From Mobula hypostoma (Eukaryota): a stretch of 64,000 nucleotides of DNA. The notes under the pieces were generated by a model. The model was given only the letters and a program-made list of their open reading frames with translations. It was not told the origin of the DNA and searched no databases. The stretch spans positions 2,728,001 through 2,792,000 of the forward strand of contig NC_086097.1 of assembly GCF_963921235.1 (NCBI RefSeq), given 5' to 3'. A program made the translations under genes and the position numbers. The stretch's first letter is position 1; every line of letters starts with the position of its first letter. Of this stretch, positions 1 through 64,000 are shown piece after piece.

Positions 1-680
1 AGGAATGGAGACAGGCTATACTCTATTGCCATCAATGGATCTGGGGTGAGAGGGGAAACAGCTTTAAGTTCCTCGGCATCCACATCACCGAGGACCTCAC
101 ATGGTCTGTACACACCAGCTGTGTGGTGAAAAAGGCACAACAGTGCCTCTTTCACCTCAGGCAGTTGAGGAAGTTTGGTATGGGCCCCCAAATCCTAAGA
201 AATTTCTATAGGGGCACAATTGAGAGCATCCTGACTAGCTGTATCACTGCCTGGGAACTGTATTTCCCTCAATCGCAGGACTCTGCAGAGAGTGGTGCGG
301 ACAGCCCAGCACATCTATAGTTGTGAACTTCCCATGATTCAGGTCATTTACAAAGACAGGTGAGTAAAAAGGGCCTGTAGGATCATTGGGGACCCGAGTC
401 ACCCCAAACACAATCTATTCCAGCTGCTACCATCCGGGAAATGGTACTGCAGCATAAAAGCCAGGACCAACAGGCTCCGGGACAGCTTCTTCCACCAGGC
501 CATCAGACTGACGAACTCACACTGATTTGAGTGTACTCTATATTACATTGACTGTCCTATTTACCATAAATTATAAATTACTATAATTGCACATTGCACA
601 TTTAGACAGAGATGTAACGTGAAGATTTTTTTTTACACCTCATATGTGAAGGATGTAAGAAATAAAGTCAATTCAATTCA
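1..680 (+). mobile_element. Rex1/Babar-type LINE, decayed 3' end (RT C-terminal region and tail)
   Basis: ORF 123-320 reads KKAQQCLFHLRQLRKF...FYRGTIESILTSCITAW. Ends in AATAAAG plus a (CAATT)n tail at ~661-680. Confidence 0.8.
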
Positions 681-786
681 TATTCATTGATCCTTTATCT
701 GATTTGACTTTTGGTACTTGACAAACAATTCTGAACCTCATTTGGTTACACCCAAGGATCCGGTTCCAGGACCATCCACAACCACG

Positions 787-3700
787 TCATACAGAAGTAC
801 AGCACAGAAACAGGCTCTTTGGTGCATCGAGTCCACGCTGAAACCATTTAAACTGCCTACTCCCAATGACCCGAACCATAGCCTCCATATCCTCGCTATC
901 CATGTACCTATCCAAACTTCTCTTAAACGTTGAAATCAAGTTCGCGTGCCCCACTTGAGTTGGCAGCTCATTCCACACTGTCATGACCCTCTGAGTGAAG
1001 AGGTTCCCCTCATGTTCCCCTTAAACTTTTCATCTTTCACCCAAAACCTCCAGTTAGTGTTCTACCCAATCTCAGTGGAAAAAGCATTTACCCCATCTAT
1101 ACCCTCACAATTTTGTATACCGCTATCAAATCTCCTCTCAATCTTCTTCATTCTACCAAATACAGTTCTAACCTATAGAATCTTTCCTTATAACCCAGGT
1201 CTTCCAGACCCAGCAACAACCTTGTCAATTTTCTCTGCACCCCTTAACCTTGTTTACATCTTTACTGTAGGCTGGTGACCAAAATTGCACACAATACTCC
1301 AAATTAAGCCTCACCAGCATCTTATACAACTTCAATATAACATCTGTAATTAACACATTGACTTACGAAGGCCAATGTGCCAAAAGCTTTCTTTATGATC
1401 CTATCTACCTGTGACACCACTTTCAATGAAATGTACAAACGTACTTGTATTCTCAGAACCCTTTGTTCAACCACATGCCTTTCTGCCCTATCGTTCACTG
1501 ATTGGTCCTACCAAAGTGCAAAACCTCACACTTGTTTACATTAAATTCCATCTGCCATTTTCAGCCCATTTTTCCAGCTGATGCAGATCCTTCTGCAAGC
1601 CATGATAGCCTTCCTCACTGTCTACCACATCCCCAATCTTGGTGTCATCAGTAAATTTGCCGATCCAGTTAACCACGTTATCATCCAGATCATTGATATA
1701 AATGACAAATAACAAAGAACAGAGCTACAAACCCTGAAGCACACCACTAGTCACAGGCCTCCAGTCAGAAAGGCAACCTCCCCACTACCACTGTCTGGCC
1801 TCTTCCACAGAGCCAATGACAAATCCAATTTAAATGCTGAGCGACTGAACCTTCTTGACCAGCCTCCCATGCGGCAATTGTCAAAGGCCTTGCTGAAGTC
1901 CATTTAGACACCATCTAATGCCTTGCCTTCACCAAATTTCCAGGTAACTTCCTTGAAAAACTATAAAATTGGTTAAACATGACCTACTATGCATGAAGCC
2001 ATGCTGACTACCCTTAATCGGTCAATGTCTAAATAAATTCTCATACAACCGGTCCCTTCGAATACCTTCCAATAACTTTCCCACAACTGATGATGCAGGT
2101 GGATGCTTTCCTGGTGTCATGGATTCTTGATTACCTGACTGGCAGATCACAGTACGTGTGCTTGCAACACTGTGTGTCCGACAGAGTGATCAGCAGCACT
2201 GGGGCTCCACATGGGACTGTCTTATCTCCCTTTCTCCTCACCATTTACACCTCGGACTTCAACTACTGCACAGAGTCTTGTCATCTTCAGAAGTTTTCGG
2301 ATGACTCTGCCATAGTTGGATGCATCAGCAAGGGAGAGGAGGCTGACTACAGGGCTACAGTAGGAAACTTTGTCACATGGTGTGAGCAGAATTATCTCCA
2401 GCTTAATATGAAAAAGACTAAGGAGCTAGTGGTAGACCTGAGGAGAGCTAAGGTACCGGTGACCCCTCTTTCCATCCAGGGGGTCAGTGTGGACATGGTG
2501 GAGGATTACAATACCTGGGGATACGAATTGACAATAAACTGGACTGGTCAAAGAACACTGAGGCTGTCTACAAGAAGGGTCAGAGCCATCTCTATTTCCT
2601 GAGGAGACTGAGGTCTTTTAACATCTGCTGGACAATGCTGAGGATGTTCTACGAGTCTGTGGTGGCCAGTGCTATCATGTTTGCTGTTGTGTGCTGGGGC
2701 AGCAGGCTGAGGGTGGCAGACACCAACAGAATCAACAAACTCATTCGTAAGGCCAGTGATGTTGTGGGGATGGAACTGGACTCTCTCACGGTGGTGAATG
2801 AAAAGAGGATGCTGTCTTAGTTGCATGCCATCTTGGTCAATGTCTCCCATCCACTACCTAATGGACTGGTTGGGCACAGGAGTACATTCAGCCAGAAACT
2901 CATTCCATCGAGATGCAGCACTGAGCGTCATAGGAAGTCATTCCTGCCTGTGGCCATCAAACTTTACAACTCCTCCCTTGGAGGGTCAGACACCCTGAGC
3001 CAATAGGCTGGTCCTGGACTTATTTCATAATTTACTGGCATAATTTACATATTACTATTTAACTATTTATGGTTCTATTACTATTTATTATTTATGGAGC
3101 AACTGTAACAAAAACCAAATTCCCCCAGGATTAATAAAGTATGACTATGACTACGTCAGACTCATTGACCAAAAATTTCCTAGTTTACATTTACAGCCTT
3201 TTTAGACAAAATTGGTTATCCTCCAATTCTTTGGTACCTCTCCTGTCGCCAAGGATGATTTAAATTTCTCTGCTTGGGCCCTGGCAATTTCTACACTTGC
3301 CTCCCATAAGGTCAGAGGGAACACCTTATCAGGCTCTGGGGATTTATCCACTCTGATTTACCTCCGGGTAGCAAACACCTCCTCCTCTGTAATCTGTACA
3401 GGCTCCGTGAAGTTAGACCATAAGACAAAGGAGCAGAAGTAGGCCATTCGGCCCATCGAGTCTGCTCCGTCATTTTATCATGAGCTGATCCATTTTATCC
3501 TATTTAGTCCCACTGCCCCGCCTTCTCACCATAACCTTCGATGTCCTGGCTACTCAGATACCTATCTTTGCCTCACCTCTATAGACTCTGTATCGATCTC
3601 CCGAGTAAATACAGGTGCAAAGAATTCATTTAAGATCTCTCCCTCAGATCTCCTTTGAACTTTTCCCCCCTCTCACCTTAAATTCATGTCCTCTACTATT

Positions 3701-4670
3701 AGATATTTCAACCCTAGGAAACATATACTGTCTGTGTACTCTATCTCCTTACATACATTACCATTCTGATCTTCTGGAGGACCAATTTTCTGCCTTGTAA
3801 TCCTTTTGCTCTCAACATACCTGCAGAATCCCTTTGGATTCTCCTTCACCTTGTCTGCTAGGCAACTTCATGCCTTCTTTTAGCCATCCTGATTTCTTTC
3901 TTAAGTGTTCTCTTTCATTTCATATACTCCATAACCACCTCATTTCTTCCTACCTGCCTATACCTGCTCTGCACCTCCTTTTTCCTCTAAACCAGGCTTC
4001 AATATCTCTTGAAAACCAAGGTCCCCTACACCTGTTATCTTTACCTTTTATTCTGACAAGTTTTGTACTCTCAAAATTTCATCTTTGAAGGCCTCCCATT
4101 TTCCAAGTACATCTTTGCCAGAAAACAGCCTGTCCCAATCCACACTTGCCAGATCATTTCTGATACCAACAAAATTAGCCTTTCTCCAATTAAGAATCTC
4201 AACCTGTGGACCAGACTGCTCTTTCCATATTTACTTTGAAACTAATGGTCACTGGATGCGAAGTGTTTCCCTACACAAACTTCTATTACCTGCCTTGTCT
4301 CATTCCCGAATAGCAGATCCAGTATCGCAAGCTCTTTCATTGGGACTTTGACGTACTGATGAAGGAAGCTATCCTGAACACATTTGACAAACTTTATCCC
4401 ATTGAGTCGTTTTACATTATGGGATTCCCAGTCAATATGTGGAATGTTAAAATCACTTACTATCACATCTTTATGTTTCTTGCAACGGTCTGTGATCTCT
4501 TCACAAATTTGTTCTTCTAAATCTCTGGGACTGTTGGGTGGTCTGTAATATAGCCCTACTAACAAGGCCATACCGTTCTTATTTCTCAGTTCCACCCATA
4601 ATGCCTCACTAGTTGAGTTCTCTAGTCTGTCCTGAAAGAGCAGGCGTGACATTTTCCCTGACAAGTAAGG
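787..4670 (-). mobile_element. Decayed CR1 LINE ORF2 (APE endonuclease + RT), interrupted by later insertions
   Basis: ORF 4242-4664 has YYRPPNS/DFNIPHIDW/LDLLFGN/SDH endonuclease motifs. CR1 3' motifs (VWNELP, FKRSLDRYM) lie at 787-984. Confidence 0.85.
2089..3153 (+). mobile_element. 5'-truncated Rex1/Babar LINE inserted in CR1
   Basis: WILDYLTGRSQYV...GAPHGTVLSP...KFSDDSAIVG RT motifs, then AATAAAG and a (GACTAT)n tail. The host CR1 resumes at GTCAGACTC. Confidence 0.85.
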
Positions 4671-4814
4671 GGATATTTATGGTAATTATCTGTAAATTTC
4701 TAAGCTTTCACCATAGAGTGCATCAATCCAATGAGATCAGAAGAACATGATGAAAATTTAAATAACGGCTTAATAAACAAATAAAATTTAGTTAACGCTG
4801 CTTTACAGGTTTAA

Positions 4815-5355
4815 CTCAAGTTTAGCCGCATCCACGGTTCTGATCGCCCTACTGCAGGATGGATGCTGTGGCTTCACAGACGTCGCAGAAGAGGCTTATC
4901 AGATTGCTACCTGGATTAGACGGCACGAGCTATAACAAGAGGTTGGACAAACCTGGGTTGTTTTCTGTGGCGTGCCAGAGGCTGAGGGGTGATCTGATAG
5001 AGGTTTATAAGAATTTGAGAAGCTCAGATAGAGTACACAGACAGTATATGTTTCCTAGGGTTGAAATATCTAATAGTAGAGGACATGAATTTAAGGTGAG
5101 GGGGGGAAAAGTTCAAAGGAGATCTGAGGCAAGGTTTTCTTAAAAACAGAGTAGTGGGTGTCAAGGGTGGTGGTAAAGGACAAAACACTGGAGAATTTTC
5201 AGAGATGTTTTCTTAGGCATATGAATGTGAGGCAAGTGGAAGGATATGGACATTGTGTAGGCAGAAAGGATTAGTTTGATTACTAATCTAACTGGGTCAG
5301 CACAACGTTGTGGGCCAAAGGGTCTGTTCCTGTGCTGCACTACTCGGTTTTATGT
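4815..5355 (+). mobile_element. CR1 LINE 3' fragment
   Basis: ORF 4859-5143 has RLRGDLIEVYK and RGHEFKVRGG. CR1 3' UTR GGGCCAAAGGGTCTGTTCCTGTGCTG follows. Confidence 0.8.
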
Positions 5356-5494
5356 TTACACTTGCCAGATGTTGCATTACCATACTTACAACAAATAATT
5401 TCAATAGGAATTGCGCTAAAATTAAATAGTTTAAAAAGAACACAAGGTCTATGCTGCATTTTTTATTGGGAAAAGTGGAAGAGAGGAAGGAGTT

Positions 5495-6635
5495 TCATAG
5501 AAAAAAAAACAGAAACAGAAAACCTGGAGCATAATACAGGCCCTTCGGCCCACAAAGTTGTGCCAAACATGTACTTATCTTAGAAATTACTAGGGTTACC
5601 CATAGCCCTCTATTTTTCTAAGCTTCATGTACCTACCCAAGAGTCTCTTAAAAGACCCTATTGTATCCGCCTCCACCACCGTTGCCGGCAGCCCATTCCA
5701 CACACTCATCACTGTGTAAAAAAAGTTACCCCTGACATCTCCTCTGTTTCTACTTCCAAGCACCGTAACACTGTGCCCTCTCCTGCCAGCCATCTCAGTC
5801 CTGGGAAAAAAGCCTCTGACTATCCAGACGATCAATGACTGTCATCATTTTATACACCTCTATCAGGTCACCTCTCATCCTTCGCCGCTCCAAGGAGAAA
5901 AGGCCGAGTTTACTCAACCTCTTTCATGAGGCATGCTCCCCAATCCAGGCAACATCCTTGTAATTCTCCTCTGCACCCTTTCTATGGTTTCCACATCCTT
6001 CCTGTAGTGAGGTGACCAGAACTGAGCACAGTACTCCAAGTGGAGTCTGACCAGGGTCCTATAAAACTGTAGCATTACCTCTAGGCTCTTAAACTCAATC
6101 CCATGATTGATGAAGGCCAATGCACCATATGCCTTCTGAACCACAGAGTCAACCTGCACAGCAGCTTTGAGGGTCCTATGGACTCAGACCCCAAGATCCC
6201 TCTGATCCTCCACACTACCAAGAGTCTTACCATTAATACTATATTCTGCCATATTTGACATACCAAAATGAACCACCTCACACTTATCTGGGTTGAACTC
6301 CATCTGCCACTTCTCAGCCCAGTCTAGCATCCTATCAATGTCCCGCTGTAACCTCTGACAGCCCTCCACACTATCCACAACACCTCCAACCTCTGTGTCA
6401 TCAGCAAATTTACTAAACCATCCCTCCACTTCCTCATCCAGGTCATTTATAAAAATCACAAAGAGTAGGGGTCCCAGAACAGATCCCTGAGGCACACCTC
6501 TGGTCACCAACCTCCATGCAGGATATGACCCGTCTACAACTACTCTTTGCCTTCTGTGGGCAAGCCAGTTATGGATCCACAAAGGAATGTCCCCTTGGAT
6601 CCCAAGCCTCCTTATTTTCTCGATAAGCCTTTCCT
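5495..6635 (-). mobile_element. CR1 LINE 3' fragment (RT domains to tail)
   Basis: GVPQGSVLGPLLF, KFADDT and LEYCAQFWSPHY motifs in ORFs between 5596 and 6666, with frameshifts. Confidence 0.9.
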
Positions 6636-6834
6636 GCCAATACGTGTTAAATATCAGTCTACACAATAGTGGGGAGATGAGATGAGATTCAGAATTTGAT
6701 CTCCACTTCCATGCCCTGTTGTTGTACAGGAGTACAAAAAAAACTCAAGGATATAGCAATACAGCAATGACAAAAGAGGATGTTTCCTATTGTGTGGTGT
6801 CCAGGACAGAGGGCACATCCTCAGAATAGAGGAA

Positions 6835-8575
6835 AAAGACAAAATGACACAGGAGCAGAATCAGGCCATTCAGCCCATTGAGTCTGCTCCACCATTCCAT
6901 CATTTTTGATCCGAATCCCACTCAACCCCATACACGTGCCTTCTTGAAGAGTGGAGTGACATTTGCAATCTTCCAGTCTCCAGAACCATGCCAGAATCAA
7001 GTAATTCTTGAAAGATTATGACCAATGCATCTGTTATCTCTTCAGCAACCTCTCTCAGGACTCTGGGATGTAGTCCATCTGGTCCAGGTGACTTATCCAC
7101 CTTAAGACCTTTGAGTTTGCCTTGCACTTTTTCCTTTGTAATAGCAAAGACACTCACTCCTGCTCCCTGAACTCATGGACTTCTGGCACACTGCTGGTGT
7201 CTCCCACCCCACAGTGAGGACAGATGCAAAGTGCCCATTCAGTTTAACTGCCATTTGTCCCCCACCCCCATTACTACCTCAGCAGCATAATTTTCCAATG
7301 GTCCAATATCAACTCTCAGTTCCCTTTTACCCTTTATATAACTGAAAAATACTTTTGGAATCCTGCTTTATATTATTGCCTAGTCTGCCCTCATATTTCA
7401 ACTTTTTTTTATAGCTTTTTCAGTGGCCTTTTGTTGGATTCTAAAAGCTTCCCAATCATCCAACTTCCCACTCACTTTTGCTTCCTTACATACCCTTTCC
7501 TTGGGTTTTATGCAGTCCTTAACTTCCTTTGTCAGCCACAGTTGCATATGTCTGCCATCTGAGAACTTCTTCCTCTGTTGCATATATCTATCCTGCACCT
7601 TGTGAACTATTCCCAGAAACTTCAGCCATCTCTGCTCTGCCATCATTCCCACCAGTACCCTCCTTCAATCCACCTGGGCAAACTCCTCTCTCATGCCTCT
7701 GTAAATCCCTTATTCCATTGCAATACCGATACATGTGACTTGCCCTTCTCCCTCTCAAATAGCAGTATGAATTCAATCACATTATGATCACTGCTTAAGG
7801 CCTCCTGTATGTTTAAGCTCCCTAATAAGATCTGGGTTATTACACAACACCCAATCTAAGATAGTCTTTCCTCGAATAGGCTCAAGCACAAACTCCTCTA
7901 AAAAGCCATCTCATAGGCATTCAACAAATTCTCTCTCTTGTGATCCGACACCAACCTGATTTTCCCAATCAGGTTTCCCAATCCCCTTGCATATTGCAGT
8001 CCCCCATTACAATTGTATCATTACCTAAGCCTTTTCCAGCTCCCTTTGCAATCTCGACCCCACATCTTGATTACTATCTGGAAGCCTATATGTGATTCCC
8101 ATGATTTTTTTTTACCCTTGCAGTTTCTTAATTCCGCCCACAAAGATTCAACATTCTCTGACCCTATGTCACTTCTTTCTAAAGATGTAATTCCATCTCT
8201 TACCAACAGAGCCACACCACCACCTATGCCTTCTTGCCTCTCTTTTCAATAGAAAGTATACCCTTTGATGTCAAGCTCCCAACAATGGCCTTCTTTTGGC
8301 CACGACTCAGTGATGCCCACAATGTCATACCGACCAATCTATTTGTGCCCCGAATTCATCCACCCTTATTCTGAATGCTAAGCTTATTTAAATACTGCAC
8401 CTTCAGTCCTGCATTATTTGCCCTTCTGAATTTTGCCTCTGTGGTACAATTTAACTCTTTGCTCTGTCTGCATTTATACCCAATTATTGCCTTGTCCTTC
8501 CTTACATCTATGTTACACCCATCATCTACCTGTAAACCTGCTGGCTCATCCTCAGCTCTATCATACTGGTTCCCT
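6835..8575 (-). mobile_element. Decayed CR1 LINE: endonuclease/linker region joined to a 3' tail
   Basis: KSPGPDGLHPRVLRE, ALLVRDGI and ESLWAELRN motifs. A CR1 tail lies at 6835-6935. Confidence 0.75.
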
Positions 8576-8695
8576 GGAATGTCCATTTAGAACAGAGATG
8601 AGCAGGAATTTCTTTAACCAGAGGATGGTGAATCTGTGGAATTCATTAACACAATTGGCTGCGCAGGTCAAGTCATTGAATATATTTAAAGTGAA

Positions 8696-8823
8696 GAGAT
8701 GGAGTTGCTAGCTCGACGCTCAATGCAGCACAGATGGAAAGTGTGCCAGCGGAGCCAGCTGGATTCGAACTCGGGAGCCTTCACTCTGAAGTCCGGCACT
8801 GATACCACTACGCCACCAGCGGC
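8696..8823 (-). mobile_element. tRNA-derived SINE
   Basis: Minus strand shows A box TGGCGTAGTGG and B box GAGTTCGAATCC, followed by a non-tRNA body. The anticodon stem does not pair. Confidence 0.7.
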
Positions 8824-10137
8824 ATGCAATCATCTGTCTGAACTTCTTCCATCTGGCAGATGTTATAAGATTTTCTATGCCCGCACTTCCAGACTGAAAA
8901 ATAGTTTTTTCCCCAAGAGCTATAATTGCTCTGAACCAATCAATCAAGCATCATCCATAAATCTGTTACATTGCTACTTTAATTCTGGTTTTATGGCTCT
9001 CATGCATCTGAGTTGTGCTTTTGTACTGCTGGACAATGCTTGTACTGGCTGGTTACGTGATTTTATTTATTGTTTATTTATTTTATTTGTTGTTTTATGG
9101 CATTGAGTACAAGAGTTGCAAACTCATTTTCACATGACAAATTGTACTATGCAAGGACAATAAAGGTATTTCATTTTCATTTCTTAATTAGCCAGGTCAT
9201 CAATGGTTACACAGCGAAGGTAAGAGAATGGGATTCAGAGGCAATATAAGTCAGCCATGATGGAACGGTGAAACGGACTTGATGGGCTGAATGGCCTAAT
9301 TCTACTCCTGTGTCTTATGTTCTTTAAAGATATCCAGCAGTTATTTAGAGTGGGTGAGAAATGAGCCAGAATAATTGTATCCTTCCCTTTCCCCCATAAA
9401 ACAAAGTATTTCCCAGTATGTAACAATGTAAAAATCACTTCTAATTAAATCCCACTGTTTTAACTAGAATGCATACTACTGAAATATCCTGCATTGGCAA
9501 AACAATATTTTAATACCGCAATGAAACTACAAGATAATGACATTTCATTAAGTCACTGCTCTGGATGGTTTCAAATGATTTAGAAATGGTATACAAGATT
9601 TAATCAAAAACCACAGCCTCCTTGAGAAATTTACACAAACTGAAAAAAAATGAAGTTTCCATTTACAGATAACATTAATGTCCTATTTGTTGTATAAAGA
9701 AAATGATAAAATTCTGGAAATATGCCTGACACTAATACATGCATCAGTTTGCGGTACATTTTTTTTAAAAATAGGAAACCTATATAGAGCATCGTGTAAA
9801 AAAAGTTCCACAGAGCTGTTTAGAAACTATTTTCCAAGGATGCTATTACACGGGCGTTATGAATGTTATCATAAATTAAAAAGCACTTACCATAAAATCA
9901 AGCTTTTTAATGGCTGTGTTTCCAATCCCTAGTGAATCCGTGACCGTAATGTATTGTTTAAGATAAGCAGTACACTTTCAGAACATTGCCTCTTTGAAGC
10001 AGGGACAGAGTCATAGAACACTACAGCACAGAAATAGGTCCTTCTGCTCATCTAGTCCACACCAACCTTATTTTATGTCTATTCCCAACTATCTGCACCT
10101 GGGACAGATTTCTCCAAACTCCTCTTCACGTTACAAA

Positions 10138-10380
10138 ATCGGCACGGTAGTGCAGTCGTTAGCACGACGCTTTACAGTACAGATGACCCAGGTTCAATTC
10201 CTGCCGTTGCCTTCAAGGAGTTTGTACGTTCTCCGTGTGACCAGTGGGTTTCAAGGGCCTACGTGTTGGTAGGTGAATTAGACATCCTAAATTGTCCCGT
10301 ATTCGGCTCAGATGAAATTGGGGTTTGCACGGTGTGGCTTAAAGGGCCTATTCTTCACTGTAGCTCAATCAATAATAAAT
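10138..10380 (+). mobile_element. tRNA-derived SINE (HE1/V-SINE-like)
   Basis: GGCACGGTAGTGCAGTCG A box, GGTTCAATTCC B box, GGAGTTTGTACGTTCTCC core and A-rich tail. Confidence 0.7.
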
Positions 10381-10411
10381 CAACAATTGAACCCACTTCC
10401 ACTCGCAGCAT

Positions 10412-10543
10412 AAACAACAGGAATTCTGCAGATGCTGGAAATTCAAGCAACACACATAAAAGTTGCTGGTGAATGCAGCAGGCCAGGCAGCATCTCTAGG
10501 AAGAGGTGCAGTCGACGTTTCAGGCCGAGACCCTTCGTCAGGA
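10412..10543 (-). mobile_element. Penelope-like 3' terminal fragment (single arm) with hammerhead motif
   Basis: Matches the terminus of the RT/GIY-YIG copy ending at 40246. The 13-bp TSD CCACTCGCAGCAT is at 10399-10411 and 10544-10556. Confidence 0.85.
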
Positions 10544-10635
10544 CCACTCGCAGCATGTTCTGCATCTTCTCCTCAGATGAGGAGGAAGTTCTTTCACCAG
10601 AGGGTGGTAAATCTGTGGAATTCATTGCCACAGAC

Positions 10636-12590
10636 TAACACTCCTCACTTGCCTCGCACAACTGGGGAAATAATTTTTAATGAATTGCCACAGTTCTTTC
10701 AGAAGAATGGCTTGGATGTGAGCAAAATTGTGTCCGTTGTCACCGATGGGGCTCCATCGATGGTGGGACAACACAAAGGCTTGGTAAGCAGATTTGCTGC
10801 TGCTAACCCAGCACTCTTGGCATTTCCATAAGACCACAAGACAAAGGAGCAGAGGTCAGCCATTCAGCACATCGAGTCTGCTCCACCATTTTATCATGAA
10901 CTGATCCATTCTCCCATTTAGTCCCACTCCCCTGCCTTTTCACCATAACCTTTGATAGGTATCTGAGTAGCCAGGGCATCAATCTCTGCCTTAAGTACAC
11001 CCAATGACTTGGCCTCCACTGCCGCGCGTGGCAACAAATTCCATAGATTCACCATTTCATAGATCTCATTGCATTATTCACAAATCAGTGTTGTGCGCTA
11101 AACTGTTGGGAAATGAAAGAGGCAATGGATACTGTGACAAGACTGCTAAATGTCGTTCGTGAGAGCTGTAGTCTGCATCATCGCTTTTTCAGAGCATTGC
11201 TGGAGGAAATGTCAGCGGAACACAAAGATCTTTTCCTGCATAACATTGGCTAAGCAAAGGCCGTGTGTTGGAGAGGGTGTGCGACCTGTGCAATGAGCTT
11301 GTGTCATTTTTATCCAGCCTGCAGAGCCAAAAAACCCAAGGATTTAAGAGGTTTTTAAACTGACAACAAGGTGATGGCACATGTCTTTTTTTTGTCTGAC
11401 ATCATGTCTCATCTAAATCAACTTAATCTGCAATTACAAGGCAACAACCACACTGTTGCGGACATGTACGAGGTGACTGAAGCTTTCCGGTCAAAGCTGA
11501 ACCTTTTGGAGAGAGATATTCACGGGAGAAAGTTGCACTTTCCACGTCTGCGGGAGCATTACAAGAAGAACGAAATGCTGGAGGATCCAGTGATGAAGGA
11601 TTTCGTGACGAGGCTGGCAGAAAACATCAGGGAATGATTTGAAAGCTCCCCTAAACTCTCATGTGACATCCTCCTCTTCCTGAGACAGCCGTTCTCCATT
11701 TCAGCTGACAGCCAGTGGACTGCAGAGGCCAAAAGGCTGGTACCTTCCATAGATGAGGCAACTCTTCAGATGGAGGTCTTGGAAATGGGAACATCTGATT
11801 TGCTCAAAGCACAACACAAGGACGTTGGGGTGAGTGACTTTTGGATCAACGTGGTTCCCCAAGCTCAATTCAAAAACAAGAGAGCTACTGCATGCTCCTA
11901 CTCACACCGTTCCCCTCCACGTACATATGTGAGTCATCGTTTTCTTCAATGAACTCTGTCAAGAACCAGGACAGAAACAGACTCTCCCATGCACATCTTG
12001 GCCAGTGCCTCGGGATTGCCACAACAGAATACAGGCCCGACATCAAAATGGTTGCCTCATCCCGTCACTGTCACTTCTCTCACTGATTGGTGAGTGAATC
12101 AATTTATTTTTGTCCATTTGTCAATCTTATTGTGGTATAATAATATGACAACAATAATACTGATAATTTCATTTATAGCTACACTTCATATGCTATATAG
12201 CTTAATTAAAAAGAAATGGATTAAAGACTACAAGAGAGAGAGCGAGAGCAAGAAAGTGTACATGCGCGTGTATTTTAAGTCCCAGATGAGTTCTCAATGT
12301 GACATCTGACAGTTGTGACAGCTAGAGTCATAATTAAATAGTTGGTTTTGGACTTATTTTGTTTCAAGAGTGCATTTTTTTTTCTTGTGTGACCCAAAAC
12401 ACAGGCTTTGAGAATCCTAGGCCTAAATTATTACTACTACCACTAATAATAATAATGGTATAGCAGCAACAACAACATCTGCCCATAAAACTTACTGGCG
12501 CAATGAAAAAAAAACCCTGGACGTTCTGGCCCTTGGCTTGGCATGCTTGACATAATTTGGCCCTTGTGGAAAACTAATTGGGGAATCCTG
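10636..12590 (+). mobile_element. Decayed hAT DNA transposon (Charlie/SPIN/GTF2IRD2-like transposase), 5' truncated; CR1 tail inserted at ~10828-11060
   Basis: TTGEIIF...VTDGAPSMVG, FLSDIMSHLNQLNLQLQG and STYICESSFSSMN (dimerisation domain) occur in several frames. A TIR-like end ...TTGGGGAATCCTG is at 12590. Confidence 0.85.
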
Positions 12591-12594
12591 CTGT

Positions 12595-13076
12595 ACACCA
12601 AGGGAGATTCAATGACTTGGAAATTTTCATGTATCCTATCCTGACCTATGCTTTTCAGTTACCTTTTTTGCGGAGTTGCTTGGAGTATTCTTTCGTCTTC
12701 ATGGTGTAGTTTTTGCCAGGATACTAACTCACCAGCAGTTGGACCTGCCAGATACTGGTGTATTTTTACTACAATCAATTGAAACACCTTGACTGCATGG
12801 TGATCTCCATTTAACTAATTATATGACTTCTGAAACCAATTGGCTGCACTTGCGATTTGCTGTGTCATATTAAAGGGGGTGAATACTTATGCAATTATTT
12901 TGTGTTTTATATTTTTAATTAACTTGGATCACTTTGTAGAGATCTGTTTTCACTTTGACAGGGAAGTTTTTTTCTGTTGATCGGTGCCAAATTAAATCCA
13001 TTCTGATTCAATGTTGTAAGATAATAAAACATAAAAACTTCGGTGAGGGGGGGTGAATACCTTTTATAGGCACTGT
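12595..13076 (-). mobile_element. Tc1-like transposon, left-end fragment
   Basis: Terminus reads CAGTGCCTATAAAAGGTATTCACCCC on the minus strand, next to TA. It is the reverse complement of the element starting at 23287. Confidence 0.75.
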
Positions 13077-14330
13077 ATAACCAAACCCCTCAGAATGCCT
13101 TCCAATAACTCTTCCACAGCTGATGTCAGACTCACCGGCCTATAATTTCCTTGTTTATATTCAGAGCCTTTTTTAAACAGTGGAACAACAACTTTGGCTG
13201 TCCTCCAATCCTCTAGTACCTCTCCTATCACCAAGGATGATTTAAATATCTCTGCCAGCACTTGCCTCTCGTAGGGTCCGAGGAAACACCTTGACAGGCC
13301 CTGGGGACTTATCCACCCTGATTTGCCCTTGGACTTCGGCCACATTCCACCAAGATTCAACACCGGGCGGCATGGGAGGTCGTTCCTGCCTGTGGCCATC
13401 GAACTTGCAGCTCCTCCCGTGGCGGGTCAGACACCCTGAGCCAATAGGCTGGTCCTGGACTTTTTTCCATCTGGCATAGTTTGCATTTTGTTGTTTGATC
13501 GTTTGTGGTTTTTGTATTGCTATATTTATGCTCTATTCTTGGTTGGTGCAGCTGCAACGAAACCCAATTTCCCTCAGGATCAATAAAGTACATCTATCTC
13601 AGAACAGCAAATACCTCCTTCTACGTAATCTGTACAGAATTCATGAAGTTCATACTGCTTTGCCTTACTTCTATAGACTCTGTATCCATCTCCCAAGTAA
13701 TTACAGATGCAAGAAATTCACTTATCATTTCCCCCATCTCTTTTGGCTCCACACAACGATTTCCATTCTGATCTTCTAGAGGACCAATTTTGTCCCTTGC
13801 AATCCTTTTGCCCTTAACAAATCTGTAGAATCCCTCGGGATTCTCTTTGACCTTGCCTGCTAGGGGAACCTCATGCCTTTTTTTAGCCCTCAGGATTTCT
13901 TTAAGCATTCTCTTGCATTTCTTATATTTTATACGTACCTAATTTGTTCCTACCCACCTGTACCTGCTCTTAAATCTACCCTTCAAACCTACTCCTCAGC
14001 GTTTTTTCTGTAGTCCTGCCGAACGGTTTCGCCTGAAACTTTGACTGTACTATTTTCCCAGACGCTACCTGGCCTGCTGAATTTGTCCAGCATTTTGTTT
14101 GCATGTTGTATCTGCTCTGCATCTTTTTTCTTAACTTGAGCCCTCAATATCTCTTGAAAACCAAGGTTCCCTGCACCTGTTATCTTTACCTTTTATTCTG
14201 ACAGGCAAGCTTTGTACTCTGAAAATTTCACTTTTGAAGGCCTCTCACTTACCAAGGACACCTTTGCCAGAAAACAGCCTGCCCCAGTTCACAAGTGCCA
14301 GATCATTTCTGACACCATCAAAATTGGCCA
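13077..14330 (-). mobile_element. CR1 fragment with nested Rex1-type tail (~13345-13600) and decayed Penelope terminus (~13975-14100)
   Basis: NYRPVSLTS and RAKKRHE motifs. The Rex tail matches 2930-3130. A decayed hammerhead-like stretch GTCCTGCCGAACGG...GAAACTTTGAC is present. Confidence 0.7.
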
Positions 14331-15792
14331 GTGTTTGACATGTATCATGTCAGAGTTCAAAGTTTATCAAAGTACATATATGTCACCATATCCTGAGATT
14401 CATTTTCTTGCAGGCATTTACAGCAAATTCCAAGGCACATTTGAATAGTCATAGTCATACCTTATTGATCCCGGGTGAAATTGGTTAATCAATGAGAAAC
14501 CTCAAAACAGACGGACAAAGAATCCATATGCAAAAGACAAACTGTATAAATGCAAAGGAAAAAGTAGTAATAAATATCGAGAATAGAAGCTGTAGAGTTC
14601 TTAAAAGTGAGTGTGTAGATTCTGAATCAGTCTAGAGTTGAGGTGAGTGGAGTTATCTCCTCTGTTTTAAGAACCTGATGGTTGAGCGATAAAATTGGGA
14701 TCTAACTATTAAGTCTTTCCAGTTCAGGAATCAGGAATTCCACAAAACTGGTTAAAATCCAGTGGTAAAAAGCTAGCAAATACTGGAAAGCTATAACAAA
14801 ATCAAAGCCAAGCTCATGCAAACACTTTCATTGCTTAATCAATGGTAATTCCCCCTCCACATTTACACAAATCAGCATTGCAGTGGACGGATGATAACCC
14901 AGTGACAATTAATAGCTCTATCCATGATGACTAACCAATTTACTTTGTCCAAGGTATTCCTGCAAGCAATCAAACTAGGAAAGACATGTAGGATTAAATT
15001 GTTGACAACTGGAATCCAACAGTAGAAAACAAACTTGCTTTCCATTGAACCAGTCAATGGAAGACTGACAAGCTATCTCTGGGGTGGGATGGAAAATAAA
15101 ACATTTGAACACAGACCTCAGTTTTTAAAAAAAATCAGATGTCAAATTCAGGCCAGTTTCAAGGCACTGAGGAAATGTATCTGAACAGTGATGAGAGTTG
15201 CTGTCTGCAGTAGGAACATGATTTTTTCAGCACTGCTTGTAAAGCAGGAAGAGAGAGATCACACTCAGCACTTAAGCAAATCCATCACCAGAGACAACCT
15301 GCAATGGCTGTGCAATATCCAAGCTCACTGCACTGACACCTACAACCTTTCCCACTGCTTAGAATTGGTGCTCACTTCCTTGAAGCAGAGGCATTCCTGC
15401 ACAATAACGAGAGAGCATTTCATCCGACTACCATCTGGTCTAAGTGTGACCAGTTCTTCCTGGCCATTATCTGTCCAGCTGCAAATATTAAGGCCAAGAG
15501 ATTTGGAGAGGTACTTTATGCACACACATTTCTGTTAACACCACAAACAGTTTTGTTTTGGAAAGCTGAATCATTGACTGTTCTGGTATTATATACACAA
15601 GATTATTTTCCTTTCCAGCGTAACTTTCCTAAGAGTATAACCAGAACAATTATAACCAGAAGCTAAATTCAATTTAAAATATATTGGTTCAAAATCTTCC
15701 TTTTTTTTAAAAAAAGGGGATGTGGTATAAAATTTCTAGTTTCTGCTGGCACATGAGAATTGGGCCAGAAAAAAAAGGAGTCCTCATAACAG

Positions 15793-17016
15793 CTCAAACA
15801 AGAGGAAATCTGCAGATGCTGGAAAACCGAACAAGACAAAATGCTGGAGGAACTCAGCAGGCCAGGCAGCATTTCATGGAAAAGAGTACAGTCGACATTT
15901 TGGACCGAAACACTTCGGCGGGACAGGAGAAAAAAAAAGCTGAGGAGCAGATTGAAAAGATGGTGGAGGGGAGAGAGAAACACAAGGTGATTGGTGAAAT
16001 CAGGAAGGGGAGGAATGAAGTAAAGAGCAGGGAAGTTGATTGGTGAAAGAGACAGAAGGCCATAAAAGAAAGAAAGGGGGGGTAATGGGTGGGCAAGGAG
16101 ATGGGAAATAGTGTAGGAGCGGGGGTAGAGCGCATTACTGGAAGCTAGAGAATTCTATGTTCATGCCATCAGGTTGGAGGCTACCCAAATGGAATGCCCA
16201 AGGTGCTGTTCCTCCAACCCAAGTATGTCTTCTTCATGAAAGTGGAGGAGGCCGTGGATGGACATATCAGAATGGGAAGTGGAATTAAAATGGATGGCAA
16301 CTGGGAAATCCCATTTTTACCTGCCCCTGCACCATTCAGGGCCCTAAACAATCATTCCAAGTGAGGCGACACTTCACCTGTGAGTCTATTGGGCTCATAT
16401 ACTGAGTCTGAGCTCCCGGTGTGACCTCCTATCTATCAGTGAGACCTGACGTAGATTGAGAGGCAGCTTCGCTGAGCACCTACACTCTGTCAGTCAGAAG
16501 AAGCAGGATCTCCCAGTAGCCATCCATTTTAATTCCATTTCCCATTCCGATAGATATGTCAATCCATGGCTGCCTCCAGTCATGATGAGGTCACACTCAG
16601 ATTGGAGGAACAACACCTTATAATCCATCCGGGCAGCCTCCAACCTGATGGCATGAACATCGATTTCTCTAAATTCTGGTAATACCCTCAACCCCTCTCC
16701 TTCACCATTTCCCTCCCTCACCTCATCTCCTTGCCTGCTCATCGCCTCCCTCTGGGTGCTCCTCCCCCTTTGCTTTCTTCGATGGTGTTCTGTCTCTTTC
16801 AGCAATCAACCTCCCAGCTCATTACTTCATCCCTCCCCCTCCAGGTTTCACCAATCACCTTGTGTTTCTCTTCCCTCTCCCCTCCTCCATCTTTTAAATC
16901 TATTCCTCAGCTTTTGTTCCCCCAGTCCTGCCGAAGGGTCTCGGCCCGAAACATCGACTGTTTACTCTTTTCCATAGATGCTGCCTGGCCTGCTGAGTAC
17001 CTCCAGCATTTTGTGT
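15793..17016. mobile_element. Older Penelope-like fold-back insertion (left arm minus, right arm plus, junction ~16320)
   Basis: GIY-YIG C-terminus and 3' UTR occur in inverted orientation. The 12-bp TSD TCCTCATAACAG is at 15781-15792 and 17017-17028. Confidence 0.8.
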
Positions 17017-18247
17017 TCCTCATAACAGTGGTCAAATTTTGACAACAATCAGACGTTATTCTATCAGAATGCACCACAATTTCTTAAGACTAGAACTTGT
17101 TTTATAGTTTTGAATGCCTGGAAACCCACTGTCTTTCCAAGTTTTCTGTCAATGAATCAAACTTTATAAAATAAATTAGGTTGCTGCAGAATCAATTAAT
17201 GTTTTCAAAGCACTCTCAATCTGGTTTCATCTCTAAATACATCAATTAAAATAATTTAATCAATTACAGAGTAAACAAGTTGATTGTTTTGGCCTATTCA
17301 TTTAAGGACTTAAAAATTGTCATCACACTGTTTGCTTTGTATATAGATGAACATTCAAAAGCAAAAGGGCAATTATTTAAACATTCTAATTAAAGAGTCT
17401 GAATTTGGAAACAACAAAATAACCTCACTACTTTGCCAACTAGCAGGTGTTCAAGGGAGTGCAGTATTTTGATGGAGCAAATTATGAAAAATTGTTTCCA
17501 GTGTCAAAAGCGTTGATAACCAGAAGATTTAATTATGGCCATAGTTCCTCAGACTATTTAAGAAACTGCTTTACAGGAAAGGTTGTCACAATCTGAAATG
17601 CAACACCTGAAAGAAGGGTAGCAGCTCATTCAATTACATCTTTTCCATAAAATCAACAGACATAGGAGCAGAATTAGGCCATTCAGTCTGTTCCACCATT
17701 CCTATATTATCTCTCTCAACCTGATTCTCTTCCCTTCTCCTCATAATCTTTGACATCCTGAGTAATCAAGAACTTATCAATCTCTGTATTAACTATGCTC
17801 ATTGACTCTGCCTCCACAGCCGTCTGTGGCAATGAATTTCACAGATTCAAAACCCTCTGGCTTAGGAGTTTCTCATCTCTGTTCTATTCTGAGGCTGTCC
17901 CCTCTGGTCCTAGATTTTCCCATTATTGGAATCAGCCTCTCCACATGCACTCTAGGCCTTTCACTGGGCATTCCAACCCAGGAATAGTTCTAATTGCACC
18001 CAAGATGGTGTGCAATCAGCCTATCGACATCTAAACGCAGTACGTGTATACAGAGAGTATCCTCTCCTCGTCCGCTCTATCTTGGCCTTTCAATAAAGTC
18101 AACCAAGGAAATTTATTTCCGTTCTGAAAGGGAATACTCGAAGAATATGATTACCAATAGCAAAAGGAAAGGAGAATGGAATTAATTCTCTCGTTATGCA
18201 CACAGCTACATGTGTGAACCAGATTGAGCCCTTTAACATTATCCTTT

Positions 18248-18505
18248 GGTGGCACGGTAGTATAGCAGTTAGGGCAATGCTATTACAGCTCAGGCTGTTT
18301 CGCAGTTCAATTCCAGCACCGTTCTGCAGGGAGTCATTGTATGTGGAATGTGTGGGTTCTCCCTGGGTGCCCCAGTTTTCCCCCACAGTCCAGGTAGGTT
18401 AATTGGGCCATTGTAAGTTGCTCCGTGATTAGGCTAGGTTTAAATTGGGGTTGTCAGGGGTTGCTGGGGCAGTAGGGCTGGCAGGTGTATCACAAAAATA
18501 AAAAA
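18248..18505 (+). mobile_element. tRNA-derived SINE
   Basis: TGGCACGGTAGTATAGCAG A box and GTTCAATTCC B box. Same family as the SINE at 10138. Confidence 0.65.
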
Positions 18506-18843
18506 AGTTTAGCTCGGAAGAAGAATGCAATTACACTGACAAGAATCTGATTCAGATTACACTGACAGAAGAACAAGATACTCTATGAATTGTGTACAGC
18601 TTTCATTGCAGTGTTGGAAGCCAGCTATATTTCATTAGGAGTTTGACTCGGTATGTCAAAGATCAGAACAAATTTCTACAGATGTACTGATATGCTTGTA
18701 AAGAGATGTGCAGCACCAATGATATTAAACCCAATTCGGATTCTGGGGTTGTAGATGAAAAGAGGAAGCAGGAAGCAATCTTTCAAATGGTAAAATTAAC
18801 TGATGTTGATAGTAGTATGGGCCAAACTCAAACAGACAATCAA

Positions 18844-19058
18844 ATACACACAAATTGCTAGAGGAGCTCAGCAGGCCAGGCAGCATCTACGTAAAAGAGT
18901 ACTGTTGATGTTTCAGGCCGAGTCCTGGTGAAGTGTCTCGGCTCGAAATATCAACTCTACTCTTTTCTATCGATGCTGCCTGGCCTACTGAGTTCCTCCA
19001 GCAATTTGTGTGTGTTGCTTGGATTTCCAGCATCTGCAGATTTTCTCTTGTTTGTGAT
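18844..19058. mobile_element. Short decayed Penelope fold-back
   Basis: Inverted terminal arms with imperfect TSD CAGACAATCAA (18833-18843) / CAGACAAACAA (19059-19069). Confidence 0.7.
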
Positions 19059-19869
19059 CAGACAAACAACTGGGTTCTGTATTTCATGCATTCACCAGAA
19101 CAAAAGCCAACTAAATGCTTAACATAATAAAGAATACAGCACTCTTGGAATTATTGTATGCAAATACAAAAAATAATTTAACTAGAAAATGCGTTGATGT
19201 TAGAAGATAACACTTTCTGTAAATTCAGAGACAAACAAGCATAAGGTTATCTAAAAACGATCAATTGTTAAACTACGTAAACAGGAACCACAAGGATCCA
19301 CCTTAAAACCCATAGTTTAATCATTGCCATCGTTGGCTGATCAGTTTTAGAATAAGCAACAGTGTTTACTTAATTCGAACAAAGCCATTGTAAGATATAA
19401 TACCGATAAGCACCACATTTTTAAAACCTCCAAGGCTATACTTTGAAAGCTTGATCCTAAACAAATTCCAAGTACTGAAACACTCAATTCTCGGGACTGT
19501 TAGTACCATTATTTCCAATGCCAAAAAAAATCTCAGAATCACTACAATTTATATTTTCTGATCTGTGCGCCAAAAGCACAGCTTTGACAGCAAAAATGTA
19601 TATATCCTGCTCCATACAGAGGCCGATAAAAACATACCACCACCTTGAAGGACAGGGCTAAGGGTGAGGAGTGGTGGGAGTTATTAAGGGAGGTTAGAAG
19701 ATGGAATTTTAAAAAAACGCCCATACAGGCATAATTCTCCCAGTGAAAATGCAAATGATCTGCGATGACACACTCATACTGCACCCTAGACAAGACAGAA
19801 ACAGCCACTTTGGATATGCAGAGGTTGAAATGCAACCGACAAGCTGCATTTTTTCCTTCTCTCATAACT

Positions 19870-20640
19870 GTCGACGTTGAACTCTTACATAAAAAAGTGA
19901 CTGCATTGAGGAAACGCCGGCGCCACTATATAAACTAGCATCAGTTGGGAAGAGGAGACGTGGGAAGGCGAAGGTCTCCCTCCCCACCTCCGTCTCAGCG
20001 GAATTAAGACGGGCGCCACGAACTCTCAGAGGCAACTGGGGGCCGGGGCCGTGCGCGGAGAGGGCCCGGGCGAACACCCCCACCCCCTGCAGCCTGGTTC
20101 GGGGGTGTGGGCCCGGTGGGTCGCCCCTCCTCGACAGCCTGGGCCCAAGCCCCCTCTGTAGCCTGGACTGTCCTCCCCGAAACTTTCCCCCACCCACCCC
20201 CAGCGCCTGTAGCCACTCACCGCTCCTTCCAAAGGCAAGTTTCCCCGGGTTTAGTCCGAGCACTCCAGAGCCGGCCTCAGCCCGGTCCCGGTCCGGCTCC
20301 ATCCCTCCCCTGTACCAATTAATCCTCAGTAACTCATCGCCGCACAGAGCAGACCGTCTCCTGCTGCCCCACCGCCCTCCAAGCCTCTTCCCCATTGAAC
20401 GCCGAGCAGCCAATCAGCGGCGGCATTGCTGAGGGAGGGGGCGGCTCCGACCTGCGCCGAGTCTCCAGCCCCCGTGGGCTCGGATTTAAAAGCCGGTGCC
20501 ACGGATTCCTGCAGCTTAGCAACCCCGGCCGAGCAGAGCAGAAAATAAAACGGCTTGGCTTCTCACTGGTGCAGGGATCATTGTGCGAGGTTAACTATTG
20601 TCCAAAGTTCAAAGTAAATTTATTATCCAAGTACATGCGG
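19870..20640. promoter_or_regulatory. CpG island / probable promoter
   Basis: The only long GC- and CpG-rich stretch not explained by repeats. Contains CAGCCAATCAG (CCAAT box, ~20408), GGGGGCGG (GC box, ~20437) and ATTTAAAA (~20484). Confidence 0.75.
20221..20390 (-). other. Candidate first exon of an unidentified minus-strand transcript
   Basis: Strong donor GCG|GTGAGT at 20221/20220 inside the CpG island. ATG in GGGATGG context at 20302 (MEPDRDRAEAGSGVLGLNPGKLAFGRS). The 5' boundary is a guess. Confidence 0.45.
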
Positions 20641-20661
20641 GTCGCAGTATACAACCTTGTG

Positions 20662-20835
20662 CAACACACGTCAAAGTTGCTGGTGAACGCAGCAGGCCAG
20701 GCAGCATCTATAGGAAGAGGTACAGTCAACGTTTCAGGCCGAGACCCTTCGTCAGGACTAACGTTCACCAGCAACTTTGATGTGTGTTGCTTGAATTTCC
20801 AGCATCTGCAGAATTCCTGTTGTTTGCGTTTTTAA
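20662..20835. mobile_element. 174-bp Penelope fold-back
   Basis: Inverted termini with the 13-bp TSD ATACAACCTTGTG at 20649-20661 and 20836-20848. Confidence 0.85.
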
Positions 20836-21824
20836 ATACAACCTTGTGATTCATTTTCTTGCGGGCAATAACAATAAATCCAAGAATCAATGAAAGCCTG
20901 CACCCAGCAGGACGGACAAACAATCTATGAATTGTACAAATACAGATAGGAATAATAATAATAAATAAGCAATATATATTGCTTCTGGTTCAAGAACCTG
21001 ATGTTTGAAGGGCAGTAACTGGTCCTAAACCTGGTGGCTCCTGTACCTCCTACCTGGTGGCAGCAGTGAGGAGAGTCTGGCCTAGATGGTGGGGTCCATG
21101 AATCGGGATGCTGCTCTCTTGTGACAGCACTCCGTGTAGATGTGCTCAATGGTTAGTGTGGTTAGAAATGATTAATTAATCCCAAATTAATGAGCCCTCA
21201 GTAGAGATAAAAAGATCTGTTTACTGATGGAGTACAGTGCTGGTAGATTCTAATTGGATTATAGATGATCTGTTTCACTACATTTTGCTACAGAAGTTCA
21301 GTTGAAAGTAGAAATGGAGCTGATACAATTGAAACAACAAACAAAAAGCTGGAGGAACGCAGCGGGTCATATTTACACTTATTTATTACACGTACATCAT
21401 GATATGCAGTGTAATATGCTGTTCACATTGACACCCAGGGATATGCTGGGGGCAGTCTGCACACACATTCCGATGCCAACATAGAATGGCCACAATGTTC
21501 AGCACAACAACACACAGTGCAGAACATACAAGCAGCAACATCGACACACTGTTTCCCACACACACAATCAACCCTGGGAACAGGCTGCCTCGCGTCCTTG
21601 GGTCTCCTACCAGACTTGACCTTCCGGTCTCTACCTCCAGACTCGTGACTTCAATCTTCGACCTTTCTGGCTTTCTACCACCGGCTCACTGAGTTTTGGA
21701 CTTTGACTTTCGGCTTTGACCTCTGAACTTTGCCAGCCTCTGGGTATTGACCCTAGGGCTTTCTGATCATGGGTTTGACCTTTGGACCTTGATCCCAGGA
21801 CACGCCAATCACGCATTTAACCTT

Positions 21825-22360
21825 CAGAACAAAGAACATCAATCAGTACAGCACAGGAACAGGACGTTTGGCCCACAGTGTTATTCTGAATCAATAAAAT
21901 TAGGAATCAAATGGCCAATTTATCTAATTCCTTCTGCCTAAACAATGTCCATATCCCTCCATTTTCCTCACATTCCTGTGCCTAGCTAAACATCTCTGAA
22001 AAGTCTGTAATGTATCTGCCTCTACCACCACCCCAGGCAGCACATTCCAGACACCCACCACTTCCTGTGTAAACAAGACCTACCCCTCACATCTCCTTTG
22101 AAATTATCCTCTCTCACCTTAAATGCATGCCTTCGGATATTAGACATTCCAGCTCTGAGAAAAAGATACAGTGTGGCTACTCTATCTGTGCCTGTCATAA
22201 TATAATGAACTTCTATCAGATCTCTCCTCAGCCTCTGCCGCTCCAGAGAAAACCCGTTTGTCCAGCCTCTCATTAAAGCACATGCCCTCTAATCCAGACA
22301 GAATCCTGATACACCTCTTCTGCACCCTCTCCAAACCCCGGACACCTTTTCTATAATGCG
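21825..22360 (-). mobile_element. CR1 LINE 3' fragment
   Basis: FSLERQRLRRDLIEV motif in ORF 22022-22273, plus a CR1 tail. Confidence 0.75.
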
Positions 22361-23634
22361 GCTCAATGGAACCAGCCTCCGGGATTGTTGATTTACAACC
22401 ACAGAGTGCCTGGGTCAGACTGCATCTGTGGAGGGAACTGTAGAGTCATCGTTTCGACGCAGATTTTTCACCTGGACTCCTCTGGCACTTTACAACCAGG
22501 TGGAATGAACACTGACTTTGTGTTCTTTCCTCTCCTCCATCACATGAACAGAAAGTAGTTTGATGGACTCATGAACACACACAAAGTGCAGCAACTCAGT
22601 GGGTCAGGCAGCATCTATGGAAAGGAATGATCAGTCGATATTTGGGCCAAGACCCTTCATCAGGATTGGATAGGAGGGGAGAGGAAGGGCTCATTGTTGT
22701 GTGTGTTTTTTTTAACAACATGATCTTCCTTGAGCTATGATATCCTTATTTGTCTTGTAGACATTAGGCAGGTGTTCTTCCCACTTTAAATAAATTTATA
22801 ATTTACACTATACATATTTAACTCCAACTTACAACATTAAATACACCCTATATTTCATTTAGAGTTTGAAGAGGTTTGGTATGTCACCAAAGATACTGAC
22901 AAATCAAATTTCTACAGATGTACCATGGAGAGCATTCTAACTGGTCACAGCACCAACTGGTATGGACGGGCTACTGTACAGGATTGAAATAAGCTGCAGA
23001 GAGTTGTAAACTCAGTCAGCTCCATCATGGGCACTAGCCTCCGTAGTATCCAGAAAATTTTCAAGGTGCGATGCTTCAAAAAGGCAGCATCCATCATTCA
23101 GGAACCCCCTCACCCAGGCCATGCCAGGTTCTCATTGCTACCATCAAAGAGCAGGTAAATACTCCTGAAGCCTCACACTCAATGATCCAGGAACAGCTCC
23201 TTCCCCTCTGCCACTTTATTTCTGAATGGGCATTGAACCCATGAACACTACCTCACTACACTTCTATTTCTATTTTTACACTACTTCAGTGCCTACAAAA
23301 AGCATTCACCCCCTTGGAAGTTTTTATCTTTTATTGTTTTACAACATTGAATCACAGTGGATTTAATTGGGCTGTTTTGACACTGATCAACAGAAAAGGA
23401 CACTTATGTGTCAAAGTGAAAACAGATCTCTACAAAGTGATCTAAATTAATTACAAATATAAAACACAAAATAATTGATTGCATAAGTATTCACCCCCTT
23501 TAAAATGATGCACCAAATCATCACTGGTGCAGCCAATTGGTTTTAGAAGTCACATAATTAGTTAAACGGAGATCACCATGAAGTCAATGCGTTTCAATTG
23601 ATCGTAGTAAAATCTGGAAGGTTTAACTGCTGAT

Positions 23635-26336
23635 TAAAGAAGGTTATACGATTGTTACTGAAATAGAGAAGGTTGAGTTACCGACTTGGTTATTTGCTGC
23701 AATTCATAATCAAGATAATAAAGATAATAAAGTGAAGAGGCTAAACAATGTAGGATAAGATTCTAAGTGAATACCCTAATGGGTTGGAAGCCAGCTGTAG
23801 CAATGATAGTATTAGTGACGTTGTTTTCCTTGTGTGAATTTAAGAAAGCTATTAATAGTTCAGGTCAGATGGCTCCAGGAAAGGATGATATATGTTATTG
23901 TATGTTTAAACATATGGCTGACAACTCTCTTGCATCATATTTGGAGTTTAGGCCATCATGAATTTCTGAATCATATTTGGAGTTTACACCATCATGAAAA
24001 ATGGCAGTAGTAGTACCTATTGTAAAACTTGGGAGACCCCTGTTGGATTCTTCTAGTTATTGACCAGTATCATTAACGTCCCGTTTCTGTAAACTCATGG
24101 AATGTATGGTAATACAGCGGTTGAATTATATTTTGGAAACAAGAGGTGATATAGCATTTTATCAGAGTGGATTTCAGAAGGGTAAAATAACATTGGATTC
24201 AGTTTTATGTATGGAAGGTGATATTAGTAAAGTGTAGGTAAATAAAGAAGTTGTAATCGCAGTATTCTTTGATATAGAAAAAGCATATGACATGTTATGC
24301 AGGGATATCTTCTGATTAAATTATGGAAATTAAGAGTGAGAGGAAGGCTATATGATTTTTTTCTGAGTTTTTTATTTGGACAGTCTATGCAGGTAAGGGT
24401 ATGAAAGGTATATTCGGGCTTCTATGAGATAGAGAATGTATTTCACAAGGCAGTATTTGCAGCCCTTTATTGTTTAATATTATGATTAATGGTATTTTCT
24501 GTGCGATGGGCACTTGGGTGCAGAAATCATCTTTTGCAGATGATGGAGGTTTATGGACCAGAGGAAAAAAATTCAATTTAACTATATATAGGATACAATT
24601 AGTGATTAATAAGGTTGAACAGTGGACAAATAGATGGAGTTTTAAGCTTTCTGTAGCTAAAATGCAAGTTATATGTTTTACGAAGAGGATCAATAGACCT
24701 ACACTTAATTTGAAATTAAATAGTCAAACTCCTGAAGAAGTGTCAGTGGTAAGAGTTCTTGGTGTGTGGCTGGATAATAAGGTGACATGGAAGCACCATA
24801 TCAGTAAGATAACTGACAGATGTAAAGGGGCATTAAATATCCCTGGGTGTCTGTGTGGGTTTTCTTGGGGTGCTACACGAAGACCTCTGTGACCATTTCT
24901 ATTTGTTTAATTAGATTGGTACTTGATTATGGTTGTGTGGCTTATGGATCAGCTTCTTCTTCAAATTTAAAATGTTCGGATCTGACACAAACTCAGGCTT
25001 TAAGACGGCGTTGTGTTGTATCTCCTGTTTCAGCTTTACTGGTTACCCTTACAGTTGTGGAGGATGAAGTTGTTGTTAACATACTGGGTTAACTTGAGGG
25101 GGCAGAGGAATGATCACCCTGATAAAAGTGTGTTGGAAGACTATTGGGATCATCAAGAGAAGAATGTTTTTAATTTTGGGTGACTGGGTTCTCATCACGC
25201 TAAGAATATAGGTTTGCTGGATTATGTAATTTGTTCCACTGTAGCTTTCTCAGTAATCACACTTCAGTCTTTTCCAATGGCCTTAGTTGATTTTAGGTTG
25301 CGTGATTTCATGAAATCCAAGGATCCTGATATGCCTGAGAGTCTGTTGGTTTATCAGTATGTTAAGGAAGATTATTGTGATCTGTTGACCATTTTTACAG
25401 ATGGATCAAAAGATAATTTAACAGGGAATGTCAGTGTGGCTGTCTTTGCAGGTAACGATAAAGAAACGTCTTACTAGCTACCTATCAGTGTATACTGCAG
25501 AACTGGTTGCCATCATTTTGGGCTTGCAGTGGTGAAGAAAATCTGTCCTTGCAAAGTTATAATTTGTTCAGATTCTTTTTTGGTTTTGACTAGTCATAAA
25601 ATAGGTCATTCTAGCAGTAGGCCTGATTTACAGCTGGAAACTCTTCAAACGTTATTTCACATTCGAAGTATTGGTCTACATGTCCTCTTCTTATCGGTCC
25701 CTGCACACAGAGGTGTGGAGGGGAATGAGCAGGTTGATTATTTGGCCAAAAAAGCTGTTAAAAGTTCATCTGTGGATATAGACCTTCCAAGTCTCAAATC
25801 AGGAGCTAAGGGGTTGGTGGGGCTAACAATCAGGGAATTATGGCAAGACTTGTGGGAGAATGGGTATAAGGGGAGACACTTTTACAGAATGCACAGAACT
25901 GTTGGATTGCTGGGAGAAAGGGTAAGACCAGAAGGGATGGAATTATATTGATTTGACTTAGAATTGGGTATACTATTCCTTGTGTCTTGATGGAAAACAT
26001 CACTTTGGGCTGTGTAGGTTTTGTCATCATTATGAAACAAATGAACACGTTCTTTTACACTTGAAGCATCTCAGGTTAAAAGAAAGCAAATGCAGGCTGC
26101 ACTACTAGATTTGGGGCTTGACAGTATCCATTTAAAAAGTTTTACCAAGTTATGGGAGTGACCTTAATTTAATTCACAATATTGTCTTTCATTATTTAAA
26201 ATCTAAAGGGCTTTCTGAGGTAATTTAGTTTTAAGTTGATAAAGAACTAGTAGGGGTTTTATTTCCCAACTCTCCAGTCCAGTTGGTGGCAGTAATGCAC
26301 CTTTAAGTTGGACTGCCAACTGCCAACCGCCATTAA
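23635..26336 (+). mobile_element. Decayed I/Nimb-clade LINE with RT and RNase H
   Basis: APGKDDI, FDIEKAYD and FADDG RT motifs. RNase H motifs IFTDGSK, IICSDS and VPAHRGVEGNEQVDYLAK. 3' end CCAGTCCAGTTGGTGGCAGTAATGCACC. Confidence 0.8.
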
Positions 26337-26842
26337 AATTCGTTGTCATTGTGGTCGTCAGAAGAGGAAAGAGGTTCAGCTGCTTGTGAGTCAGTATCTT
26401 GGCAAAAACTACACCATGAAGACAAAAGAACACCCTAAACAACTCTGTGAAAAGGTTATGGAAAAGCACAAACCTGGAAATCCTGGAGGAATACCAGATG
26501 CAGCCTGCAAGAGAACTGTGACTTGGGAGAAGATTTGTTTTTCAGAAAGACCATGACCCCAAGCATAAAGCCAAAGCTACGCAGGAATGGCTTAAAAACA
26601 CAAAGTTAATGTCCTTGAGTGACCAAGTCAGAGTCCAGACCTCAATCCAATTGAGAATTTGTGTCTGGACTTGAAAAGGGCTGTTCACTTATGATCCTCA
26701 TGCAATGTGACTGTGCTTGAGCAGTTTAGAAAAGAAGAATGGGGAAAACTGCAGTGTCCAGATGTGCAAAGCTGATAGAGACCTATCCACACAGACTCAA
26801 GTCTGTAATTAGTGCATACACTAAATAATGACTTGAAGCGGG

Positions 26843-28540
26843 TGACTAAACACATTGATGAAGGTGGAGCAGTAGATGTCGTGTAAATGGATTTCAGCAA
26901 GGCATTTGATAAGGTACCCCATGCAAGGCTTATTGAGAAAGTAAGGAGGCATGGGATCCAAGGGGACTTGCTTTGTGGATCCAGAATTGGCTTGCCCACA
27001 GAAGGCAGAGTGGTTGTAGACGGGTCATATTCTGCATGGAGGTCGGTGACCAGTGGTGTGCCTTGGGGATCTGTTCTATGACCCCAACTCTTTGTGATTT
27101 TTATAAATGACCTGGATGAAGTGGAGGGATGAGTTAGTAAATTTGCTGATGACACAAAGGTTGGAGGTGTTGTGGATAGTGCGGAGGGCAGTCAGAGGTT
27201 ACAGCGGGACATTGATGGGATACAAAAATGGACTGAGAAGTGGCAGATGGAGTTCAACCCAGATAAGTGTGAGGTGGTTCATTTTGGTAGGTCAAATATG
27301 ATGGCAAAATTTAGTATTTATGGTAAGACTCTTGGCAATGTGGAGGATCAGAGGGATCTTGGGGTCCATGTCCATAGGACACTCAAAGCTGCTGTGCAGG
27401 TTGACTCTGTGGTTAAGAAGGCATACGGTGAATTGGCCTTCATCAATCGTGGGATTGATTTTAGGAGCTGAGAGGTAATGTTGCAGCTATATAGGACCCT
27501 GGTCAGACCCCGGTGCTCACTTCTGGTTGCCTCACTACAGGAAGGATGTGGAAACCATAGAAAGGGTGCAGAGGAGATTTACAAGGATGTTGCCTGGATT
27601 GGAGATCATGCTTTAGGAGAATAGGTTGAGTGAACTTGGCCTTTTCTCCTTGGAGCGACAGAGGATGAGAGGTGACCTGATAGAGATGTACAAGATGATG
27701 AGATACATTGATTGTGTGGATAGTCAGAGGTTTTCCCAGGGCTGAAATGGCTAGTGCGAGAGGGCACAGTTTTAAGGTGCTTGGAAGGAGGTACAGAGGA
27801 GATGTCAGGGGTAAGTTTTTTAACACAGAGAGTGCTGAGTGCGTGGAATGGACTGCTGGTGGCGGTGGTGGAGGTGGATATGATAGGGTCTTTTAAGAGA
27901 CTCCTGGACAGTTACGAGGGGTGATTGATAAGTTTGTGGCCTAAGGTAGAAGGAGTCAATTTTACCAAACCTAGCACATTTATTTTTCAACATAGTCCCC
28001 TCCTACATGTACACACTTAGTCCAGTGGTCGTGGAGCATACGGATCCCTTCTTTGTAGAAGTGGTCCACGGCAGGGGTGATTGATAAGTTTGTGGCCTAA
28101 GTAGAAGGAGATGAGTTATACAGCTCTCGTTATGTGCACATGCAGTTCAACTCTCTGAGTGAAAATGCAGAAACTTTGAAGTTAATAACTCATCTCCTTC
28201 TACCCTAGGCCACAAACTTATCAATCACCCCTGCTGTGGACCACTTTCTGGAGGTCCAAGACGCTGACTTCTACAAAGAAGGGATCCATATGCTCCACAA
28301 CTGCTGGACTAAATGTGTAAATGTAGGAAAAACAAATGTGCTAGGTTTTCTAAAATTGACTCCTTGTACTGTACCTTAGGCCACGAACTTATCAATCACC
28401 CCTTGTCTATGGAGCTCATAAAAATAGAGGGTTATGGGTAACCCTCAGTAATTTCTCAGGTAAGGACATGTTTGGCACAGCTTTGTGGGCTGAAGGGCCT
28501 GTATTGTGTAGGTTTTCTCTGTTTCTATGTTTCTCTATGT
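26843..28540 (+). mobile_element. 5'-truncated CR1 LINE inserted in Tc1
   Basis: MDFSKAFDKVPH and KWQMEFN motifs, with a (TTTCTATG)n-like tail. Confidence 0.9.
27915..28405. mobile_element. Palindromic mariner-derived MITE
   Basis: TA followed by CGAGGGGTGATTGATAAGTTTGTGGCCTAAGG, with an inverted copy at the right end. The arms include a mariner transposase C-terminus (DFYKEGI...WTKCVNV). Confidence 0.8.
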
Positions 28541-28813
28541 TTCTAATTATGTAATCAATTATTTTGAGTTTAATAATTGCAATAAAGTTAGAACAATTTG
28601 TAGAAATTTCTTTGCACTTTGACACAAAAGATTATTTTCTGTTGGTCAGTGTATACTTCCTGTAATTCAGTTTTTTCAATTATTATATAATTTCATTGTA
28701 CTGCTGCCACAGAGACAACCAATTGCACAACATATGCCAGTGATATTAAAGCAACACACATCAAAGTTGCTGGTGAATGCAGCAGGCCAGGCAGCATCTG
28801 TAGGAAGAGGTGC

Positions 28814-28849
28814 AGTCGACGTTTCAGGCCGAGACCCTTCGTCAGGACT
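28814..28849 (-). ncRNA. Minimal type I hammerhead ribozyme motif
   Basis: Minus strand reads AGTC-CTGACGA-AGGGTCTCGGCCT-GAAA-CGTC-GACT. Confidence 0.75.
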
Positions 28850-29532
28850 AACTGAAGGAAGAGTGAGTAAGGGATTTGAAAGTTGGAGGGGGAGGGGGAG
28901 ATCCAAAATGATAGAAGACAGGAGGGGGAGGGATAGAGCCGAGAGCTGGACAGGTGATAGGCAAAAGGGGATACGAGAGGATCATGGGACAGGAGGTCCG
29001 GGAAGAAAGACAAGGGGGGGGGGGACTCAGAGGATGGGCAAGAGGTATATTTAGAGGGACAGAGGGAGAAAAAGGAGAGTGAGGGAAAGAATGTGTGCAT
29101 AAAAATAAGTAACAGATGGGGTACGAGGGGGAGGTGGGGCCTTAGCGGAAGTTAGAGAAGTCGATGTTCATGCCATCAGATTGGAAGCTACCCAGACGGA
29201 ATATAAGGTGTTGTTCCTCCAACCTGAGTGTGGCTTCATCTTTACAGTAGAGGAGGCTGTGGATGGACATATCAGCATGGGAATGGGATGTGGAATCATT
29301 CTTTCTCTCACTCTCCTTTTTCTCCCTCTGAATATACCTCTTGCCCATCCTCTGGGTCCCCCCCCCTTGTCTTTCTTCCCGGACCTCCTGTCCCATGATC
29401 CTCTCATATCCCTTTTGCCTATCACCTGTCCAGCTCTCGGCTCTATCCCTCCCCCTCCTGTCTTCTCCTATCATTTTGGATCTCCCCCTCCCCCTCCAAC
29501 TTTCAAATCCCTTACTCACTCTTCCTTCAGTT

Positions 29533-29568
29533 AGTCCTGACGAAGGGTCTCGGCCTGAAACGTCGACT
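29533..29568 (+). ncRNA. Minimal type I hammerhead ribozyme motif
   Basis: Stem I AGTC/GACT, core CTGACGA, stem II hairpin, GAAA and palindromic ACGT stem III. Predicted GUC cleavage after 29564. Confidence 0.75.
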
Positions 29569-30497
29569 GTACCTCTTCCTAGAGATGCTGCTTGGCCTGC
29601 TGCATTCACCAGCAACTTTGATGTATGTTGCTTGAATTTCCAGCATCTGCAGAATTCCTGTTGTTTCCAGTGATATTAAACCTATTTCTGATTCAAATTC
29701 AAAGTATATTTATTCTCGAAGAACATATAAATTATACAAGTTTAAATTTGTTTACAGCTGTTGCAAAGCAAGGAACCCAAAAGAACTCAATTAAAAAAGT
29801 AAAGACCAACACTCAATGCACACAGAGAAAGAGGAAAGAAAACCAAAACAAGCAAACAACAGAAGCTAGTAACAACAGCAGTATTGCAAAGCAAACTGAG
29901 TCCTTGGATCCAAATTCCTGGAGCAGCCTGGAGTCGGGTTCAGTATTCAGTTCATCGTATCAGTGGGGTAAGTTGTCTCAAAGCTCACAGACGTGAAGCC
30001 ATTCTCAACCTCTTCAAATCAGCTCGGTGCCCGGAGTGATCTTCCCTTGCCCGACTCTCGACACCCTGTCTTTCCAGTCTATCTGGGCTGGTGTTTAGAT
30101 TGTCAGACAGTGGGTTGTAGCTCGCATTAGGGCCTGGGATCTGCCGCAGTGAATCACTGTGGGCCTAGGACAAGCTGCACAACAATTTGCTCAGCTAATT
30201 CTGATTCTCCTTGTTCAATAACATTTACAGTCATCATTACGATATAATCAATCAGTGTATAATTTATTTTCTCAAAGTATACATGTTGGTTCAGGGTCTC
30301 TTTTGCCAAGATGAGGTCTCTCTCAGGGTGCAGGAGCAACACCTCCTATTCTATCTAGATAACCTCCAATTGAAGGCATGAACATTGATTTCGCCAGCTT
30401 CTGGTAGTTTTTCCCCTCCTCCCTCTCCTCTTCTTCAATTCCCCACTCTGACCTATTCCTCTTCTCCTCATCTCCCTATCGCCACCCTCAGGGTCCC

Positions 30498-30907
30498 TGT
30501 CTCAAGAGTATCAGCTCTGCTTTGAGTTTTGCAGCCCTGTCTCGAGATTCCCAGGGCCATCAGTTGCCAGCCCTGGGGAGGGAGGTGCTATCATGAGCTA
30601 TAGAGCGTGGGCTTCTCGGTTTCTTGTGCCTGTATTTACTTAACAAGAGTCTTAAGCCCTTGTGCTTTCTGTTTAATCTTGTCAAGTTATTTGTGACTGG
30701 CACGGGTTTTCAGCCGTCCGTGATTATTTAAAGTGAACCCTCAATTAGCACTTATGGTGGGGTCCTAGTGATTGTGCGTTTTGAGAATGATTCATCATGC
30801 ATTGCTCAGTCAAGCCACTGCAGTTCAGCTGGAGTTCTGATGAATAAACTCTGTCTCTACAGGGGAGCCTCCGTTCCTCCAAACCTGGGTTCAGTTTTCT
30901 GTCAACA
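30498..30907 (+). mobile_element. Possible solo LTR
   Basis: TGT...ACA-bounded segment with AATAAA at ~30843, sitting between two other repeats. No TSD seen. Confidence 0.3.
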
Positions 30908-31535
30908 CACAAGTGTAAAGGAAGATGAAATAATTGTTACTCCAGATCCAATGCAGCACAAAGTTACCAAAATAAGATAAAGAACACAATAATAAAAAAA
31001 CACAATAAATATAAATACATCAGATAGCTTATAAAATAGATGTAGACCTGAAGTTGTTCTAAGATCAGATTGATTGGCTATTTCATGCATATTACCATAG
31101 GCACAGTGTATAAAGGTATTTTATAAGGTACAAAATGAGGTCACAGAAGTATCACAAGAAGTATTCAGGTGAGAAAAGAATTTTGATGGAGAGAAATAAA
31201 GTGATGGCCTACCAAGCACTGGCAGAATTAGATAAATAAAGTTCAGTGCAGTTTGGAATTAGAAATGATTATAGCGACATGCTTTTAATGGCAGAAAAAG
31301 AGTCAAGAAGTTTAGGGTAATGAGAAGGCTTTGAGAGTCATTGCACCTGATGAGAGAAAATTAGCAGGGGAATGAGAAAACAATCTCTGAGAGACAATAA
31401 TTCAATTAAAACTGAATTTTACTATCTTCAGCTTCCTTTTCCAACATGGCCCTATATTTGTGTCTACAGTGTACACACTTTATTTTCACATTTTTAAAAA
31501 TTTTATCTAGAGATGCAGTGTGGTACAGGCACTTT

Positions 31536-31781
31536 CAGCCCAATGAGCAGCAGTCCCCAGCAACTTTTAGCCAATGAGCCGCACTCCCCAGCAACCTTCA
31601 GCCAATGAGCCGCACTCCCCAGCAACCTTCAGCCAATGAGCCGCACTCCCCAGCAACCTTCAGCCAATGAGCCGCACCCCCAGCAACCTTCAGCCAATGA
31701 GCCGCACTCCCCAGCAACCTTCAGCCAATGAGCCGCACTCCCCAGCAACTTCCAGCCCAATGAGCCGCAGTCCTCAGCAAC
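31536..31781 (+). repeat. 31-bp minisatellite, ~8 copies (AGCCAATGAGCCGCACTCCCCAGCAACCTTC)
   Basis: Direct tandem copies. CCAAT occurs at 31540, 31571, 31602, 31633, 31664, 31694, 31725 and 31757. Confidence 0.95.
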
Positions 31782-32019
31782 TCACCCATTTAACATAAAC
31801 TGAATCACTGGACAATTTCCAACTCTTGTGCTCGAAGCTGGTTCCACACTCTCACCACCCTCTGAGTGAAGAATTTTCCCCTCACGTTACCCTTAAACAT
31901 TTTACCTTTCACCCTTAACCCACGACCTCTAGTTCTAGTCTCACCCAACCTGAATGGAAAAAGCCTGCTTGCATTTGCTCTATCTATATCTCTCATAATT
32001 TTGTGCATCTTCGTCAATT

Positions 32020-34590
32020 GTAGAATACATCTTCTGGTGCTAAATGGACACGTCTTCAGTGATAAACCCGGGGTCATAGGGTGTTTCGGGTCTTTAATCA
32101 TCAGATAACCTTGACCGGGCGACCCAGCCAGGGGTGATCAGCCCCCGACTCATGTCCAAGTGGCGCACTAATCTACGGATCCCCCTCCGGATCCATAGTC
32201 ACCGCGGGGCCTTTTCAGCAGCCTCCAGAATGTTCTTGGTGGCTCTTCTGCACTGCAGCCCTTTAACTCCAAGGAGTTTTAGAGTCCACTGTAATGAATG
32301 GCCAGCAAAGCCCCAGCACCCAACTTCGACTGGCTCACAGCGAGCTCTCCAGCCTTTGCTCCAGCATTCTGCAACAAGATCTGTGTATCTAGCCCTCTTG
32401 CGCTCGTTGGCCTCTTCAATCCGGTCTTCCCAGGGGACAGTAAGTTCCAGAAGGACCACTTGCCTTGTAGACTCCGATATTAACACCATGTCCGGGCAGA
32501 GCATAGTAGCTGCGATGTTCTCTGGGAACTTGAGCTGCCTTCCTAGGTCGATTTGGAGCTGCCAGTCTCATGTAGTGGCAAGAAGCCCTCCCAAGGAGCT
32601 GGGTCGATGTTGAGCCTTCTCCCCCGCTCTTATAAAGGTGATGGACTGTTTGGGAGCGTGCTGATTTTTGCTGTCTTGGATCGCTGTGCTGATTGCGTCC
32701 GCCATAGACCTTAGGACTTGGTCATGACGCCAGTGATATCGCCCTTCCCCCAATGCCTTTGGGCAGCAACTTAGGATATGCTCCAAGGTACCCCTCTTCT
32801 GGCACAGTTGGCATGCTGGAGTGTTTGCCATGCCCCACCTGTGCAGGTTGGCCAGGCTTGGGAGAACGTCATGGACTGATTGGATGAGAAACTTGATACG
32901 CAATGGTTCGGCTCTCCAGAACTCTGCCCAGGTGAACTTGTGAGGTTCCGCATGCTCCTATCTAGTCCAGGCGCCTTGTTTGTACATGCCGGCCATCTTG
33001 CTGTATTGATCTTCCTCCACTTCTGCTCGTATCTTGTTCTGAACCAGTTGACACTTCTCCTTTCCACGGGTTTTGTCATAGCATGGTTTGGGAAAACAGC
33101 CCGGTCCTGCCTGCCCCACCGTCACAGTGCCCACCAAACTGTTGTGCCGCAGCCGTGCCTCCGCTCTGTCGACAGCTTCCTGTGCCTGCCACTTCCTGCC
33201 GGTCCTTACACGGATTCCTGCCGAAGCAACTTTAACATCAGAGGCGTCTCAGTACATCATAACCTCCCTGGCTCGAGTGACTCTGAATTCCTCTGATAGG
33301 CCGCTGATAGGAAGCTGCAGCTTGGTGGAATGCCCATACAGGTCAATGCTGCTTAAAGTCTGGGGCAGCGCCAACCACCTCCGGAGAGACTGACTGATGG
33401 TCTTCTCCAAAGCCTCCGCTGTTGACATTGGCACCTCGTAGACCAGAAGGGGCCAGAGTGGCCTTGGCAGGACTCCGTGTTGGTACATCCAGGCTTTGAA
33501 TTTTCCTGGAAGCCCCGATTTGTCAATCACGGTGAGCCAGGTTATCAAGTCGCTCCTGGTTTGTTGAAGCGCGGCTGTGTCCTTCAGGGAACTGTTGAAG
33601 ATCTTGCCCAGGCTCTTGACTGGTTTTCCTGTCACCATTGGAATCTGGATCCCTCCCAGGGAAAAGCGGAACTGGTTGGCCACTCTTCCCTCCTTCAGGA
33701 CCAGAGACCTGGATTTGGTTGGTTTAAAGCTCATCCTTGCCCATGAGATGAGCCATTCCAGCCCTTGAAGGAGCCATCTGCACCCAGGGACGGACGTTAC
33801 CAACACCGTCAGGTCATCCATGAATGCTCTTATGGGGGCTGCTGAGTACTAGATCTGGACTTGGGGCCTCTACGTTCCAACTCTGCTGACTTGACAATCA
33901 TGTTCATGGCCAGTGAGAAGAGTGATACCGAGATTGTGCAGCCAGTGATTATGCCCTTCTCCAGCCGATGCCAGGCGGATGTTAGTGACACTGAGGAGAC
34001 TCTCAACCTGAAGTCGCTGTAATATTCCAGAATGAGGTTTCATATCATCTCTGGAACATGGTGTCTTGTCAGTGCTGCTTCAATGAGCTTGTGTGGGATG
34101 GATCCATAGGCGTTGGTTCAGTCTAGCCAGAGTGCTGCAAGGTCTCCTCTGTTCTCCCTTGCCTCCCGGATCAGCTGGGTCACCACTCCTGTGTGCTCTA
34201 GGCATCCAGGTACTCCTGGGACTCCTCCCTTCCGTACTGAGGTGTCTGTGTATCCATTCTTCAAGAGGAATTCAGTTAAACATTGGGCCACAATCTTGAA
34301 GAAGATCTTCCCTTCAACGCTAAACAGTGAGATAATATGAAACTGCTCGATGTTGCTTGAGTCCTCTTCTTTTGGTATCCAAACACTGTCCGCGTGCCTC
34401 CACTGAACTACGACCTGTCCTCTCCGCCAGATCACCTTTAGGATCTTCCAGAGTTGCACAAGGAGCCTTGGGCCCTGCTTGTAGACTTTGTAAGGCACTC
34501 CGCTGGGGCCGGGGCGGAACTTGGTCTTGCTGCTTTGACAGCTTCTTTGACCTCCTTCGGGGGAGTTCAGAGATGCTGAATTGGGTCACC
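32020..34590 (-). mobile_element. Hero-like (R2 group) non-LTR retrotransposon, 5'-truncated and frameshifted: RT, CCHC finger, restriction-like endonuclease
   Basis: GVPGCLEH, FMDDLT, CQLCQKRGTLEHILSCC, HDQVL and PDMVL...LLELTVPWE...KRARY motifs across the ORFs between 32199 and 34498. Confidence 0.85.
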
Positions 34591-34594
34591 GGTT

Positions 34595-35399
34595 ACATAG
34601 AACATAGAACATAGAATAGTACAGCACAGTACAGGCCCTTCGGCCCACAATGTTGTGCCAACCCTCAAACCCTGCCTCCCATATAAGCCCCCACCTTAGA
34701 TCCCTCCATATACCTGTCTAGTAGTCTCTTAAACTTCACTAGTGATCTGCCTCCACCACTGACTCAGGCAGTGCATTCCACGCACCAACCACTCTCTGAG
34801 TAAAAAACTTTCCTCTAATATCCCCCTTGAACTTCCCACCCCTTACCTTAAAGCCATGTCCTCTTGTATTCAGCAGTGGTGCCCTGGGGAAGAGGCGCTG
34901 GCTATCCACTCTATCTATTCCTCTTATTATCTTGTACACCTCTATCATGTCTCCTCTCATCCTCCTTCTCTCCAAAGAGTAAAGCCCTAGCTCCCTTAAT
35001 CTCTGATCATAATCCATACTCTCTAAACCAGGCAGCATCCTGGTAAATCTCCTCTGTACCCTTTCCAATGCTTCCACATCCTTCCTATAGTGAGGCGACC
35101 AGAACTGGACACAGTACTCCAAGTATGGCCTAACCAGGGTTTTATAGAGCTGCATCATTACATCACGACTCTTAAACTCTATCCCTCGACTTATGAAAGC
35201 TAACACCACATAAGCTTTCTTAACTACCCTATCCACCTGTGAGGGAACTTTCAGGGATCTATGGACATGTACCCCCAGATCCCTCTGCTCCTCCAGACTA
35301 CCAAGTATCCTGCCATTTACTTTGTACTCTGCTTTGGAGTTTGTCCTTCCAAAGTGTACCACCTCACACTTCTCCAGGTTGAACTCCATCTGCCACTTG
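34595..35399 (-). mobile_element. Young 5'-truncated CR1 LINE
   Basis: Nearly uninterrupted frame from KWQMEFN to AWNALP, with a (CATAGAA)n tail at 34595-34617. Confidence 0.9.
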
Positions 35400-36264
35400 C
35401 CGCCAAAAAGTTCTATTTTCACTTCATCAGTCCACAGGACTTGTTTCCAAAATGCATCCAGCTTGTTTAGACGTTCCTTTGAACCTTTTGAATAGAACAT
35501 TTTGGCTGCAATGAGCAAAGGTATGTTTGGAGAAAAAAGGGTGCAGGATTTCATGAAAAGAACCCCTCTCCAACTGTTAAGCATGGGGGTGGATCGATCA
35601 TGCTTTGGGCTTGTGTTGCAGCCAGTGGCATGGGGAACATTTCACTGGTAGAGGGAAGAATGAATTCAATTAAATACCAGCAAATTCTGGAAGTAAACAT
35701 CACACTGTCCGTAAAAAAGCCGAAGATGAAAAGAGGATGGCTTCTACAACAGGATAATGAACCTAAACATACCTCAAATTTCACAATGGACTCCCTCAAG
35801 AGGCACAAGCTGAAGGTTTTGTATTGGCCTTCACAATCCCCCGACCTAAACGTCATTGAAAATCTGTGGCTAGACCTCAAAAGAGCAGTGCATGCAAGAC
35901 GGCCCAAGAATCTCACAGAACTAGAAGCCTTTTGCAAGGAAGAATGGACAAAAATCCCCTAAACAAGAATTGAAAGACTCTTAGCCGGCTACAAAAAGCG
36001 TTTGCAAGCTGTGATACTTGCCAAAGGGGGTGTTACTAAGTACTGACATGCAGGGTGCCCAAACTTTTGCTTCGGGCCCTTTTCCTTTTTTGTTATTTTG
36101 AAACAGTAAAAGATGGAAATAAAGAAATTTTCTTGCTTAAGATGTTAAAGAAATGTGTCATCTTTAACTTCATGCCTTTTGGAAATCAGTTCATCTTTTA
36201 CTCGCTTAGCTATACACAGTAACAGAGATTTTGACCGGGGTGCCCAAACTTTTGCATGCCAGTG
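35400..36264 (+). mobile_element. Tc1-like transposon right half (DDE domain and right IR/DR end); 35400-35485 is inverted
   Basis: ORF 35600-35962 has QQDNEPKHTS and WPSQSPDLNVIENLW. GGGTGCCCAAACTTTTGC is repeated at ~36053 and ~36238. Ends CAGTG-TA. Confidence 0.85.
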
Positions 36265-36805
36265 TAAGACTTGGCCTCCACAGCTGCCTGTGGCAAAGAA
36301 TTCCACAGATCCACCATTCTCTGACTAAAGAAATTCCTCCTCATTTCCGTTCTAAAAGGACACCCCTCTATTCTGAAGCTGGGTCCTCTGGTCTTAGGCT
36401 CTCCCACCATCGGAAACATTTTCTCCACATCCACTCTATCAAGAACTTTCACCATTCGATAGATTTTAATGAGGTCGACCCTCATTCTTCTGAATTCCAG
36501 TGAATACTGGCTCAGAGGCTCTCTAATGCTCTTCATATGACACACCATTCAATCCTGGAATCATTTTTGTGAACCTTCTTTGAACCCTCCCCAGTTTCAG
36601 CACATCCTTTCTAAGACAAGGTGCCCAAACTTGCTCACAATACTCCAAGTAAGGCCACACCAGTGCTTTATAAAGTTTCAACATTAAATCCTTGCTTTTT
36701 ATATTCTTGTCCTCTTGAAAAGAATGCTAACATTGCATTTGGCTTCCTCACCACAGATTCAACCTACAAGTTAACCTTTAGGGAATCCTATGCAAGGATT
36801 CCCAA

Positions 36806-38395
36806 CAACATACATCAAAGTTGCTGGTGAATGCAGCAGGCCAGGCAGCATCTATAGGAAGAGGTGCAGTCGACGTTTCAGGCCGAGACCCTTCGTCAGG
36901 ACTAACTGAAGGAAGAGTGAGTAAGGGATTTGAAAGCTGGAGGGGGAGGGGGAGATGCAAAATGATAGGAGAAGACAGGAGGGGGAGGGATGGAGCCAAG
37001 AGCTGGACAGGTGATAGGCAAAAGGGGATACGAGAGGATCACGGGACAGGAGGTCCGGGAAGAAAGACAAGGGGGGGGTGACCCAGAGGGTGGGCAAGAG
37101 GTATATTCAGAGGGACAGAGGGAGAAAAAGGAGAGTGAGAGAAAGAATGTGTGCATAAAAATGAGTAACAGATGGGGTACAAGGGGGAGGTGGGGCCTTA
37201 GCGGAAGTTAGAGAAGTCGATGTTCATGCCATCAGGTTGGAGGCTACCCAGACGGAATATAAGGTGTTGTTCCTCCAACCTGAGTGTGGCTTCACCTTTA
37301 CAGTAGAGGAGGCCGTGGATAGACATGTCAGAATGGGAATGGGATGTGGAATTAAAATGTGTGGCCACTGGGAGATCCTGCTTTCTCTGGCGGACAGAGC
37401 GTAGATGTTCAGCAAAGCGGTCTCCCAGTCTGCGTCGGGTCTCACCAATATATAAAAGGCCACATCGGGAGCACCGGACGCAGTATATCACCCCAGTCGA
37501 CTCACAGGTGAAGTGATGCCTCACCTGGAAGGACTGTTTGGGGCCCTGAATGGTGGTAAGGGAGGAAGTGTAAGGGCATGTGTAGCACTTGTTCCGCTTA
37601 CACGGATAAGTGCCAAGAGGGAGATCAGCGGGGAGGGATGGGGGGGACGAATGGAGAAGGGAGTTGTGTAGGGATCGATCCCTGCGGAATGCAGAGGGGG
37701 AGGGAGGGAAAGATGTGCTTAGTGGTGGGATCCCGTTGGAGGTGGCGGAAGTTATGGAGAATAATATGTTGGACCCGGAGGCTGGTGGGGTGGTAGGTGA
37801 GGACCAGGGGAACCCTATTCCTAGTGGGGTGGTGGGAGGATGGAGTGAGAGCAGATGTACGTGAAATGGGGGAGATGCGTTTAAGAGCAGAGTTGATAGT
37901 GGAGGAAGGGAAGCCCCTTTCTTTAAAAAAGGAAGACATCTCCCTTGTCCTAGAATGAAAAGTCTCATCCTGAGAGCAGATGCGGCGGAGACGGAGGAAT
38001 TGCGAGAAGGGGATGGCGTTTTTGCAAGAGACAGGGTGAGAAGAGGAATAGTCCAGATAGCTGTGAGAGTCAGTAGGCTTATAGTAGACATCAGTGGATA
38101 AGCTGTCTCCAGAGATAGAGACAGAAAGATCTAGAAAGGGGAGGGAGGTGTCGGAAATGGACCAGGCAAACTTGAGGGCAGGGTGAAAGTTGGAGGCAAA
38201 GTTAATAAAGTCAACGAGTTCTGCATGCGTGCAGGAAGCAGTGCCAATGCAGTCGTCGATGTAGCGAAGGAAAAGTGGGGGACAGATACCAGAATAGGCA
38301 CGGAACATAGATTGTTCCACAAACCCAACAAAAAGGCAGGCATAGCTAGGACCCATATGTGTGCCCATAGCTACACCTTTAGTTTGGAGGAAGTG
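36806..38395 (-). mobile_element. Penelope-like (Neptune-type) element, 5'-truncated: RT (MGTHMGPSYA, RYIDD), thumb and GIY-YIG, one frameshift near 37700
   Basis: ORFs 37625-38368 and 37198-38091 include CKRNKCYTC and VIYCVRCSRCGLLYIGET...RFAEH. Confidence 0.92.
36868..36903 (-). ncRNA. Minimal type I hammerhead ribozyme motif
   Basis: Intact AGTC-CTGACGA...GAAACGTC-GACT on the minus strand. Confidence 0.75.
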
Positions 38396-38783
38396 TTATG
38401 TGTCATTTAAATGTCGTGTTCAGTATTTGACATAGCTGCATCGGTATGTTGAGACCAGGTTAGATCCTCAGAGATCTTGACACCCAGGAACTATAAACTG
38501 CTCACTCTCTCCACTTCTGATCCCTCCATAAAGATTGGTTCGTGTTACCTCGTCTTACCCTTCCTGAACTCCACATCCAACTCTTCCGTCTTACAGACAT
38601 TGAGTGGAAGGTCGTTGCTGTGACACCGCTTAACTAGCTGCTATATTTCATTTCTTCTTCATCTGAGATTCTACCAACAAAGGTTGTACCATCAACAAAC
38701 TTACAGGTATCATTTGAGTTATACTGAGCCACACAGTCATGAGTACAGAGGAGTAGAGCAGGTAAAATTACCTCCTATAACAA
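38396..38783 (-). repeat. Old, decayed Rex1-type LINE RT fragment lying between the Penelope arms
   Basis: Minus strand resembles the LLYSL.T.DCVA...KFVD.T...ELDVEFRK...LGV.ISEDL region also seen in young Rex copies at 45200-45520. Confidence 0.6.
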
Positions 38784-40246
38784 CCTGCACGCATGCAGAG
38801 CTCGTTGACTTTATTAACTTTGCCTCCAACTTTCACCCTGCCCTCAAGTTTACCTGGTCCATTTCCGACACCTCCCTTCCCTTTCTAGATCTTTCTGTCT
38901 CTGTCTCTGGAGACAGTTTATCTACTGATGTCTACTATAAGCCTACTGACTCTCACAGCTATCTGGACTATTCCTCTTTTCACCCTGTCTCTTGCAAAAA
39001 TGCCATCCCCTTCTCGCAATTCCTCTGTCTCCGCCGCATCTGCTCTCAGGATGAGGCTTTTCATTCTAGGACGAGGGAGATGTCTTCCGTTTTTAAAGAA
39101 AGGGGCTTCCCTTCCTCCACTATAAACTCTGCTCTTAAACACATCTCCCCCATTTCACGTACATCTGCTCTCACTCCATCCTCCCACCACCCCACTAGGA
39201 ATAGGGTTCCCCTGGTCCTCACCTACCACCCCACCAGCCTCCGGGTCCAACATATTATTCTCCGTAACTTCCGCCACCTCCAACGGGATCCCACCACTAA
39301 GCACATCTTTCCCTCCCCCCCCCCTGCATTCCGCAGGGATCGCTCCCTACACAACTCCCTTGTCCATTCGTCCCCCCCATCCTTCCCCGCTGATCTCCCT
39401 CCTGGCACTTATCTGTGTAAGCGGAACAAGTGCTACACATGCCCTTACACTTCCTCCCTTACCACCATTCAGGGCCCCAAACAGTCCTTCCAGGTGAGGC
39501 ATCACTTCACCTGTGAGTCGACTGGGGTGATATACTGCGTCCGGTGCTCCCGATGTGGCCTTTTATATATTGGTGAGACCCAACGCAGACTGGGAGACCG
39601 CTTTGCTGAACATCTACGCTCTGTCCGCCAGAGAAAGCAGGATCTCCCAGTGGCCACACATTTTAATTCCACATCCCATTCCCATTCTGACATGTCTGTC
39701 CACAGCCTCCTCTACTGTGGAGATGAAGCCACACTCAGGTTGGAGGAACAACACCTTATGTTCCGTCTGGGTAGCCTCCAACCTGATGGCATGAACATCG
39801 ACTTCTCTAACTTCCGCTAAGGCCCCACCTCCCCCTCGTACCCCATCTGTTACTCATTTTTATGCACACATTCTTTCTCTCACTCTCCTTTTTCTCCCTC
39901 TGTCCCTCTGAATATACCTCTTGCCCATCCTCTGGGTCACCCCCCCCCGTCTTTCTTCCCGGACCTCCTGTCCCATGATCCTCTCGTATCCCCTTTTGCC
40001 TATCACCTGTCCAGCTCTCGGCTCCATCCCTCCCCCTCCTGTCTTCTCCTATCATTTTGGATCTCCCCCTCCCCCTCCAACTTTCAAATCCCTTACTCAC
40101 TCTTCCTTCAGTTAGTCCTGACGAAGGGTCTCGGCCTGAAACGTCAACTGCGCCTCTTCCTAGAGATGCTGCCTAGCCTGCTGCGTTCACCAGCAACTTT
40201 GATGTATGTTGCTTGAATTTCCAGCATCTGCAGAATTCCTGTTGTT
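38784..40246 (+). mobile_element. Penelope-like (Neptune-type) element, 5'-truncated, open frame to the stop at 39820; 3' UTR with hammerhead at 40114-40149
   Basis: ORF 38684-39820 (its first ~33 codons come from filler DNA) has LPFLDL, YYKPTD and GIY-YIG motifs. Confidence 0.92.
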
Positions 40247-40364
40247 CAAGGATTGCCAAGTCTCTTTCCATCTCAGTTTTTTGTATTTTCTCTCCATTTA
40301 GAAAATGGTCAACCCATTTATTTCTTCATCTGAAGTGCATGACCATACACTTCCCAACACTGCA

Positions 40365-41160
40365 GGAGGCTGAAGGTCTCGTCTGATGCTGCAAGGAGAA
40401 ATGGACTAGGGCAAAGGAGACTTGGTAGGCCTCCACCCGGAAAAGCTAACTGCAAGAGAAGACAGGGACCAGCATTGCAGTTTGGGAAATAGGTCTGGCT
40501 GTCTGCTGAGGATTTGCCTCTCTGGGTGGCTTACACCTTGCAGCTCCCCAAGACCCTCAAAATCAATCGCACTTTCCACATTCCAAGTTAAAACCTGTGA
40601 ACACCAGTCCTTTAGCCGCACCACCCTCAGTCCCACCACCACCCAGGTTTGTCTCTGCATTTCAGGTCTTCACCGTGAGAAGAGGTTTGGATTCATGATC
40701 TGTCCTGAGTGTTCAGCAGTTCCTCATGGACTGGGCAGGATTCGGACCCGAGGAACAGTGCTGGGTTCCTGAAAGGGGCATCTTGGATCCAGCTCCCATC
40801 CATGACTACCATCACCATCTATCTGAACAATCAGGGCCACCAGGAGTCGGCCGTAGGGGAGGGGGTCCAGTAACAACACCCACCCAACCACACCAGCTTC
40901 CAGGTTTTAGACTCTCAAACTCTCTGAAATCTGGGTAACCGGCACGACCCCTTTAAGGGTTCAGGACTGCCCCACTAATGTTTAATATTTGAGAAGCAGC
41001 TGAAGGGAGGTTCAGTGCTCAATCATCAGCTCTGTTTGGATTGTTGTCTAGTGTCTAGTTCAGTCCTCTGTTCTAATTTCAGTCTTGCATTGTGTCTCGA
41101 TTCCAGCCTCAGATACGCCAGCACTTGGGCCCAACCATCTCACCTGGGTCTCTCATCACG
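40365..41160 (+). mobile_element. Chromovirus-like Gypsy 3' fragment (integrase end, chromodomain, PPT, probable LTR)
   Basis: [28 protein letters not shown] chromodomain-like peptide; polypurine tract AGGGGAGGGGG at ~40855-40865. Confidence 0.6.
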
Positions 41161-42604
41161 TGTAAGGCATCAGACCACAAGACCCTACGAGAATTGTAAA
41201 TACCGACAAGAGGATCATCAGAGTTTTCCTCCCCACTAGTTGTGCCATTTACCAGGAGCGTTGTGGACGAAGGACCCGTAGCATTGTTGAGGATCTCTAC
41301 CACCCACCCCACAGTCTCTTTGACACACTACCATCAGGAAGGAGGTACAGGAACACCAGGACTAGGACTATCAGACTGGGTTTACCACTATTTGTTGAAT
41401 AGAGTTACAGTTCTTCCTGAATTTAATTCTTTCACTGCGAATTAATTCACTTAAAAAAAAAGACTCTGTTGGGTTAAGGGCGAAAGGTGAAAAGTTTAAG
41501 GGGAACATGAGGAGAAACTTCTTCACTCAGAAGGTGGTGAGAGTGTGGAACGAACTGCCAGCACAAGTGGCAACATTTCAACATTTTCAACATTTAAGAG
41601 AAATTTGGATAGGCATGTGGATGGGGGGTGGGGTGGTGTTATGGAGGGCTGTGGACCAGGTGGAGGTCTATTGGACAAGGCAGTTTAATGGTTTGGTACA
41701 GACTAGATGGGTCAAAGGTTTTTTTTTATGCTGTAGTGTTTTATGACTCTATGAATCTAATTTTTATTGTTTTCTCTCAGATTCATCACAAGAGAGAATC
41801 AGAATCAGGTTCATTATCACTGGCATGTGTTGTTAAAATTTGTTAACTTAGCAGCAGCAGTTCAATGTAATACATGACAATATCCAAAGAAAAAAATAAG
41901 TAAATATATGAGAGTAAGTATATATATGTATATTGAAAAGATTAAAGAAGAGAAAAACAGAAATAGTATATATTTTTTAAAAAGTAAGGCAATGTTCATG
42001 CGTTCAATGTCCATTTAGGAATTGGATGGCAGAGGGGAAGAAGCTGTACCTGAATCGCTGAGTGTGTGTCTTCAGGCTTCTGTATCTCCCACTTGATGGC
42101 AGCATGTCCTGCATGCTGGGGATCCTTAATAATGGATGTTGCCTTTGAGGCATCGCTCCTTGAAGATGTCTTGGGTATTACATAGGCTAGTACCCAAGAT
42201 GGAGCTGGCTAATTTTACAACATTCTGGAGCACTTTCAGTTCTGTGCAGCCAAATCTCTGAGTACACGTTATAAAGCAATTGCAACATTCCAATGAGTGA
42301 TAATAATAACTTTGCACCTCTTTCCGCTGTACTGGCTGGCTTGTCTATATTCCCACCGTACTGAATTAGTACTGGGAGATATGATGTGGTGGCCATTACA
42401 GAGACTTGGATGGCTCAGGGACAGGAATGGTTACTTCAAGTGCCAGGTTTTAGATGTTTCAGAAAGGACAGGGAGGGAGGCAAAAGAGGTGGGGGTGTGG
42501 CACTGTTGATCAGAGATAGTGTCATGGCTGCAGAAAAGGTGGACATCATGGAGGGATTGTCTACAGAGTCTCTGTGGGTGGAGGTTAGGAACAGCAAGGG
42601 GTCA

Positions 42605-43110
42605 CAGCTATAAAGGAGGGTGGTGACACAGACCGCTTGGTATACGGCGACCTTTGTGGAGGGACAAAGGCTCCTGTTCTGAAAGACTCTACGCTGAAGT
42701 CTCCCAAAGGCAGCTGATGTCTGTTTAATGTGGCTCTGGATGTCGTTGTCAATGCCGCTATCCTCAGAGAGAATGCTCCCCAGATATTGAAAGATGGCAC
42801 TACTGACAGCTTTTCATCACCAGCAGTGAAGGCAGGTAGAGTGGGTGGGACACTGGTACTCGGTTGGCAAACCACTTCTGTCTTGGTGGTATTGACAGTC
42901 AGCCCCATCCTGCTGTACGCTCTCACCACCACGGCAAGAACAGTCTGAAGATCCTCCGGAGTGTGGGCCACAAGAGCACAGTCGTCTGCATACTGCAGCT
43001 CCAGGACCCGCTCTCTATGGAGTTTGGTGGTTGCGTGGAGCCTCCTGATGTCAAAGAGGTTGCCATCTAATCTGATGTCCACTGCCACACCGCTGCTGTC
43101 TTCAATCTCG
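42605..43110 (-). mobile_element. RTE-clade LINE RT fragment, abutting a plus-strand CR1 endonuclease fragment (~42375-42605)
   Basis: RLDGNLFDIRRL...ELQYADDCALVAH...GLTVNTTKTEV. Confidence 0.8.
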
Positions 43111-44149
43111 TTCTGTGTACTACAACAAAGGTAAAATGGGCCCCATTATCCAAATGACACATCACTTTTCTACAGCCACATCTTTCTTCAGCTCGCTCTA
43201 AAGAGATGGTGGAGCAGAAGCTCTTCTTAATTGGTTGGTACAAGAGAGAATCGAGTACATTCTTGACCTATTGGAAACACTTTCACAGTCATCACCAAGG
43301 CAACAGCATAAAGTCAGCAAATTCAACATCATGGTATCATAATCTTACTGATCAGTAAAATTGCGAATGAAAGAAATATGGCTGATACATTAATCCTTGG
43401 AAACCAGAGGGAAAACTTTCAGTTCTAATTAAATGTTGCTGAGATTGGGCTGTTCAAAGTAAATTTATTATGGAAGTACGTATATGTCATCATTTTCTTG
43501 AGGGAATTCACAGTAAATATAAAGAAACACGATAGAATCAGTAAAAGACCACAACCAAGAGGACAACAGCTCAGGTGCAAAAGACGACAAACGGAGCAAA
43601 TACATAAATAAATAAGCAATAAATATCGAGAATTTAAACTGTTGAGTACTTGAAAGTGAGTCCGTAGGTCGCGGTTGTCATCATCATATGATGTAGAAAC
43701 AGGTCCTTTGGCTCAAAGAATATGTGCCGACTATTTGCATTCATTTCTGCCACTAATCCATTTACGGAAGTCAAAAGCTGATAACCCTGCATGTTTAAGA
43801 TATTTGAGGAAACTGGGACATCCGTCTGGTATGGAGGGGCCACTACACAACATCAGAAAAAGCTGCAGAAAGTTTTAAACTTAGACAGTTCCATCATGGG
43901 CACCCAGCTCTCCTGTGTTGAGGACATCTTCAAAAGGCAATGCCTCAAAAGAGGTAACATTCATCATGAAGGACCTACATCACTCAGGACATACCCCCTT
44001 TTCATTGCTACCATCAAGGAGCAGGTACAGGATCCCAAAGACACACACTCAATGTTTCAAGAAGATGTTTCTTCCCCTCACCATCAGATTTCTGAAGGGA
44101 CAATGAACCAATGTACACTACCTCAATACTTTTTTTTGCTCTCTCTGTA

Positions 44150-45592
44150 ACACGGCATCATCAGCAAGTGCATCGATGACATCAGTGTCCAAGACCATCA
44201 CTACACGCGCTAATCAGAAGCCATGGATGACTGCGGAGGTGCGTGCGCTGCTGAGGACCCGTGACTCCACCTTCAGAGCAGGTGACAAGGCAGCCCTATC
44301 AACAGCGAGGGCCAAATTGCCCCGGGCCATCAGAGAGGCAAAGCGTGCACACGCCCAGCGAATCCACAGCCACTTCCAGGACAGTGGAGACACACGGCGC
44401 ATGTGGAAGGGCATTCAGGACATCACCAACTACAAGACGACAACACCTGCCTGTGCTGGTGATGCCTCCCTCCCAGTTGTGTTGAACAACTTCTACGCTC
44501 GTTTTGAGGTGGAAAATGACGTGGCGGCGAGGAAGACCACCCCTCTTCCAAATGACCAGGTGCTGTGTCTTACCGTGGCCGATATGAGGAGAACCCTGTG
44601 CAGGGTCAACCCACGGAAGGCTGCTGGACCAGACAATATTCCTGGCAGAGTGCTCAGAGGATGTGCAGACCAGCTAGCTGAGATTCTCACTGACATCTTC
44701 AACATCTCCCTGAGCAGCGCCGTTGTTCCAACGTGCTTCAAGGCTGCCACCATCGTCCCCGTGCCGAAGAAGTCTTCAGTGTCCTGCCTCAACCACTACC
44801 GTCCCGTTCACTCACATCCAACATCATGAAGTGTTTCGAGAGGCTCATCATGAGGCACATCAAGACCCTGCTGCCCCCCTCACTGGACCCCCTGCAGTTT
44901 GCGTACCGTCCCAACTGTTCAACAGACAACGCCATCGCCATCACCCTCCACCTGGCCTTAACCCACCTGGACAAAAAAGACACGTTGGTTCAAATGCTGT
45001 TCATAGACTTCAGTTCAGCATTCAACACAATCATTCCTCAGAAACTGATTGGAAAGCTGAGCCTACTGGGCCTGAACACCTCCCTCTGCAACTGGATCCT
45101 AGACTTCCTGACTGGGAGACCTCAGTCAGTCCGGATCGGGAGCAGCATCTCCAACACCATCACACAGAGCACGGGGGCTCCCCAAGGCTGTGTGGTCAGT
45201 CCACTGCTGTTCACTCTGCTGACCCACGACTGTGCTGCAACACACAGCTCGAACCACATCATCAAATTCACCGATGACACGACCGTGGTGGGTCTCATCA
45301 GCGAGAACAATGAGTCAGCATACAGAGAGGAGGTGCAGCGGCTAACAGACTGGTGCAGAGTCAACAACCTGTCTCTGAATGTGAACAAAACAAAAGAGAT
45401 GGTTGTTGACTTCAGGAGGACACGGAACGACCACTCTCCGCTGGACATCAACATCTCCTCCGTATAGATCGTTAAGAGCACCGAATTTCTTGGTGTTCAC
45501 CTGGCGGAGAATCTCACCTGGTCCCTCAACACCAGCTCCATAGCAAAGAAAGCCCAGCAGCGTCTCTACTTTCTGTGAAGGCTGAGAAAAGT
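44150..45592 (+). mobile_element. Relatively young Rex1/Babar LINE internal fragment (RT)
   Basis: ORFs 44176-44829 and 44733-45467 are separated by one frameshift. Motifs [29 protein letters not shown] and KFTDDT. Confidence 0.9.
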
Positions 45593-45656
45593 GTGTTATA
45601 GTATTAATATTATTAAAAGTTAGGATGCAACGTAAGCGACGTGTAACGTGACAAAT

Positions 45657-46020
45657 CTAACAAAGGAGGTGTAAGGTGCGCCTTCCCTCCGCCAGCGGGC
45701 AGCTCACCTTTGGACAGGTGTAGCACCTGCTTAGACCCCCACCCCCCTCCCAAATCAGGGTCACGTGAAGCCGTGGGAGCTGGGAGTTGGATGGTCGTAT
45801 GAACAGCTGGTTCATATCACAAGTCTGGTTATGCGACCACTGACTCCAGGCAAACAATCTCTGAGAGTATTGATAATGGCTGGAGTCACCAGTCTTGTAG
45901 AGACACTGCCCAGAAGAAGGTAATGGCAAACCATTTCTACAGAAAAAATTTCCAAGAACAATTATGGTCAAAGACAGATGGAAGTCCATGATCACCCATG
46001 TCACATGGCACAGTGATGAC
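45657..46020 (+). mobile_element. Probable RTE-related non-autonomous retroposon
   Basis: Contains GAAGAAGGTAATGGCAAACCA, similar to the conserved RTE/Bov-A terminal motif, and a short (TGA)n-like tail. Confidence 0.4.
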
Positions 46021-46226
46021 GATTTGGGCGTAACAAGATTTTGAAGTTAACTTTTAAACTTTTCTGAGAATAAACGCATAAATTTATCGAAAGGGAAACT
46101 AGAATATAGTGGAAATGCTTAGTAGGTCAGGTAGCATCAAGTTCAAATTCAAAACTTATTGTCATCTGATTGTACTAATCAAACAAAGCAACTTTCATCC
46201 AGAACATGATACACCCACTAAACATA

Positions 46227-47039
46227 TGCACCCTGGTTAAGATTTTACTGCTAATACAGTAGGGAATTTCATTCAGTAGCTTTCTGTAAAAGCAGTGTGT
46301 CCTGCTCGTAGAATGTTTGGACTTTGGCTTAAGATAAGGGGCTATGGTATTCGATTTAGGAATATTGTGTCAGCTGATCAGGATGGTGGAATTGGGAGAA
46401 GGTTCCAGAGGAAGCTGAGTGGAGAGAGATTTGGGGCAGACAGTGACTCGGGGGGGGTGGGGTTCATGGGCTTTTTGGCAGGAGGTGCAGAGAGGAAAAG
46501 ATCGGAAGAGACAGCCATAGGATTCAATCCGATGAGAAGACACGATTGCAAGGCTTGCTTCACGAGAGGAAGGACTCTAGGATGGGAAGTTCTACCGGTG
46601 ATGTGTGATGAGAATTCAGTGCCACGAGTAATGGTCATGCCCAGCTTCTGGACAATGGAAAGTCCGACGCATGTGCGCAGTTAGACTAATTTAATTGTAA
46701 TGGTCCCTTTTATTTTTTCTTTTCTTTTTTTCCTCTTAATAACAGTTTGATAAAGCTGATATTAGTAACTATGTTTTCTTTATAATTGTATGCAGTGTAT
46801 GATCTATTATTTCTTGCTGATGGATAATTGTGTATGGGCAGCATTTACACAGCATTTGCTCAATCTGTGCTTCTGTTAGTCAAAACATCCCAACTTTCCT
46901 TTTTGGTTGAACCCAAACCATACAGGCCCCAGATGTACATTGTTTAAGAAAGGTGGCCTGCTCGCACTGAGTCCAGTGGCTGTTAGCAGAGCTGGCTAAC
47001 GAGCCAAGTTTGCATGTGAGCTTGGTGATCAGGAGTACA
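46227..47039 (+). repeat. 5' LTR
   Basis: TG...TACA; direct repeat of 62609-63411. Confidence 0.9.
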
Positions 47040-47043
47040 TTTG

Positions 47044-47061
47044 TGGGGGCTTATCTGGGAT
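47044..47061 (+). promoter_or_regulatory. Primer-binding site, tRNA-Pro
   Basis: TGGGGGCTTATCTGGGAT versus the canonical Pro PBS TGGGGGCTCGTCCGGGAT. All three mismatches are CpG-type transitions. Confidence 0.85.
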
Positions 47062-47149
47062 TTTCTGAATGCTGTGTAATGCTGTTTAAATTGACTAAGC
47101 AGTTTATGTATTTAAACTAGTGTCAGGATAAGTGATTAAGGTACTCTAT

Positions 47150-48168
47150 TATGGACACTGCAGGGATTAAGTTTTAGTGTGATTTAAAGAGATTACCCAC
47201 AAATAATGCTGGATACCTGCAGCCTTAATGAATTGCTAATTAGAATGCTAAATTCTGTGAAAGTATTGGGGAAAGTTACGTTGGTTGATTGGTGGTTTGA
47301 TCAATCAGTGGGTAAGGGTTAGTCCAGACTAGTGGTGACGTGACTGAAGTTGTGCTGCCTGATAGGGTAGGGACATCTGGAGAGACAGGGCTACGGGCAC
47401 TCCATAGTTTTAGAGAAAGGGGGCATGTAACTGAGGGTGAAGACATTAAAGACGAATTGTTTGTCGCTGTGGGTGAAGACTTTAAGGACAGATTGTTCTC
47501 GTTTCAGCGAAGTGAGGGGAGGAAGTTGTCTGGTGTGGAAGTTCCAATGGGTCTTCAGTGGATGGTGAACATTCTGGGCTGGTTTCATCAATGACACCAC
47601 CGGAAGATAAATGCCAACGATCCAGCGGAGAGTCAAAGCTATCATTGGCTGAGAATGTTCTCAGGAGTGAAGCCCACCCCTGACGGGGAGGAGGAATATG
47701 AGGCTTGGATGGAGCAGATGTCTCAGTTGCTGGATGAGTGGCAGTGCTCGGATAACATGAAAAGACAGCCGCTGGTAGAGAGCCTAAAGGTTCTGGCTGC
47801 TCCGGTGGTGATGTCCTCAAAGGCAGAGACCCATTGGCTATGTCCGTGGGCTACATGCAAGCGTCAGAAAGCATTTTTGACATGACAGACAGCCCAGCGG
47901 AGCTCAGGGTGAGCACAGGCACGCATTCCAGGAGAAAGGGGAGACACTTTCTGGCCAGAGGGATGGTCGCATTGTTTGTTCAATGGGAAACCGGTCCCAC
48001 TTGCAGGACTTACGAAGCAGAGGGCTGCTACTGACAGGGTCGCTTCACAAGCGAAGCAACCAGCACTTTTTTGTTACAACTGTGGAGAGGATGGAAGTTT
48101 CAAGTGGGAGTGTGAAGGACAGGAAAAAATTTGGAAAGCAACCCAACAGTTACTTAAACAGAAAAGGC
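47150..48168 (+). pseudogene. Gag pseudogene: PNMA-like capsid plus decayed zinc knuckle
   Basis: LRMFSGVKPTPDGEEEYEAWMEQ...WQCSDNMKRQPLVESL and CYNCGEDGSFKWEC. Confidence 0.8.
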
Positions 48169-48169
48169 A

Positions 48170-49520
48170 ACATAGAAAACCTACAGCACAATACAGGCCC
48201 TTCAGCCCACAAAGCTGTGCCGAACATGTCCTTACCTGAGAAATTACCTAGGGTTAGCCATAGCCCTCTATTTTTCTAAGCTCCATGTACCTATCCAGCA
48301 GTCTCTTAAAAGACCCTATCGTATCTGCCTCTACCACCGTTGCCGGCAGCCAATTCCACGCACTCACCACTCTCTGCATAATAAACGTATCCCTGACATC
48401 TCCACAACACGCTGGAGGAACTCAGCAGGTCGGGCAGCATCCGTAGAAATGAACAGTCGATGTTTCGGGCCGAGGCCCTTCATCCTGAATGTCCCGCTGT
48501 AACCTCTGACAGCCCTCCGCACTATCCACAACACCTCCAATCTTTGTATCATGAGCAAATTTATGAACCCATCCCTCCACTTCTTCATCCAGGTCATTTA
48601 TAAAAATCATGAAGAGTAGGGGTCCCAGAAGAGATCCCTGAGGCACACCACTGGTCACCGACCTCCATGCAGAATATGATCCATCTACAACCACTCTTTG
48701 CCTTCTGTGGGCAAGCCAGATCTGGATCCACAAAGCAATGCCCCCTTGGATCCTATGCCTCCTTACTTTCTCAATAAGCCTTGCATGGAGTACCTTATCA
48801 AGTGCCTTGCTGAAATCCATATACACTACACCTACTCCTCTAACTAATGGTAAGGCAGGAGGAGAAGATGGCAGCATGCCTGCGCGTGCGCAGCCCCCCG
48901 GTGAAAAATGATATCGTATCTGTTAAATAGGGGCCGTGGACAATTCTGATTTGATAGAGAATGGGCGTGAAAGCACAGAGGAACATCTGGAGAAATTTCT
49001 GAAATGCCCGTTCGCTGCTGTCGTTACTGCGTGGTCAGGAATCTTTCGGAGGGTAGGCCTCAAAATCCCCGGCCTTGCCTGCTCTTGGCGACCGAGAAGG
49101 AGATCGAATCTTTCAGACAGAGATGGCGCTCAGTACTCGGTGTCGGAGAGCTGATCAGAGCTCGAAGTTTTCAGATGACTCAGAGTCGGACCGTAGTCGG
49201 GTATGGCAGGGAGAGTTTTTCTTCCTTCTCCCGTCTGCGTGAGATGTGGGACATTTGAGAGACTTTGAACTTTACTGTGCTCATGGACTTCTTCATCAAG
49301 TTATGGTATCGTTGCACTGTTTGTAACTATATGTTATAATTATGTGGTTTTGTCAGTTTTTTCAGTCTTGGTTTGTCCTGTGTTTTGTGATATCACACCG
49401 GAGGAAATAATGTATCATTTCTTAATGCATGCATTACTAAATAACAATAAAAGAGGACTACGTGTCTTCATAATCTAACATCATCAATGTGTTTAGTCAC
49501 ATCCTCAAAGTTGGGAAACT
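48170..49520 (-). mobile_element. CR1 fragment nested in Gypsy; contains a Penelope terminus (~48403-48487) and a CpG-rich retroposon (~48845-49477)
   Basis: MDFSKALDKV and GVPQGS motifs, with a CR1 tail at 48170. Confidence 0.8.
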
Positions 49521-49589
49521 TTGGAGAGACCCAGTAAGGGAACAACCTGGCATCTTGTGGGGAACATGTTTCAACCAATGTACCAGGGG

Positions 49590-51012
49590 AAACACTGAAG
49601 TGCAAAACTCTACTCTTGAAGGCTTGATGGGGCCAAGCTCCAGTGTATCACCATGGATCGGAGCATATTTATGCTGGAGCCATACTTGACACAGGTCCTC
49701 AGGTTACTCTACTTTACAGATCTTTTGACAACCGATATTTGACGCGTTTACCATTGATGCCACTCAGTGCCCAAGAAATATGGCCCCTTAGTACTGATGA
49801 TTGCCTGTATGGTGGTTACTTGTCGTTGAAGTTTGGGTTTTCGGAAGCAGATAATGGAGTAGATGAGGCCCTTGATACATTACTGTTGATCAGTGCGGAC
49901 TCGGTTGAAAAGAGTGAAGCTTCCATTATTGTGGGAACAAATACTCCCATTGTGAGAAGGCTTTTTGGAGCCTGCAAGGAGAGAAATGGAGAGAATTTTT
50001 TGAAAACCTTATTCATTCACCCAGGGTTTAGAGCTGTTTTTGAGGAAGTGAAAGTTCCTCCAAAGCAAGGTGAGCATAAACAAGGAACTGTGTGATACAC
50101 CCACCGTGTCACATCCTGGTGAATTAGCTAGAGTGACAGGAAAGCCCAAGTTCCCTGAAATGCCTGATGATGAGGCTCTCCTGGTGGATAGTCTGGAGGA
50201 CCCTGAAGAACGGTCATGCTTACCTGCCGGGTATTGGCGAGACCCTACACTGCAGAAACCTTCAGCTGTACATGTAATCAGGATGGCAGTGATTGGAGAG
50301 AGAGGTCAGCCTCAGACATGGGACGCCAATGGCACATCTTTTCTTGGTGACCGTAATGTCTAGTTTTCTGGTAAGAAAACCAGGAGGGAGACATTCTCCT
50401 GGATCAGGAAAGTTAATGGGAAAATATTTGAACCTTGGTGACTCCTTGGTACCCAAGGGATGGAAAAGGAGACTATAGAGAAGATGTTGAAGTTTGAAGA
50501 TGTCTTTTCTACTGACGAATTTCATGTGGATTGCTCTAAGAGTAATTGCCACACCATCCAAATGACAGAGGACACTCCTTTCAGAGAAAGGTCTCGGCGA
50601 TTAGCACCAGCAAAAATTGAAGATGGTTGGCAGCATCTGCTGAAACCTCAATGAGTCAAGGAATCCCTAAGTGACACCCATAGTGGTGGTGAGGAAGAAG
50701 AATGGGAAGGTATGAATGTGTGTTGACTACCGGACACTGAACCAACATACAGTCCCTGACCAATATGCTGTTCCATGGATCGAGGATATTCCGGCCTGCT
50801 GAGGAAAGGAAGTTGGGAGCGGGTATTATGAAGTGAATGAAATTGACAAAGAGAAGATAGCATTTATATGTCCACTTGGATTCTTTCAGATTGAACGAAT
50901 GCCCCAGAGCATATCAGGGGCACTGGCTACTTTACAATGTGTCATGGAGAAGGCTGTTTGAGTCATGGACTTGCTTGAGTTACAGGTGCATTTGGATGAC
51001 CTCATAGAGTTT
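49590..51012 (+). pseudogene. Gypsy protease and N-terminal RT pseudogene
   Basis: AILDTGPQVTL protease motif, TEDTPFRERSRRLAP, RMPQSISGA and V(H)LDDLI. Confidence 0.8.
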
Positions 51013-52784
51013 GCATTGTTGGCCATAAGAAAGGACAGTCTAATCAAGGACAAGAGAAGCAGACAAACCAGTTGTCTTTGTTTCCAGTCACAAACAAGAG
51101 AAAATCTGCAGATGCTGGAAACCTGAGCAACACACACAAAATGCTGGAGGAACTCAGCAGGCCAGGCAGCATCTATGGAAAAGAGCACAGTCGATGTTTT
51201 GGGCAGAAACGTTTCAGCAAGTCCATCCACTTTGTGAACTTTGAACCAATTCTGGTTCTTGGATAATCTAATCAGAGCAATTGAATGTGGATACAAGTAG
51301 GTTTAGGTGATGACCTGCTAAACCTGAGACCATTCTTGGACAAGTAGTTATTTGTTATGTAAAGAGCATGGACTCTGAACCGATTCTTGCTCTGGGATAA
51401 TCTAATCAGAGCAATTGAATGTGGACACAAACAGCTTCAGGTAATGGCCTGCTGAACTTGCTAAATTCTCAGATAAATAGCTACTTATTATGTAAAATGC
51501 CAGACCTACCAAAGAAACAATCTGTAATCTTATTAGACTCTGTCTGGGTCTATCCACACAAGCAAAGCCTCTCATCATTTTATACACATCTATCAGGTCA
51601 CCTCTCATCCTCCCTCGCTCCAAAGAGAAAAACCCAAGGACACTCAACCTATTCTCACAATGTACACCCGCCAATCCAGGCAACATCCTTGTGAATCTCC
51701 CCTGCATTTTCTCTATTGTATTCACATTCTTCCTGTGGTGAGGTGACCAGAACTGAGCACAGTACTCCAAGTGTAACATTACCTCATAGCTCTTGAACTC
51801 TATCCCATGGTTGATAAATGCCAACACACCATACGCCTTCTTAACAACATTGTCAACCTGCGCAGCAGCTTTGAGTGTCCTATGGACACGGACCCCAAGA
51901 TCTTGCTGCTCCTTCACACTGCCAAGAGCTTTACCATTAATATTATGTTCTGTCTTCAAATTTGACGTACAGAAACGAACCACTTCACACTTATCTTGGT
52001 TGAACTCTATCCACCACTTCTCAGCCCAGTTCTGCATCCTATCAATGTCCCGTTGTAACCACTGACAGCCCTCCAGACTATCCACAACACCCCCAACTTT
52101 TGTGTCATCAGCAAACTTACTAACCCACCCTTCTACATCTTCATGCTGGTCATTTATAAAAATCACAAAGAGAAGGGGTCCCAGAATAGATCCCTGCGGA
52201 GCACTGTCCTCCATGCAGAATATGAACCATCCATCAACAGCATTTGTCTTCTGTGGGCAAGCCAATTCTAGATCCACAAAGCAAGGTATCCTTGGATCCC
52301 ATGCCTCATTTCTTTCTGAATGAGCCTAGCATGGGGAACCTTATCAAGTGCCTTATTGGAATCCATATACACTACATCTACTGCTCTACCTTCATCAATG
52401 TGTTTTGTTACATCCTCAAAGAATTAAATCAGGTTCGTTAGGCATGACCTGCCCTTGACAAAGCCATGCTGACTGTCCCTAATCAGATTATGTCTCTCCA
52501 AATGCTCATAAATCCTGCCTCTCAGGATCTTCTTCAATGATTTGCCCCACCACTGAAGTAAGGCTCACCGGTCTATAATTTCCTGGGTTACCTCTACTCC
52601 CTTTTTTGATCAAGGGAACAATGTTTGCAACCCTCCAATCCTCTGGAACTTCTCCCATCCCTATTAATGATGCAAAGATCACTGCCAGAGACTCAGCAAT
52701 TTCTTCCCTTGCTTCCCACAGTAGCCTGGGGTATATCTTGTCCGGTCCCAGTGACATATCTAACTTAATTCTTTTCAAAAGCTC

Positions 52785-55380
52785 CATAGAAACCATAGAA
52801 ACCATAGAAACTACAGCACAGAAACAGGCCTTTTGGCCCTTCTTGGCTGTGCCGAACCATTTTCTGCCTAGTCCCACTGACCTGCACACGGACCATATCC
52901 CTCCATACACCTCCCATCCATGTATCTGTCCAATTTATTCTTAAATGTTAAAAAAGAACCCGCATTTACCACCTCGTCTGGCAGCTCATTCCATACTCCC
53001 ACCACTCTCTGTGTGAAGAAGCCCCCCCTAATGTTCCCTTTAAACTTTTCCCCCCTCACCCTTAACACATGTCCTCTGGTTTTTTTCTCCCCTTGCCTCA
53101 GTGGAAAAAGCCTGCTTGCATTCACTATATCTATACCCATCATAATTTTATATACCTCTATCAAATCTCCCCTCATTCTTCTACGCTCGAGAGAATGAAG
53201 TCCGAACCTATTCAACCTTTCTCTGTAACTGTAACTGAGTTTCTCAAGTCCCGGCAACATCCTTGTAAACCTTCTCTGCACTCTTTCAACCTTATTTATA
53301 TCCTTCCTGTAATTTGGTGACCAAAACTGAACACAATACTCCAGATTCGGCCTCACCAATGCCTTATACAACCTCATCATAACATTCCAGCTCTTATACT
53401 CAATATTTTGATTAACAAAGGCCAATGTACCAAAAGCTCTCTTTACGACCCTATCTACCTGTGACGCCACTTTTAGGGAATTTTGTATCTGTATTCCCAG
53501 ATCCCTCTGTTCTACTGGACTCCTCAGTGCCTTACCATTAACCCTGTATGTTCTACCTTGGTTTGTCCTTCCAACGTGCAATACCTCACACTTGTCTGTA
53601 TTAAACTCCATCTGCCATTTTTCAGCCCATTTTTCCAACTGGTCCAAGTCCCTCTGCAGGCTCTGAAAATCTTCCTCACTGTCTACTACACCTCCAACCT
53701 TTGTATCATCAGCAAATTTGCTGATCCAATTTACCATATTATCATCCAGATCATTGATATAGATGACAAATAACAATGGACCCAGCACTGATCCCTGTGG
53801 CACACCACTAATCACAGGCCTCCACTCAGAGAAGCAATTCTCTACCACCACTCTCTGGCTTCTTCCACTGAGCCAACGTCTAATCCAATTTACTACCTCT
53901 CCATGTATACCTAGCGACTGAATTTTCCTAACTAACCTCCCATACGGGACCTTGTCAAAGGCCTTACTGAAGTCCATGTAGACAATATCCACTGCCTTCC
54001 CTTCATCCACTTTCCTGGTAACCTCCTCAAAAAACTTCAATAGATTGGTCAAACATGACCTACCACGCACAAAGCCATGTTGACTCTCTCTAATAAGTCC
54101 CTGTCTATCCAAATGCTTGTAGATTCTGTCTCTTAGTACTCCCTCCAATAACTTACCTACTACCGACGTTAAACTCACTGGCCTATAATTTCCCGGATTA
54201 CTTTTCGATCCTTTTTTAAACAACGGAACAATCCTCTACAATCCTCTACAAGCCACTCTCCAATCCTCCGGCACCTCATCCGTAGACAGTGACATTTTAA
54301 ATATTTCTGCCAGGGCCCCCGCAATTTCAACACTAGTCTCCTTCAAGGTCCAAGGGAACACCCTGTCAGGTCCCGGGGATTTATCCACTTTAATTTTCCT
54401 AAGACAGCAAGCACCTCCTCCTTTTCAATCTGTACAGTTTCCATGATCTCACTACTTGATTCCCTCAATTCCATAGAGTTCATGCCAGTTTCCTTAGTAA
54501 ATACAGACGCAAAAAACCTATTTAAGATCTCCCTCATTTCCTTTGGTTCCGCACATAGCCGACCACTCTGATCTTCAAGAGGACCAATTTTATCCCTTAC
54601 AATCCTTTTGTTCTTAATATACCTGTAAAAGCTCTTTGGATTATCCTTCACTTTGACTGCCAAGGCAACCTCATGTCTTCTTTTAGCCCTCCTGATTACT
54701 TTCTTAAGTATTTTCTTGCACTTCTTATACTCCTCAAGCACCTGATTTACTCCTTGTTTCCTATACATTTCATACAGCTCCCTCTTCTTCTTTATCAGAA
54801 TTGCAATATCCCTTGAGAACCAAGGTTCCTTATTCCTATTCAATTTGCCTTTAATCCTGACAGGAACATACAAACTCTGCACTCTCAAAATTTCCCCTTT
54901 GAAGGCTTCCCACCCACCGATCACATCTTTGCCAGAGAACAACCTGTCCCAATCCATGCTTTTTAGATCCTTTCTCATTTCTTCAAATTTGGCCTTCTTC
55001 CAGTTCAGAACCTCAACCCTAGGACCAGATCTATCCTTGTCCATGATCAAATTGAAACTAATGGTGTTATGATCACTGGAACCAAAGTGCTCCTCTACAC
55101 AGACTTCCGTCACTTGTCCTAACTCGTTTCCTAACAGGAGATCCAATATTGCATCCCCTCTAGTTGGTCCCTCTATATATTGATTTAGAAAACTTTCCTG
55201 AATACATTTTACAAACTCTAAACCATCTATACCCCTAACAGTATGGGAGTCCCAATCAATGTATGGAAAATTAAAATCCCCTATCACCACAACTTTATGT
55301 TTCCTGCAGTTGCCTGCTATCTCTCTGCAGATTTGCTCTTCCAAGTCTCGTTGACTATTGGGTGGTCTGTAACACAATCT
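52785..55380 (-). mobile_element. Young CR1 LINE ORF2 (endonuclease to tail), 5'-truncated
   Basis: 451-aa open RT frame at 52868-54223 and an open endonuclease/linker frame at 54343-55380. (CATAGAAAC)n tail. Confidence 0.93.
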
Positions 55381-55393
55381 CTTTGTAGCACAT

Positions 55394-55587
55394 AACAGGA
55401 ATTCTGCAGATGCTGGAAATTCAAGCAACACACATAAAAGTTGCTGGTGAACGCAGCAGGCCAGGCTCTCGGCCTGCTGGCTGTATCTCAGGGGTGCTGG
55501 CTGGGTCTCGGCCTGAAACGTCGACTGCACCTCTTCCTAGAGATGTTGCCTGGCCTGCTGCATTCACCAGCAACTTTTATGTGTGTT
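55394..55587. mobile_element. Short Penelope fold-back with patchwork junction
   Basis: 13-bp TSD CTTTGTAGCACAT at 55381-55393 and 55588-55600. Confidence 0.85.
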
Positions 55588-55715
55588 CTTTGTAGCACAT
55601 CCTCTTTCTTAATGTCTATACACACAAGCATTCAGTCCGCTTTAAGCCATCCCCACAATTGCCAAGGTCCTTTTCACTGGTGAATACCGAAACAAAGTAT
55701 TCATTAATTACCTCC

Positions 55716-56253
55716 TGTTAGAGTGGATTTTTTTGGGGTAGATGATTTGTTTACACTTAAATGACTGGCCACCAGACTTCTATTTTTAACTGTTTGACAA
55801 AGGACTGTGGATTGAGTCCACCACAATGGGCTTCCTAAAAGGTGTAAATATCAGATGCTTCTGGCGCCTGATTGTGTAGTTTCGAAGACAGTATTATCTA
55901 TACATTATAAATATTAATTGTCTTCTATGTTAGCACATAAAATGCCAAATAAATGTAATGTGGATTGAACTAAAGGCTGTGGATACCAACCCAGACAGGT
56001 TGGCGTCAGAAGGAAAGGATGAAATCCGAAGGTGTGATGTTTGTCTGTAACTTCAAAAGGAAGCATTGTCTATGCATTGTCTGAAGTAGCGATCACCTTT
56101 GTGTTTAGCATATAAATATCGAGCCCAAATTCAGCTAACAGAACTTTCTGCGGAAAGCGTCTCCGTCGGTTAAGATGCTTGCTGTGTCGAATAAAGAAGC
56201 TGCTTTGTACCTACCAGTGACTCTGTCTCTCTGGTGATTTCATCCACGCTACA
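55716..56253 (+). mobile_element. Solo LTR inserted in CR1
   Basis: TGTTAG...CTACA ends, TATAAATA at 56111 and AATAAA at 56190. Flanks are CCTCC/ACTCC, and CR1 continues on both sides. Confidence 0.7.
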
Positions 56254-58680
56254 ACTCCTTCACTGCCTCCTCCAACTCCACTCTCCCTCCTGATTGGTCC
56301 TATTCTCACACGGCTCATCCTCTTGCCCTTCACATACTTGGGAGTTTCCTTAATCCTGCTCACCAAGGCCTTCTCATGGCCCCTTCTAGCTCTCCTAATT
56401 TCATTCTTGAGCTCTTTCCTGGCACACTTGTAATTTTCTCGAGCTCTTGAACCTTTGAACTTTCGTAAGCTTTCTTTTCTTCTTAAATAGATTCTTTGTA
56501 CACCATGGTTCTTTTACCCTTCCATTCTTTCCCTAACTCGATGGAACATACCTATGCAGAACTCCATGCAAATGTTCCCTGAACATTTGCCACATTTCTG
56601 ACGTGCATTTCCCTGAGAACATCTGCTCCCAATTTATGTTCCCAAGTTCCTGCTTAATAACATCATATTTCCCCTTACTCCAATTAAATGAGCTCCCAAA
56701 TTTTCTGCTCCTATCCCTCTCCAGCGCTGTGGTAAAGGAGACAGAGTTGTGATCACTACTTCCAAAATTCTTTCCCAGCAAGAGATCTGACACCTGACTA
56801 GGTTCATTTCCCAATACCAGATCAAGTACAGCCACTCCTCTAGTTGGCTTATCTACATATTGTGTCAGGAAACCTTCCTGAACACACCTAACAAACTCCA
56901 CCCCATCTAAACCCCTCGCTCTAAGGAGATGGTCAATATTAGGAAAGTTAAAATCAGCCATCACAACAACCTTATTATTATTGCACCATTTCAGAATCTG
57001 CCTCCCTACCTGTTCCTCGATGTCCCTGTTACTGTTGGGGGGGGGTCTATAAAAAACACCCAGTAGGGTTATTGCCCCTTTCCTGTTTCTGACTTCCACC
57101 CACACTGACTCAGTTGACAATCCCTCCATGACTTCCTCCTTTTCTGCAGCCGTGACACTGTCCCTGAATAGCAAAGGCACGCCCCACTTCTTTTGTCATC
57201 CTCCCTGTCCTTTTTGAAACATCTAAAGTCCGGCACACTCAGCAACCATTCCTGCCCCTGAATCATCCAAGCCTCTGTAATGGTCCCAACATTATTGTTC
57301 CATGTATTGATCCACGCTGTAACTTCATTTGTGATAGATTATGAAGACACGCAGTCCTCTTTTATTGTCATTTAGTAATGCATGCATTAACAATATTTCC
57401 TCGGGTGTGATATCACAAAACACAGGACAGACCAAGACTGAAAAAAACTAACAAAACCACATAATTATAACATATATTTGCATTAAAATAGGCACATCTC
57501 CAACCATTTGGCTGAATACTTCTTTGCTCTGTCATCTGCCTATCCTTTCTCTTCAACTTCTTTCAAGCTATCACTACTTGTCCACCAACCACCTCATCTT
57601 CTGCCTCTTCACTTCGGTTCCCACCCCCTTGCATCTCTAGTTTAAACCCTCCCCAACAGCACTAGCAAACCTCCCTCCCAGGATATTGGTTCCCTCCAGT
57701 TCGGGTGCAACCTGTCCCACTTGTACAGGTCACTCCGTCCCCAGAAAAGGTTCCAATGATCCAAGAACTTGAAACGCTGTCCCTGCACCATCTCCTCAGC
57801 CACTCATTCATTTGCGCTATCTTTCTGTACTGACCTCCACTAGCTGGTAGCACTGGGAGTAATCCGGAGATTACCACCATGAGCCTCCTTCCCAACTCCC
57901 TAAACTTACTGCGCAGGACCTCCACCCCTCTCCAGCCTGTGTCATCAGTATCAACATGTACTACGGCCTCTAGCTGCTCACCCTACCCTTCAAGAATATT
58001 CTGCAACCTCTCAGGACCCTAGCATCTGGGAGGCAACACACTATCTTGGTGATTCTTTTGCTGCTGCAGAATCTCCTATCTGTCCCCCTACCTATCGAGT
58101 CCCCTCTGACTATTGCTCCGCCTGACTTCCCCCTACCCTCTTGAGGCTCAGAGCCGACCACAGTGCTATTGGTCAGGCTGCTGCTGCCTTGCCCAGATAG
58201 GTCATCCCGCTGAACAGTAACCAAAAGGGTATACCTGTTGGTCAAGGGAATGGCCACAGTGGGACCTTGCACTGACTTCTTTCTCCCTTTACCTCACTCA
58301 CGGTTCACACATCTACTCCCTGAACTCTGCACTCTGGGTGTAACCACCTGCTCAACAGTCCTATTTATCAAATGCTCTGCCTCCTGGATGATCCTAAGTT
58401 CATCCAACTCCAGCTCCAGCTCCTTAATACTATCTTTCATGAGCTGGAGTTGGCTGCACTTCCTGCAGGAGTAGTTATCAGGGGGACCATCAGGTTCCAT
58501 GAATTCCCACATCCTACAGGAGGAGCATTCCACTGCCATATCTGCCATCCTGCCTGCATTGAACAAAGGGTAACCAAGACCAAATCCTCTAACTTGTTTC
58601 TTTGGCCTCAGCCTCTTCTCATCAAAGTCCCTTGAGTCAAAGCCTGATGCTCCCACTCTCACCGCTGGCCCACTCCTGAC

Positions 58681-59213
58681 AATGGCCATCCTGCTTTGGG
58701 AGTGCAGTGTTATGTGCTTCGCTGGAACGGGGCTGCACGAGGACATACCCGATCAAAGCTTTTCCATGGACGGCTTCCAGACCGTTCGGGCTGACCGGAA
58801 GTGCACTGAGAGCGGTAAGCGTAAAGGAGTTGGGTGCTTACTGGTTCTGGTTAACAATAGATCGTGCAATCCAGGTCATATTACGATCGAGGAACGTGTT
58901 TGTAGACTGGATATTGAACTTTTTACTGTAGGACTTCGGCCATATTCCACCGAGATACAATACTGGGCGGCATGGGAGGTCGTTCCTGCCTGTGGCCATC
59001 GAACTTGCAGCTCCTCCCGTGGAGGGTCAGACACCCTGAGCCAATAGGCTGGTCCTAGACTTATTTTCATCTGGCACAGTTTGCATTTTGTTGGTTGATT
59101 GTTTGTGGTTTTGTATTGCTATATTTATGCTCTATTCTTGGTTGGTGCAGCTGTAATGAAACCCAATTTCCCTCGGGATCAATAAAGTATGTCTGTCTAT
59201 CTATCTATCTATC
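58681..59213 (+). mobile_element. Internally deleted Rex1-type element (endonuclease start joined to 3' tail)
   Basis: CSVMCFAGT...GFQTVRADR endonuclease-like peptide. Tail nearly identical to 13365-13590, ending in (TCTA)n. Confidence 0.7.
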
Positions 59214-59396
59214 TTGCCCCTTCTCTACTTTTCTTTAATTCTTTGCAGTGCCCTGCTCCCGACACTGACTGGTCCTATGGAATGTCCGGACACATACTAA
59301 GCTCTTGTTTTATATAAGCTTTGCCAACCTGCGAGTAAATTCTTTGAAGTGCAGAACGTCAAATTTTGCAAGGTGTCAGTTAACTATGTTGGGCAC

Positions 59397-60210
59397 CACA
59401 CACAAAAAAAATGCTGGTGAACGCAGCAGGTCAGGCAGCATCTACAGGAAGAGGTACAGTCAAAGTTTCGGGCCGAGAAGTGAGTTGGCTACACTTCACC
59501 TGTGAGTCAGCAGGGGTGATATACTGCGTCCGGTGCTCCCGACGTGGCCTTCTATATATTGATGAGACCCGACGCAGATTGGGAGACCGCTTTGCTGAAC
59601 ACCTACGCTCTGTCCACCAGAGAAAGCAGGATCTCCCAGTGGCCACACATTTTAATTCCACGCCCCATTCCCATTCTGACATGTCTATCCATGGCCTCTA
59701 CTGTCAAGATAAAGCCACACTCAGGTTGGAGGAACAACACCTTATATTCCGTCTGGGTAGCCTCCAACCTGATGGCATGAATATTGACTTCTCTAACTTC
59801 CGCTAATGCCCCAATTCCCCCTCATACCCCATCCGTTATTTATTTAATATATTTTTTATTTTTCCCCCTTTTTTTCTCTTTTCTCCCTCTGTCCCTCTCA
59901 CTATAACTCCTTGCCTCCCTTCCCCCCTTCTCTTTCTCCCCAGGTTTCCCATCCCATGATCCTCTCCCTTCTCCAACTCTTGGCTCCATCCCTCCCCCTC
60001 CTGTCTTCTCCTATCATTTTGGATCTCCCCCTCCCCCTCCCCCTTTCAAATCTCTTATTAGCTCTTCTTTCAGTTAATCCTGACGAAGGGTCTCGGCCCG
60101 AAACGTCGACTGTACCTCTTCCTATAGATGCTGCCTGGCCTGCTGCGTTCACCAGCATTTTTTTTTGTGTGTGTTGCTTGAATTTCCAGCATCCGCAGAT
60201 TTCCTCGTGT
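59397..60210. mobile_element. Penelope fold-back (short minus arm, plus arm with GIY-YIG; hammerhead at 60076-60111) inserted in Gypsy RT
   Basis: 13-bp TSD CTATGTTGGGCAC at 59384-59396 and 60211-60223. Confidence 0.88.
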
Positions 60211-62200
60211 CTATGTTGGGCACATAGTCTCACGGGATGGAGTAGCTATTGATCCATCCAAGATAGAGGTGGTGATCACATGGTCAAGGCCTTACACTCG
60301 TTCCTTGGATTCTGTGGGTACTAGCAGAGGTTTGTGAAGGATTTCTCTAATGAGTCACCCTTTGAATCAGCTTCTCCGTGGTTACCCACCCTTGGGGAAG
60401 AAAGGGAGGAGGACAAAAGGAGAAGGAGGTAAATCTTATCTTAGCCCTTTTGAGCCTTTCGGGGAAAGATGGAATGCAAAATGTGAAGAGACCTTTCAGC
60501 TGCTTTCTAAAGCAGCTGTGTTGGCCTTTGCAAACCCCCAGTTTCTACTGCATGCCGATGCTAGCCATGACGATACAGGGGGTGTTCTATATCAGGGACA
60601 TGGCAAAGGCTTTAGACCTGTTACTTTCATCAGCTGGAGTCCGTCACCCTCCGAGCAAACTTTCTCCATGCGCAAATTGGAGTTTCTGGCATTGAAATGG
60701 GCTGTGGCGGGTAAGTTTAGTGACTATCTGGTGTCAAGTTCAAGGTGAGGACTGACAACAATCCACTGACTTATATCTTGACCTTCTCGAATTTGGATGC
60801 CGCAGGTCAGTGTTGGCTGGTGATGATTGCAGCTTGAATTATCTGCCGGGGAGCCAGAACATTGATGTGGATGTGCTGTCCTGACATTCGCATGAGGTGC
60901 TGGAAATGGACGGAGAATGGCGGAGTGCTGCTGCCTCTGGTGTTAAAGCAATGTGCCAGCTTTCCACCATGGCTGTGGAAGATAGAGCTGTGGATTATCT
61001 GGGAGCTTCTGGTTGCACCATTCCACAAGCTTAATGCAACTTGACATCTCTGGATGTGAAGCAGTTACCTGCCTTGAGTCCTGCGGAACTGGCAGCAGCA
61101 CAACGAGCCAATGTTTGTATAGGTGCCATTTGGTCATCTGTTGCAAAGGGGGATATGGCCGAGTTGAAAAGATGAAACACCCTACCATACCCCTACTGAT
61201 GAGAGAATGTAGCAGACTGGAGTTGAGGAACCAGGTTCTGTACAAGGTCACATCTCCTTCAGACAGGCCTCAGCATTCCCAGTTGGTTTTGTCTGAGAAA
61301 CATCAGAGGATTGTGTTGAAGTCACTTCATGATGATTCAGGTCACTTGGGGTTTGACAAGACCTATGGATTGGTCTGAGATTGGTTCTACTGGTTCTTCC
61401 AGGGTGATCCCCAGTCTAAAAGATTCAACTGGACACTGTTAGACATGCTTTGAACCCTGGAGATCAGCAAGAAGAGCAAATGGAGTCAGCATATTGGGCA
61501 TTTGGCACACTGCTACAACTGTACACCGAATGAAGCTACCGGATACCCGCTATACTATTTGATGTTCGGGTATGGAGTGAGATTGCCTGTAGATCTCTGT
61601 ATTGGGACTGGCGGTGAAGGCTTCCCACAGAAGACCTATCTTAAGTATGTGTCTGACATGTGGAAAGAAATGGAGAAGACTTATGAGCAAGCAGCGGCGT
61701 CTGCTGCCAAGCAAAGTCAATGAAACCAGAGGAAATATGATCGAAAGATTAGGTTCTCTCAACTGATGCCTGGAGAGAGAGTTTTAATAAGGAATTTGGG
61801 GCCACCAGGGAAGCATAAGTTGTCTGACCACAGGATGTCTATGCCTTATGTCGTGGACAGCCAGATGCCGAATATGCCAGTTTTCTGGCTGAAGCCAGAA
61901 GATGGGAATGGCCCCGTCAAAATTCTCCATCAGAATCACCTGCTACCCCGAGGGCATGAGGTACATGTTGACTCAGAACCTGACATGGAACATACACTTT
62001 TTAGGAGAACTCTGCATAGAAGAACAAGAACAAGAAAGGCAATCAGGGCCCCAACACTGAATGCTGTGTGGACTCAGAGGATGAGGAAACAGGGATGTGA
62101 TATACATTACCCTCTGCAAACTCCCCAAGCATTGATGAAGAGATTCCTGACTCTCCGGATCCGGACTCAGATGTAAAGGGGCATAGGGAGGGGTGGGGGG
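60211..62200 (+). pseudogene. Gypsy RT C-terminus, RNase H and partially deleted integrase
   Basis: YVGHIVS, FLLHADAS...GGVLYQ...KLEFLALKWAV, LHDDSGHLG, YNCTPNEATGY...LMFG and PGERVLIRN. Confidence 0.85.
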
Positions 62201-62594
62201 GGGACTAACAGTGGACAGGCAGACGTGACACTAGACAGTGAAGGGAAACTGGGCTCTAATGTAATTTGGGAATGAAGCTGGGCTCAGTCAGGTGACAGGG
62301 GGACCTGAGTTGCTGGAGGACATGAGTAATGGGCAGTGGGGGCATTCCCAAGTGGACAGGAAAGGTCTCGAGGAGTGTCTGAGGCTGAAGATGAGATAGA
62401 AAATGTCTCAGAGTCAGGAACCCCCAGATTGGCTGGCATCTGACAAACCAGGGAAACAAAGTGTTGTGTCTATCCCCATCGTGAGATATGTTACTAACAT
62501 TCACAAATGGGTTCGGGGTCCTGAAATCACAAAGTTAATTTGAATACTGTGTTATTACTAATGATTTGATACATTTCAAAGTAATGAATATTTG

Positions 62595-62608
62595 TGGTTG
62601 GGGGAGAA
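62595..62608 (+). promoter_or_regulatory. Polypurine tract
   Basis: TGGTTGGGGGAGAA lies immediately before the TG of the 3' LTR. Confidence 0.75.
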
Positions 62609-63411
62609 TGTAATGCCCTGGTTAAGATTTCTAATGCTAATGTGGTAGGGTATTTCAATTAGTAGCTTTTTGTTAAAACAGTGTGTCCTGCTGGTAGAAT
62701 GTTCTGGCTTCGGCTAAAGATTAGGGGCTATGGTGTTGAATTTAGGAATGTTGTGTCAGCCAATCAGGATGGAGGAATTGGGGGAAGGTTCTAGAGAAAG
62801 CTGGGCGGAGAAAGATTTGTGATGGACACTGGGTGGGTTTGTGGCTTTTTGGCGAGAAATACAGAGAGGAGAAGATCGGGAGAGACGGCCATAGGATTCG
62901 ATCCGATGGGAAGATGCAATTACAAGAGGTGCTTCATGAGACAAAAGAGTCCAAGATGGGAAGTTCTACCGGTGATTGGTGATGAAAATTCAGTGCCATA
63001 AGTAACAGTCATATCCAGCTTCTGGACAATACGAACTCCAATGATGTGCACATTTAGACTGGTTTAATTGTAATGGGCCCTTTTATGTTTCCCGTCTTAA
63101 TAACTGCTTGATAAAGCTGATATTAGTAAATATGTTTCCTTTATAATTGTAAGCAGCGTACGATCTGTTATTTCTTGCCAATGGATAATTGTGTATGGAT
63201 GGCATTTACGCAGCATTTGTTCAATTTGGGCTTCTGTTCATCAAAACATCCCAACTTTCCTTTTTGGTTGAATCCAAACCCTACAGGCCCCAGATGTACT
63301 TTGCTTGGGAAAGGTGGCCTGCTCGCACTGAGTCTGGTGGCTGTTAGCAGAGCTGGCTAATGAGCCAAGTTTGCATGTGAGCTCGGTGGAGGTGGGCGTG
63401 GGGTGGGTACA
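62609..63411 (+). repeat. 3' LTR
   Basis: TGTAA...TACA; direct repeat of 46227-47039. Confidence 0.9.
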
Positions 63412-64000
63412 CATATATCACACACAGCACATAAAACTAAATATTACCGCAACACATAAACCACACAGTAACTGAAATGCTCTTGCGCACACAGCCAGAA
63501 TTTGCTTTAATGTGTCATGCAGTTTTCAGGCTGTGTAAAAGTTTCCTGCTCAGAACAAGGGTTGGTCTGTGAAAAAAATGAGAGAGAACGTTGCTCTAAG
63601 GTGCAATGTCCAGGCATTGTTGTGTTCTTGTGTGTTAAAGATGAGATTGCTATGAGAAAGCCTGGGGGAATTGGATTACATTCAAATTCAAATAATTTAA
63701 AATGCATGAGGTGTGCAGCACATGCAAACTGTAAGCAGCTCACTGTCCTGGTGATGAGGCCTGAGTGGTGGCAGGGTATTCATTCGTCTCACAGCCTGAG
63801 GGAAGAAGCCATTACCCAGTCTGGCAATGTGAGTCCTGATGCTCCTGTACTTCCTCCCTGACAGTCGTGGATCAGAGATTGTGGGTAGTAAGGATCCTCA
63901 ACAACACTACAGGCCCTTTGTATACAATGCTCCCAGCAAATAACAAAGTAGGGGAGAGGGAAACCCTGGTGATCCTCTCAACGGTTTTTACCATCCTCTA
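63412..64000 (-). mobile_element. Old LINE 3' region (Rex1/L2-like) that was the Gypsy target; its other part is ~46135-46226
   Basis: The flanks join across the CATA TSD. GGGAAGAAGC...CTGTACTTCCTCCCTGA resembles other minus-strand LINE tails in the window. Confidence 0.5.

Follow-up and report, generated by a model that had tools for sequence, protein, structure and literature searches.

How does one Penelope-like element (PLE) come to lie, again and again, as a fold-back with its 3' end facing outward at both sides and a single target site duplication (TSD) around the whole? The question is raised by a 64,000-nt stretch of Mobula hypostoma DNA (NC_086097.1, positions 2,728,001 to 2,792,000), hereafter called the window. 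An initial annotation had taken such fold-backs for the usual insertion product of the family, with both staggered endonuclease nicks acting as primers at two fixed start points.

Penelope-like copies in the window

Eight occurrences of the element's 19-nt terminus, with no more than three mismatches, were counted in the window, compared to 0.02 expected by chance. Paired arms were located by BLAST using the long arm of a 3.4-kb copy as the query, and outward-facing pairs were found at 15797-17016, 18844-19052, 20662-20824, 28751-29665, 36806-40246, 55394-55587 and 59397-60210. All seven fold-backs previously described were thereby recovered, each with one arm carrying the full terminus and one about 35 nt shorter, and each within a TSD in the reported range of 11-14 bp (12, 11, 13, 14, 13, 13 and 13 bp, respectively). 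One arm ends at ...CCTGTTGTT, 0-6 nt short of the terminus in the alignment; the other stops 25-51 nt short in the alignment, by eye at a CAACA[C/T]AC tract.

The fold-back at 15797-17016 belongs to an older subfamily and consists of a tailed arm (15797-16311, minus strand) and a tail-less arm (16330-17016, plus strand), with four extra bases at 15793-15796 and the 12-bp TSD TCCTCATAACAG at 15781 and 17017. In the small, old fold-back at 18844-19052 the tail-less arm (minus) precedes the tailed arm (plus); six extra bases follow the terminus, and the 11-bp TSD CAGACAA[T/A]CAA, with one mismatch, lies at 18833 and 19059. The 163-nt fold-back at 20662-20824 has a tail-less arm reaching 20762 (minus) and a tailed arm at 20762-20824 (plus), followed by the read-through bases TGCGTTTTTAA at 20825-20835, with the 13-bp TSD ATACAACCTTGTG at 20649 and 20836. 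At 28751-29665, a tail-less arm (28751-29296, minus) adjoins a tailed arm (29297-29665, plus) between copies of the 14-bp TSD CCAGTGATATTAAA at 28737 and 29667.

The 3.4-kb fold-back (36806-40246) begins with a tail-less arm at 36806-38395 on the minus strand, which holds coding sequence for probable RT (YIDD) and GIY-YIG domains. Its tailed arm, at 38784-40246 on the plus strand, contains the end of the open frame (39820), a minimal hammerhead-like motif (40118-40145) and the tail (40212-40246). Between the arms lie 388 nt of filler (38396-38783), a piece of a different, old, non-PLE interspersed repeat having 67-84% identity to places in the sampled loci L027, L045, L042 and L040. The 13-bp TSD, CAAGGATT[C/G]CCAA with one mismatch, is present as CAAGGATTCCCAA at 36793-36805 and CAAGGATTGCCAA at 40247-40259. 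The 194-nt fold-back at 55394-55587 comprises a tailed arm (55394-55466, minus), a 36-nt gap and a tail-less arm (55503-55587, plus) within the 13-bp TSD CTTTGTAGCACAT at 55381 and 55588. That at 59397-60210, of a diverged subfamily, has a tail-less arm at 59397-59478 (minus), a tailed arm at 59487-60210 (plus) and the 13-bp TSD CTATGTTGGGCAC at 59384 and 60211.

Simple tailed copies are also present on the minus strand: a 5'-truncated copy of 132 nt at 10413-10544, flanked by the 12-bp TSD CACTCGCAGCAT at 10400-10411 and 10545-10556, and an old copy at 51093-51215 with no clear TSD. Three old solitary copies were missing from the earlier list, namely a tail-less copy at 22574-22689 (minus; without a partner arm, and with a weak TSD, G[A/G]CTCAT), a tail-less copy at 48392-48484 (minus), and an uncertain one at 13975-14132. 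Once these are added, the window holds 7 fold-backs among 11-12 copies, rather than the 7 of 8 TSD-flanked copies initially counted.

The source element

The source family is a young endonuclease-bearing PLE with a unit of about 3.5 kb, a probable RT domain, a GIY-YIG domain, partially tandem copies and a putative minimal hammerhead. A 708-aa open frame matched the Pfam domain RVT_1 (E 1.8e-4; 21.8 bits, below the cut-off of 29.6) and then GIY-YIG (E 6.7e-4), and a YIDD motif was seen in the translation. Pfam found GIY-YIG in both arms of the 3.4-kb copy, and three independent copies carried it at the C-terminal end (E values of 4e-4 to 1e-3; 19.8-20.9 bits against a cut-off of 22.6); the scores for both domains fall under the curated cut-offs.

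Two further traits of EN+ PLEs are present, partial tandem (pseudo-LTR) organization and an adjacent inverted 5'-truncated copy, the latter seven times in the window. The tandem junction is seen in locus L042, where a 693-nt partial copy leads, without interruption, into the 5' region, the ATG and the remainder of a unit. What had appeared to be the terminus continues there directly into TGCGTTTAAATTC..., the ATG-started open frame and the remaining unit. Daughter copies carry extra bases after their terminus (T, TG, TGC, TGCGTTT..), each of them a prefix of this continuation.

The motif CTGACGA-A-GGGTCTCGGCC[T/C]-GAAAC-GTC is present in eight arms of the window. According to the portion of PMC4209133 drawn on here, minimal hammerheads (min-HHR) lack loop 3, have a palindromic ACGU and an extra base after position 9, and pair G10.1 with U or C; by eye the motif fits these features, and we regard it as a putative ribozyme. 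Rfam reported no family at gathering score across the window and no hammerhead at E <= 10 within 39900-40300. For the tail region, the alignment fold contained zero compensatory pairs, and the single-sequence fold (z = -0.6) gave no support for structure. A candidate link between tail status and a G/A site 100 nt from the end, the base after the putative hammerhead cut, was rejected. The first data set had A in 11 tailed copies of one lineage and G in 4 tail-less arms; 18 independent ends had A in 4 of 14 tail-less and 0 of 4 tailed.

Ends and start points

Fold-backs resolved at both ends numbered 21: the 7 in the window, 10 from the first genome sample and 4 chance finds in fetched loci. Every one combined a tailed with a tail-less end, the 35-nt tail being on exactly one arm. 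A tail-agnostic probe yielded 16 tailed and 24 tail-less ends, and among unascertained fold-backs 11 of 11 were mixed (p ~3e-4 under independent end pairing). Tail-less ends were also seen in simple insertions. An apparent tail/tail fold-back in L050 was rejected, as it proved to be two simple copies, one inserted within the other and both flanked by separate TSDs.

The start points, each associated with a UGUUG motif, are less fixed than had been proposed: short ends are scattered across some 13 nt, and 1-11 extra read-through bases are often present at the long end. Among 23 insertions with an inverted segment, 21 had their second end within a single 13-nt zone. The exceptions were L026 and L024, whose inverted pieces begin internally, 128 and 642 nt from the end and outside the proximal zone. 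Nor is the fold-back the usual product. Of 29 tailed copies sampled from the genome, 14 had an inverted arm, in samples that were the best-scoring 40 of about 1800 candidates per probe and not a random census.

Target site duplications and empty sites

A single TSD spans each whole fold-back, and the single arms lack TSDs of their own. TSD lengths were read by hand, with the longest reading used where microhomology blurred the boundary. On this basis copies with an inverted arm had a median TSD of 13 (range 11-15, n=21) compared to 10.5 (range 6-13, n=16) for simple copies (Mann-Whitney p = 2e-5).

Empty sites were sought for window positions 15300-30300 in contigs of four public runs, one likely from the source sample and three under another organism label. 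The contigs break at repeats, none bridges an insertion in this interval at single-copy depth, and no empty site was recovered. One high-depth joint, 20636>20836, misses the expected position by 12 nt and cannot serve as clean evidence; it probably derives from paralogous copies of a host repeat without the 163-nt fold-back.

Relatedness of the two arms

The two arms usually share a subfamily and sometimes differ at diagnostic sites. Arms of the same fold-back disagreed in 34 of 190 diagnostic-site comparisons, against 879 of 2002 for arms from different loci, and none of 10000 re-pairings was as concordant as the observed one. Arm identity was 98.3% within one fold-back and 97.3% between loci; at some young insertions, among them L039, L047 and L048, it exceeds 99%. 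In the 36806-40246 copy, the arms disagreed at 8 of 21 diagnostic sites, and at 4 of 12 non-CpG sites compared to 0.35 expected (p = 5e-4).

Origin of the fold-backs

The anatomy, TSDs, end-point distributions, tandem junction and arm relatedness were observed here; how far apart the nicks lie, that both prime in vivo, and the sequence of steps are our inference. The endonuclease would nick the two target strands 13-14 bp apart, and reverse transcription would begin within read-through RNA, either at a distal start at ...CCTGTTGTT (with 0-11 nt added), which precedes the ATG of the open frame by about 37 nt, or in a proximal start zone lying another 29-42 nt upstream. Both 3'-OH ends would prime in roughly half of the events, one per start; the two cDNAs would end independently and be joined head-to-head through microhomology or filler, giving a fold-back with a full-length TSD. 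Priming from a single nick would give an ordinary 5'-truncated copy, for which the other overhang must find the cDNA end, and the TSD would often be shorter. That the fold-backs are dead-on-arrival products of this young endonuclease-bearing PLE family, formed by such two-nick priming, is our preferred reading, with a probability of about 0.65.

A different route would be snap-back self-priming, in which one distally primed cDNA folds back and copies itself, and the element's tail-recognizing endonuclease resolves the hairpin about 35 nt from its end, leaving one arm untailed. In the parts of the literature consulted, self-priming is favored by Arkhipova et al. 2013 (a proposal in PMC3846280), and the tail is ascribed to EN-mediated resolution by Craig et al. 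2021. The greater likeness of arms within a fold-back than between loci agrees with it, and so do palindromic or near-equal centers in L030 (966/968), L046 (1898/1900) and L026 (168/168) and a 79-nt perfect hairpin in a piece of L047; these four junctions we count against dual priming. A copy cannot be longer than the template it was made from, but among the 21 fold-backs 10 have a longer tail-less arm and 8 a longer tailed arm, with equal arms in 3. Several fold-backs, moreover, differ at subfamily-diagnostic sites far beyond what mutation predicts, and filler joins some arms, such as the 388 nt from a different repeat in the 3.4-kb copy and a distant piece of 65 nt in L029. We consider self-priming unlikely. 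The initial proposal of two staggered nicks as primers explains most of the anatomy, including unequal arms of which either may be longer, inner junctions with microhomology or filler, and one TSD; the few palindromic centers fit self-priming equally well.

Small size, inverted termini and a TSD give the lesser fold-backs the look of MITEs, that is, of units that arose once and were then amplified, either as DNA or in the form of entire fold-back RNAs, and a genome search returned 16 other end-to-end matches to a 164-nt copy. These matches, however, range from 147 to 176 nt in length without any at 164, and their identity is 84-96% compared to 97-99% for single arms, so the junctions differ; identical internal junctions at many loci were not seen. 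The ends are asymmetrical, one being 35 nt shorter, and arm lengths vary from copy to copy throughout the window and the fetched loci. We saw no MITE-like amplification here, nor the common junction and equivalent termini of a MITE or fold-back DNA transposon; such an origin is highly improbable, and the earlier view of the fold-backs as retrotransposition products holds. We give equally little credence to two independent simple insertions lying head-to-head at one place. Landing in or beside existing copies does occur, as in L050 with its overlapping target sites and nested simple copy, but the single TSD around each whole structure, the invariable pairing of tailed with tail-less ends, and subfamily variants common to both arms far above chance all count against it.

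The fold-backs may record a rule not apparent in the in vitro work, which we offer tentatively and consider somewhat doubtful as a whole. When both nicks prime, one distal and one proximal start would always be used and the full 13-14 bp stagger kept; single-primed insertions would lose part of the stagger. The PLE integration complex would then be a dimer, either asymmetric or seated on a single tail hairpin, its active sites held in fixed geometry with the start sites and at least sometimes on two RNA molecules.

The start-site pairing, TSD difference and read-through bases are quantitative constraints that the only available biochemical study (PMC11167929) does not address, and the fold-backs have modest value as traces of how PLEs integrate in vivo. 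A large animal genome keeps thousands of such PLE events, and the hairpins described here, for all their likeness to MITEs, are to be annotated as truncated insertions of a PLE.

Comparison with known systems

In L1 twin priming, the 3' end of the second nick primes on the element RNA and produces an inverted 5' segment. The segments do not overlap, and priming takes place at variable internal sites. As the initial annotation had noted, the fold-backs differ from this pattern: both arms begin at the 3' end region and overlap in element coordinates by 29-1430 nt, and so duplicate the same sequence. L026, with 5-nt microhomology to an internal site, resembles L1 twin priming. Retrozymes are direct-repeat units that give circular RNAs. 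Metazoan retrozymes (PMC7229834) are short hammerhead-bearing repeats abundant in animal genomes, and resemble in this the copies here with their putative motif; unlike retrozymes, these copies come from the ends of an autonomous PLE, truncated and inverted.

The closest match is with EN+ PLE units (Penelope/Poseidon/Neptune; Pen2a_Av of Adineta vaga), for which the portions of PMC3846280 and PMC8557442 used here describe the same open frame with RT and C-terminal GIY-YIG, partial tandems (pLTR), a pLTR hammerhead motif (in our copies the RT is probable and the hammerhead putative) and a TSD around the whole unit. As a PLE hallmark they give an adjacent inverted 5'-truncated copy with a tail of 30-40 bp (about 31-40 bp in EN+ units) at one inverted end only. 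The inverted pLTR of A. vaga is 37 bp shorter, like the tail-less arm here, and its TSD is 8-10 bp compared to 13-14 bp for our fold-backs (PMC3846280, same portion). Most copies here are short truncated arms, unlike the pLTR-ORF-pLTR units described in those portions.

For PAc, a Poseidon element of Anolis carolinensis, Frangieh et al. 2024 (PMC11167929) reported that both strands are cleaved and extended in vitro, with two nearby internal RT start sites on the RNA delimiting the tail, and a hammerhead placed, like the putative one here, roughly 70-100 nt upstream of the starts. The PAc starts lie 111-118 nt inside the open frame, whereas those here lie about 37-72 nt before the ATG. Start-site choice in vitro was the same for both strands, without strand preference for either start, which leaves the strict one-of-each pairing of the genomic fold-backs unexplained. 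Apart from this study, our literature search (Penelope twin priming; PLE TPRT/GIY-YIG from 2024 on) returned nothing that explicitly explains the inverted repeats of PLEs by dual priming. With the hallmark published and two-strand cleavage and extension demonstrated in vitro, the mechanism first proposed for this locus is largely known, and the inverted, one-sided-tail architecture had already been described for PLEs. To these systems the fold-backs make modest additions: the pairing of one end of each kind, the TSD difference, the subfamily relations of the arms, and the finding of no MITE-like amplification.

Fold-back copies in the window and the identity of the element

Allowing up to 3 mismatches, the window contains eight occurrences of the terminus CTGCAGAATTCCTGTTGTT, against 0.02 expected by chance. 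An inverted-repeat scan, together with BLAST using the long arm of the 3.4-kb copy (36806-40246) as query, recovered to the exact coordinate all seven fold-backs, that is, pairs of inverted copies with their 3' ends outward, which the initial annotation had proposed. In each of the seven, as had been described, one arm extends to the terminus and the other ends ~35 nt short, at a CAACA[C/T]AC tract; the element coordinates of the two arms overlap; and one 11-14 bp direct repeat flanks the whole as a single target-site duplication (TSD). The fold-backs are a real feature. The window also holds two simple copies bearing the ~35-nt tail, at 10413-10544 and 51093-51215; two old, unpartnered copies without a tail, at 22574-22689 and 48392-48484, that the initial annotation does not list; and an old copy of uncertain assignment (13975-14132).

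Translation of the 3.4-kb copy's arms reveals a YIDD-type polymerase motif together with GIY-YIG, the latter detected by Pfam in both arms at a score just under the curated cut-off. A related copy has a 708-aa open frame in which RVT_1 precedes GIY-YIG, both likewise just under the Pfam cut-offs. The 3.48-Gb genome contains ~1,800 candidate matches to a probe made of the final 147 nt. At one of these loci, L042, a 693-nt partial copy with the end ...CCTGTTGTT continues directly into TGCGTTTAAATTC..., with an ATG ~37 nt beyond the junction, an open frame, and the remainder of the unit after ~950 nt. This arrangement at L042 is a pseudo-LTR, or partial tandem, whose unit measures ~3.5 kb, and since it reads through the terminus into the next unit, the "terminus" is an internal point of the template. 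Extra bases found 3' of the terminus are mostly prefixes of this read-through sequence. The motif CTGACGA-A-GGGTCTCGGCC[T/C]-GAAAC-GTC lies ~100 nt upstream of the terminus in eight window arms and, by our own reading of the sequence, is a putative match to the minimal hammerhead described for Penelope-like elements (PLEs) in PMC4209133. Rfam gave no hammerhead match in the whole window at gathering score or in 39900-40300 at E ≤ 10.

Several other structures were observed. Between the arms of the 3.4-kb fold-back lie 388 nt (38396-38783) from an old, unrelated interspersed repeat that seems to have been picked up during insertion. On both sides of the 163-nt fold-back at 20662-20824, the flanking sequence (20600-20660 and 20836-20900) is part of another repeat family, and a joint of 20636 to 20836 is present there in contigs of all four sequencing runs at a depth of ~100-160. 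Just upstream of the 28751 fold-back lies a hairpin-like element of ~420 bp (27946-28369), composed of three nested inverted-repeat pairs with arms of 41-62 nt that are 90-98% complementary; it has no match to the PLE reference. An 85-nt inverted repeat unrelated to the PLE (3662-3746 and 5026-5110) is 98% complementary, with arms 1.3 kb apart.

Pairing of ends and target-site duplications

For each probe, the best-scoring 40 of ~1,800 candidates were taken. The tailed probe yielded 29 places outside the window, 20 examined over 10 kb and 9 over 3 kb. Ten were fold-backs whose tail-less partner reaches the proximal zone, two had a partner arm running past the end of the locus, two (L026 and L024) carried a short inverted piece with an internal start, 13 were simple 5'-truncated copies, one was the partial tandem L042, and one was assigned no class. 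The fold-back had been proposed as the usual product (7 of 8 TSD-flanked copies); the seven in the window are real, but only 14 of these 29 tailed copies have an inverted arm. Four more fold-backs met by chance in these loci each had one tailed and one tail-less end. A second probe, stopping before the tail, gave 16 tailed and 24 tail-less ends among its best 40 of ~1,800 places. Its tail-less ends spread from ...GATGTG to ...GCTTGA, a zone ~13 nt wide rather than the fixed point originally envisaged. At least one young solitary tail-less copy has its own TSD.

All 21 resolved fold-backs combine one tailed with one tail-less end. For the 11 of these not found via the tailed probe, mixed ends throughout would have a probability of ~3e-4 under independent choice at the observed end frequencies. 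An apparent tail/tail fold-back at locus L050 proved to be one simple copy nested inside another.

TSDs of copies with an inverted arm were 11-15 bp (median 13, n=21), versus 6-13 bp (median 10.5, n=16) for simple copies (Mann-Whitney p = 2e-5; lengths were hand-read and the longest reading taken). At L050 (oriented 7039-9000), the target sites of a small, old fold-back and of a young simple copy overlap, with TSDs CAACAGTCACTGTAA and (A)GTCACTGTAAC, suggesting that a single site was used more than once or that insertion adjoined an existing PLE end.

Relatedness of the arms and origin of the fold-backs

Arm identity was 98.3% within a fold-back versus 97.3% between loci, and diagnostic sites disagreed in 34 of 190 comparisons within fold-backs versus 879 of 2002 between loci; none of 10000 re-pairings was as concordant as the real arm pairs. 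The arms are mostly concordant, yet those of 5 of 12 fold-backs differ at 3-8 diagnostic sites, which is evidence that some events used two template molecules. In the 3.4-kb copy, 4 of 12 non-CpG sites are discordant versus 0.35 expected. In the tailed arm at locus L047, judged at the sites 947 and 932 nt from its end, the 3' part has the markers of one subfamily and the sequence further upstream those of another, which fits template switching between RNAs. A CpG site ~100 nt from the terminus (e.g., 40146) immediately follows the putative hammerhead cut; in all five fold-backs whose arms differ there, A is in the tailed arm and G in the tail-less one. This split is probably chance, as A also occurs at independent tail-less ends.

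The anatomy agrees with target priming of two cDNAs, one per nick. The target would be cut by two nicks staggered by 13-14 bp, each priming one cDNA, with starts at two sites of the read-through RNA; the two cDNAs would stop independently and then join head-to-head. The tail-less arm is the longer in 10 of the 21 fold-backs and the tailed arm in 8, with 3 equal within 3 nt. The inner junctions either overlap by 0-8 nt or contain filler. The filler measures 3-7 nt or 36 nt, or is a 65-nt segment drawn from another part of the element, or consists of 388 nt belonging to a different repeat. Self-priming, in which a single cDNA copies itself, may explain the palindromic centres seen in a few cases (L030, L046, L026 and one piece at L047), but it can produce neither a copied arm longer than its template nor arms of different sublineages and is therefore not the general route. 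Also at L047 (oriented 4059-9000), perfect 13-bp TSD copies (AAGTGTTAGTAAC) enclose a 4.9-kb structure with a tail-less arm on one side, a tailed arm on the other and ~2 kb of other sequence between; among that sequence are pieces of other PLE subfamilies and, at one arm's inner end, a perfect hairpin of 79 nt.

Amplification of one MITE-like unit might account for the small fold-backs, as the 163-nt example (164 nt in the genome search) has 16 other end-to-end matches. These vary from 147 to 176 nt, however, and are 84-96% identical, whereas single arms match at 97-99%; they are independent events, in keeping with the initial annotation, which regarded the small copies as retrotransposition products that resemble MITEs.

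Comparison with known PLEs

Our searches of the PLE literature did not find the strict one-of-each pairing of ends, on which the papers' supplements may bear, the longer TSDs of fold-backs relative to simple copies, or evidence that certain events drew on two template molecules. The dual priming proposed from the sequence was mechanistically well guessed but mostly restates known work, given earlier studies. Using purified protein, Frangieh et al. 2024 (PMC11167929) found that both strands are cleaved and extended, that reverse transcription starts internally at two adjacent sites, the tail being the interval between them, and that the start sites are alike on both strands. Craig et al. 2021 ascribe the tail to resolution by the endonuclease. 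The rotifer PLE unit described by Arkhipova et al. 2013 (PMC3846280) has the same architecture as here: its inverted pLTR falls 37 bp short of its direct counterparts, a tail of 31 bp is present on one of the inverted pLTRs, and a 9-bp TSD surrounds the whole.
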